A DNA stretch of 64,000 bases from IMG/VR virus record IMGVR_UViG_3300049912_000012, positions 14,890 through 78,889 of that record. One strand, given 5' to 3'. Below are positions 1 through 64,000 of the stretch, piece after piece. The position numbers were made by a program, and so were the translations under genes. The DNA comes from a virus. The notes beneath the pieces are model-generated. The model made no database searches, was not told the DNA's origin, and saw only the letters and a list, made by a program, of their open reading frames with translations. Position 1 is the first letter of the stretch, and every line of letters starts with the position of its first letter.

Positions 1-174
1 TGTTTCAGTATCAGAATCAAGTGTTCCTTCCAGTTCAATTTCCGTAGCATCACCTAAAGTTTTAACAGCAAAAAATTTAAACAATAAACCCTCTAAATCA
101 GGAAGTCCTGTAACAATTAATTCAATCGTCCCAGTACGTCCCTTATCTATTGAGATTAGATGATCTATTGGCAT
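1..174 (-). CDS. Partial virion structural protein (runs off the left edge; not in ORF track)
   Basis: ATG at 174 directly after the stop of 176..1468; open frame MPIDHLISIDKGRTGTIELIVTGLPDLEG... to the window edge; beta-rich, BppU/Ig-like appearance. Confidence 0.55.
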   Translation of the reverse strand, partial: MPIDHLISIDKGRTGTIELIVTGLPDLEGLLFKFFAVKTLGDATEIELEGTLDSDTET

Positions 175-175
175 A

Positions 176-1468
176 TTATTCCCACTTTAATTTTATATTG
201 CTTATTTTTTGCCTTGTTATCCTATTCGTTCTAATTAAACCCTTTATCTTAGGAATTGGTTGCCTACTTGTTACTTTTATAATCTTTACCTCATCTTTAA
301 TCTTATTTATTTCTATATCTGCTTTTATAGAAATTATCTTCAGCGGGTATAAAATACTTATTAAAATTAAAATGATAACATCTATAAATTGATTTTGATT
401 AACATCTTGCAATTCTAAGTTATTCTCTTGTACTAATTCAATATTCTCAATCCTTACTAATTGTATTAAATCTTGAATAAATAAAATATGTTGTTGATTT
501 AATACAATATTTCCAATTAATTCATTTATTAAACTATCATCAATAGTTAATTTATGAAATTGTCCTAATACAATCAACCCAATTATTTGGGTTTGTAATA
601 TATCATCAACATGAAGATTAACTGATACTTCTAAGACAATATCTTCAATAATTAATGATTGATTAATATTTTCAATAATTAGATTATGAACCTGTATTAA
701 AATAAGATTACTTAAAAATTGTTGTTGATTTATATCACTAACCAATATATCATGTACTTGGATAATAACAATATTCCCAATAGATTGAGATTGATTGATA
801 TGCTGAACAACTAATACATGTTCTTGGATTAATACAATATTCTCAATACTTTGTAATAACGAGGTATTAACGACATATAGGTAATGAACTTGTGTTAATA
901 TAATACTACCGATTGTACATGATCCATTTATATCTTGGATTGCAATATTTTGATTTTCTACTAATATTATATTCCCAATGAATTGACCTTCTAATATATC
1001 ATTAATTACTAAGTTATGTACCTGGACCAATACTATCTCATCAATAATAATACCTATGTTACTTGCTGTTACAACTAGAACATGTACCTGTATAAGTACA
1101 ATATTATCTATAATAGGTGATTGATTTAATCCTTGAATTATAAGATAATGAACTTGCACTAAAACAATGTTCTCAATACCTTGTACTTGGTTAACATCAT
1201 TTACTACTAAAAGATGAACCTGTATAAGAACAATATTCCCTAGAGTTTCAGCAACAACACTATCCTGGACAATTAAATTATGGACTTGAATTAATACAAT
1301 ATTCTCAACAGATTGACCTTGATTAACATTTTGGATAACCAAGTTAATACCTGAAGGTGTCTCCCAAAATTCATTCGCAATGAGATGCGACATACTACCA
1401 GTAGATTTCTTAATTAAATCACTGGACTGTAACCTACCACTCTCTAACCTGCGAAAAATATTAGCCAT
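176..1468 (-). CDS. Ile/Gln/Val/Asn-rich repeat fibre protein (~14 x 22-aa repeats)
   Basis: Repeats of the type IVLIQVHNLxIxDINQxQxIxN; late operon context. Confidence 0.6.
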   Translation of the reverse strand: MANIFRRLESGRLQSSDLIKKSTGSMSHLIANEFWETPSGINLVIQNVNQGQSVENIVLIQVHNLIVQDSVVAETLGNIVLIQVHLLVVNDVNQVQGIENIVLVQVHYLIIQGLNQSPIIDNIVLIQVHVLVVTASNIGIIIDEIVLVQVHNLVINDILEGQFIGNIILVENQNIAIQDINGSCTIGSIILTQVHYLYVVNTSLLQSIENIVLIQEHVLVVQHINQSQSIGNIVIIQVHDILVSDINQQQFLSNLILIQVHNLIIENINQSLIIEDIVLEVSVNLHVDDILQTQIIGLIVLGQFHKLTIDDSLINELIGNIVLNQQHILFIQDLIQLVRIENIELVQENNLELQDVNQNQFIDVIILILISILYPLKIISIKADIEINKIKDEVKIIKVTSRQPIPKIKGLIRTNRITRQKISNIKLKWE

Positions 1469-2294
1469 TACTTATATCAAATGCTAATTCTGGTAATCCT
1501 GACGATGTACCCGTATCTGTAGTAACTAAAAACATTATAGCACTATCGGCATAGACTACTGGTGCCCCTGTCTTAAATATATCATGTATATCTCCTGCTC
1601 CAACGGTAGGTACTCTACCAGATGTCCAAAGAGAACGCATTATATTAAGATTATAAGTCCCTGCTGTGGCTGATCCTGTTGTTGTGGTGACGCTGTTAAT
1701 CTGCTGTACACCCGTGTCTCCTGATTGAAGGGATAGTTGTATCATCTTACCTAAAGTAAGGTTAGCTGCGGTCTGTGTAGGCATTGTAGCCGTTCTTCCA
1801 GATGTGCCTGCTTGGTTAGTATATCCAACAGATACGGTAAAGGCTGTTGCACTTGTGAAAGTACTCAATGCCTCAAACCATAGTTCATTCCTTGCTCCAT
1901 AGGCAGCACCACCTAAGTAATCAGGACATCTGCCCGTAATGTTAGGCCATCCCGTAGTAACCGTAATAACACCGTTATTATAGTTAATAGCACCCATCTT
2001 AACTAACCTATCAAAGAGTGATAGTCTCCCTGCTACCGTACTACCAAATTCTACCTTTGTGAGATACCCTGTGCCAGATGAGAATGATACATCAGGATAA
2101 CCAGCGATAGAGTCCGTCTCTAATGTTCCACCATTTGCAGTGTTTGTACCCGCATTAGTACCCGCACCCGGGTTTCCCGCAAGTTCAAACATGTGAAAGT
2201 TCATAAGGGCTACCGATGTACGAGCAGTAGTCTTGGTAATACGGATTCGTTGACGATTAGAAGCCAACCATTGATCCAATGAAGTTATTGCCAT
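1461..2294 (-). CDS. Virion structural / decoration-type protein
   Basis: T/G-rich beta protein starting MAITSLD, in late operon; overlaps next gene. Confidence 0.5.
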   Translation of the reverse strand: MAITSLDQWLASNRQRIRITKTTARTSVALMNFHMFELAGNPGAGTNAGTNTANGGTLETDSIAGYPDVSFSSGTGYLTKVEFGSTVAGRLSLFDRLVKMGAINYNNGVITVTTGWPNITGRCPDYLGGAAYGARNELWFEALSTFTSATAFTVSVGYTNQAGTSGRTATMPTQTAANLTLGKMIQLSLQSGDTGVQQINSVTTTTGSATAGTYNLNIMRSLWTSGRVPTVGAGDIHDIFKTGAPVVYADSAIMFLVTTDTGTSSGLPELAFDISNG

Positions 2295-2306
2295 GTTATT
2301 TGACTA

Positions 2307-2681
2307 TTAAGTAGGATCGGCAATCTCAAACTTAAATGCAGGAATATTAACAGTATTCCCACTTGTAAGCACCTGTGATGTTATAGTAGTAACAGCTAAT
2401 AAAACTGATCCTGAACATATCGCAGCATAAACTGCTGTTCCACTTGAATCAACAGTTACCCCAACTTGTGCATTTACTGTTAATTTTCTTCCACTTACAT
2501 CTCCATTAACAGGACCGGTATAAGAACCACTTGTTAATCCTGTTTTTAATGCAAGTTTAAAAGTTGATGTAGCCTCTGCATAAGTAGTAGGTTGCGCATT
2601 GCATACACACAATTGTGTACCCCCACTTTTAATAATATTTAAACTACCATCAATTACCGAATCATCTAATGTTTTTGCCAT
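2307..2681 (-). CDS. Small virion fibre-associated protein
   Basis: 124 aa, VNGDVSGRKLTV and GNTVNIPAFKFEIADP pattern typical of small phage fibre-associated proteins. Confidence 0.5.
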   Translation of the reverse strand: MAKTLDDSVIDGSLNIIKSGGTQLCVCNAQPTTYAEATSTFKLALKTGLTSGSYTGPVNGDVSGRKLTVNAQVGVTVDSSGTAVYAAICSGSVLLAVTTITSQVLTSGNTVNIPAFKFEIADPT

Positions 2682-2699
2682 AATTTTATTCTCCTATAT

Positions 2700-2933
2700 T
2701 TATGTACGGTTTGCACTCTTAAATGTTATCTTAAATCCACACTCATAACAATTATATTTATATAGATTAGCCCTTGAATTGGTAAGATATTTCATTTCGT
2801 TCCAATCTAATGCTAACCTATCTATGCAATGCCTGCAATATACTACATCACTAACATGAATACCTCCCACAACCTTATTAACCCCCGTTGGAGTAAGTGT
2901 AGGAAATGTAGAATATATAACTGCTGATCCCAT
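2700..2933 (-). CDS. Small Zn-ribbon protein
   Basis: CRHC ... CYEC cysteine pairs. Confidence 0.45.
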   Translation of the reverse strand: MGSAVIYSTFPTLTPTGVNKVVGGIHVSDVVYCRHCIDRLALDWNEMKYLTNSRANLYKYNCYECGFKITFKSANRT

Positions 2934-3883
2934 TATTTCTTATAATATTTCGTAAGTTCCTCAACATGAGGTAAATAGATGCAACGACATCTCGTATGAA
3001 AAGGTAGCATCCCGCTTGCCTCATCTAACGTATATACCTTACCCTCATACGGTTTGCAAAGTTCACAAACTCGATCATCTCCTGCGGTCTTTATTTCCGC
3101 TAAAACATTCACGCCCTCTACTCCCCAATTACGAAATTCTTGAAGCTGCGCCTCATTGAAACTTCGCATTATTTCGGTTCTCGCAAGCATCTCTGCACGT
3201 ACCTGTGCAGGAATAAATCTTCCTAAAGTATCCGTTATCCCCAAATCTCCCATCCCTGTCCCGTTAATTGTCGCAACAAGTTTCCTCGCAAGGAGCAACA
3301 TCCCATCCCCATCAGCAATACCCTGTGCAAGAACTCTTGCTATCTGCATATCCATAGCTGCAGTGATGCCTTTTAGATCGTTGAAAGTCCTTGTAAAAAG
3401 GAGTCCAAGTCTCTCTAAATGAAAAATATTTCTTGACCAAATATCCACTCCCCCTGACTGATCCATAGTAGGAATGTCCATCCCTGCCTTTACCATCTCG
3501 CTTCTTGCTCGCATCAGTCCTCTCTTGTAACTATCTGCTATATATAGGTTAGTCCATGCTGACTCTATACTCTTTCCTACCTGTTGAAAAGTAGTGACTT
3601 CTAAGATTCCTTTATCTACCTGTATCTGTAACCACTTCATGAACTCCACTACTTTCTCTGCATCACGTCTGAAGATAAATGCTTCCTTACCTGGAGTTGT
3701 CATCTGCAAAGTATGAGTCTTAGGCTTTAATCCAAATACATCTTCCTCTACTACTGCTTTCTTAACTACTGTAACAAGCTCAGTAAACCTACGATTCATA
3801 TTACGAGAGAAAACATTTCTTAACGTTGTCGTCATCGAAGGGTCAACTTGAATTGCTTGTCTATATGTTACTAACTCACTCAA
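2933..3883 (-). CDS. Head morphogenesis protein (SPP1 gp7 / Mu F family)
   Basis: RAEMLARTE, DDRVCELC and PFHTRCRC motifs; directly after portal. Confidence 0.9.
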   Translation of the reverse strand: MSELVTYRQAIQVDPSMTTTLRNVFSRNMNRRFTELVTVVKKAVVEEDVFGLKPKTHTLQMTTPGKEAFIFRRDAEKVVEFMKWLQIQVDKGILEVTTFQQVGKSIESAWTNLYIADSYKRGLMRARSEMVKAGMDIPTMDQSGGVDIWSRNIFHLERLGLLFTRTFNDLKGITAAMDMQIARVLAQGIADGDGMLLLARKLVATINGTGMGDLGITDTLGRFIPAQVRAEMLARTEIMRSFNEAQLQEFRNWGVEGVNVLAEIKTAGDDRVCELCKPYEGKVYTLDEASGMLPFHTRCRCIYLPHVEELTKYYKK

Positions 3884-5322
3884 ACTGCTACTTTCTTTCT
3901 AGGATTCATTTCTAATGCACCTCCTGCTGCCCCCGTTTGTGCAGGAGTGGTAATATCTATAATATCTTCCATTAAACTTTTTTGTTCTTCCGTAATACCT
4001 TCTGCCCTCATTTTTTTAGCAAGGTCAATATCTCCCTGGCTAAATCCAAGACATTTTTCAAGAAATAAATCTGCAGGAATTAATGCTTCTGCAGTAGGAT
4101 TAGTAGTATACTCACGTATAGCATTAGCACGTCCTTTCCCTATCTCTACTCTTTCTTTCTCACTTATTGAGAACAAGTCAAGCCAATCTACCCTGTAATA
4201 TTCTTCAGGTTCTGGAAGTATTTTTAATTCTATCAACCTATCTACAAAAGGTCTTATAATCTTAGGTTCTGCATGGTCTTCTCTCCTGCTTTGCACATAA
4301 GTCTTCCACTCACTTGCATCCTGTGAACTTGCAAGTTCACCCCTCTCACTACCTGTCAATACCCTTATAGGGATGCCTGTCACCGCACTTATCATCTGGA
4401 GTTGTGCTTGCACATGGTTGAGTGGATCGGCTATCTGTTGTGCTAATGCTTCCAAATCTACCCCCTCAGTAACTAAGAATCTTAATAAATTATCATCATA
4501 TTCTTGGAATTGATCCTTTAATCCTTCCTTAGTTTCAGTAGTCATAGAATAATCTTTATCAACTTTCCCATGAAATCCAGGTCTAGCACCTCTCCAAAAC
4601 ATCTCTGCATCACCTCCTACTAACTTCTCTAAGTCCATCAACCTGTTAAATACTGATTCAAGTCTTGGAGTACCATAAACTTCTGATTCAAGATTGTCGT
4701 CTACTATATGAACTACTCTTGAATGATGCACCTTTACTATCTTACTTGATCCACTTGATACATCAGCAACCTGTATATCATATATCTTAGGCATTCCATA
4801 ACGAGGATTATTAGGATCGGATTCAAATAGGTTTACCAAGGCACTATTTTCTCCAAAGGGTTTTACATATTGAAGTTTCCTTGCTCCTGTTGTTACAGGT
4901 TTTAAATAATCTTCTATATTAGTTACATCATCTAATCCTAAAAGCAATGCTCCATACCTACCTATCCCTGTAAGCCTATCTACCCTAGCCAAAAGTGATC
5001 TTAGTTTTAATTTTCGATTGAGATCATACCATGCCTTTTCAAAAATAGTCTTGTTAGCCTCTTCTGATTCTATAAGTTCCAATTCTCCCTGCCATGTAGC
5101 TTTTACAGGACGATCTATGATAGCTTTTGCAATATCTTGGCGCACATAACGAGCTTCAAAATCTTTATATGTAAGGATAAGGCTATATCCCAATGCTTTA
5201 TACAAATCCCTGTCCCCTCCATATTGAAGTCCTAGGTATGCAGCAAGATTAGCCCTTGCTACCAATGACCCTGTAAGAGTCTGTATATTCTTGCCATTGA
5301 TAGGCTTAGTACCTCTTTCCAT
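3880..5322 (-). CDS. Portal protein (DUF1073-like)
   Basis: 480 aa; IAKAIIDRP, VHHSRV, YGTPRLE, GIPIRVLTGSERGELAS motifs; upstream of gp7-like gene. Confidence 0.85.
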   Translation of the reverse strand: MERGTKPINGKNIQTLTGSLVARANLAAYLGLQYGGDRDLYKALGYSLILTYKDFEARYVRQDIAKAIIDRPVKATWQGELELIESEEANKTIFEKAWYDLNRKLKLRSLLARVDRLTGIGRYGALLLGLDDVTNIEDYLKPVTTGARKLQYVKPFGENSALVNLFESDPNNPRYGMPKIYDIQVADVSSGSSKIVKVHHSRVVHIVDDNLESEVYGTPRLESVFNRLMDLEKLVGGDAEMFWRGARPGFHGKVDKDYSMTTETKEGLKDQFQEYDDNLLRFLVTEGVDLEALAQQIADPLNHVQAQLQMISAVTGIPIRVLTGSERGELASSQDASEWKTYVQSRREDHAEPKIIRPFVDRLIELKILPEPEEYYRVDWLDLFSISEKERVEIGKGRANAIREYTTNPTAEALIPADLFLEKCLGFSQGDIDLAKKMRAEGITEEQKSLMEDIIDITTPAQTGAAGGALEMNPRKKVAV

Positions 5323-5721
5323 CTATTTCGTTATTAACCAAGTTAACCCTATTAAGAAACATATAAATTTAAGCATACCGAAAAATAAACCTACTGGGAA
5401 TTTTGTTGTATTGAAAAACCATTGCCAGAACTTATCACTCAACTTAGTAGTGCCAATGTATGCTATCGGTAGTCCTGCAATTAAATTATATACTACATCA
5501 AATATTGCAAACCGCATCAACAAATAACCTCCAAGAATGAATCTCCAATCATTCCCGTACATACCTATTGAATACCCCATTAGCCATGCACCTATTGAGA
5601 TTGTCACAACAGCAAGGTAAATACCTTCTATTATCCCCGCTATTGCCTTATGACCCTTCAATGCCAGTGCTTCGGGGACTGCTTCAAAAATGATTAAAAA
5701 TATTGCCGTAAATAATAACAT
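5323..5721 (-). CDS. Multi-pass membrane protein (~4 TM)
   Basis: Four hydrophobic stretches in 132 aa. Confidence 0.6.
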   Translation of the reverse strand: MLLFTAIFLIIFEAVPEALALKGHKAIAGIIEGIYLAVVTISIGAWLMGYSIGMYGNDWRFILGGYLLMRFAIFDVVYNLIAGLPIAYIGTTKLSDKFWQWFFNTTKFPVGLFFGMLKFICFLIGLTWLITK

Positions 5722-5758
5722 TTTCTTTTATGAATAGCCAAAGTTTCATAATACAATT

Positions 5759-5785
5759 TCTTACCTATCCAAATTCCTGTTCCTA
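5759..5785. repeat. 27-nt perfect direct repeat, copy 1 (TCTTACCTATCCAAATTCCTGTTCCTA)
   Basis: Identical to 10702-10728; intergenic here. Confidence 0.9.
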
Positions 5786-5801
5786 CTATAGGTGTCGTTT
5801 A

Positions 5802-6893
5802 TTAAAAAAGTCCATATTTTGCATTCAAATAATTCACAATAGATGTTTGTGTTCCATCATTATCTGCAACATTTCTATATATTATTTCCTTAAATGCTAT
5901 ATTTGCACAACCAAGATTAGCAGCTCTTGAACCTATCGAAATACCCGCTCCCGCTGCCGTACCAACACTGCCAGTGGTTTTTGATGTATTATTAATCTGT
6001 AAAAAACTTGCAGCACCAGACCATAATATTCTGACTAATCCGTATGAGCCAACAGCTAAATTTGAATTTACACTACTATATGCCGTACCACCATAAATAG
6101 CTAAACCAGGAGAAGCAGTCCTTTGTTGTAAAATAAGGGTTGAATCAGTATATCCATCTAAGACAAAATCAGTTGAAGTCCAGCTGACTTGTTTCATGAC
6201 TATATAAGCCATAACTGGTTGATTTAAAGTAAATGTACCCGTTTTTAACTGATCACCATTTGTTGCAGCCCCGTCAAATGTAATTCCATCAGCAGACCAT
6301 ACAGGTTGTTTTAGACCCGTTGCCTGTACTAAGTCATGACCACTTAATAATTTATCTAGCCATGAAGATACAAGATTACTTCCATCTTTGGTTATAGTTG
6401 TAAGATCATTCCAATCATACCAACCTACAGTATTTCCAGCTCTGATTATAATTTCGCCTGCGGACCACGTTGTTGCACTTACAACAGATGACCCAGAACT
6501 CTCACTTGTACCCTTATATGCCGTGACATAAAAATAATATAGTGTCCCTGCTGTTAAACTAGTTGCATTAAATGTAGTGGTTGCACTCGTACCTTTTTCA
6601 ATGAATGAAATATTATCTGTCGAAATATAGATTCTATAACCATCCTGATTTGTTGATGTTGAACTGAATGATAAGTTTATCTGAACATCACTTATAACTG
6701 ATAATACAACACTAGAAGGCAATCCATTTATAGCAGCTATACTTCCCAACACTTTATCAATACATTTCCAGTCAGTATTCTCTGCCCCTGCAAATCCAGT
6801 AACAGTAAGAACGATATCAGTGACATAATACCCATCTCTTACCCCGTTGCGAAACTTATCGGAACCTTGCTTGTATATATAATATTGAGGCAT
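5802..6893 (-). CDS. Modular fibre/decoration protein: N-terminal GFxGxExxDW module + FN3 + LamG/ConA-like domain
   Basis: TGFAGAENTDW; FN3 signature LTAGTLYYFYVTAY; C-terminal YLNAKYGLF shared with 14610..16541. Confidence 0.65.
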   Translation of the reverse strand: MPQYYIYKQGSDKFRNGVRDGYYVTDIVLTVTGFAGAENTDWKCIDKVLGSIAAINGLPSSVVLSVISDVQINLSFSSTSTNQDGYRIYISTDNISFIEKGTSATTTFNATSLTAGTLYYFYVTAYKGTSESSGSSVVSATTWSAGEIIIRAGNTVGWYDWNDLTTITKDGSNLVSSWLDKLLSGHDLVQATGLKQPVWSADGITFDGAATNGDQLKTGTFTLNQPVMAYIVMKQVSWTSTDFVLDGYTDSTLILQQRTASPGLAIYGGTAYSSVNSNLAVGSYGLVRILWSGAASFLQINNTSKTTGSVGTAAGAGISIGSRAANLGCANIAFKEIIYRNVADNDGTQTSIVNYLNAKYGLF

Positions 6894-6895
6894 AA

Positions 6896-7735
6896 TTACT
6901 GTATTTTAAACCACTTCTGTTTGCCAGTAGGTCTTATATACTTGCATACATATAATGAACTATCTGAAGTTTTAAATACGAGAGTTCCATATTTTGCAGC
7001 AACAGTTGTATCACCAACATACATTATCGCTGGAACATTAAGAGTCATTGCAGATGAGTCAATCTTAACTATGCTTGTGCCAATCTTACTATTCAAATTC
7101 AAAGCTGGCGATCCTGTATATGAATACGAAAGATTGAAACTTGAACTATCGGAAGCCTGTGCAAATGTATCTCTGCGTTTATTTACAGTACTCTGTACGA
7201 AATTAAAGGCATTCAGATTAGTTGTAGTGCTTGATATGACAGATAGCTTTGTAAGAGGCGTTGCAGTACCTACTCCAAATCCTATTGAGTCAGCACGAAA
7301 CAATACATTACCCTGTTTATCAGTCATTGTAAGTAGTGGAGAGCCGGTATAAGTGTACCATAAATTCAATGATGAACTATCCCTTGCCTGGGTGGTAGTG
7401 GTCCTGTTTTTATTAGTAGTACTGTTAACGAAATTAAAGCTATTTAAGCCATTTGTCGTTGACGATGATACTACAAACTGGTGTAATGGAGAAGTTGACC
7501 CTATGCCTACATATGACGTTCCTGACGTAAGCAAATTACCACCTGACAATGTAAGTGTGTTGCTTGTATGAGTAAGTAATAAGTCTCCATTATTCCAATT
7601 AATTATTCCTCCTGATCCATATAAATGTAATAACGGAACAGATTTACGAATTATCAAATCATAGTATTTTGTTTTCTGTGCCGACAAAGTTATTGTCAGT
7701 ACAAACATAATTAAACCCAAGAGTGTTTTTTTCAT
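6896..7735 (-). CDS. Signal-peptide-bearing fibre-like protein with an internal ~50-aa duplication
   Basis: MKKTLLGLIMFVLTITLSA-Q signal peptide; VGIGSTSP and FGVGTATP fibre repeats. Confidence 0.6.
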   Translation of the reverse strand: MKKTLLGLIMFVLTITLSAQKTKYYDLIIRKSVPLLHLYGSGGIINWNNGDLLLTHTSNTLTLSGGNLLTSGTSYVGIGSTSPLHQFVVSSSTTNGLNSFNFVNSTTNKNRTTTTQARDSSSLNLWYTYTGSPLLTMTDKQGNVLFRADSIGFGVGTATPLTKLSVISSTTTNLNAFNFVQSTVNKRRDTFAQASDSSSFNLSYSYTGSPALNLNSKIGTSIVKIDSSAMTLNVPAIMYVGDTTVAAKYGTLVFKTSDSSLYVCKYIRPTGKQKWFKIQ

Positions 7736-7736
7736 A

Positions 7737-7895
7737 TTATTGCGGTGTTAGTGTTTCTAAATTTCCCCATGTAAAATCTTCTAACCCAGAAAATCCATCA
7801 ACTTCCCATTCATTATCTATGACAAATTCGGAACCAATAGCTCCTTCTCTAAAATTTAATCCTGTATCTGGATCAGTATATATTAAATATTGCAT
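7737..7895 (-). CDS. 52-aa stand-alone GFxGxExxxW module (not in ORF track)
   Basis: MQYLIYTDPDTGLNFREGAIGSEFVIDNEWEVDGFSGLEDFTWGNLETLTPQ; fills the gap between genes and is homologous to the N-termini of 5802..6893 and 9050..10732. Confidence 0.75.
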   Translation of the reverse strand: MQYLIYTDPDTGLNFREGAIGSEFVIDNEWEVDGFSGLEDFTWGNLETLTPQ

Positions 7896-7905
7896 ATCAT
7901 TATTT

Positions 7906-9048
7906 TTAAGCTCCTATTAATTGCCATGACGAACTACCGGGGAGTCCATGTGTTGGTTTAACATTAGATACTGGAAATACCCTTGCTAATAAATACTTTC
8001 CAGCTAATGACGAATTTATAGTGTAAGTCGTTCCACTATTAGTTATAGCTACCAATACTTCACCATCTCCACTATTGTTAGCTGCAGAATACCATTCTAC
8101 TCTTGTACCATGCCCATTTTCTAATTTGTATGTATCTGTTTTCTGAGTTAAATTTTCCGAACTCCCAGTAAATGTATAAGAACATCCAACAGGTAACCCC
8201 TGCGTAATTGTACCAGTAATAGTTACATTTGAAACAGATGGTCTTGTCCCACCATAAAAATATTCATAAAGAAACCCGGCAATAATTTCACCCTTATTGA
8301 TTTCTGCCATAGTAGTCGGATGTAAATTTGTTGGATGTCTATCCAAGTCATTATAATCATAGGTATAAAATAAATTTGAAGATACTGCCGCAACTCCATC
8401 TCTACAAGCACCCGTGGTGGTATCAAAATTTCTATTCTTGCCAAAATAAAACATTATAGTATTATCATCTAAAACAGTTCTTATTTCATTTATTATATCT
8501 TCAATCTCATCAGTATAATCCTGAGCTACTGTACTACCTGGATAAACACCGCCACTGCCCCAGATAACTGTTATTCTCGGTTCATAACCAATTGCTCTTA
8601 GATATTTCCTCATTAAAAGAGTTTCATCAATTATATCATTAGTCAAAGAAGCCACTGCATTAATACCCCATGTTCCCATTGCTGTTTCCGTAGATATAAG
8701 AGATGATCCATTTTGCGCTAATTGCATGACGAACATAGGTACTGGCCATGAATAATTATGGTATAATATCTTTCCAAAAATATCAACACTATTGAAATGA
8801 TTTTCAGCAGATTCATAATTGTATGCTTTGTTCATATATGCCCAAAATCCTCCGCCAGTCCTTCTTAAATGCGTTTGATCTCCATCTGGAAAATAATAAT
8901 TTTTTAATGTTGTACTGAGAGCGTTATCGTCTATAGTTGATAAATATCCATTCATCAATGAATTACCCAATACTAAAAAGAAATCACATATATTCTTTGT
9001 AGGTACAACACAATTAAATCTTGTTTCTGCTGTTGATGCCTGTCCCAT
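7906..9048 (-). CDS. SGNH / sialate-O-acetylesterase-like domain + Ig-like domain
   Basis: FLVLGNSLMNG (GxS block I), LAQNGSSL, DRHPTNLHP (late His); C-terminal Ig-like repeat. Confidence 0.5.
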   Translation of the reverse strand: MGQASTAETRFNCVVPTKNICDFFLVLGNSLMNGYLSTIDDNALSTTLKNYYFPDGDQTHLRRTGGGFWAYMNKAYNYESAENHFNSVDIFGKILYHNYSWPVPMFVMQLAQNGSSLISTETAMGTWGINAVASLTNDIIDETLLMRKYLRAIGYEPRITVIWGSGGVYPGSTVAQDYTDEIEDIINEIRTVLDDNTIMFYFGKNRNFDTTTGACRDGVAAVSSNLFYTYDYNDLDRHPTNLHPTTMAEINKGEIIAGFLYEYFYGGTRPSVSNVTITGTITQGLPVGCSYTFTGSSENLTQKTDTYKLENGHGTRVEWYSAANNSGDGEVLVAITNSGTTYTINSSLAGKYLLARVFPVSNVKPTHGLPGSSSWQLIGA

Positions 9049-9049
9049 G

Positions 9050-10732
9050 TTAAGTTAAATTTATTTTATAAACCCTAATTGCCGTAATTCCCGTAATAAC
9101 AGTGCCAGATGTTCTAAGAGAAGCAAATATATGATTCTCATGTCCTGCCTGGGCATGAGTCGTAATAAAATCTCTTGTTAGTTGTGAAGGATGCCATAAC
9201 CCATAATAACCTCCACCGGCATCTACATAATGATCTTCTGATTGTATGGATACTTTCCAATATGTAGAATTGCTTTTATCAAAAATTGCCTTGATTGTAG
9301 CATCAGATATTCCGCTAAAGTTTAAATATGAATTTGTCATATTATGAATACAAGAACTAATGCCATATTCAACATCATCCATGTGATCAGCTACTCCCTT
9401 TGTTCCATCCGGTTTATGTGGAATATCATAACATCCTCTTCTTGTAAACCCATTAATTAGCTGGAACCTACCCCATTCAAAATTTGAATATTCAGTATAA
9501 TCATCATTACATATCTGGTTATCTAACCTGGGATTTGTAGTAGAACCTATCCACCCTAAAGTACCATCAATTCCATTATGAAAATATCTAAAATAGTTTA
9601 CATCACCATCCCATGTATTAAATATTTCTGGTTGTGTTGCAGGAAAAGTTAATGTATTTATAATAGCTGCTACATCTGCATCAGAAAGATAACTATTCCA
9701 ATGAGCAAATAATGAATACCTGGTAAAATGTACAGTTTTTGAATAAGGATTATATAATTGCGGGATGCCAGTCTGACTATCAGGAGTTGATGCACTTGTA
9801 GCTGTGGCAACTGAAGCAGAGTCACCCATTTTATATATTTGATATTTCCCATTGACGCCTCCACTCTCGTGACGGGATACAATAGCATACCAATTTGTTG
9901 TAAAATTAGTTGGATCAGGAACAACTTTACCGGGAGAAGCAAGCATTGTTGAACCAACGTAAAATCTTACATAATGAGTGCCTGCATAAAAAATAAATCC
10001 ATTTGTTGCTCCACCAAAAGGTTTGTAAGTAAATATTGGTTCAAAATCAGCATCAAAAATTGGTTGTATTATAATTATAGATGTAAATGATCCTCCAGTA
10101 TATGCTATACTTTTATTAGGCAAAGTTAATGGAGCTGTAAGCGCTGTTGATCCTGCTAATGTATTTAAAACAGGAAAATGACTTATTGTTATATTTTCTA
10201 AATTGATACTATCAGTAATAACCAATCCATTTCTAGTATCAAACAAAGCATCTTCATCAGGTACTATACTTACACATTCTGAAACAACATCAGAATATGC
10301 ACTATATCTAATTCCTATTAATGCACGAAGTTTATAGTAATATGTGATTTCTAATTCAATATCTTCATCAGTATATGTTTCAGTTCCTTGATCAATAGCA
10401 ACCAGTTCGGTAAAATTGATGTTATCTTCTGATCTTTCAATACTCACCGCATAATCTGATGACCAATTAATAAAGATTTTTTCAGTATCTTTTGTTAATG
10501 TTATGTCTTGTGGAATTTCAGGATAAGAAAGTTTATCAACATTTTCCCAATCCAAATTTTCACTACCAGCAAATCCAGTTACTGTCAATGCTACATCAAG
10601 AACGATATATCCATCCCTTATACCTTTACGCCACAATACTCCTGTCTCACTTTCAAAGATGCGATATTGAGGTTCGGAAGAATTAATTCCGGTCCCCGAT
10701 CTCTTACCTATCCAAATTCCTGTTCCTATCAT
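9050..10732 (-). CDS. Modular fibre/decoration protein: IGTGIWIG leader + GFxGxExxDW module + FN3 + LamG-like
   Basis: Likely true start MIGTGIWIGKR at 10732 (ATGA overlap with upstream stop); TYYYKLRA FN3 motif; YLSDADVAAI LamG-type helix. Confidence 0.65.
   Translation of the reverse strand: MIGTGIWIGKRSGTGINSSEPQYRIFESETGVLWRKGIRDGYIVLDVALTVTGFAGSENLDWENVDKLSYPEIPQDITLTKDTEKIFINWSSDYAVSIERSEDNINFTELVAIDQGTETYTDEDIELEITYYYKLRALIGIRYSAYSDVVSECVSIVPDEDALFDTRNGLVITDSINLENITISHFPVLNTLAGSTALTAPLTLPNKSIAYTGGSFTSIIIIQPIFDADFEPIFTYKPFGGATNGFIFYAGTHYVRFYVGSTMLASPGKVVPDPTNFTTNWYAIVSRHESGGVNGKYQIYKMGDSASVATATSASTPDSQTGIPQLYNPYSKTVHFTRYSLFAHWNSYLSDADVAAIINTLTFPATQPEIFNTWDGDVNYFRYFHNGIDGTLGWIGSTTNPRLDNQICNDDYTEYSNFEWGRFQLINGFTRRGCYDIPHKPDGTKGVADHMDDVEYGISSCIHNMTNSYLNFSGISDATIKAIFDKSNSTYWKVSIQSEDHYVDAGGGYYGLWHPSQLTRDFITTHAQAGHENHIFASLRTSGTVITGITAIRVYKINLT
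10702..10728. repeat. 27-nt perfect direct repeat, copy 2
   Basis: Identical to 5759-5785; encodes the IGTGIWIGK leader. Confidence 0.9.
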
Positions 10733-11232
10733 AAATTTGAGATATAAGCAACCCACCAGTGATCGTGTGCGTATTTAATCGCAAAGTATAAAGCGATAGC
10801 GGTAACAATCGCTGTGATAACAAGTCTTAAATAGATAATAGGTTTTTTAGTCCTGTGATCTATTCTTTGAACAGTAATATACAAATCTTCATATTTGTCT
10901 GACATAATCTTTGCTTGTTGCCGGATACCTGTTACATCTTCCCGGAGGTGAGATAATTCAACACGGAATGACTTCATAAGCTCTGTCTGTTCATCCATCT
11001 TGTCGAACATCTTCCTATCCCTTGTCAGTAGTGCTTCAGCCAGTTCATTCTTGATTCGATTCACTTCATCAGTGATATGCTTCTTAATATACTTCTTGAC
11101 TTTCTCATTATTATATTCTAAAGCACGTTTAAAGAATTGGCGATCATCGCTGCTCCATGTCTGCCCGGAAACTGACAACTCGCTAACGGGAACATTTTCA
11201 AGTTTTACCTCTGTTATCTTTTCTTTTACCAC
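10729..11232 (-). CDS. Coiled-coil protein with C-terminal TM helix
   Basis: Heptad-like middle; hydrophobic LVITAIVTAIALYFAI near the C-terminus. Confidence 0.55.
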   Translation of the reverse strand: MVKEKITEVKLENVPVSELSVSGQTWSSDDRQFFKRALEYNNEKVKKYIKKHITDEVNRIKNELAEALLTRDRKMFDKMDEQTELMKSFRVELSHLREDVTGIRQQAKIMSDKYEDLYITVQRIDHRTKKPIIYLRLVITAIVTAIALYFAIKYAHDHWWVAYISNL

Positions 11233-11328
11233 TCCTGTTTATCTTAATAGATTGTATAATAATTACCGCCAGTGCGCCAGCAATGGCAGTGCAGAACACT
11301 ATTGCAAATATTTTGAAAATCAAATCAC

Positions 11329-11721
11329 TCATTTCTTTACTGGTATTATCCTTGTTCTTACTTCTGGAAATTTCATTGAATCAACTTGTCTTTCATACCT
11401 AGCTTTCGATTCATAATACTTAATCACCTCATCCAGCCTATTAATAATTGTTAAAGTATTAACATGACTCCTTTCAAGAGCTTTAAAATTGTTTTCCTGT
11501 TTCTGGGTTGCAATTAAATGTTCATTCAATAAATTTGTGAACTCTGCAAACTGCATTGTTTTCAGTGTATCACTCTTTAATAACAAGTTAACATTCTTTT
11601 CAATCCCTGTAATATTATTTTTATTGCTTTCATCTTTCCTTCCCCAGGTATATAAAGCAGTCCCGGCAGCTATCACGTAGCCGAGGTAAGGTAAAATTGC
11701 TTTAAGGGTGAGTCTTGTCAT
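11329..11721 (-). CDS. N-terminally anchored coiled-coil membrane protein
   Basis: TM ILPYLGYVIAAGTALYTW followed by coiled coil. Confidence 0.55.
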   Translation of the reverse strand: MTRLTLKAILPYLGYVIAAGTALYTWGRKDESNKNNITGIEKNVNLLLKSDTLKTMQFAEFTNLLNEHLIATQKQENNFKALERSHVNTLTIINRLDEVIKYYESKARYERQVDSMKFPEVRTRIIPVKK

Positions 11722-11745
11722 ATCCCCGACCTCTCATTGTATTAT

Positions 11746-14610
11746 TTAATTACCATCCCATCCTGCCATCCTTGCCAACATCCACCATACAGCTTTTGCA
11801 AGTCTTATAGTCCCCGGCATCCCAATATGACCATAATCTTGCGTACCAAGATTTCTCGTAGTTATAACAGGATATGTATGTCCATTCCAAGTAGCGGTAT
11901 TCGGTCCACTGCCGTCATCATCGTAACAAAGAATATCTGCATAATCAAAAAGTATCCTTGTGGAATTACCATCAACATAATTTCTTATTGCCTCATATAA
12001 AAGATATTTATTATAACCCATTTCACCAGTACTATTCCAATAATCAACTGGGCCGGTTGTAAAATATACTTTAGCTGGGATGCTATCTGCACAATAATTA
12101 ATATATGATTGAGTTGCTGCCAGATAATCAGTGGCATCGGTTATATCAGAATCATAACACCAACCAAATCCTATCGCTGTCAAATCTAACCCGTTATGAT
12201 TATTATAAGTTAAATTTGCTTTTGTTCTGCTTATTGCTGTCGAACTGGTAATCCAATCCTCCTCCCCATAACTTGTAAGCCATCCTGTTGCATTATCCAC
12301 ATCACCCCATGTATAACGATCTGCCCTTAAATGTTCTTCTGTATATAATTCAGGGGAAACATACCATGCCGGACCAATATCATAAGCCGGATATGTATCT
12401 TCTAAAGTAACCAATCCAGTTATATAAGCAGTTGAGTGTGACTCTCCGGCTATAACAAATCGCATTTTTTTCACAGCAGTCATATATTCTGAAGGAATAT
12501 CATCAAACCTATCAACAATGGTATGATCTGCTATTATTTGAGAAGTTACAGATTGATTTGAAATAGTAATTTCTTTTTCCCCATAAACAGAAGAACCATC
12601 GTTTGCTGTTGCCCGTACTGTAACAGTTCCATCTGTTAATGCAGTCAATAACCCACTACTATTTATTGAACCTACTCCTGTACCATTTGTCCTTGACCAG
12701 GTGGCAGTAGTATCATCTGCATTTGTGGGTAGAGTCTTTTTAAGCATTTGAAGTGTTCCTCCGTTAACAGAAATCGTAGTTGCCTCTCCTGTTCCAAATA
12801 CAGATATGCTGGTTACTGGTTTAGGTCCTACATAAATACCAGTTCCAGTTGTGGCTATTTTACCGTTTACAAAAACTGGTTTGCCATCTTGAAATATAAA
12901 TAAATCTTTTCTTGTCATAAACTGAATATCATTACCATAACTTGTACCTACTTCATTGGTCGCATATGCTCTAACATGATATATAGTTTCTGAAGTTAAT
13001 CCTGTTATCGCAGAACTAAATATACCAGTTCCTTCTCCGTCAGATGTATGATTACCAGTTATTGACGGATTAAAACTACTCCCCCAACAAACACCCCTTG
13101 CTGAAACCGTCCCCCCGCCATCATCCGTAACATTACCACCACTTGTCACTTTTGTTGTACCGGGATAAACACCAGTAGTTGAAACGACAATAGGATTTAT
13201 TGTTATTTGACCGGAGTAATATTCAGAATAACCAAGATCGGGAGCAGAACCATTAAATGTATAACCTACATCTATCCCCGCATCAATCAAATCAGATGTA
13301 GAAGTAAGTTTTAAAAAAGTAATGTTAGGAAGTGAACCATCTGGTTTTCTTGAAGCAGTTAATTGTTCTATTGCTTCTGTCGAATCAGTAAGAACAAAAT
13401 CAGCATCTGTAACAGTATATGTAGGATTTATTTCACTATAAGGCCATCCTTCCCGTAGTCTGAAATTATTATGATCAAGTGTAAGATATTTTGCAATGTA
13501 AGGTGCTTGATCGCATACGCCAAATAGAGCATAATAAACATCACGATTTATAAATATATTATTTTGAAGAACAGTTCCTCCTTTTCCTGTTACACAATTA
13601 AATTCCTGTGATCCGACAACATAACCATATTCACATTTATAGGCAACATTATTATAATATTCGCATTTAGGGCCATAGAAAGCATCAAAAAGATTTACTT
13701 CACAGTATGCAGTATGATGATTAAAAGCAGCAAGACAATTATTTACCACACGTTTGCCTTTTAGAAATACTCCACTGGTAGCGAATTTGATTCCTGTACC
13801 ATCCCCGGTTAGAAGAAACTGGTATCCGTTATTAAAAAACCAACAATTTGAAAAATGGAATTGCATCGTTGTGCTTGCATCAATTCCATCATCTGAACAT
13901 CTCCATGCTCTGCATCCTGTAATATAAGCTATCTTAAACGTATCAACCGCAGTTCCTCCACTCGTTATATTATATCCGTCACCATCACCCCCGGGAGATG
14001 TTGCATCCAAACTATCACAAACTTCATATACATCAGTATTTGTAAGGTAAAGTGTATCATACCCACCAATTTGTATCCCTGTGCCCCCAATATCGTGAAC
14101 TACTATATTCTCGAAAGATACAACAGAATGAATTGTTGGCCCATGACAAGACATTTCTATACCTGTACAATTTGATCCAATAAGAAGCTGACGAGCATTT
14201 TTAATAGTCAACCCCTTAAACTTTAAGTATGTGGCTTCGTTTATATTTAAGCCGATATTACCTGTATTATCTAAACTCGCAAAAAAACAATCCAGTGTCG
14301 GAGTTTCACCCGAATAATTAAAAAAACAAATAGGATTATCGTGAGTGCCATTATGACCAATACCCTGATCTGGATCAATTTCCGTTATTGCATAGCCGGG
14401 TCTATGATGAGTTATAGGATACCATGTTCCACCTCTGAAATAAACAGTATCTCCCGCCACTGCCGTCTCAAATCCTTTTTGCCATGTTGCCCATGGCTGG
14501 GTTATTGTCCCTAAATTACTATCACTTCCACCTGTCGGTGCAACATAGTAAGTTGCTGCACCAACTGAAAGAGTAAATAAGGAAAGTAATATTATCAGTA
14601 CTTTTTTCAT
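11746..14610 (-). CDS. Secreted right-handed beta-helix (pectate lyase PL9-like) protein with FN3, Big_2 and C-terminal alpha/beta domain
   Basis: Signal peptide MKKVLIILLSLFTLSVGA; YYVAPTGGSDSNLGTITQPWAT, GDGDG, CRAWRCSDDGID, GDGTGIK, PDLGYSEY; FN3 YHVRAYATNEVGTSYG; Big_2 GTVTVRATANDGS. Confidence 0.75.
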   Translation of the reverse strand: MKKVLIILLSLFTLSVGAATYYVAPTGGSDSNLGTITQPWATWQKGFETAVAGDTVYFRGGTWYPITHHRPGYAITEIDPDQGIGHNGTHDNPICFFNYSGETPTLDCFFASLDNTGNIGLNINEATYLKFKGLTIKNARQLLIGSNCTGIEMSCHGPTIHSVVSFENIVVHDIGGTGIQIGGYDTLYLTNTDVYEVCDSLDATSPGGDGDGYNITSGGTAVDTFKIAYITGCRAWRCSDDGIDASTTMQFHFSNCWFFNNGYQFLLTGDGTGIKFATSGVFLKGKRVVNNCLAAFNHHTAYCEVNLFDAFYGPKCEYYNNVAYKCEYGYVVGSQEFNCVTGKGGTVLQNNIFINRDVYYALFGVCDQAPYIAKYLTLDHNNFRLREGWPYSEINPTYTVTDADFVLTDSTEAIEQLTASRKPDGSLPNITFLKLTSTSDLIDAGIDVGYTFNGSAPDLGYSEYYSGQITINPIVVSTTGVYPGTTKVTSGGNVTDDGGGTVSARGVCWGSSFNPSITGNHTSDGEGTGIFSSAITGLTSETIYHVRAYATNEVGTSYGNDIQFMTRKDLFIFQDGKPVFVNGKIATTGTGIYVGPKPVTSISVFGTGEATTISVNGGTLQMLKKTLPTNADDTTATWSRTNGTGVGSINSSGLLTALTDGTVTVRATANDGSSVYGEKEITISNQSVTSQIIADHTIVDRFDDIPSEYMTAVKKMRFVIAGESHSTAYITGLVTLEDTYPAYDIGPAWYVSPELYTEEHLRADRYTWGDVDNATGWLTSYGEEDWITSSTAISRTKANLTYNNHNGLDLTAIGFGWCYDSDITDATDYLAATQSYINYCADSIPAKVYFTTGPVDYWNSTGEMGYNKYLLYEAIRNYVDGNSTRILFDYADILCYDDDGSGPNTATWNGHTYPVITTRNLGTQDYGHIGMPGTIRLAKAVWWMLARMAGWDGN

Positions 14611-16541
14611 TAGTAAATAGAATATTTTGCATTCAGATAATTTATTACAGATGTCTGATTAGGGTCAGTGTCCACAATACCAACTCTGAAGATAACTTCT
14701 TTAATGGACATGCTTGCGGCATCGTCATTATGACTACCAATCCTGAGAATAGAATATCCACTCTCAGTACCAAGTGTACCAGTTACAGCAGTATTGGCAT
14801 TTATCTGAATCTTTGATCCATTAGAAACATCATTATTATGAACATTCCTAATAATATAATATGTATCATCCGTCCAATAACTATCTGATGTTGAAAATGC
14901 TTCTCCTCCTCCCATCAATGTAAGCCCATGAAGTGATCCGGTTCTTATATTTAAAGTACTGAATCCAAGTCTGTAAAGAGCTTTCCCAGCACCATCAGCA
15001 TGTATGGCAACAACCATATAGATAGTCATTGGAAATGTATAACTGACAGCATCATTTTCAAGATAGTCATTAACACCATCAAAATCAATCTCTAAATTGA
15101 CAGAATCTTTAACAGGTCGGTATGTTGCTGGTGAGATTAAATCCCATCCCGAAGAAGACTGATCTTCCAATTTGTAAATATAACCAAGACTCCTGCTCAT
15201 GTATGTTGCCGATCCATCACCATACATATACCATCCTTTTGTATATGTATCAGATGAAAGAAATGACGGAGGTGTTACCGCTTGATTACTTATAGTGATA
15301 TTCCTATGACCATGTACCGCCGATCCATCATCGGCAGTCGAAGTTACTTCAACAACACCATTTGAAACAGCTGTAAGAAGTCCTCCGGCACTGATAGTCC
15401 CTATATCCTCATCATCTACTGACCATGTATTTGAAGTATCCGCAGCATTAGTTGGTAATGTCTTTTTAAGCATTTGGAGTGTTCCTTCCGACACTGTTAT
15501 AGTTGTTGCCCCTCCAGTACCCCATACAGAAATGCCAGTAACCAATATTGGTAAATTATTGGTAACTGGTTTATTAACCCAAGAATTAACTTTATTTAAC
15601 GTGCTATCTTGTAATCTTTTCTTACCATTCTGAGTAGCATTTGTTGAAGTATAATCCAATAAATATGTAGTGGTGCTTGTTGTGCCAGGATCAGCCAAAA
15701 CTAAGAATAATGAATCATTACTTATAAGTGCAGTATCCAAAACTACATGAGTACCATTTGCTGTAAAATCAAATCCTTCAACCGATGGAATTGAATCCTG
15801 ATGCACATCAGTAGTATCAAAAACGACAACTAAGGTATCATCAGCATAGTCCCCTATCTCTGCACTTAAAAACCTGGGGGGTGCAATATCAAGACCTAAA
15901 TTATTGATATTTTCGATTAGAGTAGCTAAATCATCCTTTATAATTTGCACTTCAGCTATTAAACTGTCTATTTTATAATAAAGATATGTAGTATCATAGA
16001 CATACATTTCTCCAATCTGCTCTCTATATGCGTATGGAATATATGGAGCAAGAGTGTCAGACCCATGATAAATCTTAACATCACTTGCTACTGAAGAAAT
16101 AGAATCAATCTGGACTTTTGCTGAACCTCCAACCTTTAATGCAGGAGTTATCACAATGCCTGTAAACGTTGGTGATACAATATTTGACTTTAAAGGCATC
16201 CTTATATCCATTGTATCATGTATCTGATCAGCTACTTCTGTCTCTGATAGTCCTGCCTCCCCTAATTCAGATGAAAGAGCATAGTGCGATAACATATTGG
16301 CAGTATCCGATACATTTACCTTGCCATTATTATATGGTAGTAAAATAGTTGCGCCATTATAGAACTTTATATCACCCGCTGTTGAACTTATACTATCAAT
16401 CTTGACTTTTGAAGATTTGGTTACATAATTTCCTCCGACTTGTAATCCACCAAAAGCCCTCACTTGGTATTTAAAGTCGTTCTGGGCGAATAGATTAAGT
16501 CCAACAAGCAAAAAACTAACTATTAAATATATCCTCTTCAT
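14610..16541 (-). CDS. Secreted fibre/adhesin-like protein with Big_2 and LamG-like domains
   Basis: Signal peptide MKRIYLIVSFLLVGLNLFA-Q; Big_2 nearly identical to that of 11746..14610; FDGVNDYL LamG motif. Confidence 0.65.
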   Translation of the reverse strand: MKRIYLIVSFLLVGLNLFAQNDFKYQVRAFGGLQVGGNYVTKSSKVKIDSISSTAGDIKFYNGATILLPYNNGKVNVSDTANMLSHYALSSELGEAGLSETEVADQIHDTMDIRMPLKSNIVSPTFTGIVITPALKVGGSAKVQIDSISSVASDVKIYHGSDTLAPYIPYAYREQIGEMYVYDTTYLYYKIDSLIAEVQIIKDDLATLIENINNLGLDIAPPRFLSAEIGDYADDTLVVVFDTTDVHQDSIPSVEGFDFTANGTHVVLDTALISNDSLFLVLADPGTTSTTTYLLDYTSTNATQNGKKRLQDSTLNKVNSWVNKPVTNNLPILVTGISVWGTGGATTITVSEGTLQMLKKTLPTNAADTSNTWSVDDEDIGTISAGGLLTAVSNGVVEVTSTADDGSAVHGHRNITISNQAVTPPSFLSSDTYTKGWYMYGDGSATYMSRSLGYIYKLEDQSSSGWDLISPATYRPVKDSVNLEIDFDGVNDYLENDAVSYTFPMTIYMVVAIHADGAGKALYRLGFSTLNIRTGSLHGLTLMGGGEAFSTSDSYWTDDTYYIIRNVHNNDVSNGSKIQINANTAVTGTLGTESGYSILRIGSHNDDAASMSIKEVIFRVGIVDTDPNQTSVINYLNAKYSIY

Positions 16542-16542
16542 T

Positions 16543-16881
16543 TTATTCTGGTTTTAAACTATATATATTTTCCCAATCCAAATTTTCCATTCCGATAAAT
16601 CCAGTCGGTGTCAGTGTCCTGTCAATATGATATGAAGTGCCAACTATCCTATGCCTGTAAAGATGAGCCAGGTCAATAATAACATTATCTTCCGTCAAGT
16701 CAAGAGTCATCAAAGTATCCCATGTAACACCAGAATCAGCAGAATAGTAAAGAACAAAATAACCACCAGCATTATTAATTTCCCGTTTATACCGGGTCGT
16801 ACCTGATGTCAATATAAAATAAGTTGAAGCCCAACCCACCGACCTCCTGCCTATTCCTATTATATTGCTGATCCCGATCAT
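16543..16881 (-). CDS. Small adaptor: IGxG leader + C-terminal GFxGxExxDW module
   Basis: MIGISNIIGIGRR... TGFIGMENLDWENIY. Confidence 0.55.
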   Translation of the reverse strand: MIGISNIIGIGRRSVGWASTYFILTSGTTRYKREINNAGGYFVLYYSADSGVTWDTLMTLDLTEDNVIIDLAHLYRHRIVGTSYHIDRTLTPTGFIGMENLDWENIYSLKPE

Positions 16882-16899
16882 TGGTTGCGATTTAAAAAA

Positions 16900-17226
16900 T
16901 TAAGTCTTCTGCCAACCTTTCTTCAGATAATAAACTATAACACTGCCAGCACCAACTTCTATCGAACTTAATGGATAGTCAGGAACTATAAAGTCAAATT
17001 GTTTAAGACTTACATATGCATCAGAAGACTCTCCTCCAACCCATCCTCTTGAAGTAACTACATTATCAGTCCCCTCTATATCTTCTGTAACAGACTCAAT
17101 AGTAGTAGAATCTTCCCTAACAACAATAGCATATATCCTGCCTATCCTCGCAGTAAAAGCACCATTTGCTGCAGTAACAATATCACATCCATCACCACCT
17201 AACATTTTTTGTAATTCATTTGCCAT
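16900..17226 (-). CDS. Small virion (decoration-like) protein
   Basis: 108 aa beta-rich, ends GSVIVYY; precedes the IGxG-leader proteins. Confidence 0.45.
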   Translation of the reverse strand: MANELQKMLGGDGCDIVTAANGAFTARIGRIYAIVVREDSTTIESVTEDIEGTDNVVTSRGWVGGESSDAYVSLKQFDFIVPDYPLSSIEVGAGSVIVYYLKKGWQKT

Positions 17227-17230
17227 GACA

Positions 17231-17533
17231 TTATGATTTTATAAATTTCTCGAATAATATGAAAGTCTGTTCATTTATTTTTCCTTCTTTATCTATTTTC
17301 TTTAAAGTCTCCTGCACAATATCAAATGCCTTTTCCCCAATCTCTATTTCCTTATCCATAGATTTTTTCCATGTTACCCTACCTTCTTTTTCATCAATAC
17401 CACAATCCTTAATCTCTTTTTCATTAAAAGCTAATTTTGCCTTTAAATCCATCAATATCTTGAAAGTTATATAACTTCCTTCCCTTGGTAATACTTGTAA
17501 TAAAGTAATACGTTCTAAAACATTTAATTTCAT
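17231..17533 (-). CDS. Putative fibre chaperone / assembly protein
   Basis: 100 aa charged protein directly after a fibre-like gene. Confidence 0.35.
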   Translation of the reverse strand: MKLNVLERITLLQVLPREGSYITFKILMDLKAKLAFNEKEIKDCGIDEKEGRVTWKKSMDKEIEIGEKAFDIVQETLKKIDKEGKINEQTFILFEKFIKS

Positions 17534-17556
17534 AGTTCTTTGGTTAAGATTTATAA

Positions 17557-18468
17557 TTATGATAATTCTGTTGCAAAAATAGGAATGAAATAATCTGCGC
17601 CATTAATATCTATCTTGATACATGCATCAGCACCTAATCCACCTCCACTTGGTACATCTTTCGGGTTTACATCAACATTGAATATACAACCTGCAAGAGC
17701 ATTAAACTTAAATAAATTTGTAACACTAGCAGCAGCAGCAATATTTATAGCATTTGTAATAGTACCTCCAAGGTTCAATCCATTGGTAAACGCACCTGTA
17801 AGAGTCTTAAATGCATCAGTAGCACTTCCTGTCACACTTACTGCCGTTGTCGTTGCCCCTGCTACAAGTACTCCTGTAGTCACCGCACTTGCAATATTAA
17901 AGGCAGTAGCAATAGTCCCCGAAGTCACTTTAAAGGCATCAGTCGCATTTCCTGCGATATTATACCCAGTAGTTACTGATCCTGTAATGGTATAAGCCGT
18001 TCCACAAGCACCTACACTCACCCCTGTAGTCAATGTACCTGCAAGGCTCAACCCTGTCCCAAATACACCTGTAAGTACCCCTATCGCTGTTGTAGCACTA
18101 CCTGTTATCTCAAGAGCTTTGCCACATGCACCTGAAACAAGTATCCCCGCATTACTGCCTGTCCCTGCAAGAGATACCATGTTAGTACCACTAAATGCAG
18201 ACGTAATAGCAATACCCGTAGTACCATCAGCAGCAATGTTAATCCCCGTAGTAAATGCACCTGTAACAGAAAGTGCAGTACCAGATGTACCCGAAACAGA
18301 AATAGCAGTAGTAGATGCACCTGTTATAGAAATCTCGGTTGCCAAGTCAGTATCCAAAAGGATACCTTCTGCTGCAGTTCCTAATCCAAGAAGTGTCCTT
18401 AATTCCTGTGTACGTTCTGCTGCTTCAGCTCCTTTTAAAGTGTACAAATTCTTAATTACTCTTTTCAT
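17557..18468 (-). CDS. Ala/Gly/Thr-rich beta-solenoid fibre protein (~10-11-aa repeats)
   Basis: Repeats such as TTAISVSGTS, TTGINIAADG, TDAFKVTSGT; C-terminal IKIDINGADYFIP. Confidence 0.6.
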   Translation of the reverse strand: MKRVIKNLYTLKGAEAAERTQELRTLLGLGTAAEGILLDTDLATEISITGASTTAISVSGTSGTALSVTGAFTTGINIAADGTTGIAITSAFSGTNMVSLAGTGSNAGILVSGACGKALEITGSATTAIGVLTGVFGTGLSLAGTLTTGVSVGACGTAYTITGSVTTGYNIAGNATDAFKVTSGTIATAFNIASAVTTGVLVAGATTTAVSVTGSATDAFKTLTGAFTNGLNLGGTITNAINIAAAASVTNLFKFNALAGCIFNVDVNPKDVPSGGGLGADACIKIDINGADYFIPIFATELS

Positions 18469-18545
18469 TTATTTATCTTCTTTAGTAAATATCAAGATTA
18501 TAACTAATAAAATAATTATCCCACCTATAGCCAGGTAAATTACAT

Positions 18546-19007
18546 TCATCGAAATAGTATTTTAAATTCATCCTTATTCCTGCAAAAAATAGATTTGAGA
18601 GTGCCGTCACTTACATTCATTTCCTCACCCAGTTGTTTATATGTTAAATCTCTCCAAAAATGTCCAAGGATTATCTTCTTCTTAATATCTGAAAGATGAC
18701 TCCCATTAACAGCATTTAACATATCAGGATAATTCACTTCTTCGTCACTTATATCTAAACCATTTAAATCTGTATATCGTTGCTCTCTCTTTAACTGTGT
18801 TATACAACAATTTTTTACAAGTCTCCGAAGATAATTAATCCTTTGCCCATTGTAAAGTTCATATACATCAGTTCTTGACTCAAGAATCCTTAAAACACAA
18901 TCATGAATAATATCACCTGGGTCTAATCCATAACGAGCAATAGACCTTGTAAATAGTTTACGATTCTCATAAAAATATTCTACTAATTCATTTTTATCTA
19001 GTTTCAT
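18546..19007 (-). CDS. ECF-type sigma-70-like factor
   Basis: Region-2-like DIIHDCVLRI...YLRRLVKNCCI and region-4 HTH LTYKQLGEEMNVSDGTLKS. Confidence 0.75.
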   Translation of the reverse strand: MKLDKNELVEYFYENRKLFTRSIARYGLDPGDIIHDCVLRILESRTDVYELYNGQRINYLRRLVKNCCITQLKREQRYTDLNGLDISDEEVNYPDMLNAVNGSHLSDIKKKIILGHFWRDLTYKQLGEEMNVSDGTLKSIFCRNKDEFKILFR

Positions 19008-19017
19008 GACATTTATA

Positions 19018-20532
19018 TTAAGTTACCCTACGAGCTATCTTCTTATTAGCTAACTTAGTTACAGCAAGAGATGACGCATCAACCTGGTCCTTATATGTGG
19101 AAAACGGAAAATAACGTAATTCATTTATATAATTCAGATTCCAACTTCCCTGTAAAAGTATTACATTACCATTATTAACCTGTACTGAATAAGGATCAGC
19201 ACGATACGTTTTATCTCCCGATGCATGTTCTGAATCTGCTTTAAACCCTAAAAGATTCCTTATTGTACCTTCTGCCGATTCCTTCCCTGAACTACCAGGT
19301 TCTTGTTCTATCCATATTTCCACACCTGTACCATCTGTGTCTGCAACCGACCTGATAATCCTTTCTCTCTCTTGACTTTCCCATTGACCCCGCACAACAT
19401 CTTCAACCAATAACCTGTTATTAATCAATTTACTTATCTTAACCCCTGCTGTATATGCACCACCTCCCTGTGTTCCTGCCTTATCCCATGCACGCACAGT
19501 ATGTAATATCTCATGTTTTTGTGGAAGTGACGTGGTAATAGTAAATTTATCAACCTTGAACATACCTCCACCTGGGGGTGTAGGATTTTGCCCTATCTGC
19601 CCTGCATATCCATACTGTCCTAACTTGGATTCAAGGTCTTTAAGAGTCTTCCATGAAATACGCTTGGTATCCAAGAGATCATCAGTATAAAAATCAACCA
19701 TCTCTTTAGGAGTAACAAATTCCCTAAAGTTGCGTATCTCACCTGGGAGACAGATATGCCTGACATTTTCTTCTTTCTTATCAAGCCAATGACCTGATGG
19801 ATCATTCATATGAAGCCTTTGCATTATTAAAATAACAGGGGTAATATCTTTATCCCTCTTACGAAGTGGAAGTGTTTGTTCCATGAAATGATTAGCATTC
19901 GCCAATTCTATATCTGATGCAGCCTGTGTAGGATTTAACGGGTCATCAACAATAAGTATATCTGCATGAAATCCTGTAACAGTACCGGTAAGAGATGTAC
20001 TGATCCTGCCTCCACCCGTTAAAAGACTCCCCCTCCTATGAGTACCACCTGCACCTGTAACCTTCTTAGCAATCTTAAAATTAGACTTGACGTTCTTATC
20101 TTCCTTTATAATAATGTCAGGGTACATCTCTTGGAATAACTGGCTCTGCAATATATCACGACAATATTCTGCACTTTCCAAGGAAAGTTTATCCGAATAG
20201 GACATTGTTATGATAAGCATCCAATGCCATCGAGTCCAACACCAGATAGGAAACATGATACTAACAAGGGCCGTTTTTGTGCTTCCTGGTGGTACGTTCA
20301 GGATTAAATCATAATCCCTGGGTTCCCTACGTGAAACTTTCTCGGCAACTTTTTCAAGTTCTTTACAGAGATATTCTATATGCCAGTTTGGGGAAAACGG
20401 TTGTGACGAATATACAGGCCAAAAATATTTAAGGAAGTGGTAGAGGGAGCGGTTGTTTAGTTCCCTCGTAATGAGTAGGGGGTTCTTCAAGAGTTCCTTG
20501 ACAATTTCAGGGCTAATTGTCGTCCCCGGCAT
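19018..20532 (-). CDS. terL: Terminase large subunit
   Basis: LNVPPGSTKT Walker A, LIVDDP Walker B, IMQRLH, RAWDKA, EQEPGSSGK, DQVDA nuclease motifs. Confidence 0.95.
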   Translation of the reverse strand: MPGTTISPEIVKELLKNPLLITRELNNRSLYHFLKYFWPVYSSQPFSPNWHIEYLCKELEKVAEKVSRREPRDYDLILNVPPGSTKTALVSIMFPIWCWTRWHWMLIITMSYSDKLSLESAEYCRDILQSQLFQEMYPDIIIKEDKNVKSNFKIAKKVTGAGGTHRRGSLLTGGGRISTSLTGTVTGFHADILIVDDPLNPTQAASDIELANANHFMEQTLPLRKRDKDITPVILIMQRLHMNDPSGHWLDKKEENVRHICLPGEIRNFREFVTPKEMVDFYTDDLLDTKRISWKTLKDLESKLGQYGYAGQIGQNPTPPGGGMFKVDKFTITTSLPQKHEILHTVRAWDKAGTQGGGAYTAGVKISKLINNRLLVEDVVRGQWESQERERIIRSVADTDGTGVEIWIEQEPGSSGKESAEGTIRNLLGFKADSEHASGDKTYRADPYSVQVNNGNVILLQGSWNLNYINELRYFPFSTYKDQVDASSLAVTKLANKKIARRVT

Positions 20533-21055
20533 CTCCAGGTAGTGATATTAATGGTTCAGGTTCTATATCCGTGACATTCCTTAACTTCTTAGCTTCTTTC
20601 TCTAATAATGCCAAGATGTCAGTAGAGATAGTATCTATGTTGATGTTGATGTTTGCCGTGCTTTCTATACTTATCCTCTGTGTCTCTGACCATCCCTGGT
20701 CCCTCGCTTTAAGTGACATCAACCGCATTGCCGTCCAAGGATCAGGAAGTCTTTGCTTCTTGATAGTAGTTTTCTCCCACTTATGAACAGACCTGTCATA
20801 AGTTGCTACCTCTTCTTCATATGGAAAACCTAATGCAAGTTTAAGAATAGACTGTGTAACACCTGTTAAAATTCCCAAGTTACCATCGTCTATTGCCTTC
20901 TTAAATTCTTTATGAGTCTTTTTCCATTGACAGTAGGTAGAATAATGAACATCCATTATCTCAGCCTGTTTTTGCTCTGAAAATCCTGCAGACGTAAGCA
21001 AATAGGCCATTTCAATGTATCTATCTGTCCACTTTACTAACCTTGAAGGTAACAT
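20513..21055 (-). CDS. terS: Terminase small subunit
   Basis: N-terminal HTH (QAEIMDVHYSTYCQWKK), LKLALG..PDPWTA; directly upstream of TerL. Confidence 0.8.
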   Translation of the reverse strand: MLPSRLVKWTDRYIEMAYLLTSAGFSEQKQAEIMDVHYSTYCQWKKTHKEFKKAIDDGNLGILTGVTQSILKLALGFPYEEEVATYDRSVHKWEKTTIKKQRLPDPWTAMRLMSLKARDQGWSETQRISIESTANININIDTISTDILALLEKEAKKLRNVTDIEPEPLISLPGDAGDDN

Positions 21056-21197
21056 AAAAAATAATTTGGTTGCAATATAACGAAATATTTTTGACTTAAA
21101 CGTAGTTTTTAGTTAAAAAGTTTCAACTAACATATAAAATTACCAACATAGGTACATAAATAAATATGAAAATAAATTGAAATTTAAAGTCAGAATA

Positions 21198-21218
21198 TCA
21201 AAAAATATTTTATAATAG
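21198..21218 (+). promoter_or_regulatory. Repeated promoter-like motif TCAAAAA-n5/6-TTTATAATAG
   Basis: Further copies at 34496-34516, 43472-43493 and a variant at 35332-35353; all lie in or run into intergenic gaps. Confidence 0.6.
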
Positions 21219-21263
21219 TGAAAAATAATCGTTCTTTTCCATTGTGGATTCAAAAATAAGTTC

Positions 21264-21400
21264 TACATTTGCTCTTGATTATTGTAGTGGATTACAGATG
21301 TATCAAGAAAAAACTTACAGAATTGCCCTATGTGCTGATGAAAAATCGTCAGTCGAAAGGCTATCGTTTGTATCCACTACAACGTCAGCCATAGGGTTTC
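21264..21400 (+). promoter_or_regulatory. Bacteroidota -7 promoter (TACATTTG) + alternative-pairing leader RNA, copy 1
   Basis: 21282-21292 pairs with 21372-21382; 21326-21340 pairs with 21383-21396; GAAA tetraloop at 21351-21362. Confidence 0.65.
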
Positions 21401-21429
21401 TTCATAGCTTTTCCCATTGCTTGATTGTA

Positions 21430-21610
21430 TTGAAGCAGAATCCAAAGCGGAGCAGGATATAGAAGTCTGAGAAAGATAAACAAATCCATGCTCCTTCTGT
21501 TAATTGAAGACATGGTCGGACAAAAGAAAGATTTAAAACTCAGCCTTTAACGATGAGGACACTTCTTGACCTGAGTGCAGATGCAACACGGAAGAAGAAT
21601 TGTCCGAATA
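21430..21610 (+). ncRNA. Putative structured non-coding RNA
   Basis: No credible ORF; stems GGAGCA/TGCTCC, TCGGACAA/TTGTCCGA (21516-23 with 21600-07), ACTCAG/CTGAGT. Confidence 0.4.
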
Positions 21611-21996
21611 AAAGAAATATAATATGGAAATAATACTTTCACTCATAGCTTTATTTATTTCGGTACTTTTCTACCTCAGTGTTACCCAAACTCTAAAAGA
21701 TAAAAAGAAAGAGTTTAAGAGGATAAGTGGTATGGATTATGATGAATACATAAAAAAAGAGAGACTAAATAAAAAATGAGAAGGATAGCAAAAGTTATAA
21801 AAGGCAAGAAAGGTTATTTTATCCAAAGAGATGATGCAAAGATCAACTATGACTACAAGACTAAACAATTCTTATACGAATCAGAATTTATAACTACCGG
21901 TAAATTAATAAAAGAATTAAAGGAACAATTTGATGAAGGTTATCCTATCTCTGCAGACCCTAAAGTACTAAAGTCACTTGAAAAACTATTAGACAA

Positions 21997-22197
21997 ATGA
22001 AACATAAAGATACTTTTCTAACTAAAAAACAACTTCTTCACAGATTAGATGATGCTGATTATAGACTTGAATATTTTAAAGAATATTATTCTAAGTTAGA
22101 AAGTGATAATAAAGCATTGCAAAAACAACTATTTAATATGGATAGGAAGTACTATGAATTATTAAATAAAAAAAAGTGGTATCAGTTTTGGATATAA
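21997..22197 (+). CDS. Coiled-coil peptide ending KKKWYQFW (paralog of 47301..47510)
   Basis: Directly alignable over its full length with 47301..47510. Confidence 0.7.
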   Translation: MKHKDTFLTKKQLLHRLDDADYRLEYFKEYYSKLESDNKALQKQLFNMDRKYYELLNKKKWYQFWI

Positions 22198-22225
22198 ACG
22201 TCCTATATAATATAAGGTATAACCA

Positions 22226-22249
22226 AGTAATTTTAACTTTAAAAATGCT
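22226..22249. repeat. 24-bp palindromic site AGCAATTTT-N6-AAAAWTRCT-like, copy 1 of 8
   Basis: Other copies at 24151, 27864, 28089, 28800, 31132, 32755, 48772. Confidence 0.8.
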
Positions 22250-24728
22250 AAGATGGAGCCAAGAGACATAGAAAACCCTATTATTGAAAAAGACTTCAGA
22301 CACCAGTTAAATACTCTCTACGCCTTTTTATACAACCCTATGATACATGAGAGCGTCCCAGGCATTGTAAGCATCCACAGGACAAGGGAAGGGGCTGAGA
22401 AAGCCTTGGAGTGGCACAAGAACGAGGTAAGAGAAGAGTGGAAGTACAGGGGTGCTCCTGAAGAATATCCATTTGACTTTTGCCAATGGTGGGGAATAGA
22501 AGAAATACAAATACAAGACTAACTATGACAATAGCACTTATAATCATAATAATTCTACTAATAGGGATTATTATTCTTTTTGCCAAATTATTCTCTGACT
22601 GTTTTAAATGGCCATCATGAAAAATAGCTTTGAACAAAAAGTCCTAATTTTCTATCTAATACTGACAGTTATCTCAGTAATAACTGTAATTATAATAATA
22701 AATTTAAAGTACTTCTGATGAAAGACCTAATCAAAAAAGGCATAAAGACATTAAAAGACAATGGATACAAGCCTAAAGCTATTTGGCAAGATGGAGACAA
22801 CATCTATATAGTAACAGACAACATAGACAGAAGTAAATACGCTAAACTAATAAAGAAATTCAAATGAAAGAGAAACTTTATACTGAACAAATATTCTTTA
22901 GAAGAACCAAGGGTGGGAAAATTGAGACAGCGTGGCTAACCTTTAATAGCAAGTGGCTAGCTCAAAACAGAGATGTATTTGCGAGAGCAATAAAACAACA
23001 TATCGGGGAAGTATCAACATTATGGGGATAATATTATGAAAGAAAGACAATTTTACATTCAGCATGGATATGTAGGCAATGCTATGTGCTGGTGGAGGAA
23101 AGGAGACAGAGGCTACTCTACCAACCTCTCAGAAGCAGGCAAGTACCCTGAGTCAGTAGCAAGACGACAGGCAGCATGCAGACCTGAAGAAGATACAGCA
23201 TGGCCTGTAGACTACATCAACGGCAACAAGAAAGCCCACAAGAAGGTTGTAGACAGTCAGTACTGCGACTTCTCAGAGATGATATATGTAGCTAAAAAAG
23301 AGAAAAAGCTATGCAAAGCAGATTATGATATGTCAACTTCAAGAGATTAAGATATGAGAAAGTGTAAACTTTGCGGAGATTTAACAGACACTGTATTCAA
23401 CATAGACTTTAAAGCAGTACCTGTTTGTGAAGGCTGCGCTGCTTCCGTATTTCTACAACAAGCTAATTGGTATATAAAAGAATCTATTTCTAAAATTCAC
23501 AAAACTGTAGAAAAAGATAATAATAACATCTTTAAACACATAAACGAATGAAAACATTTTTTACATACGAAGAAGATGAAGCATATCGTCAAGGACGAAA
23601 AGATGCTGACTATGGAAGAACTGATCATTTTAGAACCAGTAGAAGCTTTGCAGAATACGACACACCTGATAAAGCATACTGGATAGGACAGGATGAACGC
23701 AAGCACGAGAAAGATGTTGCTGAGAGACAAAGAGAATATTGGGATGAACAATATGATAGATGGAGGAATGGATAAACAAGCAAGGCATGAATGAAAATGA
23801 ATTAATGCTCGGAAATTACTATGCTATCGCAGAAAATGACGGAATTAAATATAAACAAATAACATATCTCATTCCTTCTGCCGAAGAATGGTTTTCAGAT
23901 GGAGACAATATATCTCGTGCAGCAAAATCAGTTCCATTAGACCAAGTATGGATAAAATTATTAGGATTTAAATGGATAGGAAATCCCAATAAAACAGATA
24001 GTCTTGTCATTACTCACTTTTCTAAACCAAATATAGAGATAATTTATTCTGACAAATATGGGTATAACCTAAGAGATATTAATGTAAAAATAAAATATGT
24101 TCATCAATTGCAAAACCTTTGGTTTGAACTTACAAAATTCAAATTAACCAAGCAATTTTAAAAGTAAAAATGCTATGAAATACTGGATAGAACTAACAAA
24201 GCCTGAGATAGAACATTTAAACAGCCTCCTGTCACTAAACGAAAACTACGGATGCTACTACGGCTCTAAGATGCAATATTGGAACAGACACAAGAGACTA
24301 TGTACTAAGCTAGACAATATATCTAAAGACCGCTATATGTTCAGATCACCTAAAACAAAATAAGATGAAAAAGATAACATTACCAGAAGACAACCTAAAA
24401 CAAGACGAATATAAATTATACATAAATGCTCCTAGCTACGAAAACCAGAGGGCAAGGATGGAATTTGAAATAAAAAGAAATAAAGAACTATTGAGATTAC
24501 AAAAACAACGAAATAATTACCTTTATATATTATTAGTAATTGTAATTGCAATTTTTGTTATACTTCTTATGTCCTGTAATCCTAAAATGTCCAACATAAT
24601 AATAAGAAAACAACTTATATACGACAATATATCTGTATACTACTTCGGAGACTATAAGTTCTTTAGCGACTCAACTCGCTATGAGCCAGGAGATACTGTC
24701 AAAGACCTTCATGAAATAAGCTACAAAG

Positions 24729-25085
24729 TCAAAGTACAACACTAGCTCCATCCTGAATATCATTATCCCTCTTAAATATCCCATTCTCCATCTTCCCAAA
24801 GATGTAAGCATGCTCCCCTATCCCTACCTTCGTAACCCTCTTAACAACTAACCTTCTCCCTTTAGCCTCTACAACAGGCATAGGAGGCATTTTCTCCACA
24901 GGAACTACTACATGCTCCCTTATAGGCACATAGTTGTTTAGACTCTCTATAATCATCGCCCTGTACTTCTCCGGTATAGGACGCTCACTATTCACCCGTA
25001 TAGTGCCAACAGGTATCCCCAATGCCTTCTCCACCGAATAAGCATTGATAAACGGATGCGACTTCAAAAACTCCTTTATTTCCAT
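24729..25085 (-). CDS. Putative HTH DNA-binding regulator
   Basis: INAYSVEKALGIPVGTI HTH-like motif; only credible minus-strand gene in the early region. Confidence 0.55.
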   Translation of the reverse strand: MEIKEFLKSHPFINAYSVEKALGIPVGTIRVNSERPIPEKYRAMIIESLNNYVPIREHVVVPVEKMPPMPVVEAKGRRLVVKRVTKVGIGEHAYIFGKMENGIFKRDNDIQDGASVVL

Positions 25086-25655
25086 ATGTCAAGTAATTTG
25101 TCACGAAGATACACCTTATTTCTTACATTATCAAGTTTCTTGTCATATACTTATTAACACTTGTCAAAAAACTTGTCAGAGTGTTTTCCGTTGGAATTGT
25201 TTTTCCGAAATTTTTCCCAAGGTGTTTTCTTCTTGAATTCTTTCTGCAAATTATCAGAGAGCGTGTCCACCCAGGCTTCCCTCCCCTACCGGTCAAGCCT
25301 GCCAGCCGGTCCCCTGGCAAAGGTCCTGCCAAAGGTATGTATATATGACTAGCTAGCTGATCATGTCTTAAATAGCCTGCAAATAGGTCCCCTTTGAATG
25401 TATGTATAAAGGATTAAGGCCAGGGACAGGTCAGTGATGTGACCTTTCCCGGATATTTGCCAAAGGTTTATTTAATACAAGTTAGTTAGTTGTGATCTAT
25501 GATATATATTTATTTAGTTTATTAAGTGTATTTCTTACACTTAAATAAGTTATTGAATTTGCTGTTAATAAGTGTTAATTATACACTTATTAGTTATTTA
25601 TTAACTAATTATTAAGTTATATAACTATGTTATAATTAGTTGTGCATGGTTATTG

Positions 25656-25663
25656 TATATTTG
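25656..25663 (+). promoter_or_regulatory. Bacteroidota sigma-A -7 element TATATTTG for the early region
   Basis: Matches TAnnTTTG with TTG upstream; precedes the first AT-rich early ORFs. Confidence 0.5.
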
Positions 25664-25786
25664 CAAATGTTAGTTATTTTAAGGTTTATTTAAAATAGTT
25701 AATATTCTATTAATACCGGTTATTATTCTATGTATATTATATGTTATTGTTTCATACCTTTATATAGTTAATTAATACATAAAGCT

Positions 25787-28700
25787 ATGAAATACGTTCA
25801 AACTTTGTCATTTAGGTCTAATCGTAAATTTTTATCTGCTGAATTCATTAAGGACCGTAATTTTGATATTAACTTTCGTATCAATTTTAGGGCTACATTA
25901 GTACGTCATTATGGTACATCTTTGCGCCATGACTTGCATACATCTACTTACTTACGATATGCATTGGTTGACTAAATTGACTTACTGTTTGTTTCTTCAC
26001 ACTTCACTAATATACTAAAGCTATGTCACACAATTCACAGGCTAAAAAATTAGCTACAGTTTTGAACTTCGGTTCACTTTCTTCACTTTCTTATGATGAC
26101 TTAATTAAGGACCTGGATAATAGGTTTGCTTCTCCTTCTCATAAGTCCCTATATACTTATGATGACTATGTCGAGCAATACAAGGAATATGGCTATAATG
26201 GCAAAGTTTGCTATGTCTTCACCCCTTATAATGAATATGACGAGGACCTGGATAAAACATGGCATTTCACTACTAATATTTTTACATTGATTGATATGAT
26301 TTTTAAGCAAATTAGTCTATTATAGCCTTATTTGCCATTTTTAGCTTATTTGCGCTATTATCATATTGTTTTGATATATTGGTATTGTCTATTATTGTCA
26401 ATACCTTAAATTGGAAGTAATTAACTTTTATTAATAATCTATAATTATCCAAATTATGAAAAATTTAACTTACTTATTGCCTTATGTACCTTTGTATATT
26501 TTTGTTGGTACATTATTGATAACATTAGTTGTCAGTTTTATTAAAGTGTTTATTAACTCTAAATTAAGGTAATTATGAAAACTCTTAAATTACATGAAAT
26601 AATCAGTTTATCTGATGAAGGTAAAAGTTCAATGTTAATTGAATTGTTAGTTCCTTACAAAAATAGCTTATTAACTTATTATCGTAATTATCATAATTGC
26701 GAGCCTGTTTTAATGGTCACTGATGTTTTTAATTCATGTTCATATGGTTTAATTGTACCTGATAATGAATTCAGTGAAGCTATTTGTACATATTTGGATA
26801 ATTACGATTGTATGAATGAAGATAATGAAGATTATAGTACATATGAAACTATATGTTTTAATTCTATTGCACTCGAAAAATTATAATTGTATAACTTAAT
26901 AATTAATATAATGAAAGAAAATTATAGATATTCCAATTTTGCGTCTCATTATAATGGTATTCATCCTTTACAAGTTATGAGGCGATATGTTGAATTCATA
27001 AGTAAAAAAATTAATGCAGGTATTCAATATGATGAAGATACAATGAAAGATTATATAAGGTATTCAAATTTGACTAAAATTAATTAACATGAAAGATCAG
27101 TTTATAAAGCTATTAGATCAGTATATTGATGATATTATCCAGGATACAAGTTTAAATTATACCTGCAAATCTTTTATCGTTGATCTGAGTAAATTATTCA
27201 GAACCGGAATAATTAATTTTTTTGCAAGTGTTGAAAAAATAAAGAAAAATAATAAATAAACAATTTAATCTTAATTACAATGAAAAATAAATTAGATCAA
27301 ACTATTTGTAACTTATGGCATATCTCCAGGACTGCACTAGCTAAAGAAGATTATTCCAGGCATTCCAGAATGTTATACATCAAATTTGAATTAAACAGAA
27401 CGTATCCGGAATTAATCAAAGATATGACAAATAAACAGATTTGGTTCACTATTGAAGATGAAACAAGTCCAGTAAAGTATTAACAATTTAATTTTAATCA
27501 AAGATGAAAAATATAAAAAGAGTTTATATAACTATTGATAATAAGTTATATATAAAAGTTCATGGTTTATTAGTTCAGACAAAAGTTATTAATCTTAAAC
27601 ATATTTAATTATGAAAAATATTGAACGTTTGGATTATATCCGGGATGTTGAAAATAAATTGCTTAATCTTAAAAAAGCAATGTTTGAACTTACTGAAATA
27701 TGGTTAAATGATTATAAATATGATATTGATCTTAATCAATATTTAAATGAAAATTATCCATTTGCAGATAGTTTTGATGATCAACAAATAAGTGTTGGTA
27801 AATGGATAATTAATGCAAATAAAGAATTATCAGAACTTAAAAAAGATTTACAGAATGAATAAAAGCAATTTTAATATTAAAAATAGTTATTTATTAATCA
27901 AATAAAGTAAAGTTATGGAAAAAATTGATTACTACAAATTACAAGTTAATAAAATTAACTTTCATTTAGATTACCCTGCAAAAGTTTTATTTGTTGATGA
28001 AAATAATAAAACTAAGTTTTTAGACCTAAATAAAGAATCTGCAAAGGTTATAATAGATAAACTTAAAACAGAATTCAATATAGATTAAAGCAATTTTAAA
28101 GTTAAAAACACTAAAAATATAAAATTATGAGATACCAGGAAATTAGAAAAGAATCAGAAAAAAAACGCAATCAGTTAATAAATGATTGTAATGTATTTTT
28201 TGCATTCAGTAATGAACAATTTGCAGAAGGTAAAAAAAATAACCCTATTGCAGAAGGTGAAAAATATGTAAGTATTGGCGCAGGTGGATATATGCCAAAA
28301 TCAAAATATAAGTTATTTAGTGACGGCTTGGATAATATAAATAAATGGGAAAAATCAGAAATAAAGAAAGTAAAAGAAAATAAAGAAAAACACATCTTAT
28401 TTGAGTTACGAAATCATGAATGTTTTTATATTGGAGACATTAATGATGTTATTCATTATCTGCCATATAATAGAAAAGATATTCAGCAAGTTTTTAATAA
28501 ATATAAGACTACAGAAATACAATACTAATAACTAAAACAATGAAAACACTAAAGGAAATTTTAGAAAACAATGAAGCTTTTATTTTATCAGAATATGATG
28601 AAATAGTTTATAACGCAATGGACCACGAAAACCATAAGAAAGGGAAAAATAGTAAAGGGGAGAACGTTTTTAATATTGTTTATTCTATTTATGCTGTAAA

Positions 28701-31132
28701 CTTAAAAGATAATTACTGTTTTGCACAAAATAGAAATGCATGGGGACAAATAACAGATGAAACAATTAAATTAAATGAATTGACTATATATGTAAAGTAA
28801 GCAATTTTAACTTTAAAAATACTAAAGATATGAAAAAATTACTCAAAGATTATGATTTAAAAACTGATTTTGATTATTATGAATTAATAGTTAATTCAGT
28901 AATTAACGGAAATAGAACGCAAGCTAAAGAACAATTTAAAGCAATGCCAAAGATAAACAGAAAAGAGTTTATAAAACATTTATTGATTTATTCAGATTTA
29001 TATGATGAATTTACTCATTCTGATAAAATTATGTTTATAGATCAATTTTAAGCTATTCAAATAACATTTGATAGTCTTATATTCCTGTAATTGTTTGAAC
29101 GTCTTAAAACGTATTAAAATAGCATTGTATTGAAGTTTATTAACCAAATAAATAAAGTTATGAAAAAAGAATTAAACATTACTAAAAATGACATTCAGAA
29201 TGTTATTAAAGATTTACGCAAAAATTTAGAAAATCTTTTTGCTTGCGAGTTTTATACTTTTGAAGAGTATAAACAAAATTTAGATGAATTAGAAAACTTT
29301 GAATTGTATTTAACATTTAATAATTAACCAAATTATGAAAACAAAACTTATTTCCAGGATTTACAGAGATATACAAGCAAGAAAGCAATGTATAAAAACT
29401 ACAAATTTTGAATGGTTAAATAAATGGACTGATCATTTAGAATTGTTAAATAAATCTTTGCCGTCTGGTTCTGGTATTGATGCAGGATGCAAAATTGATA
29501 TTCAGAACAGTAAAGAGGATAAGATAATAATATCATTTAGTTATCATCATCTTAACGAAAATGGATATTATGACGGATGGACTGATCATAAATTAATTCT
29601 CAGACCTACGTTTGATGAATTTAGCATGAAGATAACAGGCAAAGATAAAAACCAGGTCAAAGATTATCTATATGATGTTTTTTACTTTGCATTAAATAAG
29701 GAAATAGAATTTACTGCAATAGAATAAGTTTTTAGCTTGTTTTAGCTATTATCTATCTTAATTGATAGAATATACTTAACAATTATTTAATTGTCTTAAA
29801 TCGTCTTATTTTAACTAATAAATAAATATTATGAAAACAAAAGAAATTTCCTTTAAAACAATTCAGAAAATAAAAGTTAATAATAAATTAGCTGAACAAT
29901 TGCAGACTATTGAAAATATTACTTTTGATCTATATTATAAAAATCAGGGTAATCATTCATTAAATATAGATCAGTTTAAAAAAGATATTGCAGATTATGA
30001 TAATGATTTTACTGATCTTAATGCAGATAATTTTATTTATATGATTATGCAATTTTGTGAAATAAATCAAAGATTATTAATTGAAGAATCTAAAAAGTTA
30101 ATGCAATGAAAACAAGATTATACAGAGTTAAAAAAGTTCCTTTATGGTATTATTCATGGTTAAATAAACAATACCTTAATGATGATAAGAATAAATATAC
30201 TTTCAAAGATTTTTATTGGTATTGGCATGGAGATCAAAAAGTATATGGATGTTTTGTAATGAATAATAATAATCTTTGGAGTAATCCACAAGTATCAATA
30301 AATGACTTATGAAAAATGATAGTGAATATACAGAAAAAGAAATTGACAATTTCCTATTGTTTGCAGACTTTGAGATAATAGAAGATATACACGATTGTCA
30401 AATGATACCAGAAGAATTAAATTTTAGAGAATTCCTGGAATTGTACCAAAAAAGACATTTACAGAAATATGGAAGTTATTTAACTATAAAAAATTAAAAA
30501 AATGGAAGAAGTTAATTTGAATGATGAAATTTACATGGCATTAGTTGATAGTGCAGAAGATTACAATGATGATGATTTGTCACAATTTAGAAAAGATAAA
30601 TCTAATTGTGAAATTGCAGAAGCAATTTGTAATATGCTCGAAAAAAGAGGATATGTATTGATGCAAAAGAATTGGAATTATGAAAATAAAATATACTTAA
30701 AGAGATGAATACATTAACAATGAATCAATGGTATGAATTACTAAAAAATAAACCTATCAGTAAAATAGAGGAAACATTACAAGATACGTTAAAAGAGATT
30801 AAATTCTTAGAAAGTATCTATACTACCGGAGGAGAATTAAACTATTTCTCAAAACAATTTAGTGATAGTGCATATAGAGAAAGAGAATATTTTTGTCAAT
30901 TATCATCAGCTTGTTATAAACTATTAAGAGAATTAAGACCATGAAACAGAAATTTATCTATTCCCTTATGGATGCAGGGACAGAAAAAGAAGTTAGTAAC
31001 ATTGTTACTGATAACCTGGAATTGCTATTTAACTATCCTGAACTTTGGAGATATGTAAGAAATAGTAAAAGAAGAATTAAGAGAATTAAAAGAGAAAAGA
31101 TGAAACATTGGTATGTTTTTGAAATGAACTAA
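25787..31132 (+). other. Very AT-rich early region of ~20 small hypothetical ORFs
   Basis: Co-oriented 60-133 aa ORFs with AT-rich spacers, typical of phage host-takeover regions. Confidence 0.7.
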
Positions 31133-31178
31133 GCAATTTTAAAAATAAAATTACTAAACTTATTAATCAAAAAAGAAA

Positions 31179-31814
31179 ATGAAAACAATAGACGTAAACC
31201 TTTACAAATTTAGTGAACTTTCAGAAGAAGCAAAAGAAAAAGCTATTCAGAAATGGAGAAATGATAATTACAATTATCAACCTTGGTTTATAGATGAAGC
31301 AAATAAGTCATTTGAGAAATTTGCAGACCTATTCTCTATTGACTGGAGAAATATAGATTATTGTGAACCATACAGAAATGAATACTCTATAAAACTGGAT
31401 GATCAGATTAAAGAATTATCCGGACAAAGACTTGCAACATACATTTGGAATAATTTTAAAAGAGATTTATTCAAAGGTAAGTTTTATTTTAAAGACTGTT
31501 ATACATATCCAAATGGTAAAAAAACAGAAGATAACAGGCAATACAAAAGATATATAAAAAGATATTCAAAGATATTTTTAGATAATTCTTGTGTCTTAAC
31601 TGGTGTATGTTATGATCAGGACTTATTGCAACCTATTTATGACTTTCTGAATAAACCTACAGATATAGACTTTGAAACATTACTCAATGACTGTATCTAT
31701 TCTCTTTGCCATTCTGTATCTGCTGAAATAGAATATCAAAGCTCTGATGAAGCAATTATTGAAACAATAGAAGCAAATGATTATGACTTTTTAGAAAATG
31801 GAGAATTAGCATAA
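31179..31814 (+). CDS. Conserved phage early protein (often labelled antitoxin-like)
   Basis: N-terminal LYKFSELSEEAKEKA and C-terminal IEANDYDFLENGE, a widespread phage family pattern. Confidence 0.5.
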   Translation: MKTIDVNLYKFSELSEEAKEKAIQKWRNDNYNYQPWFIDEANKSFEKFADLFSIDWRNIDYCEPYRNEYSIKLDDQIKELSGQRLATYIWNNFKRDLFKGKFYFKDCYTYPNGKKTEDNRQYKRYIKRYSKIFLDNSCVLTGVCYDQDLLQPIYDFLNKPTDIDFETLLNDCIYSLCHSVSAEIEYQSSDEAIIETIEANDYDFLENGELA

Positions 31815-31832
31815 ACTTAATATTTAACCAAA

Positions 31833-32132
31833 ATGAAAACTGAATATACAAAAGGAGAATGGAGATTTTCAAAAGACTGGAATGAAATAACAATCAGTCC
31901 CAAAGGAATAATTGTCGGTAGTCAGACAATATGTAAATTAGAATCATTTGGGAAAACAGAAGAAGAATTAAAAGCAAATGGTAATCTTATTGCTGCTGCG
32001 CCTGAATTACTTGCTGCATTAAATGAATTACTTGACTTATTATCTGAAAAAGAACCAGAAATGACAAAAGAATGGTATTTGAAAAAATATTTTAATAATG
32101 CAATGAGTGCAATAAATAAAGCTACTGAATGA
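31833..32132 (+). CDS. Conserved phage hypothetical protein
   Basis: YTKGEW ... ANGNLIAAAPELL motif. Confidence 0.55.
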   Translation: MKTEYTKGEWRFSKDWNEITISPKGIIVGSQTICKLESFGKTEEELKANGNLIAAAPELLAALNELLDLLSEKEPEMTKEWYLKKYFNNAMSAINKATE

Positions 32133-33688
32133 AAATACTATCCTTAGAATCAAAAGGAATAGTTAAGATAGACTTTGATTATAACATGGATGACTGGTAT
32201 AGAATCAGATCATTGAGTAATGTCACCATGTATGAAAGAGAATCTTATTCTATTCCTTATTCAGAAGAAGTTTTAAGTCAGCTACAGAAGTGGAAATTTG
32301 ATATAAGTGAAGACCTGCAAAAGTTCATAGATGCAGAACGTGAAAGGAAAAAGAATTTCCAGGTAACAGGACTAAAAGGAATTCTCAGACCTTTTCAGAA
32401 TGAAGGTGTGAACTTTATGATAGACAAAAGCGGAAGATGTTTATTAGCTGATGATCAGGGAATTGGCAAAACAATCCAGGCAATAGGCTATCTTCATCTT
32501 AACAGAGAGATAACTGTTATAATCTGCCCTTCTTCTATTAAACTGAATTGGCAAAGAGAATTAGAGAATTGGTTAAATGAACCAAGTATTGAGATATTGA
32601 AAGGAACTAAGCCTTACAAAACTAAAGGAGAGATTTTAATTCTCAATTATGACATTGCAACTTATTGGATTGAAGAGATAAAAAGGAGAAAGCCGGAAAT
32701 ATTAATCTTAGATGAGATACAGAAGATAAAGATGAAAACTGCAAACAGGACTAAAGCAATTTTAAAGTTAAAATCAGTAAACAAGATTATAGGTTTATCC
32801 GGCACACCTATCGAGAATCGTCCCGAAGAAATATTTAATGCAGGAAAGTTAATCAGACCTGACCTCTTTGATACCTTTGATAGATTTAAGAGAGAGTTCT
32901 GCAATGGCAATGGATTTGGTCATGAGTTTAATGGTACACAAGATACGCATTTATTGAACTTCTTTTTGAAGAGTAATTTTATGCTTAGAAGATTGAAAAA
33001 AGATGTATTAAAGGAACTGCCTGAGAAGAGTTATAGTCTTGTGCCTATGGAACTGACAAATAGAAAAGAATATGCAAGTGCAGAAGCAGATTTTATATCT
33101 TGGGTAAGAAGAGAGAAAGGAGATGAGAAAGCAGAAAGGATAAAGAATGTAGAAGCATTGGCAAAGGTAGAAGGTCTTAAACAGTTAGCAACGAAAGGAA
33201 AGCTGAATCAGGTTAAAGAATGGATTAAGGATTTTCTGGAGACGGGCAACAAGTTAGTTGTATTTTGCACTCATACCTTTGTCGTTGATGAACTGATGAA
33301 AGAATTTGAAGGAGCAGTAAAGATAGACGGGAGCACAAGGGACAGGCAGAAGCCTGTAGATATGTTCCAGAACGATCCTAAGACACGATTGTTTGTTGGT
33401 AACGTACAAGCTGCCGGAACTGGAATTACATTAACTGCAAGCTCTAATATAGCCTTAATTGAATTTCCTTGGTCGCCTGCCCTCATTGATCAATGTTCTG
33501 ACCGAGTGCATAGAATTACACAAAAGGATGCAGTAATGGTTTACTACTTACTTGCACAGAATACTATTGAGGAGAAGATAGCAAAACTTCTCGACAAGAA
33601 GAGAAAGATGATAGCTTCAGCAATGAATGGAACTGAGGCAGAACAATCAGAACTTTTGGTTGAATTAATTAATAGTTATAAATCTTAA
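32129..33688 (+). CDS. SNF2-family (SMARCAL1/HARP-like) helicase
   Basis: LRPFQ, LADDQGIGKT, LDEIQ, LSGTPIENR, GTGITLT, DRVHRITQ. Confidence 0.9.
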   Translation: MKILSLESKGIVKIDFDYNMDDWYRIRSLSNVTMYERESYSIPYSEEVLSQLQKWKFDISEDLQKFIDAERERKKNFQVTGLKGILRPFQNEGVNFMIDKSGRCLLADDQGIGKTIQAIGYLHLNREITVIICPSSIKLNWQRELENWLNEPSIEILKGTKPYKTKGEILILNYDIATYWIEEIKRRKPEILILDEIQKIKMKTANRTKAILKLKSVNKIIGLSGTPIENRPEEIFNAGKLIRPDLFDTFDRFKREFCNGNGFGHEFNGTQDTHLLNFFLKSNFMLRRLKKDVLKELPEKSYSLVPMELTNRKEYASAEADFISWVRREKGDEKAERIKNVEALAKVEGLKQLATKGKLNQVKEWIKDFLETGNKLVVFCTHTFVVDELMKEFEGAVKIDGSTRDRQKPVDMFQNDPKTRLFVGNVQAAGTGITLTASSNIALIEFPWSPALIDQCSDRVHRITQKDAVMVYYLLAQNTIEEKIAKLLDKKRKMIASAMNGTEAEQSELLVELINSYKS

Positions 33689-34042
33689 TCAAAGAAATTA
33701 TGTTTTTAGACGATCAGTTATATCTCCATGTTAAGAACAGGGATATTAAAAAAGCAGAAGATTTTAATAATATGATTAATGAACTTTACAGAATTTGTGA
33801 AGCATATTATAAGGCTAAATTACCTCCATTAGTAGGATGTAATTATTCAGATGTTACTCAGGTATTAGATAAAACATTTAAACTATGGGATATGTTTATT
33901 CAGAAACTTGAGAAGGAAAATTATTGGGGTATTGATCTATTAAAGATGCCCGAAGTTACATATAAAAATATGTTTCTATCTCATCCTGAACTTAAAAAGA
34001 TATATGAACTTGGTAAAAAATAAACTTTAAATCATTAACCAA

Positions 34043-34492
34043 ATGGAAAAATTATTGCAGAAACTAGCATGGAAATATGCCAGACAAGCATTTAACAATG
34101 AACTGAGCATAGACTTTGAAGAGTTGATGGCTGAAGCAAATTTAGCCTATCTGGAAGCACTCAGAACGCATGATGAAGAGAAAGGTAAGGTAACTACTCA
34201 TATCTGGAATACAGTCTCAGGACATCTTCAGAACTACATTAAAGAAGAGATGAAGCACAAGCATATAGACTTTTCAGAAGTAGATGTTCCTAAGTCTTCT
34301 GTACCATACTTTGAAAAGCTGAGTAAAGAAGCACAGTCTGTTGCTAAGATTGTTATTGATGCTCCTGAAGACTTTATATATATGACAAAAGAAGATGCAA
34401 AAGGTAAGATCATTGCAAGACTTATGAATAATGGAATAGACTTTAAGAAGATTTGGAGAGGCATTGAAGATTTAACACTTATTTATTCTTAA
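34043..34492 (+). CDS. Sigma-70 region-2-like protein
   Basis: FEELMAEANLAYLEA..HDEEKGKVTTHIW pattern. Confidence 0.6.
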   Translation: MEKLLQKLAWKYARQAFNNELSIDFEELMAEANLAYLEALRTHDEEKGKVTTHIWNTVSGHLQNYIKEEMKHKHIDFSEVDVPKSSVPYFEKLSKEAQSVAKIVIDAPEDFIYMTKEDAKGKIIARLMNNGIDFKKIWRGIEDLTLIYS

Positions 34493-34926
34493 AATTCAAA
34501 AATTAATTTATAATAGCAATATGAAAACAATCAAACATCACTGGATTAAACAGGATGGATTCAGAATCCACAAGTGTGAAAGATGTGGATGTATAAGAAG
34601 ATGGGACAGTGAATGGTTAAGATATGACGGAGGATATGGAAAGTTAGTCTATGAAAGAAGATTCTATAAGAACATTGAACCTCCAAGTTGTTACTTACCT
34701 AATACATTAATGACATGAAAATAGTAATTGGGTGTATAGTTTTATTTGTTGTCTATATTTTTTATATAAGATACAAGATAAGAAAGACAATATATCATGA
34801 TCCTCCAAATGGAACCCAATTCATCCATGCAGAAGACTTTTATGATGATGAATTTAGTATTGAACAAATAGATTATACTAAAGCTAAAAAGAGAACAGGT
34901 TTATTAAACGAATTAATAAGTGAAGA

Positions 34927-35340
34927 ATGAAAAAAACAATCTTTATAATTTTATCCTGCTTTGCATGGAATTTGAGTTCTGCACCAGGTCGAGCGGAATT
35001 GTGCATAGTAGAATCAAAAAGCATAAATCCTTATGAAGCCATTTTTAAAGCGATTTGCGAGTATGAAAGTAGAAATGACACCAATGCCTATAATAAGGAA
35101 GAAGATGCCGTAGGCATAGTGCAAATACGTCCTATTCGCATTTTACACTTTAACCAATTATCAGGGAAGAATTATCAACTTTATGAAATGCATGATCCAG
35201 TTAAAAGCAAGGAAGTGTTTATGTATTTCGCACAAAGGTTGCATAATCCTGACCTAGTCATACGAAAATGGAATGGATCAGGACCTAAGACTTACGAATA
35301 TTTAAAGAAAATCCAGGAAATATTAGTTAAATCAAATTAA
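34927..35340 (+). CDS. Secreted lysozyme-like / lytic transglycosylase-like protein
   Basis: Signal peptide; ICEYES catalytic Glu, GIVQI, WNGS. Confidence 0.65.
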   Translation: MKKTIFIILSCFAWNLSSAPGRAELCIVESKSINPYEAIFKAICEYESRNDTNAYNKEEDAVGIVQIRPIRILHFNQLSGKNYQLYEMHDPVKSKEVFMYFAQRLHNPDLVIRKWNGSGPKTYEYLKKIQEILVKSN

Positions 35341-35363
35341 TTTTTTTATAATAATAGAAAAAT

Positions 35364-36674
35364 ATGTATAAAGCAGCACTAAAAGAAATGATAGTCAAGC
35401 TAGACCTGAAAGAAAAAGGTGTACCTTTGACAGTGACAGGAGAAATGACAGAAGATGAAGGGAGAAATCTTATCATCAAGGCTATCGAGATACTTAATGA
35501 GAATGACTACTTCTCAAAAGAAACTACGGCAACACTTGCTATCCTTGGATGGGATAGGAAAACAGGATGGGATAAATCTAAATTAGAAGTCAAGCCATTG
35601 AAAGAATCTAAACCTATAGAAGAATTTGAACCTATTGAAACAATGGTTGAAGAATCGGCAACGTCACTTCCTGGTTTTATAGGTGAGGCAAAGACTTTAA
35701 AAGAACTAAAAGAGATATGCAAGTCAGAACCAGAATTCAAAAGCATAAGGGGAAGCCTTGCTTCATTTAAAGACATGGAAGGACTTAGGCGGGAAATGAT
35801 AGGAATTTTAGAAAACCCTATTATTCCTGGAAAATTACATGAGAAAATAGAGAAAGAACATATAAGAATTCCGAAGGTTGATCTTCCTTCGCAAAGAGAT
35901 ATAAACTTGATTATGACACGTCCCCCGTTTTCTTCCCTATTTGAAGTAAATAAGACAATTCTTAATGTCGTTACAGAAAACATGCAGAAGAATGGGTATG
36001 ATAGTGCATTCCCTATAATTCTTTGGGGAGATATTATTGTTGATGGTCATACAAGGTTGAAAGCTGCTATCCTTAATGGGCTTGACAAGGTCCCTGTCGA
36101 AGTAAAAGAATTTAAAGATGAGAAAGAAGCATTAAAATATGCTATCCATAACCAAAGAGACAGGAGGAACTTAGGAGATGCAGAACTCCTAAGATGTATA
36201 AGGGAAATAGATCAACCTTTGTCAAAAGTAGAGGCAGGGGCAAAAGGAGGCAAGGGGGAATCGGAACATATAGAACCCACGCATAAGGTTACAGCTAAAG
36301 TTCTTGGACTTGGACAATCTGTTGTATCTGATGCAAGGACTGTATTAGCTGATGAAGAAGCTACAAAAGAAGTAGAAGAAGGAAAGACTACAATTCGTAA
36401 GGCAGCTAAAAAGGTAAGAGCAGCCAAGCAGAAGCCAAAAGAAGTCATTGTAGAACCTAAGACTTTAATTGAAGTAGTTGCCAAGGTACTGAGAGAAAGT
36501 GCCGGGGAAGAAGTCCTGATACCTTCTATCGTTGAAAAAAGTTCTAAGTTAGCAAAAGAAGAACTTGCAGTAATGGAGGAGGTAGTAAATAATGTTCTTG
36601 AAGTATGTATCGCTTTAAGGTTAGTAAAAGTATTGACAGGAGATAAGATAGCAATTAAAAAGATATTGAAATGA
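35364..36674 (+). CDS. ParB-like protein (ParB N-terminal domain + HTH)
   Basis: IVDGHTRLKAA, NQRDRRNL, HTH TAKVLGLGQSVVSDARTV. Confidence 0.8.
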   Translation: MYKAALKEMIVKLDLKEKGVPLTVTGEMTEDEGRNLIIKAIEILNENDYFSKETTATLAILGWDRKTGWDKSKLEVKPLKESKPIEEFEPIETMVEESATSLPGFIGEAKTLKELKEICKSEPEFKSIRGSLASFKDMEGLRREMIGILENPIIPGKLHEKIEKEHIRIPKVDLPSQRDINLIMTRPPFSSLFEVNKTILNVVTENMQKNGYDSAFPIILWGDIIVDGHTRLKAAILNGLDKVPVEVKEFKDEKEALKYAIHNQRDRRNLGDAELLRCIREIDQPLSKVEAGAKGGKGESEHIEPTHKVTAKVLGLGQSVVSDARTVLADEEATKEVEEGKTTIRKAAKKVRAAKQKPKEVIVEPKTLIEVVAKVLRESAGEEVLIPSIVEKSSKLAKEELAVMEEVVNNVLEVCIALRLVKVLTGDKIAIKKILK

Positions 36675-36874
36675 AATTTGAGATTGTAAAAGAAACTAGA
36701 AAAAACGATATTTGGTATCATATTTATAAAGATAACAAATGGGAAAAAGTATTTATGGATTATGGTGATGCTAAGAAATATATTGAAGATACTATCTACG
36801 ACATTCAGCATCCTCCAATTATCGAAACTATTGAAACAATTGAAATATAATTTGCATAATTGAATATTCTTTTG

Positions 36875-36990
36875 TATCTTGCAATCGCATACTAATTACA
36901 TCATGAATCTAAAAGAATTTATAAATGCCCCAAAGGTAGATGCAATGAATCCGCAAGGTGTAATTGGTATGCCATCTACCGGAGGGGTTT
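36875..36990 (+). promoter_or_regulatory. Promoter + alternative-pairing leader RNA, copy 2
   Basis: 36887-36902 pairs with 36957-36972; 36928-36942 pairs with 36973-36987; GCAA tetraloop; U-run follows. Confidence 0.65.
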
Positions 36991-37002
36991 TATATATTAC
37001 CA

Positions 37003-38535
37003 ATGAAGAATTATTCATCAGGAATCTATATGATTCAATCTTTTTCAAAACCAGAAAGAACTTATATTGGAAGTGCGGTAAATATTCAACAAAGATGGTG
37101 GGTACATTTATGTAACTTACGCAAGAATAAACATCATTCAAGCAAGTTACAACATCATTATAATAAATATGGAGAAAAAGATTTAAATTTTATTATTTTA
37201 ATTTGTTGCGGTAAAGAAGATTTGATTAAAAATGAACAATATTTTTTAGATTCGCATAAAACATATTTTAATACTAACATAATAGCAAGTAGCGCATTAG
37301 GAATTAAAAGATCACCCGAATTCATTCAAAAACTCAGGAAACCTAAATCCAAGGAACATGCTAGAAAAATGGGAGATACTAAGAAAGGAAAAGATACTTG
37401 GAATAAGGGAATAAAAAATTGTCATTCGGATGAAACATTAAGTAAAATGCAATATGAAAGAACACCTGAATGGAGAGAACATAGAAGGAAATTAATGACA
37501 GGAACGGTAATGTCAGTCGAGTCAAGTAAGAAAAAAGGTGAATATATGCTTGAATACTGGACATTAGTAAAAGCGGGTATATTACCAAAACGTAACTATA
37601 AAAAAAGAAAAGACATGAGCAAATCAGCACCAACATTAGAAAATCCCTGCAAAAAGTGGATAGACTTTAAAGCAGACGAAGGTAAATTTTATTACTTTGA
37701 TAAATCTATTGGAGAAAAAGGAAAGAATATTGAAGTTCCTACGCCAATCTATTTTTCGGTTTTGGATGAGTTAAGTCTAATTACCGGATTTAATAAGCGA
37801 CATGACAGTGGAATCATAAGCAATGAGGTTAGTTCCGTTGTTAAAGAAAAATTAAGAGTGCGAACATTTAAAGGAGGCGAATCAGTTGTTGGATTTTACT
37901 CTGATGTAAAAGATAGCATTATAGCTATGGGTGGTAAATTCACTAAATCAGTGTACGCTCTCTTAATTAAAGATGATAGTTCAACAGAATTTGTAAACTT
38001 TAAATTCAAGGGAGCAGCATTCTCTGCATGGCTTGACAAAGGCTTCAACCCTATGAACTTCATAGTAGGTGTGACAGAATTTGTAGAAGAGAAGAATGGA
38101 AACAACACCTACCAAGTTCCTGTATTTAAACCTTTCAAGAGTGATCCCAACATAGATGCTGCAGCAGTAGAACAGGACAAGGTTCTTCAGGAATATCTTA
38201 AAGTATACAAAGCTCAGATACCAGAGAAAGAAGTGGAAGTAGCTGCATCGGTAGAGGAGTCCCCACAAATGAAGACTGATCCTTTCCCTGCATCCCCTGC
38301 ATGGCATGGAGGTAATAAGTCTAAACTACCCCCGACAAAAGAAGAACTTGTAGAAGAAGCTAAGAAAGCTATGGAAGCAGGAAAGAAAGGAAAGCAATAT
38401 ACTCCAAGTATGACCGATCCACAAGAACTAACAAAACTGTCAAGAGGTAAGCAGGAAGAACCATTTCCACAAAGAGGTGAAGATAACTCTCCTGAGTTCG
38501 ATGATTCTGATGAAATTCAGAAATTACCCTTTTGA
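37003..38535 (+). CDS. GIY-YIG/NUMOD3 homing endonuclease in frame with a conserved phage replication/recombination (SSB-like) protein starting at 37615
   Basis: SGIYMI..TYIGSA..RWWVH; NUMOD3-like HSDETLSKM; second ATG MSKSAPTLENP at 37615; acidic C-terminal tail ending LPF. Confidence 0.7.
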   Translation: MKNYSSGIYMIQSFSKPERTYIGSAVNIQQRWWVHLCNLRKNKHHSSKLQHHYNKYGEKDLNFIILICCGKEDLIKNEQYFLDSHKTYFNTNIIASSALGIKRSPEFIQKLRKPKSKEHARKMGDTKKGKDTWNKGIKNCHSDETLSKMQYERTPEWREHRRKLMTGTVMSVESSKKKGEYMLEYWTLVKAGILPKRNYKKRKDMSKSAPTLENPCKKWIDFKADEGKFYYFDKSIGEKGKNIEVPTPIYFSVLDELSLITGFNKRHDSGIISNEVSSVVKEKLRVRTFKGGESVVGFYSDVKDSIIAMGGKFTKSVYALLIKDDSSTEFVNFKFKGAAFSAWLDKGFNPMNFIVGVTEFVEEKNGNNTYQVPVFKPFKSDPNIDAAAVEQDKVLQEYLKVYKAQIPEKEVEVAASVEESPQMKTDPFPASPAWHGGNKSKLPPTKEELVEEAKKAMEAGKKGKQYTPSMTDPQELTKLSRGKQEEPFPQRGEDNSPEFDDSDEIQKLPF

Positions 38536-38951
38536 TCATGCAAACAGCATTAGAAACATTAAGTATTCTGCCTGACACAAAAGATCAGGTAGAAATATTC
38601 AAGAGTATGCTCAAAAAAGAGATACTTAGCTGTCCCTATCCTCTTCAGGTACTTGTACATTTAAAGAGATATGAAAAGACCTTTGGAGACTTGCTGAAAG
38701 ATGATGATCTTGATACTTGTTATCTTGCATCATTTAAAAACGAGGCTAAAGATAATAAGCTAACTGTGGAAGGAGCAAGCCTTACAAGTCAGGAATTTGG
38801 AGGCACATATGACTTTTCCCATGATATGGAATGGGTAAAACTTGACAAGCAGATAAAGACTCTTTCAGAGATTAAAAAAGGAAGGGAGAAACAACTTCAA
38901 GTAGTAGTTCCTAAAATAAATGGGAAGCTAAAAATAGCGGTGAAACTATGA
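38532..38951 (+). CDS. Hypothetical recombination-module protein
   Basis: 139-aa ORF overlapping both neighbours. Confidence 0.5.
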   Translation: MIMQTALETLSILPDTKDQVEIFKSMLKKEILSCPYPLQVLVHLKRYEKTFGDLLKDDDLDTCYLASFKNEAKDNKLTVEGASLTSQEFGGTYDFSHDMEWVKLDKQIKTLSEIKKGREKQLQVVVPKINGKLKIAVKL

Positions 38952-39421
38952 AGAAGATTCAGGCCATTGGATATAAGCGAGAAGATGAACCTTTTCAGAT
39001 GCCAATGGCTAATACTTTTCGTCAACAACTGGATACCTTGCCTCCAGGGAAATACCAGGTAACAGTGGAGAAATATGTCAAGAAAGCTACTCATTCTCAA
39101 TTCAAATATCTTTATGGATTGGTTTATAAATTAGCAATGATAGCAGGTAATGATGCCGGATATGAGTTTAAGACAATAGATGAGGTAGATATATTCTTCA
39201 GAGGTCTATTTGCTAATAAGGAAGTCCTAAATCGTGAAACAGGAGAGATAATGCTTCTCCCCTTATCTAAGAGTGAGTTTTTAACTATTGATGAACTTGT
39301 GTATTGTGACACTATCCGTAATTATGTGAGTGAATATTGGAATACAAACATACCTGATCCTGATCCTCGTTATAAACAAAATAAAGACAATGCTACCAAA
39401 CCATGTAAAGATATATCTTAG
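38948..39421 (+). CDS. NinB-like recombination protein
   Basis: KATHSQFKYLYGLVY, ETGEI, IPDP motifs. Confidence 0.5.
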   Translation: MKKIQAIGYKREDEPFQMPMANTFRQQLDTLPPGKYQVTVEKYVKKATHSQFKYLYGLVYKLAMIAGNDAGYEFKTIDEVDIFFRGLFANKEVLNRETGEIMLLPLSKSEFLTIDELVYCDTIRNYVSEYWNTNIPDPDPRYKQNKDNATKPCKDIS

Positions 39422-39662
39422 ATATTTTGATATTGGAGAACAAGACATCTGGTATTGTGAAAAGTGCAATCAATCCTTTCATATCAATAGTGGATTAAAT
39501 ATCCATCATATTAATGGTAGAGGTAAAGGGAAAGATGTAATCGAAAATCTAATGAGCCTTTGTCAAGAAAAATGCCATAGCCTTGCTCATAGTTCTAAGG
39601 AGTATATAAGTAAACAAGAGTTTCAAGAGATACATGATAAATTCTTAAAACGACATAAATGA
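39389..39662 (+). CDS. Small HNH-family nuclease
   Basis: CEKC, IHHINGRG, ENLMSLCQEKCH; likely start MLPNHVKIY. Confidence 0.7.
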
Positions 39663-40306
39663 TTACAAGAACTCCAAGATTAAAAGTATTAAATCTATAC
39701 GCTGGATTAGGAGGTAATCGTAAGTTGTGGGAGAATGTACAAGTAACAGCTATTGAAAATAATGAAAGCATTGCTAAGTTTTATTCCGATCACTTTCCTT
39801 ATGACGCAATGATAATTACAGACGCACATCAATACTTACTCGAACACTATTCAGAATATGACTTTATATGGAGTTCAATAAACTGTCCGTCACATTCAAG
39901 AGCTAGATTTTGGGCAGCAAAGCCAAACAAAAAGATTAAACCTGTATTTCCTGATATGAAACTATATGAAGAGATACTTTTCCTAAAACATTATTTTGAC
40001 GGTAAATGGATAGTTGAAAATGTTGTCCCATTCTATACTCCACTAATCAATCCTACAGTAAAAATAGGGAGGCATTACTTTTGGTCTAATTTCGCTATCA
40101 GCCCAGTAAACATAAAAGAAGCTGATATAAACAGGGGAGTAAAAGATGAATGGCAAGAATTACATGGTTTTGACATCACCGGTTATAAGTTCAATTCCAG
40201 AAGAGATAAGGTTTTAAGAAATTGTGTACATCCAAAACTAGGACTGCATATCTTAAATTGTGCATTGAATAAAGAAACAGCAACACAAACAAGACTACTA
40301 CTATGA
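39659..40306 (+). CDS. DNA (cytosine-5) methyltransferase-like protein
   Basis: LNLYAGLGG (motif I), SINCPSHS (motif IV, NC in place of PC), ENV (motif VI), RHYFW. Confidence 0.75.
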   Translation: MITRTPRLKVLNLYAGLGGNRKLWENVQVTAIENNESIAKFYSDHFPYDAMIITDAHQYLLEHYSEYDFIWSSINCPSHSRARFWAAKPNKKIKPVFPDMKLYEEILFLKHYFDGKWIVENVVPFYTPLINPTVKIGRHYFWSNFAISPVNIKEADINRGVKDEWQELHGFDITGYKFNSRRDKVLRNCVHPKLGLHILNCALNKETATQTRLLL

Positions 40307-40969
40307 AACAATCTGAACTAGACTACAAACAAGAAACAGGACTCGCTGCTAAAATAGTTTATGCAAAATGTCCTGATTGTGGTGCATATATGATGAGTAC
40401 TGAACTTATGGAAGAAGGATACATAGAATGGCTTGAAGAAAAGTACGAGCATTACCTAAAATGTCAACAAGCACTATTAGATGCATCTGAAGTCTCAAAA
40501 CACGATTGGGATAATGCAGTAAACGAAATAGGTCAACTACAAGATCAGTTAAGTGATGCAATGGATGAAATTAGACAACTAAGCAGACGATGAAAACATT
40601 AAACGAGATAAATAAAGAGATAGTAGAAGCTCATGCTATCATGGTAGAGGCAAATAAGCTAAGTACTAAAAAAGCAGAAAGGCTATACAAAAAGATGAAC
40701 AAGCAGATAATATGGCTTAAACATATAAAACGCTATCTTGAATCTAACCCTAGACCTGAGTTTGTACAAAGTGAACTAGAGACTGTTATAATGAGGATAG
40801 GACGCATAGACGAGGGATACCTAGTATGGGCAGCAGGAAGAGCAATAACAGCCTACAAGGACCCTAAGAAGGCTTACACTAACGAGATGGGACTGCCCCA
40901 GCTAAGAGAACAGATGAAAACTCTGAAATATATTTTGAAGTAGGTCTTGTTTATTCGGAAATTGTTTCA

Positions 40970-41115
40970 TAATTTTACAGAACCAAATTAAATTGCAACA
41001 TGGTCTTCAGTAAATTCTTTACTTTATCAATATCCCCTGCCAAAGGGAATAGAGCCATCGGATGGAGGTTGCACTCCTAGGGTCCGGTGGTTTTTATTTT
41101 TGATGGCGGGGGTTT
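40970..41115 (+). promoter_or_regulatory. Promoter + alternative-pairing leader RNA, copy 3
   Basis: TGCAAC 40994-99 pairs with loop GTTGCA 41068-73; long stem 41034-41063 with 41082-41112; U-run follows. Confidence 0.6.
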
Positions 41116-41126
41116 ATATAACCAAT

Positions 41127-41402
41127 ATGAAACTTCCCAAAGGAACTTTACTCCACATGATTAAAAGACAGAAAGGAAAATGCTACTATTGTGGAGATGA
41201 TTTAATTAAATTTGAAATTGACCACATTTTCCCATTTTCAAAGTATAAAAATGGATGTAATTCTAATTTATGTTTAGCATGTCCTGATTGTAATAAAGTT
41301 AAAAAAGTTCTTGAGCCTTGGAATTTTTGGGACTTATGTCTTCGGGAATATCCAGAAAAATTAAAAGACGGAGAATTCTATTACGAAAGAATGAAACTAT
41401 AA
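41127..41402 (+). CDS. HNH endonuclease
   Basis: CYYC, EIDHIFPFS, NLCLACPDCNKVK. Confidence 0.85.
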   Translation: MKLPKGTLLHMIKRQKGKCYYCGDDLIKFEIDHIFPFSKYKNGCNSNLCLACPDCNKVKKVLEPWNFWDLCLREYPEKLKDGEFYYERMKL

Positions 41403-42097
41403 TGGCTAAAGACCCTGCATTCTTATTCTATCCTAATGACTGGTTCGGAGGAACTATAGGGATGACTTTTGAAGAAAAAGGTGCATACATGGATTTATTA
41501 ATGATGCAATTTAACAGAGGTCACATGACCGAACATATGATAGGTCAAGTGGTAGGTCAACTTTGGGTCAAGCTTAGGTCAAAGTTCTTAATTGATGAAA
41601 ATGGTTTGTATTACAATGAGCGATTGGAGTATGAAGTAAAAAAACGGCAAGCCTACATTAAATCAAGGGTTAATAACAAAGAAGGGAAAAATCAATACAC
41701 AAAAGAAGAAGAAAATAAGATAGGTCATACGACCTCACATATGGAAGATGAAGATGAAGATAAGGATTTAGTTAATTATAAAGGAGTGCTTGATAATTTT
41801 CATTTTTATTGTGACAAGTTATCAAAAGTTGAGAGACTATCTACAGAACGTAAAAAACATATTAATGCTCGTTTTAAAGAATTTGACTTTGATACAATAG
41901 TTGAAGTATTTAAAAAAGTTGGCAAGTCAGATTTTTTATGCGGTAAAAATGATCGGGCATGGAAAGCAAGTTTTGATTGGATATTCAATGAAACTAATTT
42001 TTTAAAAATCATGGAAGGAAAATATGAAAACAAAGAACAACCTCAATCTATTACTAGAGCATTTATTCCTGAACTAACAAGTGGATCAAAAAGATGA
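41402..42097 (+). CDS. Phage replication initiator (DUF1376-like N-terminus)
   Basis: MAKDPAFLFYPNDW, EEKGAY, WKASFDW..NFLKIMEGKY; upstream of DnaB. Confidence 0.75.
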   Translation: MAKDPAFLFYPNDWFGGTIGMTFEEKGAYMDLLMMQFNRGHMTEHMIGQVVGQLWVKLRSKFLIDENGLYYNERLEYEVKKRQAYIKSRVNNKEGKNQYTKEEENKIGHTTSHMEDEDEDKDLVNYKGVLDNFHFYCDKLSKVERLSTERKKHINARFKEFDFDTIVEVFKKVGKSDFLCGKNDRAWKASFDWIFNETNFLKIMEGKYENKEQPQSITRAFIPELTSGSKR

Positions 42098-43443
42098 AAA
42101 GAGAGATATATCAAGAATTTAGTAAAATGCCTCCTCAATGCTTGGATATTGAAGAAGCAGTGTTAGGTGTTTGTATTGTTTATCCAGAAGCTATAACTGA
42201 AATAAAATTGACACCTGAGATGTTTTATAAAGATGCTCATCGTACAATATTTTGGGCTATACTTCAGATTGCAAATAAAAATGTCTGCGATTTATTATCT
42301 GTGTCTGAATTTTTAAGGACACATGACCTGTTAGAATCGGTAGGTGGTCCATTATATCTTGTAAAGCTAACAGAAAATATATTCTCTAGTTCTACGGTAA
42401 GTCATCACGCTACTCTTATTAAACAAAAATATTTACTACGTGAGTATATCAGGATAGCACAAGAACTACAAGCTAAAGCATTTGAAGAAGATTTGGCAGA
42501 TGTTTCAGAATTCGCAGAGAGTTCTTTATTTAAACTTTCAGATTTTACTCAAACTAAGGAACCTAAAGCAATAGACAGGTGTGTAGATGATCTCATTTTA
42601 GAAGTAGAAAAAATATACAACAAAGAGAAGTCATTAATTGGAGTACCTTCAGGATTTACTTCTATTGATCGTATCACCGGAGGATGGCAACCTGGAAACC
42701 TTATCATCATTGCTGGCAGGCCATCTATGGGAAAGACAGCTCTTGCATTAACTTTAGCATCCAATCCCGCAAAACTTAAATATTCGGTATGCTTGTTTTC
42801 TCTTGAGATGTCAGAGAGCGAACTTACGACTCGTTTTATGTCTAGTGTAACAGGATATACGAATGTAGAGATACGTAATGCAGACATTAACCTTGAAAAG
42901 TTTATCCATACAAGTAATGAGATAGCTAATTTACCTATTTACATTGACGATACTCCTGCTCTTTCTCTTTTTGAACTAAGGTCTAAAGTTAAGAAAGTCA
43001 TTGTTCGCTTTGGAGTTAAAATTGTAATTATTGACTATCTGCAGTTAATGAAAGCAGAAGCTAATAGCAGGGAACAAGAAGTTAGTATTATCTCAAGAGG
43101 CTTAAAGGCTATTTCTAAAGAATTTAATGTCCCAGTGATAGCTTTGTCTCAACTTAACAGGGAAGTAGAAGCAAGAGCAGATAAACGACCAAGGTTATCA
43201 GATTTAAGAGAGTCAGGAGCAATAGAACAGGATGCGGATATAGTTTGCTTTATCTATAGACCTGCAGTTTATGGAATAACTACGCTTAAATTCGATAAGG
43301 AAGAATTATCAACAAATGACATGATAGTTATTGATTGTGCTAAAGATCGCAATGGTGCTTTATTTTCTAAACCATTTTATCACAATTCTAGTTTCACTAT
43401 TATCCAAGAACATAAATTTGAAATGCAAAATGAACCACATTGA
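42094..43443 (+). CDS. dnaB: Replicative DNA helicase
   Basis: AGRPSMGKT, FSLEMS, IDYLQLM, LSQLNR, DLRESGAIEQDAD. Confidence 0.97.
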   Translation: MKREIYQEFSKMPPQCLDIEEAVLGVCIVYPEAITEIKLTPEMFYKDAHRTIFWAILQIANKNVCDLLSVSEFLRTHDLLESVGGPLYLVKLTENIFSSSTVSHHATLIKQKYLLREYIRIAQELQAKAFEEDLADVSEFAESSLFKLSDFTQTKEPKAIDRCVDDLILEVEKIYNKEKSLIGVPSGFTSIDRITGGWQPGNLIIIAGRPSMGKTALALTLASNPAKLKYSVCLFSLEMSESELTTRFMSSVTGYTNVEIRNADINLEKFIHTSNEIANLPIYIDDTPALSLFELRSKVKKVIVRFGVKIVIIDYLQLMKAEANSREQEVSIISRGLKAISKEFNVPVIALSQLNREVEARADKRPRLSDLRESGAIEQDADIVCFIYRPAVYGITTLKFDKEELSTNDMIVIDCAKDRNGALFSKPFYHNSSFTIIQEHKFEMQNEPH

Positions 43444-43629
43444 AAAATAATTGCAAAGAATTTCTATTTATTCAAAAAATTCTTTTATAATAGTAAAAAA
43501 TCAAGTAGATGACATTTTTAACAATAGTAGGAATAATAATCGGTGTAGTGATCTTGGTCTATGTTTTAAGTAGGATAGCTACACGAGGAGCATTGACAGA
43601 GATAGAGGAGTTCTTTAAAAGCAAGAAAG

Positions 43630-43971
43630 ATGGCAATCCTAAAGACTGAACCAGACCGCAAAGACATTCTTGTAGGGGCATACGTCTCCCGCAGGATACA
43701 CTCGTACTTTACCCTCTTCACACTGGCTAAGGGGGTAAGTAAGAGCAAGATTTTCACAGAGCTTTTCTACGACTGGATAAGCAAACAGAAGGAGATAGAC
43801 AGCGAGGCAGAACTTTTAAGACAAATTATTATGAGGGTACAGAAGACGAGGAAGAGGGTAAGGAATAGGGATATGGACATTGGGACATTTAAAAAAGTCA
43901 TCGGGGCAGAACTTTTATCTAAGGGAGTAGCGGAAAATTATGTAGCACTAATACTAAGTGAAATAAACTAA
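43630..43971 (+). CDS. Hypothetical (ribbon-helix-helix-like) protein
   Basis: LVGAYVS...AKGVSKSKIF strand-helix-helix pattern. Confidence 0.35.
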   Translation: MAILKTEPDRKDILVGAYVSRRIHSYFTLFTLAKGVSKSKIFTELFYDWISKQKEIDSEAELLRQIIMRVQKTRKRVRNRDMDIGTFKKVIGAELLSKGVAENYVALILSEIN

Positions 43972-43982
43972 AAATAGAAATT

Positions 43983-44501
43983 ATGAATTACGAAGAAGAA
44001 AAATTAAGGAAAGAAATTGTTGAGTTAATGCAAGAGGAAGCAGTAACAGCATTAATTATTAAATGGTCAACTTTAGGAATACTAATGTTGGTATTTCTTG
44101 TTGTAGGAGGAATGATTGGATGTCCTCGTTACAAAGTTTATCAACAAAATCTTGAAGGCAAGGCAGAACTTGTCAAGGCTACTCAAAATAGACAGATAGC
44201 TATACAAGAGGCACAAGCGAAGTATGAGTCAGCTCATTTTAATAAACTAACGGATAGTATAAGAGCAGTGGGAATCCATATATCAAATACTATAATCGGA
44301 CAAAGCCTCAGAGATAATGAAGCCTATTTAAAATGGCTATGGATTACAGATGTAGCGGGGGCTAATATTGATAAGACTATTGTTTATATCCCTACTGAAA
44401 CTAATCTGCCTATACTTGAAACCAATAGATTAAATAAACAACAATTTGACCTAACCATCCCTGTTGATGAACTTGCTAAGTTATTTCCAAAACGTAAGTG
44501 A
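43983..44501 (+). CDS. SPFH/band-7-like membrane protein
   Basis: TM, then PRYKVYQQ..GKAEL, YLKWLWI, VYIPTETNLPILE. Confidence 0.6.
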   Translation: MNYEEEKLRKEIVELMQEEAVTALIIKWSTLGILMLVFLVVGGMIGCPRYKVYQQNLEGKAELVKATQNRQIAIQEAQAKYESAHFNKLTDSIRAVGIHISNTIIGQSLRDNEAYLKWLWITDVAGANIDKTIVYIPTETNLPILETNRLNKQQFDLTIPVDELAKLFPKRK

Positions 44502-44695
44502 TATGATAAAAACTAAGAAATGTTTTGAACCAGGAGATGTTGTAATGATCTTTGGACAGCCTATGAAGTTAACACATCCAATAGGACAGGCAAGGTTGAT
44601 AAAGAAAATCTCTGAGACAAATACTATTGAACATTGGAGAATACAGTATCTCAATGATGAAAATAATACTTATGATCAGTTTATAAAGAAGTTAG

Positions 44696-45244
44696 ATGGA
44701 AAGAAGTAACGATCCAATTAGAGGACAGCATGAGTGGGTTATTCCTTTATTAAATCCCAATCTAATGAATAATGATAAAACATTTTTTGGAATAGATAAC
44801 GGAGTAACAGGAGGTATAACTATCCTTTCAGATGCCCATTGTCTTTATCATGATATAACACCTGTCAAAGAATGTCTCAATTACACCAAGGCAAAAGCAT
44901 TTATCCACAGAGTAGATGCAGATAAGATAGCAAACATACTTGCAGGGTATACAAATCCTTTCTGTATGATAGAACGCCCTATGATTAATCCTATGCGTTT
45001 TAAGGCATCTGTAAGTGCTATAAGATGCTTAGAGGCTACTGAGATAATCCTTGAACATCTGCATATACCTTATCAGTTTATAGACAGCAAAGAATGGCAA
45101 AAGGCACTTCTTCCATCAGGACTTGAAAAGGGAGAGTTGAAGAAAGCAGCAGACCAGGTAGCAAAGAGATTGTTCCCTAATCTGACGATAGTAAATAGTG
45201 ATTCACTTTTAATTGCAGAGTATTGCAGGAGGATGAAGAAATGA
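44696..45244 (+). CDS. RuvC-like Holliday junction resolvase
   Basis: FGIDNGVTGG, MIERP, KEWQK, DSLLIA. Confidence 0.75.
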   Translation: MERSNDPIRGQHEWVIPLLNPNLMNNDKTFFGIDNGVTGGITILSDAHCLYHDITPVKECLNYTKAKAFIHRVDADKIANILAGYTNPFCMIERPMINPMRFKASVSAIRCLEATEIILEHLHIPYQFIDSKEWQKALLPSGLEKGELKKAADQVAKRLFPNLTIVNSDSLLIAEYCRRMKK

Positions 45245-46261
45245 GTTTTAAAGATTATAATGAAATGCAAAGAGAACTTAAATCCAAAGGATATAAGTAT
45301 CTTAATTGGGCTAATGGATGGGGTCATAATGAATCTCTTGAGTATGAAGAATGCAATAGATTAGGGCATAATGATTATAGGAATCCTGATGCTCGTTCTG
45401 ATGTTCAACACAATCCAAGAGGTAGTACTAATACTGTTTATTGTGATGTTTGTAAAATATACTGGAACTATGACTGCTCAGACTAAGGAAAAATATTATT
45501 ACATGACCGTTTTTGGTACAGATGATAATGGACACCATGTTGGTGGAGGACATGTAATTAAATCTGAATCAATGGACGATGCATTAAGAATACGTGAAAA
45601 ATATGGCATATCTAATCCAATGCATGCAAAAGGTAAATTGAGAATAAGATGTGAAGAATTGGATATGAAAGAAGAACATAATCAACAATTTATTGAACGT
45701 AGAAGAAAACAATTTACTGGCTCTATTTGGTATGAAGAAGATAATAAATTAAAAAAAGAAACAGAATGAAAGAACTAAGCATAGCAGACTTAATAGCCTT
45801 GAGCAAGTATTGCAACAATACATTAGAATCTAATGCTATAAAAGATAGCGAGGTAATAAACTACCTGTTTGAGATAGGAGATGCATGTAACAAGGAGTTA
45901 GTGGAAAGGATGTCAATTATTTATCAATCTCTACATAATACATCAACAACATAATGAAAATCGAAACTAAACGCAAGATTCTTTGGTGGGTAAAGAGGAT
46001 ACTCAACTACTGTGAATATGCAGACAAGTATCCATATATAGTTACTGAACAACGAAAGGTCTTAAATTTTCAAAGCAGGCAATGTTATCCAAAGCAAGAG
46101 ATAAATATACTTTCAGAAGACCAGATGAAATACTTTGCAAATATGCAATTATTAAGTGAACTTGAAAAACACAATGTAATTCGTTATACTAAAGAAGTTG
46201 CTGATTTTACTGAACGTCCTGGTGATATTGTCTATACTGCCATACTTAAAGTTATTACCCC

Positions 46262-47320
46262 ATGATACGAGAAATATCATTGTCAAACTTTCAATCTCAT
46301 AAAGATAGTCATCTTGAATTTTCGGATGGTGTAAATGTTATTTTAGGTGCGTCAGACAGTGGTAAGACAGCAATAATAAGAGCCTTGAGATGGGTAGCGA
46401 CAAACAAACCAAGCGGTGATGCTTTTAGAAGCTATTGGGGAGGAAAGACTTCTGTTGAACTCTTTACCGACGATGCTCATATTGTCCGTAGCAGGGATAA
46501 GGACAATGAATATGTCTTAGGCGATACGCACTTCAAAGCATTTTCTACTGAGACACCTAAAGAGATAGTTGACGCTCTGAGACTCGATAGTGTGAATATG
46601 CAGGCACAGCTCGATAGTCCATTTCTTCTGAGCGAGACCCCAGGAGATGTAGCTGCTCACTGGAACAAGATAGCAAAATTAGAGGCAATAGATAAAGGGA
46701 CTACTAATATCAACTCAGCTATCAGGGAGCTTACTTCGGATATAAAGTACAAGTCTGAGCAGGAAACAAAGTTAATTAGTGACATAGCTACATATCCAGA
46801 TATGGAGATATATGAATATGATGTAGAAGTCCTTGAACAGATGGAGAAGGAGAAGGCTGTCTTAGCTAACTCAGCAAACAAACTGCATGCCGTATGTTCT
46901 GCTTATAGACTTACAAATGCTAATCTTAAAGAGAAGTCTGAGATATTGAAGTTAGAACATCCACTTAACAACATCCTTGATTTAATAGATCAGAAGAAGC
47001 ATACAGAAGCGAATTTTCAAAAGCTTAATGGAATATTGCTTTTAATACATCATAACGAATGTAAAATTGCAGATATTGATAAGACTTTGACTCTTGAACA
47101 ACCTGTTTCGGAATTGATAGAGATGTACAAGGAACGAGATTTGGCAGAGAATAGGGTTGTCTTGCTTTCTGCGACACTTTCTAATGTAAAAGGCATCCAA
47201 GACAGGATTGAAAAGGGAAGGGCTTATATCGCTTCGCAAGAGGCTTTATTTACAAAAGAGATGGGGAGTCAATGTATTCTTTGTGGATCAAAATTAAAAC
47301 ATGAACACAATGAAGCATAA
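46262..47320 (+). CDS. SbcC/Rad50-like ATPase, N-terminal half with Zn hook
   Basis: NFQSH, GASDSGKT Walker A, coiled coil, C-terminal CILC. Confidence 0.85.
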   Translation: MIREISLSNFQSHKDSHLEFSDGVNVILGASDSGKTAIIRALRWVATNKPSGDAFRSYWGGKTSVELFTDDAHIVRSRDKDNEYVLGDTHFKAFSTETPKEIVDALRLDSVNMQAQLDSPFLLSETPGDVAAHWNKIAKLEAIDKGTTNINSAIRELTSDIKYKSEQETKLISDIATYPDMEIYEYDVEVLEQMEKEKAVLANSANKLHAVCSAYRLTNANLKEKSEILKLEHPLNNILDLIDQKKHTEANFQKLNGILLLIHHNECKIADIDKTLTLEQPVSELIEMYKERDLAENRVVLLSATLSNVKGIQDRIEKGRAYIASQEALFTKEMGSQCILCGSKLKHEHNEA

Positions 47321-47510
47321 AGATACTTATATAACAAAAAGGCAACTACAACACAGATTAGATGATGCTGAATATATGATAGATTATTTAAAACGATATT
47401 ATAAAAATCTAGAAAATGATAATAAGATACTGTCGCAACAATTAACTAATTGGGATAGAAAATATTGTGAATTGTTAAATAAAAAGAAATGGTATCAATT
47501 CTGGAGATAA
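47301..47510 (+). CDS. Paralog of 21997..22197
   Basis: MKHKDTYITKRQLQHRLDDA...KKKWYQFW. Confidence 0.7.
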   Translation: MNTMKHKDTYITKRQLQHRLDDAEYMIDYLKRYYKNLENDNKILSQQLTNWDRKYCELLNKKKWYQFWR

Positions 47511-48407
47511 ATGGAAAGAGGTAAAGTAAATAAACCCGATCTTTTGCTTACAGGTGACTGGCATCTTCGTGAAGATACACCTACCTGCTTTACTGGCGAT
47601 TTTCAAAAGGAACAGTGGGATGCTGTGCAGTTTATTTCCGAGTTACAAGAGAAGTACGATATTCCTGTTATTTGTTCAGGTGATTTATTCCATCATTGGA
47701 AACCGTCTCCTTGGTTGTTATCCCAAACTTTATGGTATCTTCCTAATAAATTCTGTACTATTTATGGACAACATGATCTCCCGCAACACAACTGGGACCT
47801 ACGAGAGAAAAGTGGAATACATACTTTACAGATGGCAGGTAAATTATACGTACTGCCTGGGTGTCATTATGGAGAAACACCAGAAGATATGTTTGAAAAT
47901 CATCTATCCACTCAAAGTATAATGAATTTCAATACAGATGAAGCTACTCTTGTATGGCATCATCTTACTTACATTACTGAGCCATACCCAGGAGCGACAG
48001 GAGGCAATGCTTATGATATATTGAACAAGTATAAGCAGTTTAAGCTTATCGTAACTGGAGATAATCATTGCTCGTTTACTATTGAAAAAGATGGCAGGAG
48101 ATTAGTAAATACAGGTAATCTTACAAGACAAACAGCAGCACAGATAGATTTTAAACCTTGTGTATGGCTATGGTATGCTGAGAGCAATACAGTAGAGCAA
48201 GTATTCCTGCCTATCGAAGAGGGAGTTGTCAGCAGAGAACATTTGCAGGTTAAAGAAGAAAGGAATGAACGAATTGATGCTTTTATCTCAAAACTTTCGG
48301 GAGATTATAAGACAGAGTTGTCTTTTGAAGCAAATTTAGAATCTTTCTTTCAAGCTAATGAAGTTAAAGAATCAGTGAGGCGAATTGTATACAAAGCAAT
48401 CGAATGA
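47511..48407 (+). CDS. SbcD/Mre11-like metallophosphoesterase nuclease
   Basis: GDWH, GDLFH, GQHD, WHH, GDNH motifs. Confidence 0.9.
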   Translation: MERGKVNKPDLLLTGDWHLREDTPTCFTGDFQKEQWDAVQFISELQEKYDIPVICSGDLFHHWKPSPWLLSQTLWYLPNKFCTIYGQHDLPQHNWDLREKSGIHTLQMAGKLYVLPGCHYGETPEDMFENHLSTQSIMNFNTDEATLVWHHLTYITEPYPGATGGNAYDILNKYKQFKLIVTGDNHCSFTIEKDGRRLVNTGNLTRQTAAQIDFKPCVWLWYAESNTVEQVFLPIEEGVVSREHLQVKEERNERIDAFISKLSGDYKTELSFEANLESFFQANEVKESVRRIVYKAIE

Positions 48408-48600
48408 TGACATTAACCTTATTTAAAGCCTACGTTATTGCATGGAACACTCCCTTGAGAGAGTCAGTACATCAGATGAGTCCTATTATCCTGTTAAGGA
48501 ACGCACATCCTACGTATCGTGGGGTATTTGCTTCACAACTGTTAGAAGCTGGATATATTACAAAATTTGAAGCATCAGAATTTATAACTACCGTAGGCAG

Positions 48601-48831
48601 ATGAAGACAGAGAACGAATTATTAAAGTTAAAGTCAGACATTGACAGGGCGAAGATAACTGTATCAGAGTTAAACGGTCAGCTAACAGCTTTAAAGTCAC
48701 AGTTGAAAGAATGGGATTGCAAGACTGTTGAAGAGGCAGAGAAGAAACTAAAAGAGATGGAACAGTCTATAAGCAATTTTGATGTTAAAATTGCTGAAGG
48801 GGTAAAAGAACTGGAGGAGAAGTATCAATGA
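48601..48831 (+). CDS. Coiled-coil protein (probable SbcC middle fragment)
   Basis: Pure heptad pattern, located between SbcD-like and SbcC-C genes. Confidence 0.5.
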   Translation: MKTENELLKLKSDIDRAKITVSELNGQLTALKSQLKEWDCKTVEEAEKKLKEMEQSISNFDVKIAEGVKELEEKYQ

Positions 48832-48999
48832 AAGGACAAAAGAAATTAAAATTAGTATTGATTAATTTTTTATCTAATCCTGATATAGAGATATTAGATT
48901 GGAGTTTAGAAAATGAGACAGTAGACGAACAATTAAATACTAATCCTTGGCTTTGGAAAAAAGAAACTGGAAAAAAGTTATTAAAAATTACTACAACTA

Positions 49000-49611
49000 A
49001 TGTCCGTACAAACTCTTAGAAACCGCCTTGAACAGCAAAAAGGAGCAAAGTTATCAGTAGAGCGATCTTTAACTACTCTTCAGTCAGAACTTGAGGCAGC
49101 AAGATTCTCTTTAGTAGATCACGAAGAGGCAAGGGAGATAATACGTAAAGTGGGACTTGATACACAGGCAGAGTTGGAAGTAAACATCTCAGACATAGTT
49201 ACCCTTGCCTTGGAATCTGTCTTTGGAGACTCGGCTTATAAGTTGGGGATTAGCTTCATACAGCGCAGATCAAAAACAGAATGCGATTTGTATTTTGAAA
49301 GGGATGGCAACAGGGTAGACCCTTTGACATCTTCAGGTGTAGGAGCAGTAGACGTGGCAGCATATGCCCTCCGTATAGCTTCTTGGAGCATGTCTGTGCC
49401 ACATAGTAGGAATTGTATCATCTTGGACGAGCCTTTTAGGTTCCTATCTGAAAACTACCAGGAACAGGCAGCTATGATGCTTAAAGAGATAAGTAATAAG
49501 TTAGGCATACAGCTCATAATTGTGACGCATGAGCCTACACTGACAACTGCTGCAGATAGAGTATTTAACGTATCAATTAAAAAAGGAATCTCAAATGTAA
49601 AACAAGTATGA
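49000..49611 (+). CDS. SbcC/Rad50-like ATPase, C-terminal half
   Basis: SSGVG signature, IILDEPF Walker B, IVTH H-loop. Confidence 0.85.
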   Translation: MSVQTLRNRLEQQKGAKLSVERSLTTLQSELEAARFSLVDHEEAREIIRKVGLDTQAELEVNISDIVTLALESVFGDSAYKLGISFIQRRSKTECDLYFERDGNRVDPLTSSGVGAVDVAAYALRIASWSMSVPHSRNCIILDEPFRFLSENYQEQAAMMLKEISNKLGIQLIIVTHEPTLTTAADRVFNVSIKKGISNVKQV

Positions 49612-50162
49612 AAACATCTTTAATAATTCTTTTTTTGATTATTTCCTTAACAGGATTAAGCCAGCCTGGTTGTGGGAAAAATCCCTTCGGGATAGGTCAT
49701 GTAAAATATGCAGTGATAAACAAATCAACCCATGCCGTTTGCCTGACGTTACAGGCAGTTGACAAAGGGATAGGAGTTTTATACGCTAACAAGATCATTG
49801 GTGACTTGTGGACTTATGGCAGTGTTTCTCATGGCAATTACTGGGTGCCGGGAACATTCGGGTATATCCCACATAACAAGTTTTCACTTGGAATAATTTA
49901 TGATGCCGGGCTTACTGACAGGGTGCAGATGGGTTTTTCACTTGGAGCTTCTTACCATGACTTTCACGGTTACAAGGATCGCTGGGGAGGTATTGATGCT
50001 TCTGCAAAAACTTCATATTACAGGCTTAACCACTTTTCAGGCGAGGCAGGTATGAGGGCAATAGTAAAAACTAAGTTCTGGTTTGTGAGGGGAATCTGGA
50101 TAGGAGCCAGGTATGATCCATTCAGGACGGAGAGTAATGTTGATTGTGGAATAAGTTTTTAA
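49608..50162 (+). CDS. Putative small outer-membrane beta-barrel protein
   Basis: Signal peptide ending S-Q; alternating beta strands; C-terminal CGISF. Confidence 0.5.
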   Translation: MKTSLIILFLIISLTGLSQPGCGKNPFGIGHVKYAVINKSTHAVCLTLQAVDKGIGVLYANKIIGDLWTYGSVSHGNYWVPGTFGYIPHNKFSLGIIYDAGLTDRVQMGFSLGASYHDFHGYKDRWGGIDASAKTSYYRLNHFSGEAGMRAIVKTKFWFVRGIWIGARYDPFRTESNVDCGISF

Positions 50163-50726
50163 TTTAAATAAAATAATAATGGAACCACTATTAAGAATAA
50201 TAAAAATTAACAGTCCTGATGACCTGCCACCAGAAGAAGGTCATTACTGGACATTCCAGGGAGATATTCATTGCCTAACTTCCGAACCTTATAACAAAGA
50301 GGTTACGGATTACTGGCTTGCTAATGTGCAATGGTACTTGGCTCCTCGGGAGCAGACAGATAAACGACTTATTTATCATTTGGACTGTGATAAATGCGGG
50401 GATTCATTTTGGAGTAATGAAGCATTCCCGAAGCCGCAACATTGTTATAAATGTGAGCAAGAACAACAAGAGAAGAAAACAAGTTGGAGGGACTTTACAA
50501 TGCGTGAGCCAGAGATACCGATGAAAGAGGTGAAGAGTTTAAGGATAATGAGAAATATATTCCTTATGGGTTATACCGAGTGTAATGTTGGAGTTCCTAA
50601 AAACGAGGCATTAAAATGGTTCGATAAAACATATAAGACTGACGCTTCTCAATTCCAAAGCGAACAAAGGCAGGTGACAGAAAGATGTAAGGAATGTGGT
50701 GACTTATTAGATAAATGTGACTGTAA

Positions 50727-51218
50727 ATGAAGAAAATAGAATTAACACAAAGTAAGTCGGTAATTGTAGATGATTGGAATTATGATTGGTTAATGCAATG
50801 GGATTGGTATGCATTAAAAAATCAGTCTGCAAAAAGTACAAGATGGTATGCAGTGAGGAAAGCAAAAGGCAAAGATAAACAAATCTTCATGCATCGTGAG
50901 ATTATGAAGACACCCGAAGGAATGGAGGTTGATCATAAAGATCACAATGGACTAAATTGTCTTGAAGAAAATATGAGAAACTGTACCCATCTTCTGAATG
51001 GTAAAAATAGAGCTGCTTACGGTAAATCTAAATATCTTGGAGTTAATTTCTATTATGACAAACACGGCAAAGAATATATCAGAGCCGTTATTAGGGTTGA
51101 TGGTAAGCAAAGATACTTGGGTACGTTTACAACGGAAAAAGACGCTGCTATGGCTTATGATAGGGCAGCCATTGAATTTCATGGAAGTTATGCAAATCTT
51201 AATATTTTACAATTATGA
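50727..51218 (+). CDS. HNH-AP2 domain endonuclease
   Basis: MHREIM, VDHKDHNGLN, SKYLGV, YLGTF..AAMAYDRAA. Confidence 0.9.
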   Translation: MKKIELTQSKSVIVDDWNYDWLMQWDWYALKNQSAKSTRWYAVRKAKGKDKQIFMHREIMKTPEGMEVDHKDHNGLNCLEENMRNCTHLLNGKNRAAYGKSKYLGVNFYYDKHGKEYIRAVIRVDGKQRYLGTFTTEKDAAMAYDRAAIEFHGSYANLNILQL

Positions 51219-51973
51219 CAAAAGATGAATTTATTACGGAACGGACAAGGATCGTAAGTGAGATGCTTGATAATCCTGACAAGTATGGTATTTATCCTAC
51301 TACCAAATGTTTTGAAGCATTGGATGCATTATTTGATAAAATCAATCCTATTGTTTCAGATGAAGAAATTAGACGGTGGGCTGAAAATCAACGTACTGCA
51401 TACTATGATAAATTTAATTTAATTGAAGGTGCAAAAGCAATGAGAGATAATAAGATTAAAACTAAGTAATAATGGAAGAACAGATTTTGAAAATATTAAA
51501 AAGTAATTATTATCCGCTTGGAGAATTGGATGATGATGAACAAGCTGCCAAAGAAATTACCTCGATGGTAATGGAGTTTATTGAGTGGGTTGGATTTAAT
51601 GCCACAACTCTTAAATATAGAGAAATTGATAATTGTTGGATTGCTAATTTAGATTTAGATGATCTTGATGATTTTACTTATTTCACAACCTTTGGTCTCT
51701 TTCTATACTGGTTTAATAACATTAAGAAGCAATGAAATACATTTTTCTCATATTTCTTTTACTGCTATCCTGTAAATCCACCGAGAAAGACTTCTATCAT
51801 CGCAAGTACCACAAAGAGACAAGCAAGAGTTATAAAGAGAAGAGGGGACTGATGCTATTGGAGAACACGCAACTGGGGAGAAATAAGCATTTCAATTCAG
51901 CGAGTTATAAGAAGAAACTTCATAAGAATTATAAAAAGTATCATGGGAGATAAAAAAGTAACAAATATCTTAC

Positions 51974-52330
51974 ATGGATCAACATAGGGCAGTAGGTAAA
52001 AAAATGGCTTCTATCAAAGTAGAGGACGTTATCCCTGCAAAATATTATTGGTACATGAGGGAATGCCTAATGGAGATGTATGTTGTAGGATGGGAACAGG
52101 GAAGATTCGAGATAAATCAACATGCTAACAAACCAATTGCACAAATAAATTCAGATGGAAAAGTAATAAATATGTTCAAAAGTCAAATAGATGCTGCAAA
52201 AAGAACACATGTCTCTATTAAAGGAATATACAAGAGCATGGTGAATAATAAACCAATAAAAGGATTTAGATGGAAATATATCGAACCAATAGAAATAGAA
52301 GTATTCAATCGTGACAACGGGATGTATTAA
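51974..52330 (+). CDS. NUMOD1-domain protein
   Basis: KPIAQ..GKVINMFKSQIDAA...GFRWKY. Confidence 0.65.
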   Translation: MDQHRAVGKKMASIKVEDVIPAKYYWYMRECLMEMYVVGWEQGRFEINQHANKPIAQINSDGKVINMFKSQIDAAKRTHVSIKGIYKSMVNNKPIKGFRWKYIEPIEIEVFNRDNGMY

Positions 52331-52360
52331 AAAAGGGGCAGTACCCTAACCTGCCCCTTT
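52329..52360 (-). terminator. Intrinsic terminator at the convergence of late and early/middle transcription
   Basis: AAAGGGGCAG-loop-CTGCCCCTTT stem with a U6 tail on the minus strand. Confidence 0.8.
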
Positions 52361-52381
52361 CTAACTATGAAAACAAGAAAC

Positions 52382-52831
52382 CTAAAAATGCCATGAAACA
52401 CCGGTATCAAAGAAAAATTGTTTAACGGCAAAGTCATAATGACCTCCCAGGTTAAGTAACCCGATCTGTCCAGTATTATAAGTTCCATATAACCCAACCC
52501 CAGAACCTGCCTTGTCAATAAGTTGAAGATAAGCTAGGTTAAATCCAAAGTCGTTGAAGGGTACACCCTCGACATTTTTATAATGCAAATACCCGATACC
52601 AAAACAGATAGCATTCAGTGGTGTTACCTCCAGTAACTTAGTTTCAGGATTCTTACCGTAGCTCATAGCATTAAGTCCCACGTTCAAACGTGGAAGCCAT
52701 GAACTGGTAGGATTACCGAGTGCTTTATCCGAGGTGAAATAGTTCTTAGGAACAGGTTTAAATAGTCCCGTTTGTGAATATCCTGCAAATGTTAAACTTG
52801 CAAGGAATAAAATTATAATAAGTTTCTTCAT
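52382..52831 (-). CDS. Secreted beta-barrel-like protein at the end of the lysis cassette
   Basis: Signal peptide ...AGYS-Q; amphipathic strands; C-terminal GVSWHF. Confidence 0.55.
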   Translation of the reverse strand: MKKLIIILFLASLTFAGYSQTGLFKPVPKNYFTSDKALGNPTSSWLPRLNVGLNAMSYGKNPETKLLEVTPLNAICFGIGYLHYKNVEGVPFNDFGFNLAYLQLIDKAGSGVGLYGTYNTGQIGLLNLGGHYDFAVKQFFFDTGVSWHF

Positions 52832-53052
52832 TAGTCCTTAGCCTTAAAAATTAAGATTAGTGCTGCAATGGCTGATATTGCCTGCGGGATAATAGCCAGG
52901 AGTGTTGTTGTCTGTGTCGTCACGCCTTCAGCTTGTTCGGGTGTAAATACACCAAAGGTCACAAGTAAAGTGATGATGAGTGTCACGATACCTGAAATTG
53001 TTGTCACCAAGTTTTTAGTTGGTACGTTTTTGTCATAAACTGCTTTTAACAT
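52831..53052 (-). CDS. Putative holin (2 TM)
   Basis: 73 aa, two hydrophobic helices, charged tail, in the lysis cassette. Confidence 0.55.
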   Translation of the reverse strand: MLKAVYDKNVPTKNLVTTISGIVTLIITLLVTFGVFTPEQAEGVTTQTTTLLAIIPQAISAIAALILIFKAKD

Positions 53053-53063
53053 CTTTTCAATTT

Positions 53064-53885
53064 TTAAGTGAATAATTGTTGGTTAATTATATCTTCCGGC
53101 CCTTCAAGAGTCGGTATTTGATCATATTCCGGGGATGGCAATGATTTCCTCAATTCTGCAAACCATTGTTTATCGGTATAACTCCTATCTAAACATTCCC
53201 ATAGGTAATAACTAAATGCTCCATTAAATTCTCCCCCTAAAAATGCATCGGCAGAAGTCTGGTGTTCAGAACAACCAGAATATACAACCCAATTGATAGG
53301 CTTTAAGAGTTTTATATGAGGAATATTTTTACGAGTTTTAAATTTTTTATATACACGGAATTTGCCCTTGTCTTTATTAGGCATCATATTTAATGCACGG
53401 GTAGCAGATTCTGAAAAGCAAGAGTCAAGAAATACCCTAACCTTTACTCCTAACTTAAAATGATCAAGAAGCCATCCAAACCTATCTCCAGTTAATACAC
53501 CATTATATAAATAAAGACATTCTTCTTTTCCATCTATCTCATCTCCATTAGTATCGGGAATACATGTTCCGTGACCACTATACATGATCACAACATTGTC
53601 ACCAGGTACTGTTTCTGCTGCTGCCTTTAATATTTCAGTTTCAAAATTTTCAACCGTAACTTGCGAGTCTTTTAAAAATCTTTTTTCAAAATCAGGTAAT
53701 TTACCGGATACACGTTTTTGATCATTTAAACAACCTTGCAAATCGTTTGAACTACCTGGATAATTATTAATTGCTGCTAATATTGCAATCTTTTTACGTA
53801 ACCCAGACCCAGGATTCGGAGGTGGAGGATCAGGATGATTCTCTTGAAGATTATTCCACCAATCAATAAGTTTTTTCCAACACAT
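53064..53885 (-). CDS. Caspase-family (C14, metacaspase-like) protease
   Basis: AINNY..LQGCLND, YSGHG, DEIDGKEE, DSCFS, SGC..QTSADA, GAFSYY. Confidence 0.9.
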   Translation of the reverse strand: MCWKKLIDWWNNLQENHPDPPPPNPGSGLRKKIAILAAINNYPGSSNDLQGCLNDQKRVSGKLPDFEKRFLKDSQVTVENFETEILKAAAETVPGDNVVIMYSGHGTCIPDTNGDEIDGKEECLYLYNGVLTGDRFGWLLDHFKLGVKVRVFLDSCFSESATRALNMMPNKDKGKFRVYKKFKTRKNIPHIKLLKPINWVVYSGCSEHQTSADAFLGGEFNGAFSYYLWECLDRSYTDKQWFAELRKSLPSPEYDQIPTLEGPEDIINQQLFT

Positions 53886-53896
53886 AATTTACAAAT

Positions 53897-54361
53897 TTAA
53901 TTAATTATTTCGTAATGACAATAATCTAAGAATGTTTCATCGTCAAGCAATGTGTTTCTATTCCAATCTCCTCCCCATTTTATATCATGTATCATCTTAC
54001 CTTGTTGTTTTAATTGTCTTGCAGTACCAAGTACATATCCTGCAAAAAATTTAATCCTATCTTCATCTTTAAAGTTAACAGGGTAAGGGACAACATCTAC
54101 TGCCTTGGATGGGGAATAGTTATGCATAGATAGGTTGTTTGTGCCATCTTTATATGTTACTACCTTGCTTTTATTTATTATAATCCATTCCCCATTTTCT
54201 AATTTTCTTCCTAATTTATATAGTTCAAATTGAAGTGCAGGATCACGATGACCGTAAAGTATAGTATTATCAAAATATTTAACTACTTCGTTAAATAATG
54301 TAATCAAATCTGCTTCTGCAGTATTTAATTCTTTTTGTGATTTTTGCCCGTATTGTGCCAT
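53897..54361 (-). CDS. Endolysin, M15-type peptidase
   Basis: GHR...Q, SMHN..PSKAVD, WGGDW, DYCHYE. Confidence 0.85.
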   Translation of the reverse strand: MAQYGQKSQKELNTAEADLITLFNEVVKYFDNTILYGHRDPALQFELYKLGRKLENGEWIIINKSKVVTYKDGTNNLSMHNYSPSKAVDVVPYPVNFKDEDRIKFFAGYVLGTARQLKQQGKMIHDIKWGGDWNRNTLLDDETFLDYCHYEIIN

Positions 54362-55125
54362 TATGGTGTTCCGTAACTTAATTTACCCGTTGCAGGATCA
54401 TAGTAAACAACATCTGTTTCTGTTGTTTTTGCAGGTAATAATCCTGTATTGCCGTCAGAAATAGTTATCTCAGCAGCATTAATATTGAATAAAGGAGCTG
54501 CCAAATCTGCAAATGTAGAATAAATTTGGAAAGAAGTATTACTGCCTGAATTTCCAATTATTATAGTTCCATCTCCTTTAGCTAATATTCTTAACCAAAC
54601 ATCTGCTGCGCTTCCTGATGCATAAATATATTGATTAGTAGATGGAGATGATGCATTGCCAAGATATATCTTACTATCTCCATTATCATCAGTTGGAACT
54701 AAATATATGTTTCCTTCTGATTCAATAGAACTATTTTTTATAAATATGTCATCTATATAAACTCCTGCTCCTGATGTAACAGTATAAAGATCACCTATAG
54801 AATCTTCAAGCCATAAGTCGCTCACTGTACCCAATGCATCATACTGTGCCTTGCTCAGATGATAGTACTCTCCTGCCATTCCACTAGATTCTCCACTGCT
54901 GTTGTCTGCAACACTTCCTCCCTCAAGTCCTAAAAGATTATTGTGATAAGCATTAGTTATATTATCAAAATGAACTGACGCTGATCCTGAAGTTTGAAGT
55001 TCTGTCTTGGTGTAATAATTAGAAAGCAACAATGAAAAGTCTGCAGTAGTACTTCCTCCTCCTGAAAATGTACCACTCCCTCTCCCTGTGAGATACGAAC
55101 TTATCTTATAAATTATTAGTGACAT
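54361..55125 (-). CDS. Tail fibre / tip protein
   Basis: NYYTKTEL, HNNLLGLEGG..EYYHL fibre motifs; follows tail protein. Confidence 0.6.
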   Translation of the reverse strand: MSLIIYKISSYLTGRGSGTFSGGGSTTADFSLLLSNYYTKTELQTSGSASVHFDNITNAYHNNLLGLEGGSVADNSSGESSGMAGEYYHLSKAQYDALGTVSDLWLEDSIGDLYTVTSGAGVYIDDIFIKNSSIESEGNIYLVPTDDNGDSKIYLGNASSPSTNQYIYASGSAADVWLRILAKGDGTIIIGNSGSNTSFQIYSTFADLAAPLFNINAAEITISDGNTGLLPAKTTETDVVYYDPATGKLSYGTP

Positions 55126-55128
55126 AAT

Positions 55129-57504
55129 TTATGCCCATATTTTTAATATTACACTTGAATATGCTCCTTTAAGTTCTGTATTTCTTGCTAATACATGGTA
55201 ATAAAAACTCTGGCTTGGAATAGGATTATAATCGAATTGGTCTAAGAATGAAAGTGAAGCACCTTCATAAACAGTTTGCCATGATTCAATCCAATTACCA
55301 AGAATATCATAATAAGGTTTTCTTTGTAAAATATATGCAACAGCACCATCTACTGCATCCCATGAAATGCTAATTTGGTTATTTGGAATATCAATTGTAG
55401 CATCAAGTCCTGTTGGTGTTGCAGGTACTACCCCAGGATCACCTGTATAACTTTCCCCACTACTTGCACCTCCACTGTCTTCTAATGTGTTAATAATTAT
55501 ATCTTCAGCAGTATATTCCTCTGCAACTATATCATAACTCCCATTAAATAAGTCCCAAGTATAACTTTGTAAAAGAAATGTATTATATGTCTGCGAATCT
55601 ATCATTATATTGTCATCAGTCAAAACTGAAAATGGTTTCATATATCCATCATGTAATATCTTGGCTTTTAGTTTATGAATTGTCCTAGCATAGTTACGAA
55701 ATTTATTCGCAGCATAAATATCCATCAATTCATCAGGAGTTGTTATTTTTTCTGATGTCCATAATACCGTTTTACCTATTGCATCATTGCCAAACCCTCC
55801 TAATCCATACATTAAACCATTGGCAAAATTTAAATTATTCAAATCAAAAAATTCAATCTCTTGTTCCTCTGTTTTCACAAAATCTTCATTGATATAATAA
55901 GTAATTTTATTAAGAACTTTCTGTTGTGTAAGAGTTATAGATATATCCCCAAGATAATTTATCTTTGCATAAAAAGCTGGCATTTGAACTCCTTTTAAAT
56001 TTATTTCCATTGGAAGAAAATAAATCATAAATTTTTGACTTGTAGGGAAACCTAGTTGTTCCCATAAACTTGGACCTGGTGCGGGTGATCCTTGTCCTAC
56101 TACATTTATTGATTGTGAATCAGTAAAATTATAACTATTACTAACATTCCATACTTTAACCTTATTTGCATCAATACTTGTATCATATTCAGTTCTAAAT
56201 GTCCAATCATTAACAAATGTAAGAATTTGCTGAATCCCATCCGGCCCCGTTATATATCCTAAATATAAACCATCTAGTGTTCCACCATCAACTCTTATCA
56301 TATAACGACTAACAACAGATTTGATAATTGTAAGATCATCTTCAATAGATACTTTAAAACTAATATCCATTATTATAGGATTCTCAGGGGAAAGATTAAA
56401 TTGAACTTCATATTCATAATATAATCCCATATGACTATAGTTACTTTCATTAGCAGGATATGTCCATTTAACATATGATCCTATTCCCCTGTAATCATAA
56501 TTAGTTTCTAATAATAATATATCTTGATATGCATACCATGTACGCAATTGTAATGTTCCAGGATCAGGTGTTTGGTCACTGACAGTTGACATACTTGTAC
56601 TATAATCATTAAAAACAAAAGTATCATATTGTTTATCTTTAAGATTTACAATTAATTTTTGCAATCCTGATGCATATTCTAAAACTTGGCTTTCATCAGC
56701 ATACTGGAAATCTCCTGCCTGTTTATTGTATTCTTCTTTAAGACTTGGTGTATTACTTGGAGTTTGGTACAAATTGTAAACCACCCATGAACTTGTATTT
56801 TTATCCCTAGTTATATCTTCATGTCTTTCTAAAATCCATTTATCACCACAAGAATAAATAAAACAAGTAAAAGGTTTAAATGCTTTATTAACTGCTGCAT
56901 AAACATCATCATAAGTATTAGGGTCTGAAAAAAACATATTGTTCTCTACATAAGTCTGTTTAACAAATGTATCTGTTAACCCATCATTATTCATCCTTGT
57001 CTCGAAAAGGGTTGAATTTACATATAATTGGTATGCTGCACCAAATCCTACTTTAACTATTAATTCTTGTAATAATGTTAAAAGATCAATATTAGAACCT
57101 ATAAAGAAGTTAGTAGCAAAATGTCCTTCTAATCGTCTTAGGTAATCTGTAAATTGTAGTTTTATCCTTGCTAACTTGTTAAACTGTTGTTCATTCAGAT
57201 CGCATATTGAAAACCCCTGGAATACAGTAACACTATCATATTTTATAACACATTTAAATTGTTTTTCTTGGGTAGTAAGTAAATCTTCTAAAGATATAAA
57301 TTCTCCTTGGTTGATAACTACTATAGAGCATCCTGTACCTATTACCGGTGTATTATTGTCTTGAAAATTAACTTCTATATATACTTCTGTATTACGTAAA
57401 GCAGTGATGCCACCAGAATAATCTTGTTTACTTATCTCTATCTCTACAAGTTTCCCATAGCGATTGTAAAAATTAGACGAATATTTTTGTCCGTAGGCCA
57501 TCAA
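55129..57504 (-). CDS. Tail tip / baseplate hub protein with C-terminal FN3
   Basis: MAYGQKY start, follows TMP; PATPTGL...YYHVLARN FN3. Confidence 0.7.
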   Translation of the reverse strand: MMAYGQKYSSNFYNRYGKLVEIEISKQDYSGGITALRNTEVYIEVNFQDNNTPVIGTGCSIVVINQGEFISLEDLLTTQEKQFKCVIKYDSVTVFQGFSICDLNEQQFNKLARIKLQFTDYLRRLEGHFATNFFIGSNIDLLTLLQELIVKVGFGAAYQLYVNSTLFETRMNNDGLTDTFVKQTYVENNMFFSDPNTYDDVYAAVNKAFKPFTCFIYSCGDKWILERHEDITRDKNTSSWVVYNLYQTPSNTPSLKEEYNKQAGDFQYADESQVLEYASGLQKLIVNLKDKQYDTFVFNDYSTSMSTVSDQTPDPGTLQLRTWYAYQDILLLETNYDYRGIGSYVKWTYPANESNYSHMGLYYEYEVQFNLSPENPIIMDISFKVSIEDDLTIIKSVVSRYMIRVDGGTLDGLYLGYITGPDGIQQILTFVNDWTFRTEYDTSIDANKVKVWNVSNSYNFTDSQSINVVGQGSPAPGPSLWEQLGFPTSQKFMIYFLPMEINLKGVQMPAFYAKINYLGDISITLTQQKVLNKITYYINEDFVKTEEQEIEFFDLNNLNFANGLMYGLGGFGNDAIGKTVLWTSEKITTPDELMDIYAANKFRNYARTIHKLKAKILHDGYMKPFSVLTDDNIMIDSQTYNTFLLQSYTWDLFNGSYDIVAEEYTAEDIIINTLEDSGGASSGESYTGDPGVVPATPTGLDATIDIPNNQISISWDAVDGAVAYILQRKPYYDILGNWIESWQTVYEGASLSFLDQFDYNPIPSQSFYYHVLARNTELKGAYSSVILKIWA

Positions 57505-59930
57505 TAGAGAGATTTACGAACATTAGCCTTTTTTAAGAATCCTGTCATAGTATTCTCTTTAATAACTATCTCTACAGGTTCAAATTCTATCGTCTGTCGT
57601 CCTGCACCTAACATATTGTTAGGATATACTCTTGAACCTCTTGGTAAATTTACAAGTTCTGGTCCACGCTCCCCAACAAGACTTAAACCACCTTTTGCAT
57701 AGTTAGTACCCATCGCATGTGCGCCTCCAAATCCTATACCTCCTGTAAATTTGAATAAATTTTTCCAAATATTTACAGCGAATCCTGATCCTGGGGCAAA
57801 TATATTAGCCAAGGCAAGTAAAACTGCTTTTCCTGCTAATTCTGCAAGTAAAAGTTTTATACTATCTATGAATGCTTGGATCATCCCTTTAAATCCACCT
57901 CCTATATGCTTGAACATATCTTCAAAATTCTGAGATAATTCGTTTATGATAGTATTCTGACTAATAAGACTATTATTATATTGTTCTATTGCTTTTTGTT
58001 GTTCTGCCCAAGAACCTGATTTTCCAAACTCCCCTTTATATAATGTCCCTGATCCACTCATGTCAGCCCCCATGATCTTAAATGCTTTATGAGCAGTAGT
58101 CTCAAAATCTAAACCTTTCAATGCATTCTTTAAAAAATCACTCCATTCTTTACCTTTCATAAGTGAAGAACCAACAGCAAAACTTACTGTTGTTATCGCC
58201 TTTGCTGCATCATCTGCACTCTTAGAAATAAGTCCAAATGCTTTACCTATCTCTTCAAGTACTGTTTTAGCTGTATTCCAATCTTTATATGCAGACTCTT
58301 CTAAAATATCATATTTTCCACCTTTTAACCAAGCATTTAATTTAGTTTCTCCCTTTCTCGCTGCAACATATCCATCATATCTCTTTTTAGCTTCCAATGC
58401 TGTATTCCATGCAGTAGCATAAGCTGCAGAAAGTCCTGTAACAGACATTGACGAGTAATCAGTTTTAGTGAGGTCTTGCATTTTCTTCATCTCACCATTG
58501 ACATCTATCAATACTCCCTTTAATACACTTTGAGAATCAGCAAAATCAGCAGTTCTATTTCTTGCATGAACTAATGCAGCAACTAATGCTACCGCACCTG
58601 CCACTGCGAGTATCCAAGGATTTGCTGCTACTACTGTAAACAGTGTAGTAAATATTCCTGTTACCGTTCCCCCTACACTAATTAGTCCTCTAAGAATCCA
58701 TACAAAAGCACTAACCAATAAAGATAATGGTCCTAACGCTGCAGCAATTCCCGCTATCTTTAATACCATCTTTTTACTTGATTCACTAAGATTATTAAAC
58801 CATTGAGTTAGTTCTCCAAGTTTTTTGATAAGTTTTTCCAAGAAAGGCAATACTGATTCTGCAATAGATTTACCAAGTGAAATCATGGATACTTGTGCTC
58901 CTGATATAGCCTTATCATACCTAACTTTTATAGTATCAGAAACAGCAGCAAAAGCCTTTCCTAATGAACCTGCAGAATTAGTTACACGATTCATTAAATC
59001 AGTATTATATTTAAAATTCTTTCCTGCTAATGACAAATAACCTGTCAATCCACGAATATTAGGAAGAACATCACTAAGAAGTTCATCTCCATATTTCATT
59101 TGAATATCACGAAGTTTTTGCATTAAAGGTATTAATCCTTGACTGCTTAGAATATTTCTTAATTGAGCATATGAAGTACCTACGGAATTAAGTGCCTTCT
59201 CTCCTTTCGTAGATGCTGTAAGTAATGAATTAAACACTCCTTTAAGATATACAGCAGCATTAGCAGAAGATGCTCCTGTAAGTGTAATTGCAGCCATTCC
59301 TCCTGCTACCTCATCGAATCTTACTCCTAATTGAGCAGCAATAGGAATAATCTGTCCCATAGCTGTGGCAAATCCTGAAGCCTCTGCCTTGCCTTCTCTT
59401 ACTGCAGCAACTAATACGTCAGTAGCCTTTTGTGCTGTTAATCCTGTCCCTGCATAAGCATTTAGAGCAGATGTAAGTAGATCAGCAACAGTCTTAGTAT
59501 CTCCCAAGCCAGCAGTAGCAGCCTTGGCTGAGAGAGCAAGTACATTCATTGCTTCCGCTCCCTTAATACCCGAAGATGAGATAAAATACAATGCATCAGC
59601 AAGTTCTTGAGGTGTACGTCCTAATTGTGGACCCATTGCTAATAAATCCTTACTCCATTCATTAACAGTCGTCTGAGCAACACCTGTAAGTCCTACTATT
59701 TTTTGTATCGAATATTCGTAATCTTTAGCAAACTGAAATGTAGCTTTACCTGCCATTACTAAAGGTAATGTTAAAGCAGTAGTAGCAAGATAACCAAATC
59801 TCTGTAATGATGAATTTACCCTTGCTAATGAACTGGTAGTTTTTTTAGCAAAATTATCCATAGCAAGATTTGCTGCTGCTAATTGAGTAGCATCAATACC
59901 GAGGGTAACAGTGAGCGATCCGATGTTCAT
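57501..59930 (-). CDS. Tape measure protein (TP901-type)
   Basis: IGSLTVTLG start, ELADALYFISSSG, Ala-rich helices, C-terminal VGERGPEL. Confidence 0.95.
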   Translation of the reverse strand: MNIGSLTVTLGIDATQLAAANLAMDNFAKKTTSSLARVNSSLQRFGYLATTALTLPLVMAGKATFQFAKDYEYSIQKIVGLTGVAQTTVNEWSKDLLAMGPQLGRTPQELADALYFISSSGIKGAEAMNVLALSAKAATAGLGDTKTVADLLTSALNAYAGTGLTAQKATDVLVAAVREGKAEASGFATAMGQIIPIAAQLGVRFDEVAGGMAAITLTGASSANAAVYLKGVFNSLLTASTKGEKALNSVGTSYAQLRNILSSQGLIPLMQKLRDIQMKYGDELLSDVLPNIRGLTGYLSLAGKNFKYNTDLMNRVTNSAGSLGKAFAAVSDTIKVRYDKAISGAQVSMISLGKSIAESVLPFLEKLIKKLGELTQWFNNLSESSKKMVLKIAGIAAALGPLSLLVSAFVWILRGLISVGGTVTGIFTTLFTVVAANPWILAVAGAVALVAALVHARNRTADFADSQSVLKGVLIDVNGEMKKMQDLTKTDYSSMSVTGLSAAYATAWNTALEAKKRYDGYVAARKGETKLNAWLKGGKYDILEESAYKDWNTAKTVLEEIGKAFGLISKSADDAAKAITTVSFAVGSSLMKGKEWSDFLKNALKGLDFETTAHKAFKIMGADMSGSGTLYKGEFGKSGSWAEQQKAIEQYNNSLISQNTIINELSQNFEDMFKHIGGGFKGMIQAFIDSIKLLLAELAGKAVLLALANIFAPGSGFAVNIWKNLFKFTGGIGFGGAHAMGTNYAKGGLSLVGERGPELVNLPRGSRVYPNNMLGAGRQTIEFEPVEIVIKENTMTGFLKKANVRKSLY

Positions 59931-60762
59931 TACTTCTGTCTCTTAGTTGGCGGTTTACTTACTATCTCTTTCTTCTTTTTTTGTGTTGCTGCAATCCCTT
60001 TAAACAATGCTAATATATCTTCTGGTGTCGAAATCTTCTTGTCATCTATCCTATCTACTGTCCAATCAGGCATGAAGTCTAAGGCTGTTGTCACCTGTGG
60101 TTTCTTGCCCTTCTCTGCATACAATTGGTTGACAATATTCAATATCAAAGACTCTAACTTAGCCCCTCTAAAATCATCTCTCCACGTCCCTATAGGGTCT
60201 ATCCTATCTACTGCTTCCCATTCTGCTAACTGAATAGCATTCAACCCTTTCCTATATTTCCGAATTATAGGTATTCCAAATATCCTATAAACATCATCAT
60301 GACCACTCAATAAAAAGTCAGGATGGATTATTCCTAATTCTCTACAGAGGCGAAACTGGAATTGTCTTCCACCCCTGGCTTTGAGTTTTTTACTATTGCT
60401 TCTTTATCTTCTTCAGTAATAGCATTGAGCTTTTGAGATATATTGATTATCTTTTCAAGTCTTTTAGCACTCATATTATTACTAAGGACTGCATAGTCGT
60501 TAGCACTTAGTAAAGACTTCCCTTCTTCATCACAAAGAGTAATAGCTGCCAACTTAGAACGAAAGTCATCCATAACAGTCTCTACACTCAGTACATTGCC
60601 TTTGCCGTCCCTATTCTTTCTGAGCATGGATTGTTCAAACATATCTCTCTCATGCCCTGTCATCTGTCTTACATAGACATAGTCACCATTGTCAAACTCT
60701 ACCTTTTCAATCTCTAACTTCTCTTTCTGTAAGAGAAGGTCTTTGGTTAATAAATTTCCCAT
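59930..60762 (-). CDS. Tail assembly chaperone G (60334..60762) and frameshifted GT extension to 59930
   Basis: Slippery A AAA AAC at 60391-60385; the -1 frame is open (KLKARGGRQFQFRLCRELGIIHPDFLL...) into ORF 59930..60310. Confidence 0.85.
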
Positions 60763-60819
60763 CTTTTAATTAATTTGGTTATTAATAAAGAAAAATAATA
60801 CTTGGTTAGCATTCAAAAA

Positions 60820-61248
60820 TTAAACTCCTGTACTTCCACCTGAACTGATGATAACCTGGCCTGTGATCTTTATTGTACAATCAACAGATATTTTGTCATC
60901 AGTAGGTATAGTGACAGGAATTTCAGTAACCAGGCCTTCAAACTCTATTGCAGAGTTTTCCACGTCTGATAGGATAATCTGGTAATTCTGTAATGTAGGA
61001 CTCTCGAAGTCTAACTTTAGAGCATCATACGAATCTCTTGTAAAGTTCATATTCATTGAAATTGTCCCCGCATCACGAAACCCTGTGATGAATTCACGAT
61101 AACCTCCTGTCGAATCGAGAGATGTCACATCAATGAAATCCCTTGTCATCGTTGGACCGGTTATCGAAGTAACTTCAGCAAGGTTGACCCAAGCACTGCC
61201 TGACCACCTCTGAAATCTTGTTCCTACTCCTGCTACTGCAAGACTCAT
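60820..61248 (-). CDS. Major tail tube protein
   Basis: IDVTSLDSTGGYREFITGFRDAG motif. Confidence 0.9.
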   Translation of the reverse strand: MSLAVAGVGTRFQRWSGSAWVNLAEVTSITGPTMTRDFIDVTSLDSTGGYREFITGFRDAGTISMNMNFTRDSYDALKLDFESPTLQNYQIILSDVENSAIEFEGLVTEIPVTIPTDDKISVDCTIKITGQVIISSGGSTGV

Positions 61249-61267
61249 GTTTCTACCTCCTTCTTAA

Positions 61268-61687
61268 TTAAACTCGCCTTTGCAAGTTAAAATTTACAAC
61301 TAATCTACAATTACCATTATCATCCCAATCCAACATTGCGGGGGCAATGGAACAGTAGATAATGGTATAAAGTGTCCCATTCCACGTCTCACCATGACGA
61401 CCATGTAACGAGTCCTTTATTTCTTCTATTAAAGCCCATGCTGTACGATAATCCCTATTTCTTACTCTTACCTGTACTGATGGGTATTCATATCCTGTCT
61501 CTCCTGCAAGTCCAAGCCAAGGGGGAAACCCAGGAGTATCAAATATTGTAACTACATTGTCAGGTTTTGCAGGTTCTTTAAAGCAAAACAAGTCTGTCCC
61601 TATTACCATAGCACCTACTCCTCCAATCCCTGAAGAATCACCTGCTGCTACAAGCATGTCTGCAATATCTTCTGCTGGGCTATTCAT
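61268..61687 (-). CDS. Tail terminator / completion protein
   Basis: YPSVQVRVR, WDDNGN..VVNF; directly upstream of the tail tube gene. Confidence 0.7.
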   Translation of the reverse strand: MNSPAEDIADMLVAAGDSSGIGGVGAMVIGTDLFCFKEPAKPDNVVTIFDTPGFPPWLGLAGETGYEYPSVQVRVRNRDYRTAWALIEEIKDSLHGRHGETWNGTLYTIIYCSIAPAMLDWDDNGNCRLVVNFNLQRRV

Positions 61688-62244
61688 TTCTTCATCTTAG
61701 ATGTTTCTGCCACGATCTGAAATATCTTTGTCTTATTAGCATATACATGTGACTGGAACCATTTAGCATTAGACCCTGCCCTACTCCATGATATACTAGG
61801 GTTTACAAACTCATGTACATATCCTGCATAGTTGGCACTGTATCCCATCATCATGAATTTTCTAGTAGGAGTATTCATACCTGCCAATGTTCCTTTTGCT
61901 TCTGTTACTGCCCTACTATGATTAGATGCTAAATCCTTATCTGCTATTCTCTTTGTTCCTTTAGGAGATTTTCTAAAACCCTTATTCCATTGATCATTTG
62001 CTTCTTTCTTTGTTGCTGTTGTTATAAACCAACTTGATCTTAAGTTGCCTAAATCTACAGGAGTTAAAGGAGGAGTTTTTTCTGTTTCGTTCCTAATATA
62101 TATAGCAGCATTAATCAATCCTTTCATTGATGCATTCTGAATATTACTAATCTCTTTGTTGAGATTAGACATGATGACTTTAAGTTCTTGCTGATACTTA
62201 GTTCCACCACTACCTCCAGGTTGTCCTGGCATTGGAATTGCCAT
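61684..62244 (-). CDS. HK97 gp10-like neck protein
   Basis: TPVDLGNLRSS and YAGYVHE motifs. Confidence 0.8.
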   Translation of the reverse strand: MAIPMPGQPGGSGGTKYQQELKVIMSNLNKEISNIQNASMKGLINAAIYIRNETEKTPPLTPVDLGNLRSSWFITTATKKEANDQWNKGFRKSPKGTKRIADKDLASNHSRAVTEAKGTLAGMNTPTRKFMMMGYSANYAGYVHEFVNPSISWSRAGSNAKWFQSHVYANKTKIFQIVAETSKMKK

Positions 62245-62247
62245 AAT

Positions 62248-62628
62248 CTACGTCAATAAAGGTGTTAACCAAACTTTCCTTACAAACTCTGTTGTACTCC
62301 CAAGCGAAGGTGACTTCTCAAATTTTTTAATTACATATGCTCCATCAACAGATATAGGATCACCTTCTTCTGCACTACTCAAATCTGTCAACTCTCCTAA
62401 AAACATCATCCCTTCTATATCTACATCTTGTAAAACATAAACTATTGCTCTTGAAGAAATCTCACTACCATCATCTAACCTTATCAATTGCACCTTATCC
62501 TCCCATCTGCATAAAATCTCAATAGGATCAGTAAAATCCTTTCCCCCATAACCATCATTAACAGGTGATCCCCAATAAATGCAAGTTTGTTTGCACGTCC
62601 TATTTAACATTGCAGATATTCCCATCAC
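62248..62628 (-). CDS. Head closure / head-tail joining protein
   Basis: QTCIYW..DGYG..PIEILCRWED motif and synteny. Confidence 0.7.
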   Translation of the reverse strand: MMGISAMLNRTCKQTCIYWGSPVNDGYGGKDFTDPIEILCRWEDKVQLIRLDDGSEISSRAIVYVLQDVDIEGMMFLGELTDLSSAEEGDPISVDGAYVIKKFEKSPSLGSTTEFVRKVWLTPLLT

Positions 62629-63002
62629 TCATCGAACTCGTTTACAGCATATATTGAAGCTGCCATTTTTCCTGTATTTGCCATAAGACCTGTTACATCA
62701 ATTGTCAATACCATCTGTCCATAAGGAGTAGATTTCAACCCTTCTTCCCACTTGCCTGTAAACACAAGTGATGCATCTCCTAACTTTTCTTCACTTGTAG
62801 TCCGAAAGACAGTGCTAGCAATCATATGTGCAGCAAACCATCTTTCTATTTCCTTTAACAATGCAGTAGTTATAGATGTATCATTAGCAAATACTTTGGA
62901 AACAATTTCTGTAGCTCCCCCAATAAAAGGAGATATTGCTATATCTGTTAATGTACAATTATCCATTATTTCCCTAACCTCTGCTGCTGTAACTCTAGCC
63001 AT
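62625..63002 (-). CDS. Head-tail connector protein
   Basis: IERWFAAH, LKSTPYGQ..LTIDVTG motifs. Confidence 0.7.
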   Translation of the reverse strand: MARVTAAEVREIMDNCTLTDIAISPFIGGATEIVSKVFANDTSITTALLKEIERWFAAHMIASTVFRTTSEEKLGDASLVFTGKWEEGLKSTPYGQMVLTIDVTGLMANTGKMAASIYAVNEFDE

Positions 63003-63661
63003 GTCTTATTTTTTTTATTCCAGAGCAAAGGATTAATATATTTTAACACATCTTCGCTCCATGTTAATCCTAACCATCCTATTAATTCTTTCAACTGTTT
63101 GTAGTCTCCATCTACCATCCTCTCAGGCCATATAACTTTATAATCTAACTTGGCCTTCATCATCTCTACAAACTTTTCCTCATACTGATGCACCCACGAT
63201 ACCCATCCTTCTGCATCTTCATAAGCTACCATGTACCCTGTTTTCAAACAACTCTGTACTATATCTCCTGTACGCCTACGCACTATAACCCACTTAGCAC
63301 CAGGATAAGCATTATTCCATACAGGCCAAATAAGACATGATTTACTATCCAGGTACATCCATTGTTGTTCTTTATATCCTTCACTATATAAAATTTCCTC
63401 AATTTTGTTTTTCCAATCTTTATTAAATCCAACCTGTCCTGTTTTAGGAATAGGGAACTGTCCTTTGCTGTCAAATCCATTCCTGTCAAAATATGGTTTT
63501 ACAACTTTATCCCTAATCCTGTTATTGCTATACTTACCTTCATCGAAATCCTGGTTCTGCTTCCCCATCACCCCTCCAAATGCTCCACAATGGTTAATTG
63601 CTGCCCCTATAACATTTGCTCCACTTCGAGGAATCCCCGTAATAAGTACAGGTTGCATCAT
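62966..63661 (-). CDS. Sulfotransferase-family protein
   Basis: ITGIPRSGAN PAPS-binding-like loop; PGAKWVIVRR..DIVQSC. Confidence 0.7.
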   Translation of the reverse strand: MMQPVLITGIPRSGANVIGAAINHCGAFGGVMGKQNQDFDEGKYSNNRIRDKVVKPYFDRNGFDSKGQFPIPKTGQVGFNKDWKNKIEEILYSEGYKEQQWMYLDSKSCLIWPVWNNAYPGAKWVIVRRRTGDIVQSCLKTGYMVAYEDAEGWVSWVHQYEEKFVEMMKAKLDYKVIWPERMVDGDYKQLKELIGWLGLTWSEDVLKYINPLLWNKKNKTWLELQQQRLGK

Positions 63662-64000
63662 CTATATATAGTTCTAACCATTTCTCTTTCTTTGTCCTTT
63701 TCTATCTTAGGTACTACCCTTACTTTCTGTTTTTCATGTCTACGATATATAGCTAAGATAGAATCACAATATCCTATCTTCAATCCTGCCTTCAAACAAC
63801 GTAGATTAAACTCATATTCTTCTGCTGTGTTAAGAGTCTCATCTAACTTTCCTACCCTATCAAAGACACTTCTCCTATACATTAAAGTTGCACTATGAAT
63901 AGGATTTGTCTTCAATAACCTATCTAATGTCACATATTTGTCAGGAAATTTCCATGACTTCAATTGACCATTACTTTGCCTTAACTCAGTAGCATTGCCA
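63658..64000 (-). CDS. Glycosyltransferase family 2 (C-terminal part; runs off the right edge)
   Basis: IHSATLMYRRSVFDRVGKLDE..AEEYEFNLR..YRRH. Confidence 0.8.
   Translation of the reverse strand, partial: GNATELRQSNGQLKSWKFPDKYVTLDRLLKTNPIHSATLMYRRSVFDRVGKLDETLNTAEEYEFNLRCLKAGLKIGYCDSILAIYRRHEKQKVRVVPKIEKDKEREMVRTIYR

Follow-up and report, generated by a model that had tools for sequence, protein, structure and literature searches.

Late fibre-like proteins of an uncultured tailed phage are predicted to be exported and may be O-glycosylated by a probable Bacteroidota host

Introduction

The virions of tailed phages assemble in the cytoplasm, and their particles are regarded as built wholly there. 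The locus analysed here raises the question of why late phage proteins with fibre, lectin and polysaccharide lyase domains carry what appear to be Sec signal peptides, and where such proteins would end up. A first-pass annotation had suggested that three of these proteins are exported in order to be glycosylated by the host. In this work, that suggestion was followed up using signal peptide features, motif statistics, domain analysis and comparison with related phage loci.

Source genome and probable host

The analysed window, a stretch of 64,000 nucleotides (positions 14,890 to 78,889 of the IMG/VR record IMGVR_UViG_3300049912_000012), is part of a 78.9-kb siphovirus-like phage genome. The phage is uncultured, tailed and virulent-looking. 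The ORFs and their coordinates matched those of the first-pass annotation. Just upstream of the window, the phage has a glycan-building gene cluster of its own, comprising about nine or more genes.

The host probably belongs to Bacteroidota. This assignment is based on the signal peptides with Gln at position +1, on the sequon bias (both described below) and on a weak Bacteroidota-type match of an ECF sigma factor-like gene:

18546..19007, minus strand: ECF-type sigma factor-like gene, first of the cluster flanked by the terminase and portal genes

The product of this gene matched the sigma70-ECF model with an E-value of 6.7e-10 and a Bacteroidota subfamily model with an E-value of 2e-8, both matches being below the cut-off. 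Scans of the phage for promoters, terminators and the Bacteroidota -33/-7 motif were uninformative.

Signal peptides of three late proteins

The three proteins in question are encoded by the following genes:

6896..7735, minus strand: predicted exported all-beta fibre-like protein (279 aa), signal peptide 1-19, Gln at +1
11746..14610, minus strand: predicted exported enzyme (954 aa), PL9/PelN-like right-handed beta-helix lyase according to Pfam and NCBIfam
14610..16541, minus strand: predicted exported lectin fibre (643 aa), 14 sequons versus 4.3 expected

Signal peptides had been proposed for all three proteins, two of them with Gln at +1, and canonical Sec features were indeed recovered in each. 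The signals read from the sequence were MKKTLLGLIMFVLTITLSA, followed by QK, for the 279-aa protein; MKRIYLIVSFLLVGLNLFA, followed by QN, for the 643-aa protein; and MKKVLIILLSLFTLSVGA, followed by AT, for the 954-aa protein. In all three, a basic n-region precedes an uncharged hydrophobic core (mean Kyte-Doolittle value 2.8-3.0), and position -1 holds a small residue. The residue at +1 is Gln in the 279-aa and 643-aa proteins (after LSA and LFA, respectively) and Ala in the 954-aa protein. The calls were made using a heuristic for the n-, h- and c-regions, combined with conservation among relatives.

As for this conservation, among 128 relatives that match the N-terminal half of the 643-aa protein, approximately 90 have a predicted signal, and most of the others have truncated starts. 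In 73 of the 90 signals, the hydrophobic core is followed by a small residue and then Gln, and 13 contain a lipobox; the lipobox Cys is absent from the exported proteins of the window, which are large and have SPI-type signals. Right after the cleavage site, the mature N-terminus is conserved (QNxFKY...). In the 279-aa family, a signal was predicted for all 22 relatives, and no columns other than Met1 and Gln20 are free of variation (Gln20 in 21 of 21 aligned relatives). Gln at +1 of Sec/SPI substrates is specific for Bacteroidota (PMC5837995) and makes exported proteins more stable (PMC10653852). A search for the C-terminal sorting domain of the type IX secretion system (Por_Secre_tail), conducted as a search for an outer-membrane export signal, gave no match in the three exported proteins or in 44 relatives.

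Domain architecture

In the 643-aa protein, the signal peptide (residues 1-19) is followed by a small beta domain, a helical stalk with a predicted coiled coil (184-214), an SWM/Big_5-like Ig domain (224-328), a Big_2 domain (347-407) and a ConA-like lectin C-terminus (434-643). The predicted coiled coil, the Ig-like domains and the lectin tip constitute a fibre-type architecture. In the AlphaFold2 model, confidence is limited to the Ig-like domain and to some of the lectin domain. In two relatives, P0004 and P0008, phage tail-fibre repeats were spotted by eye. Scans of IMG/VR, GTDB genomes and JGI metagenomes yielded no more than 2, 1 and 1 loci, respectively; in the 185,579 species genomes covered, the 643-aa family was all but missing, with a single match on a phage-like contig. 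Neither the 279-aa protein nor the N-terminal half of the 643-aa protein nor the fibre of the related locus L006 was found to have a homologue in a cultured phage; matches to cultured phages were limited to Big_2 domains, which matched T5-like tail tube proteins.

The 954-aa protein is Cys-rich and consists of a signal peptide (1-18), a PL9/PelN-like right-handed beta-helix (approximately 5-463), an FN3-like domain, a Big_2 domain (599-674) and a C-terminal domain of 265 aa, for which no solved or catalogued relative was found. The match with Pel9A-like_beta_helix (PF22842) scored 59.2 bits (cut-off 25.2). The NCBIfam PelN model was matched over positions 12-435 of 437 with an E-value of 2e-38, at 132 bits against an equivalog cut-off of 740. 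In the 279-aa family, the C-terminal module is exchanged between relatives; the AlphaFold2 model of the 279-aa protein has low confidence and is too poor for a structure search.

Docking modules and neighbouring proteins without signals

The putative docking module, a sequence of about 50 aa with the motif GFxGxExxDW, is absent from the three exported proteins. The module is found just upstream of two of the exported genes as separate ORFs of 52 and 112 aa, and it is fused to further domains in two of the three signal-less proteins encoded nearby:

5802..6893, minus strand: protein without signal (363 aa) with docking module, FN3 and ConA-like lectin domain
7737..7895, minus strand: stand-alone docking-module ORF (52 aa)
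7906..9048, minus strand: protein without signal (380 aa), weak likeness to SASA-type carbohydrate esterase (E-value 0.006, below the cut-off)
9050..10756, minus strand: protein without signal (568 aa) with docking module, FN3-like region and C-terminus without assigned family
16543..16881, minus strand: ORF (112 aa) whose C-terminus is the docking module

The lectin domain of the 363-aa protein is paralogous to the C-terminus of the 643-aa protein (30% identity, E-value 1e-13). The FN3-like region of the 568-aa protein has no Pfam match of its own and was recognised by its 35% identity with the module-FN3 part of the 363-aa protein. A single base separates the stop codon of the 52-aa ORF from the start codon of the 279-aa gene (TAA-T-ATG), and likewise that of the 112-aa ORF from the start codon of the 643-aa gene (TAA-A-ATG). 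The stand-alone 52-aa ORF, with the same TAA-N-ATG junction, is also present in the related locus L008.

The frame geometry would permit a programmed +1 frameshift fusing each docking ORF to the downstream gene. Such a fusion was judged unlikely since the junctions (CAA-TAA-T, GAA-TAA-A) offer no slippery site for re-pairing and L008 retains the stop codon.

Frequency of O-glycosylation sequons

The canonical sequon was defined as D[ST][AILVMT], and expected numbers were obtained from 20,000 shuffles. The 643-aa protein contains 14 sequons versus 4.27 expected (p of about 1e-4), and most of them are located in one part of the protein:

15597..16481, minus strand: residues 21-315 of the 643-aa protein, dense in sequons, with 13 D-S/T-[AILVMT] motifs

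In this part, 2.16 sequons were expected, the observed number was reached in none of the 20,000 shuffles, and 13 of 27 Asp residues belong to sequons. The hand count of the first-pass annotation (14 motifs, 13 of them within the first ~315 residues and taking about half of the Asp there) was thus reproduced, and the shuffles confirmed the excess. The density claimed for the other two exported proteins did not fare equally well. The 954-aa protein is at chance level (6 sequons versus 4.81 expected, p 0.35), and so is the 279-aa protein for the canonical motif (2 versus 1.18, p 0.33); when Ser is additionally allowed at position 3, the 279-aa protein has 6 sequons versus 1.5 expected (p 0.001). 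Ser at this position of the motif occurs in glycoproteomes (PMC12871550). The neighbours without signals had been credited with one or two motifs each, and the 363-, 380- and 568-aa proteins do have 1, 1 and 2 sequons, at or under the expected 2.0, 1.4 and 2.6. The proposed recurrence of DTT/DTS at the same site of the Big_2 domains also held: these domains of the 954-aa and 643-aa proteins are 62% identical and have DTT and DTS at the equivalent position.

Among approximately 40 relatives of the 643-aa protein, the sites at residues 109, 146, 183, 249 and 276 are kept in 27-35 sequences, and replacements stay within the allowed residue sets. In the family as a whole, the observed/expected ratio is 2.65 for D[ST]x, and it is 0.63 and 1.02 when Asp is replaced by Glu and Asn, respectively. 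The forward motif occurs 1497 times versus 593 for the reversed one. Ser prevails over Thr at position 2, and position 3 shows an excess of I, L, A, V and T and a deficit of F, Y, W, G and P. These are the preferences of the published motif (PMC12871550), which supports the glycosylation reading. Several sequons occupy structurally conserved positions, e.g., DTTD and QDS-T-GN in the Ig-like domain, and part of the excess could be structural in origin; the excess persists outside this domain (observed/expected 2.5). According to the confident part of the AlphaFold2 model, the sites of the Ig-like domain are mostly located in loops and at strand ends.

Comparison of secretion classes, among relatives and in four phage loci, showed that the excess is confined to signal-bearing proteins. 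The observed/expected ratio was 2.96 in signal-bearing relatives of the 643-aa protein versus 0.71 in ten full-length tail-fibre relatives without signals (Mann-Whitney p 5e-7). In four phage loci, the ratio was 1.97-4.16 in signal-bearing ORFs versus 0.55-0.79 in the remaining ORFs.

Related loci and known systems

In the related loci L006 and L007, the exported genes are flanked by the gene of a giant unannotated protein (at least 1,575 aa in L006 and 2,735 aa in L007), which is probably a virion protein, and by lysis genes. The genes of tail fibres usually lie between a large virion-protein gene and the lysis genes.

Cellulophaga phage phi18:3 (NC_021794), a cultured phage of Bacteroidota, resembles the window phage in having signal-bearing proteins with Gln at +1. 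Its gp085, gp086 and gp087 are large, are encoded by adjacent genes upstream of the endolysin gene, have canonical signals and are annotated in GenBank as virion/tail proteins from MS/MS data. They have no detectable sequence similarity with the window proteins, and we found no comment on their signals in the literature. Unlike the window phage, phi18:3 is podovirus-like (Pachyviridae) rather than a siphovirus, and its three proteins are not enriched in sequons, each having 1 versus about 3 expected, i.e., below chance. Together with the chance-level canonical counts of the 954- and 279-aa proteins, these low counts in proteins detected by MS indicate that exported structural proteins of phages do not in general carry a sequon load.

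The known substrates of general O-glycosylation in Bacteroidota have, besides a Sec signal, soluble regions that contain D-S/T-(A/I/L/V/M/T) motifs, with Ser more frequent than Thr at position 2 and L, I, V, A or T at position 3 (PMC12871550); all this is also seen here. Motifs engineered into exported proteins become glycosylated, including across species (PMC12871550). Unlike those substrates, the proteins described here are encoded by a phage rather than by a cell, the motif is about three times as frequent as expected by chance, and glycosylation is predicted. Phages are not mentioned in the review cited (PMC12871550).

Prophages of Porphyromonas gingivalis encode proteins that likewise have Bacteroidota-type SPI signals following the Gln+1 rule; the genes have no assigned function, their products were proposed to modify the host surface, and the signals were read as adaptation to the secretion system (PMC10367356). 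In contrast to the window proteins, they are small and belong to temperate phages, and neither fibre, lectin or lyase domains nor glycosylation were mentioned. The mosaic adhesive trimer (MAT) fibres of Bdellovibrio bacteriovorus are also tail fibre-like and signal-bearing, with a conserved beta-rich domain directly after the signal peptide and variable tips (PMC10769870). Like the window proteins, they have a conserved region right after the cleavage site, and they differ in being cellular proteins on the predator's own surface (PMC10769870), with no virion and no sequon enrichment.

Possible fate of the exported proteins

The reading that we favour, and consider somewhat likelier to be right than wrong, is that the late proteins are exported through Sec, O-glycosylated by the host and attached to virions at lysis. 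What the analysis shows directly are the features and conservation of the signal peptides, the sequon numbers, the domains and the order of the genes; that the proteins are exported, cleaved, glycosylated and joined to virions, and that the host is a member of Bacteroidota, is deduced from these. The 279-, 643- and 954-aa proteins would leave the cytoplasm via the host Sec pathway, and signal peptidase I would remove 18-19 residues, exposing an N-terminal Gln in two of them, which a Bacteroidota host would cyclise to pyroglutamate. The general O-glycosylation system of the host periplasm would then modify Ser/Thr in D-S/T-(A/I/L/V/M/T) motifs; this would chiefly concern the 643-aa protein, in its stalk and its Ig-like domain, and probably also the D-S-S sites of the 279-aa protein. 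The 954-aa protein would act as an exported PL9-like polysaccharide lyase, whose many Cys residues could form disulfides in the periplasm. The products would be sugar-binding and sugar-cutting appendages stabilised for extracellular life. In the favoured last step, the holin would open the inner membrane, and the periplasmic fibres would meet the virions built in the cytoplasm and attach to them via the 52- and 112-aa docking-module proteins, whose ORFs immediately precede the 279- and 643-aa genes. Since only the N-terminus can carry a Sec signal, each docking module would need a polypeptide of its own.

Export with host O-glycosylation is the well-supported part of this predicted scheme for the 643-aa family, on the grounds of the conserved signals and of the sequon excess confined to signal-bearing proteins; the sugar-binding gear probably matures outside the cytoplasm. 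The original suggestion of export for the sake of glycosylation thus stands, by indirect evidence, for the 643-aa protein and its family; it is weak for the 279-aa protein, and the canonical count does not bear it out for the 954-aa protein. Neither an export or periplasmic route for tailed-phage fibres nor their attachment after export was described in any paper that we found.

The proteins might instead be exported and glycosylated without ever joining a virion, which we regard as less likely, yet as a serious competing reading. They would then act late in infection, either free or bound to a membrane, in the envelope and the lysate: the lectin fibre would mask a receptor glycan, and the PL9-like lyase with its C-terminal domain would destroy the capsule or receptor, so that progeny would not be trapped on debris or matrix and superinfection would be blocked, as with Llp of phage T5 or a receptor-destroying enzyme. 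Llp is a small exported exclusion lipoprotein that blocks the receptor and has no fibre, lectin or enzyme domains; the analogy is one of function (receptor masking on the infected cell or debris) and applies to free factors only. Such factors pose no compartment problem. The signals and the lipobox variants in 13 of the 90 relatives suit a membrane function, and these 13 relatives count against virion attachment in that lipoproteins would remain membrane-bound. In addition, the 954-aa protein is of a typical secreted CAZyme type, the lectin domain common to the 643-aa protein and the module-bearing 363-aa protein could bind the same ligand on the cell and on the virion, respectively, and the exported pair adjoins lysis genes and membrane protein genes in L005, L006 and L007. 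However, free factors would leave the conserved stand-alone docking ORFs coupled to two of the genes unexplained, and pre-lysis access to surface receptors is uncertain for proteins with no outer-membrane crossing signal found. Moreover, exchange of C-termini and a gene position in the tail-fibre slot, as in L006 and L007, are typical of receptor-binding proteins of virions. On the present sequence comparisons and the phi18:3 analogy, the evidence leans towards joining the virion at lysis, because of the split docking-module genes and because signal-bearing proteins of phi18:3 are found in virions according to its GenBank MS/MS annotation.

It appears quite improbable that the hydrophobic N-termini are unused for export, the proteins being ordinary cytoplasmic virion fibres and the sequon excess a by-product of beta-rich repeats (SDTAxML, DSLxxxR). 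Some sequons do lie in repeated or structurally conserved motifs, other parts of tailed phages are cytoplasmic, and the signal prediction is heuristic only. Against this, the signal is conserved with a phylum-specific Gln at +1 and is exchangeable with lipoboxes, and the observed/expected ratio does not exceed one either in tail-fibre relatives without signals or in the phage's own signal-less fibre-like proteins. The depletion of aromatic residues at position 3 and the failure of Glu to substitute for Asp fit a glycosylation motif and not general strand-capping. Least probable of all is that the genes are morons, i.e., host-derived surface-protein cargo altering the lysogen surface and unrelated to lytic development. 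The surface-modifying role proposed for the P. gingivalis prophage genes with the Gln+1 rule (PMC10367356) agrees with such cargo, but the genes of the window are overlap-coupled within a same-strand run with the terminase and portal genes on either side, and their G+C content is no different from that of the remaining phage DNA. The 643-aa family is almost absent from bacterial genomes, and a search for an integrase among the large early ORFs of the phage found none.

A broader version of virion attachment, which we hold to be unlikely, is that Bacteroidota tailed phages route receptor-binding fibres through the periplasm as pyroglutamate-capped, O-glycan-coated proteins clipped on after holin action via split adaptors, with the phage's own glycan cluster re-tailoring the lipid-linked O-glycan so that the fibres would bear a phage-specified glycan.

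If the host-recognition gear of many Bacteroidota phages does mature in the periplasm and carry host glycans, particle assembly would need a step after holin action, and fibre function and antigenicity would hinge on host genes for secretion, glutaminyl cyclase and O-glycosylation. Such genes would be new host factors and offer new routes to phage resistance, and fibres or depolymerases produced recombinantly in E. coli would be without their natural modifications. This would also bear on the host recognition and persistence of gut and environmental Bacteroidota phages. The contribution of the window is a testable handle in the form of two small proteins with a putative docking module, each paired with a predicted exported fibre.

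Small membrane proteins near the exported genes

Two small membrane proteins are encoded between the 568-aa and 954-aa genes:

10729..11232, minus strand: coiled-coil protein (167 aa) with C-terminal membrane anchor, homologue in L005
11329..11721, minus strand: protein (130 aa) with N-terminal membrane segment and helical remainder, phrog_3999, function unassigned

When the small membrane and lysis proteins of the window were compared with L005-L007 and phi18:3 using tblastn, only the 167-aa protein gave a match. An ORF beside the exported pair in L005 (4177-4566) has an architecture like that of the 130-aa protein, with no significant sequence match. The homologue of the 167-aa protein (E-value 1e-11, L005 4702-5115) likewise adjoins the exported pair.

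Genomic setting of the fibre cluster

The virus record (IMG/VR, 78,889 bp; the window corresponds to its bases 14,890-78,889) is rated complete, and PHROG matches indicate a siphovirus-type gene set.

2933-3883: head-morphogenesis protein
3880-5322: portal
19018-20532: large terminase
20513-21055: small terminase
53897-54361: endolysin
57501-59930: tape measure
60820-61248: major tail protein

A check of the large early genes of the genome revealed no integrase. The genes encoding the 279-, 954- and 643-aa proteins belong to one tightly packed, overlap-coupled run on the minus strand between the large terminase and the portal. Immediately behind the large terminase gene, an ECF-type sigma-factor-like gene heads the fibre cluster, which may be under late regulation of its own.

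18546-19007, minus strand: ECF-type sigma-factor-like gene
16543-16881, minus strand: 112-aa ORF with a docking module as its C-terminus
14610-16541, minus strand: 643-aa protein with signal peptide
11746-14610, minus strand: 954-aa protein with signal peptide
9050-10756, minus strand: 568-aa signal-less protein
7906-9048, minus strand: 380-aa signal-less protein
7737-7895, minus strand: 52-aa ORF, a stand-alone docking module
6896-7735, minus strand: 279-aa protein with signal peptide
5802-6893, minus strand: 363-aa signal-less protein

Signal peptides

Read from the sequence, the N-termini of the 279-aa (MKKTLLGLIMFVLTITLSA followed by QK), 643-aa (MKRIYLIVSFLLVGLNLFA followed by QN) and 954-aa (MKKVLIILLSLFTLSVGA followed by AT) proteins are textbook Sec/SPI signals. 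The first-pass annotation was right in assigning signal peptides to all three; the assignment rests on these canonical N-terminal features and on conservation in relatives of the 643- and 279-aa proteins. A HMMER search with residues 21-335 of the 643-aa protein against 1.84 billion representatives gave 128 relatives, of which 90 carry a Sec-type signal. The hydrophobic core is followed by a small residue and then Gln in 73 of these 90, and a lipobox is present in 13. Most of the other relatives begin within repeats or within the signal itself and are therefore truncated gene calls. For the 279-aa protein, every one of 22 relatives bears a signal, and Met1 and Gln20 are the only invariant columns of their alignment. 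Gln at +1, which is cyclised to pyroglutamate, typifies the SPI substrates of Bacteroidota (PMC5837995, PMC10653852).

Sec or lipoprotein signals also occur in four other small phage proteins, two of which are predicted to be cleaved before Gln. All four contain few Asp and no sequons; the first, second and fourth listed have no PHROG match.

34927-35340, plus strand: small signal-bearing protein
49608-50162, plus strand: small signal-bearing protein
51732-51953, plus strand: small signal-bearing protein
52382-52831, minus strand: small signal-bearing protein

Domain architecture and distribution

In the 643-aa protein the signal is followed by a small beta domain and helices; next come a coiled coil predicted at 184-214, an Ig-like domain at 224-328, Big_2 and, at the C-terminus, a ConA-like lectin. 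The Ig-like domain is of the SWM/Big_5 type (model pLDDT >90) and resembles those of the S-layer protein SbsC, while the lectin C-terminus resembles Emp47p and VIP36. Among relatives the tip is swapped for Laminin_G_3, CBM_4_9 or sialidase-N modules; no T9SS sorting domain was found in those examined. In the 954-aa protein, a PL9/PelN-like beta-helix lyase precedes an FN3-like domain, Big_2 and a 265-aa domain without family assignment; its Big_2 domain shares 62% identity with the one in the 643-aa protein. The 279-aa protein is all-beta and fibre-like, and its C-terminal modules are swapped among relatives.

In three related phage loci (L005, L006 and L007) a 643-like gene is directly followed by a 954-like one, both signal-bearing. 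No relative of the 643-aa family was found in cultured phages. It is almost absent from 185,579 species genomes of bacteria and archaea, where the one match lies on a phage-like contig. Judged by its distribution, this is a phage family and not captured host cargo.

Sequon enrichment

Occurrences of the Bacteroidota O-glycosylation sequon, D-S/T-[AILVMT], were compared with 20,000 shuffles of each protein.

Sequons in the signal-bearing proteins of the window
643 aa: 14 observed, 4.27 expected, p about 1e-4
643 aa, residues 21-315: 13 observed (of 27 Asp), 2.16 expected, reached in 0/20,000 shuffles
954 aa: 6 observed, 4.81 expected, p 0.35
279 aa: 2 observed, 1.18 expected, p 0.33

Thus, the dense sequons reported in the first-pass annotation hold for the 643-aa protein and were overstated for the other two. 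Its contrast with the non-secreted neighbours was borne out: the 363-, 380- and 568-aa proteins contain 1, 1 and 2 sequons, at or below the shuffled expectation. Ser is tolerated at position 3 in glycoproteomes (PMC12871550), and with Ser allowed there the 279-aa protein has 6 motifs vs 1.5 expected (p 0.001).

In the 128 relatives, the motif occurs at 2.65 times the composition expectation, and the same pattern after Glu, Asn and Gln at 0.63, 1.02 and 0.97, respectively; the forward motif is 2.5 times as frequent as the reversed one. Position 2 favours Ser (1.9) over Thr (1.2). Position 3 is enriched in Ile (2.6), Leu (2.5), Ala (1.6), Val (1.5) and Thr (1.2) and depleted of Phe, Tyr, Trp, Gly, Pro, Asn and Gln. 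The reported Bacteroidota motif needs Asp, for which Glu is no substitute, has a slight preference for Ser, and at position 3 accepts L, I, V, T, A, S and M, in that order, and not Gly (PMC12871550). The profile of the 643-aa family is that of the reported motif.

The excess is spread beyond one domain: in the same proteins, the conserved Ig-like domain has an observed/expected value of 4.7 and the remaining sequence one of 2.5, and the per-protein ratio (median 2.5) exceeds 1.5 in 85% of proteins. Sites are preserved through swaps within the allowed residue sets, site 276 being DSL, DTV, DTL, DSI or DTI in 35/40 relatives and site 109 being DSL, DSI, DTI, DTT or DTM in 27/39. The ratio is 2.96 in signal-bearing relatives vs 0.71 in ten clearly full-length signal-less tail-fibre relatives (Mann-Whitney p 5e-7).

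Sequon observed/expected ratios by genome or locus
This genome: signal-bearing ORFs 1.97, all other ORFs 0.78
L005: signal-bearing ORFs 2.66, all other ORFs 0.55
L006: signal-bearing ORFs 4.16, all other ORFs 0.72
L007: signal-bearing ORFs 2.89, all other ORFs 0.79

The signal/sequon feature is real and its statistics are robust. Motifs placed into exported proteins are glycosylated, nearly fully, across species (PMC12871550); therefore, export into a Bacteroidota periplasm would suffice for modification. We infer that the phage proteins are probably both exported and glycosylated.

In L006, a giant protein of at least 1,575 aa and lysis genes flank four signal-bearing proteins in a row (4763-13679; 158, 1233, 653 and 948 aa). 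Together these four contain 82 sequons vs 19.7 expected, 40 of them in the 1233-aa protein alone.

Docking modules and possible fate of the signal-bearing proteins

The signal-less 363- and 568-aa proteins open with a docking module of ~50 aa (QYxIY...R.G...D..LTVTGFxGxENxDWEN). The two small docking ORFs end one base before the ATG of the 279-aa gene (52-aa ORF, TAA-T-ATG) and of the 643-aa gene (112-aa ORF, TAA-A-ATG), and both are in the +1 frame relative to the exported gene that follows. The 52-aa ORF is short enough for automatic gene callers to miss. In a 73%-identical relative (L008) the small docking ORF, its stop and the junction are all kept, the ORF itself having diverged to 51% identity. 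A Sec signal has to be N-terminal, and therefore an exported fibre cannot also bear an N-terminal cytoplasmic docking domain; a split into adaptor and exported-fibre genes would be the expected outcome if both meet later.

In holin-endolysin-spanin lysis, holin firing merges cytoplasm and periplasm with the outer membrane still intact, and this would be a plausible moment for fibres to attach to virions. Cellulophaga phage phi18:3 encodes, just upstream of its endolysin (L010 2892-8584), gp085, gp086 and gp087, annotated in the record as virion or tail proteins 'based on experimental MS/MS proteomics'. All three have canonical signals followed by Gln at +1, and thus signal-bearing proteins have been detected in particles purified from a cultured phage of Bacteroidota. 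The three phi18:3 proteins have no homology to those of the window and fewer sequons than expected (1 vs about 3 each). Attachment of the exported proteins to virions is a tentative proposal, somewhat short of an even chance. The exported set might instead act free of the virion, as a receptor-masking lectin together with a receptor- or capsule-degrading enzyme. Such a function would fit the lipobox variants among relatives, the identity of the 954-aa protein as a CAZyme, the membrane and lysis genes adjoining exported genes in relatives, and the paralogous lectin domains (30% identity) of the exported 643-aa and docking-module 363-aa proteins. It leaves the split docking ORFs unexplained, and we consider it somewhat less likely than attachment.

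Comparison with known systems

Prophages of Porphyromonas gingivalis encode proteins of undefined function that obey the Gln+1 rule (PMC10367356), in a work where fibres and glycosylation are not discussed; a review of Bacteroidota O-glycosylation does not mention phages (PMC12871550). The MAT fibres of Bdellovibrio are tail-fibre-like, with a conserved domain directly after the signal, but cellular (PMC10769870). A literature search found no paper in which tail fibres of Bacteroidota phages are exported or glycosylated, nor was one found that describes phage receptor-binding and depolymerase proteins with such a maturation route; export and maturation themselves are the mechanism we infer. 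The window adds a siphovirus setting, split docking adaptors, lectin paralogues with and without a signal and, elsewhere in its genome, a large cluster of glycan-building genes.

This cluster (L004 1073-9583, upstream of the window) lies directly downstream of the capsid genes and encodes two FkbM methyltransferases, one GT2, two Gly_transf_sug (DXD) proteins, a nucleotidyltransferase and a GT11 fucosyltransferase; a GT47-like match is weak and below the cut-off. Its products could glycosylate virion proteins in the cytoplasm or, alternatively, could re-tailor the lipid-linked O-glycan destined for exported proteins.

The lysis cassette also contains, flanked by the endolysin gene and that of a 73-aa membrane protein, a gene for a caspase-domain protein without signal peptide.

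53064-53885, minus strand: 273-aa caspase-domain protein (Peptidase_C14, E 1.4e-20)

In Bacteroidota, lipoprotein pilins are processed by clan-CD proteases, and a role of the 273-aa protein at lysis, in the release or processing of envelope proteins, is therefore conceivable.

Follow-up and report, generated by a model that had tools for sequence, protein, structure and literature searches.

An uncatalogued leader-RNA family at the head of phage operons: candidate translation-gated attenuators with a self-pairing 5′ end

In Escherichia coli, a ribosome translating the leader ORF of pyrBI physically blocks the terminator hairpin, and in phage lambda (PR′-6S RNA-tR′) a terminated leader is released by Q antitermination. 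In temperate elements, the CI RNA of P4 (seqB versus seqA and seqC) and the C4 RNAs of P1 and P7 are processed to stable RNAs that confer immunity in trans, and in T4-like phages free-standing homing endonuclease genes (e.g., mobE) are restrained by 5′ hairpins or terminators. Bacteroidota start transcription and translation differently from model bacteria; to our knowledge, they make no use of Shine-Dalgarno sequences, and gene control in their phages is almost unexplored. Leader-peptide control of replication-initiator genes has been described in IncI-alpha and IncB plasmids (repY-repZ, with a pseudoknot and Inc RNA) and in IncFII plasmids (tap-repA, with CopA) (PMC8053102).

A preliminary description of a 64,000-nt stretch of viral DNA (the window, by which the whole stretch is meant) claimed three leaders of one architecture, and every feature attributed to them was found in the sequence, inside true intergenic gaps (21056-21623, 36851-37002 and 40944-41126) of the genome of an uncultured 79-kb Bacteroidota-type phage (Table 1). 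Each leader, ~120 bases as RNA, combines a promoter, a tiny upstream ORF and a terminator-like hairpin, the inside of which is complementary to the start of the transcript. A megablast search of cultured phages with 15 kb of the window gave no match, and a tblastn search of them with its DnaB returned only relatives of <45% identity, so that the phage has no cultured relative. Many close homologues of this DnaB were found, and no relatives of the HNH-91 protein in IMG/VR. No tRNAs were found and no integrase was seen among the proteins scanned in this partly annotated genome, in which a ParB-like gene is the sole hint of a temperate or plasmid lifestyle.

The nuclease genes described behind copies 2 and 3 are both present. 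The N-terminal ~200 aa of the protein encoded behind copy 2 represent a GIY-YIG homing endonuclease, joined in the same frame to phrog_6706, a domain of unknown function, and behind copy 3 an HNH gene is followed by the replication initiator and DnaB. The initiator named earlier was identified as DnaD-like (DUF1376), whereas the "SSB-like" assignment of 38538-39421 did not hold, zero family matches being obtained.

Table 1. Positions in the window of the leader features and of the genes behind them.
Feature	Position	Strand	Details
Copy 1 promoter	21242..21271	+	TTG 21242-21244, 19-nt spacer, box TACATTTG 21264-21271
Copy 1 predicted start site	about 21276	+	from box-to-start distance
Copy 1 segment A and upstream ATG	21282..21300	+	A 21282-21296, ATG 21298-21300
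Copy 1 hairpin	21325..21397	+	B 21325-21340, GAAA hairpin 21351-21362, A′ 21369-21382, B′ 21383-21397
Copy 1 U-rich tail	21397-21405	+	
Copy 2 promoter	36852..36882	+	TTG 36852-36854, 20-nt spacer, box TATCTTGC 36875-36882
Copy 2 predicted start site	36887	+	
Copy 2 segment A and upstream ATG	36887..36905	+	A 36887-36902, ATG 36903-36905
Copy 2 hairpin	36927..36998	+	B 36927-36942, GCAA hairpin 36951-36958, A′ 36957-36972, B′ 36973-36988
GIY-YIG ORF behind copy 2	37003..38535	+	510 aa
Copy 3 promoter	40947..40977	+	TTG 40947-40949, 20-nt spacer, box TAATTTTA 40970-40977
Copy 3 predicted start site	about 40982	+	
Copy 3 weak A and upstream ATG	40994..41002	+	TGCAAC 40994-40999, ATG 41000-41002
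Copy 3 long hairpin	41034..41126	+	B 41034-41042, apical-loop GTTGCA 41068-41073, B′ 41104-41112
Operon behind copy 3	41127..43443	+	HNH, initiator, DnaB
HNH gene, first behind copy 3	41127-41402	+	
DnaD-like/DUF1376 replication initiator	41402 (likely start) to 42097	+	
DnaB helicase	42094-43443	+	

Thirteen further leaders of the same build were found in related IMG/VR phage contigs (16 in all), most of them starting the replication module (initiator, DnaB), the head of which carries a leader in the window, L003, L004, L183, L196 and several DUF1376 loci; this syntenic placement holds in phages with DnaB 36-77% identical. HNH or HNH-like genes follow five of the further leaders (one of these matches is weak); seven others stand before different genes, in four cases immediately before the initiator. 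Because leaders head non-nuclease genes in L003, L183, L233, L276, L268, L001 and L226, they are operon leaders rather than nuclease cargo. Homing endonuclease genes adjoin 7 of the 16; judged from gene order, this link is secondary, leaders in relatives directly preceding the replication initiator. Beyond close orthologues the leaders share no alignable sequence, and a MAFFT alignment of them is meaningless. The three window leaders found no homologues among all fetched loci by blastn, an exact-pattern scan of IMG/VR for the copy 1 hairpin returned nothing, a covariance model built from three orthologues was too specific and recovered no further members, and Bacteroidales MAG loci with DnaB of 41-44% identity carry no such leader; two generic scans for hairpins were uninformative, being either overly lax or overly strict. 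Ten of the 16 leaders were found by a search for A/A′-like complementarity, which makes statistics pooled over all leaders partly circular.

In each window leader, a TTG lies 19-20 nt upstream of a Bacteroidota-type -7 box (3/3 boxes versus 7.8% background), and with spacers of 18-20 nt it is present in seven of the first nine leaders collected, against the same background (~5e-7, a binomial estimate). The -7 boxes claimed earlier fit to different degrees: only copy 1 has the exact TAnnTTTG, the box of copy 2 fits the TAnnTTGY variant reported for flavobacteria, and that of copy 3 has one mismatch; the box occupies -12 to -5 relative to the start site (PMC9723704). The window holds about as many TAnnTTTG sites as expected by chance (95 versus 89), and a promoter-anchored test of downstream complementarity after all its occurrences revealed no general enrichment, indicating that the effect is confined to true leaders.

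The three upstream ATGs of the preliminary description were confirmed. In the window copies, this first ATG is 16-22 nt downstream of the predicted start site; the distance is 14-23 nt in 13 of the 16 leaders, compared with 11.1% of 207 control promoter-like sites. The latter range is kept in 9 of 12 leaders chosen without regard to the ATG, and L004a has no upstream ATG. Segment A is the 5′ UTR of the small upstream ORF, its end being always at or within a few nt of the ATG, and A′ is always inside the hairpin. The upstream ORF of copy 1 (54 codons) crosses the whole hairpin and ends at 21462, that of copy 2 (70 codons) crosses the hairpin and overlaps the GIY-YIG start, and that of copy 3 (26 codons) has its stop inside the hairpin at 41078-41080, the stops being at -162, +112 and -47 relative to the main start. 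Among the relatives, the stop lies at +3 from the main ATG in L196 (an ATGA overlap), +7 in L183 and L285, -2 in L226 and -13 in L003, and at the foot of B in L004b, L214 and L239. The ORFs thus end at widely differing places, their peptides are not conserved, and no regulatory codon runs were found in them.

As described earlier, the stems are GC-rich and followed by Ts: RNAfold z-scores of B/B′ against shuffles are -3.1, -1.95 and -4.3 for copies 1, 2 and 3 (the copy 3 hairpin having -50.3 kcal/mol), and the tails hold 5-6 U in 8. The tail of copy 2 reaches 36998, with the GIY-YIG ATG at 37003, and that of copy 3 (GTTTATATAACCAAT) extends to the HNH ATG at 41127. Across all leaders the tails have 5-8 U in 8 (8 in 8 in L003) in a genome in which U makes up ~1/3 of the bases, and the U-tracts of copy 3, L004a and L004b are poor. 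A generic terminator scan calls none of the leader hairpins because it admits loops of 3-8 nt only. The small GAAA (copy 1) and GCAA (copy 2) hairpins noted previously are present just 5′ of A′. A ~83-nt contig in two other samples, the sole informative variant from contigs of four DNA runs, spans the copy 1 hairpin with B/B′ unchanged and a different loop; GNRA tetraloops were rejected as an essential feature, since this variant has UCAG for GAAA and relatives have other loops. The common 3′ end of copies 2 and 3 (GGGGTTTnATATA..ACCAAT) gives the sole two matches in the window, and the same copies share a 5′ 12-mer (AATTRCAWCATG), so the term "sequence-unrelated" is not strictly true of these two.

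The A/A′ complementarity claimed for all three leaders far exceeds chance in two of them, copies 1 and 2, and is at chance level in copy 3. The duplexes of copies 1 and 2 comprise 14-16 bp (p<=0.001), with -25.2 kcal/mol in copy 1 (p 0.001) and -23.1 kcal/mol in copy 2 (p 0.001), whose 16 bp include two G-U pairs that favour RNA of the + strand, whereas copy 3 has 6 bp only (TGCAAC/GTTGCA; -10.4 kcal/mol, p 0.44). A/A′ is significant in six of the first nine leaders, the exceptions being copy 3, L001 and L183, and in most of the seven later ones; among those found by synteny or by eye without A/A′ (copy 3, L001, L183 and L196), only L196 is individually significant. The letters of A and A′ vary by leader yet remain complementary; in the orthologues L004b and L214, which are 82% identical overall, both A and A′ differ and complementarity is kept. 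Cognate A/downstream duplexes average -18.0 kcal/mol, versus -9.0 +/- 2.7 for non-cognate ones, the cognate partner is the best in its row of the cross-pairing matrix for 13 of the 16 leaders (Mann-Whitney p 2e-9), and the three leaders of the window show zero cross-pairing. In L233, L239 and L276, 7 of 15 B/B′ pairs change on both sides, with 95.6% of cells pairing, and the whole structure contains 10 double-change pairs, against 4.7 in shuffles (0 of 500). Homologues thus bear out the expected covariation, A/A′ and B/B′ being kept by compensatory change, and the layout proposed earlier, with interleaved A/A′ and B/B′ in promoter-proximal RNA leaders and A running into a conserved upstream ATG, is supported.

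These data bear on whether the elements act as DNA, for example as inverted-repeat protein sites or as recombination or homing sites, or are chance look-alike terminators. A does overlap the start site, where a repressor would act, and homing endonuclease genes stand beside the fraction of leaders given above; but each leader has its own A sequence, which no single protein could read in all of them, the A-to-A′ spacing varies (54-86 bp), the G-U pairs and U-tails are strand-specific, B/B′ covary, and the design recurs at the syntenic place in the diverged phages. Chance is rejected for copies 1 and 2 by the shuffle and cross-pairing controls, and this explanation as a whole is very improbable.

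The leaders are an uncatalogued family. That they match no described motif, as first suggested, was borne out by a search of the whole window against Rfam 15 (including group I introns, HEARO, Flavo-1 and riboswitches), which gave no match at gathering thresholds; permissive scans of 21000-21700 and 36600-41500 yielded chance-level matches only (E 0.7-8). Several known classes were considered and rejected: a group I intron (no core in Rfam, flanking ORFs that are separate genes, and leaders without a nuclease gene in relatives); an invertible DNA switch (an A-A′ segment of only about 55-70 bp, no recombinase seen and no strand-switch joints in the contigs of the four DNA runs); a ligand-sensing riboswitch, such as guanidine-IV, in which a loop kisses the terminator (no aptamer sequence common to the members); and a trp/his-type attenuator, for which a short leader ORF is present, but A/A′ and B/B′ share no nucleotides and there are no codon runs.

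The tentatively preferred reading, whose probability is put slightly short of even, is that the three elements belong to a family of promoter-proximal leader RNAs that act in cis at the head of operons, occur in a clade of Bacteroidota-type phages and work as translation-gated attenuators with a self-locking 5′ end. Host RNA polymerase would initiate at the -33/-7 promoter, and segment A, the initial 14-22 nt of the RNA, would serve as the 5′ UTR of the very short upstream ORF. The GC-rich hairpin with its U-rich tail lies some 30-60 nt beyond A and 12-23 nt ahead of the first genuine gene, and would function as a moderately strong intrinsic terminator, past which only a fraction of the transcripts would be extended. 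A ribosome loaded co-transcriptionally on the upstream ORF would enter or cross B, or park at a stop at its foot, and thereby keep the hairpin from closing, so that transcription and translation could proceed into the operon. When no ribosome is loaded, the hairpin would form and its inner A′ would then pair with A, so that the 5′ end would be buried together with the region where the upstream ORF starts, and the RNA would be locked off. On this evidence from sequence, the leaders probably meter expression of the replication and nuclease genes behind them. As Bacteroidota lack Shine-Dalgarno use, the "anti-start" A′ would have no fixed motif, and the leaders would look unrelated because A′ co-evolves with whatever precedes the ATG. 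Against the preferred reading stand the poor U-tracts, the non-significant A/A′ pairs and the variable ends of the upstream ORFs noted above. Moreover, A′ is transcribed only just before B′ and cannot decide termination on the first pass, and the more stable fold of copies 1 and 2 is that with A/A′, which would make this pairing an antiterminator there rather than a lock.

The latter point rests on nested models, in which copies 1 and 2 adopt near-isoenergetic two-state folds with A/A′ beating the terminator by 5.3 and 2.0 kcal/mol, respectively, and copy 3 and several relatives form stable terminator hairpins, onto which A docks only as a loop pseudoknot. In a strict antiterminator, A/A′ would form first and, as the loop that it closes contains B, hinder closing of B/B′ while the polymerase is at the U-tract; read-through would be the default, and termination would ensue only if an initiating ribosome, a protein or an RNA occupied A. 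Transcripts cut before B′ do have A/A′ in their minimum-energy fold in copies 1, 2 and L001, copies 1 and 2 keep it as the minimum even with B′ present, and where A′ abuts B′ (a gap of 0-1 nt in copies 1 and 2, L004b and L214), a pseudoknot of two helices of >12 bp would be sterically hard. The two helices can, however, coexist in leaders with a small apical loop (L004a, L003, L196 and copy 3), a ribosome that occupies the upstream ORF would cover B too, with the opposite outcome, and copy 3 lacks a significant A/A′; a strict antiterminator is regarded as improbable.

In L004a, L003, L196, copy 3 and L001, A′ lies in the apical loop, so that the pseudoknot can coexist with the hairpin, which is 7-25 kcal/mol more stable than the A/A′ fold. 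This arrangement would also suit a leader that sets a fixed dose without any switching, as a leaky constitutive terminator or an mRNA stabilizer in which the A/A′ pseudoknot shields the 5′ end, in terminated and read-through RNAs alike, from 5′-end-dependent RNases and silences the upstream ATG, avoiding translation of terminated RNAs that lack a stop codon. Of the five upstream ORFs that would lack a stop on a terminated RNA, four (copies 1 and 2, L003 and L196) are accompanied by strong A/A′, and A starts at or a few nt from the predicted +1 in most leaders (exactly at it in copy 2). An exact start of A at +1 was discarded as evidence, however, since 55% of control sites (+0/+1) do likewise. 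Fixed dosing would also leave unexplained both the ATG at a fixed distance in 13/16 leaders and the upstream ORFs that end at the main start (L196, L226, L285 and L183) or at the foot of B, and a local 5′ hairpin would be a simpler means of end protection; it is considered unlikely.

Since A/A′ pairs behave as operon-specific addresses free of cross-talk between leaders of one phage, and the leaders head replication modules, a sense-encoded regulator acting in trans, in the style of P4 CI or plasmid copy control, was also weighed: the exposed A′ of accumulated leaders, terminated or processed, would pair with A of new ones from the same operon, or a counter-transcript from a minus-strand promoter within the leader would do so, silencing the upstream ORF, and through it the replication genes, in proportion to genome copy number. 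Exact -7 boxes on the minus strand lie at or beside B in copy 2 (36931-36938, inside B), L003 and L004b (3 seen versus about 0.8 expected), and in L004b an additional A-like copy lies immediately ahead of the main ATG, recalling P4 seqA/seqC. Such boxes are nevertheless confined to three of the first nine leaders, with no counter-transcript terminator seen, and L214, the orthologue of L004b, does not preserve the additional A-like copy. Moreover, A and A′ are on one molecule, where cis pairing should win, and the ParB-like gene is the only temperate or plasmid sign. Regulation in trans is given a low probability.

A broader form of the preferred reading, possible but somewhat unlikely, is that translation-gated self-locking attenuation is a Bacteroidota-specific mode of control, in which a freely evolvable anti-5′-UTR address would give each operon a private, orthogonal channel, terminated RNAs might sense copy number in trans, and homing endonucleases settle behind the leaders. 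If this is true, their genes would repeatedly lodge there, borrowing a tightly metered promoter, and the leaders would give a rationale for the sites that such genes occupy in the phage genomes. A recurrent leader made of promoter, tiny ORF and self-pairing terminator would constitute a simple, testable regulatory module that achieves attenuation without a Shine-Dalgarno or anti-Shine-Dalgarno motif; its design would explain how such leaders escaped sequence-based RNA catalogues, and the A/A′ addresses would offer naturally orthogonal parts for Bacteroidota engineering.

Among the known systems, the IncI-alpha, IncB and IncFII plasmids likewise place a short leader ORF in the 5′ leader of an initiator gene and use long-range pairing with a hairpin loop. 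As in repY-repZ, the leader ORF stops at or overlaps the main start in L196, L226, L285, L183 and L003, and control would operate via access to the leader ORF start region. Unlike in repY-repZ, the loop of the phage leaders pairs with the 5′ UTR of the leader ORF itself rather than with the region before rep, the pairing would inhibit rather than activate, the hairpin is terminator-like, and the upstream ORF of the window copies ends away from the main start; no antisense RNA gene is established in the phage, and there is no sequence homology. With P4 CI and P1 C4, the leaders share complementary segments within one sense-strand, promoter-proximal leader before replication or antirepressor genes and a pairing that would be tied to premature termination. 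The comparison with these RNAs drawn earlier is fair as an analogy of layout but not as membership, copy 3 having no significant A/A′; the phage leaders give no sign of being processed or of acting in trans, and their A′ is complementary to the 5′ UTR of an upstream ORF and lies inside the putative terminator hairpin itself.

With lambda PR′-tR′ and pyrBI, they share the order of promoter, short leader RNA, intrinsic terminator (putative in the phage) and operon, but no Q-like or NusG-like gene was identified in the phage, the leaders have no U-rich pause sites or regulatory codons, and the pairing of the 5′ UTR with the loop has no counterpart there. As in T4-type phages, a terminator-like hairpin stands directly before GIY-YIG and HNH genes, where it would keep nuclease expression low; unlike in those phages, the same leader heads non-nuclease genes in the relatives listed above, which points to an operon leader behind which nuclease genes have settled rather than to a nuclease-specific device.

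Three leader RNAs (copies 1–3) that had been reported in a preliminary description of this phage DNA are real features, located in intergenic gaps that are among the few on the rightward arm (see table), and their folds were more stable than those of shuffled sequences (z-scores −3.1, −1.95 and −4.3, respectively). Pairing between A, the 5′ segment running into the upstream ATG, and A′, its proposed complement inside the terminator-like hairpin B/B′, was assessed using RNAduplex (5′ segment against hairpin interior, 1000 shuffles). This analysis yielded duplexes of −25.2 kcal/mol for copy 1 and −23.1 kcal/mol for copy 2 (p 0.001 each), but a non-significant −10.4 kcal/mol (p 0.44) for copy 3, in which A/A′ consists only of TGCAAC with GTTGCA, the latter in the apical loop; the proposed complementarity in all three copies is therefore only partly confirmed. 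In copies 1 and 2 alike, B is followed by a small GNRA hairpin, A′ and then B′, which A′ directly abuts. Copies 2 and 3, whose ends had been noted to be alike, do share their 3′ tail and also a 5′ 12-mer around the ATG, so that these two are not wholly unrelated, although all three had been called sequence-unrelated. Natural variants of copy 1, seen in two further samples, leave B and B′ intact and differ in the GAAA loop and in part of A′. A search of Rfam returned no match for the three leaders, which had not been recognised as a described motif in the initial description either. The 220 nt at 21400–21623, between the copy 1 hairpin and the first early gene (21624), contain predicted stems and no further ORF.

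Coordinates of the leaders and associated features
Feature	Location	Remarks
Gap holding copy 1	window 21056–21623	predicted start site near 21276
Gap holding copy 2	window 36851–37002	predicted start site near 36887
Gap holding copy 3	window 40944–41126	predicted start site near 40982
Copy 1 upstream ORF	window, end at 21462	54 codons
Opposite-strand TAnnTTTG box	window 36931–36938 (minus)	
Opposite-strand TAnnTTTG box	L003 9124–9131	
Opposite-strand TAnnTTTG box	L004 8744–8751	
GIY-YIG/phrog_6706 fusion ORF	window 37003–38535	510 aa
Third small HNH-like gene	window 39330–39662	PHROG HNH families, E 7e-8
Sigma-factor-like gene	window 34043–34492	rightward arm
Repeated ~30-nt motif (copies)	window 22213–22250, 24138–24175, 28088–28124, 28799–28835, 31131–31167, 32754–32790	

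The Bacteroidota-type −7 box that had been assigned to every copy is exact (TAnnTTTG) in copy 1 only; the box of copy 2, TATCTTGC, matches the TAnnTTGY variant described in Flavobacterium psychrophilum by a study that puts the box between positions −12 and −5, counted from the start site (PMC9723704). TAnnTTTG is not enriched across the window as a whole. An upstream TTG at a spacer of 18–20 nt accompanies 3/3 window boxes and 7 of the 9 first leaders, against a background of 7.8%; therefore, the three boxes were accepted as Bacteroidota-type promoters with predicted start sites.

The window comprises bases 14890–78889 of a single 78,889-bp phage contig (G+C 34%) of a freshwater-sediment metagenome assembly, for which searches against cultured phages found no close relative. 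Late genes run leftward, and the long rightward arm (~21,100–52,300) carries small early genes and also encodes ParB-like, SNF2 helicase, methylase, HNH, GIY-YIG, DnaD-like/DUF1376 initiator, DnaB and sigma-factor-like proteins. A repeated motif of ~30 nt, AAGCAATTTTAA(n3)TAAAAA(n2)CTA, is present in six copies in the window, five of which lie directly 5′ of gene starts on this arm; it is possibly a promoter type for the phage sigma-like protein or a shared translation start region. Although the phage is AT-rich, a 701-bp gap (25086–25786) contains a G+C-rich island (~25260–25470), after which come AT-rich repeats and, at 25656, an exact −7 box. The gap gave no match in Rfam and is a possible origin, packaging site or non-coding RNA.

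Nucleotide searches found no homologues of the window leaders. Leaders of the same design were located in related IMG/VR phage contigs: one in L001, a relative with 77% identical DnaB, lies 5′ of a ParB-like gene, and those of L183 and L196 were located by synteny upstream of DnaB. A scan for terminator-like hairpins with complementarity between an upstream segment and the loop placed L004:8689–8834 at the top and also recovered L003:9051–9207 and L004:1019–1128, and a further scan, anchored on promoters and covering 80 loci that encode DUF1376 initiators, identified L239, L214, L285, L276, L226, L233 and L268, each of them upstream of the initiator and on the coding strand. This brings the total to 16 leaders, including the window's three. 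Most of them head the replication module, and the DnaB proteins of the phages concerned are 36–77% identical to that of the window.

In 13 of the 16 leaders, the first ATG is found 14–23 nt past the predicted start site, compared with 11.1% of 207 control promoter-like sites; the same holds for 9 of the 12 leaders not picked with the ATG in view (~4e-7, binomial estimate). Of the three exceptions among the 16, two have their first ATG at +5 and one (L004a) has no upstream ATG. A extends from about +1 to the upstream ATG, and A′ is always inside the hairpin. In a 16 × 16 matrix pairing 5′ segments with downstream parts, the mean duplex was −18.0 kcal/mol for cognate versus −9.0 kcal/mol (sd 2.7) for non-cognate combinations, the cognate partner was the best of its row for 13/16 leaders, and no cross-pairing was detected among the three window leaders. 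Action through a trans-acting leader RNA or a counter-transcript appears improbable. On the opposite strand, three exact TAnnTTTG boxes were seen at or beside B versus ~0.8 expected; they face back over the upstream ORF start and A, and a counter-transcript from them is conceivable.

The covariation sought in homologues was observed as compensatory changes in both helices. The orthologues L004b and L214 (82% overall identity) have an 11-codon upstream ORF and B/B′ in common, and their A and A′ are rewritten with complementarity kept (−26.5 and −23.7 kcal/mol). Among L233, L239 and L276, 7 of 15 B/B′ pairs carry changes in both partners and 95.6% of cells are paired; the whole structure contains 10 doubly changed pairs, compared with a shuffle value of 4.7 (0 of 500) and with 2–5 when the partner columns were slid as a control. 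A second A-like copy (TTGTAGCGT) at L004 8823–8831, 3–11 nt 5′ of the HNH start codon, could form 9 bp with A′, two of them G-U, and recalls P4 seqA/seqC; it is not kept in the orthologue L214.

RNAs beginning at the predicted start site and ending with B′ were folded with A/A′ or B/B′ forced in turn. The A/A′ fold was favoured by 5.3 kcal/mol in copy 1 and 2.0 in copy 2 and the two folds were nearly level in L004b (−2.2), whereas the terminator fold was favoured by 7–25 kcal/mol in L003, L004a, L001 and copy 3. In these last four, A′ is in an apical loop, so placed that a pseudoknot could coexist with the stem; fixed dosing or a stabilising pseudoknot is, for the family, a rather unlikely alternative. 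A′ adjoins B′ in copies 1 and 2, L004b and L214, where two helices of >12 bp would be hard to form at once, and strict antitermination is judged as improbable as action in trans. The family thus ranges from loop-docking to two-state versions.

The best-supported reading of these sequences, held tentatively and a little short of even confidence, is that they are promoter-proximal attenuators controlled through translation of the upstream ORF. Wherever a leader has such an ORF, a ribosome on it would lie over B, travel past it or halt at its foot; in five relatives, the upstream ORF stops at the main start. A′ would serve as an anti-start sequence burying the 5′ UTR of the upstream ORF and the RNA 5′ end. 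Bacteroidota initiate translation without Shine-Dalgarno pairing; such an anti-start would have no fixed motif and would drift along with its target. The main weak points of the translation-gated reading include the timing of A′ and the fact that copies 1 and 2 rank the two folds the other way round. The leader feature itself is real, its interpretation is partly supported, and the proposed function is a candidate.

Seven of the 16 leaders directly precede GIY-YIG, HNH or HNH-like genes (copies 2 and 3, as described initially, and L004a, L004b, L196, L214 and L285, the L196 assignment being a weak HNH match), and there is hardly any similarity among the HNH proteins encoded by the window, L004 and L196. 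Other leaders lie directly 5′ of an initiator or initiator-like gene with no nuclease (L003, L183, L233, L276, L268), and different genes follow those of L001 and L226. The leader is therefore a component of the operon, and nuclease genes have lodged in the interval separating it from the first conserved gene. The fusion ORF comprises a GIY-YIG homing endonuclease (~aa 1–200) in frame with a phrog_6706 domain (aa 205–402) and resembles a nuclease gene that was either joined to a resident gene or inserted at its 5′ end. The third HNH-like gene overlaps its upstream neighbour, has no leader and has a 52%-identical counterpart in L001. The initiator most likely starts at ATG 41402 (MAKDPAFLFYPNDW, as in ~80 relatives), right at the HNH stop, and the longer reading frame opening at 41336 probably goes unused.

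Among known systems, a similar layout is seen in the leader-peptide control of plasmid replication initiators (repY-repZ, tap-repA; PMC8053102), in lambda PR′-tR′, in pyrBI-type ribosome-coupled attenuation and in P4 CI/P1 C4, the last being the likeness originally proposed, which holds for layout; from each of these, the leaders differ in at least one defining feature. The family was accordingly filed as a variant among promoter-proximal attenuator leaders.
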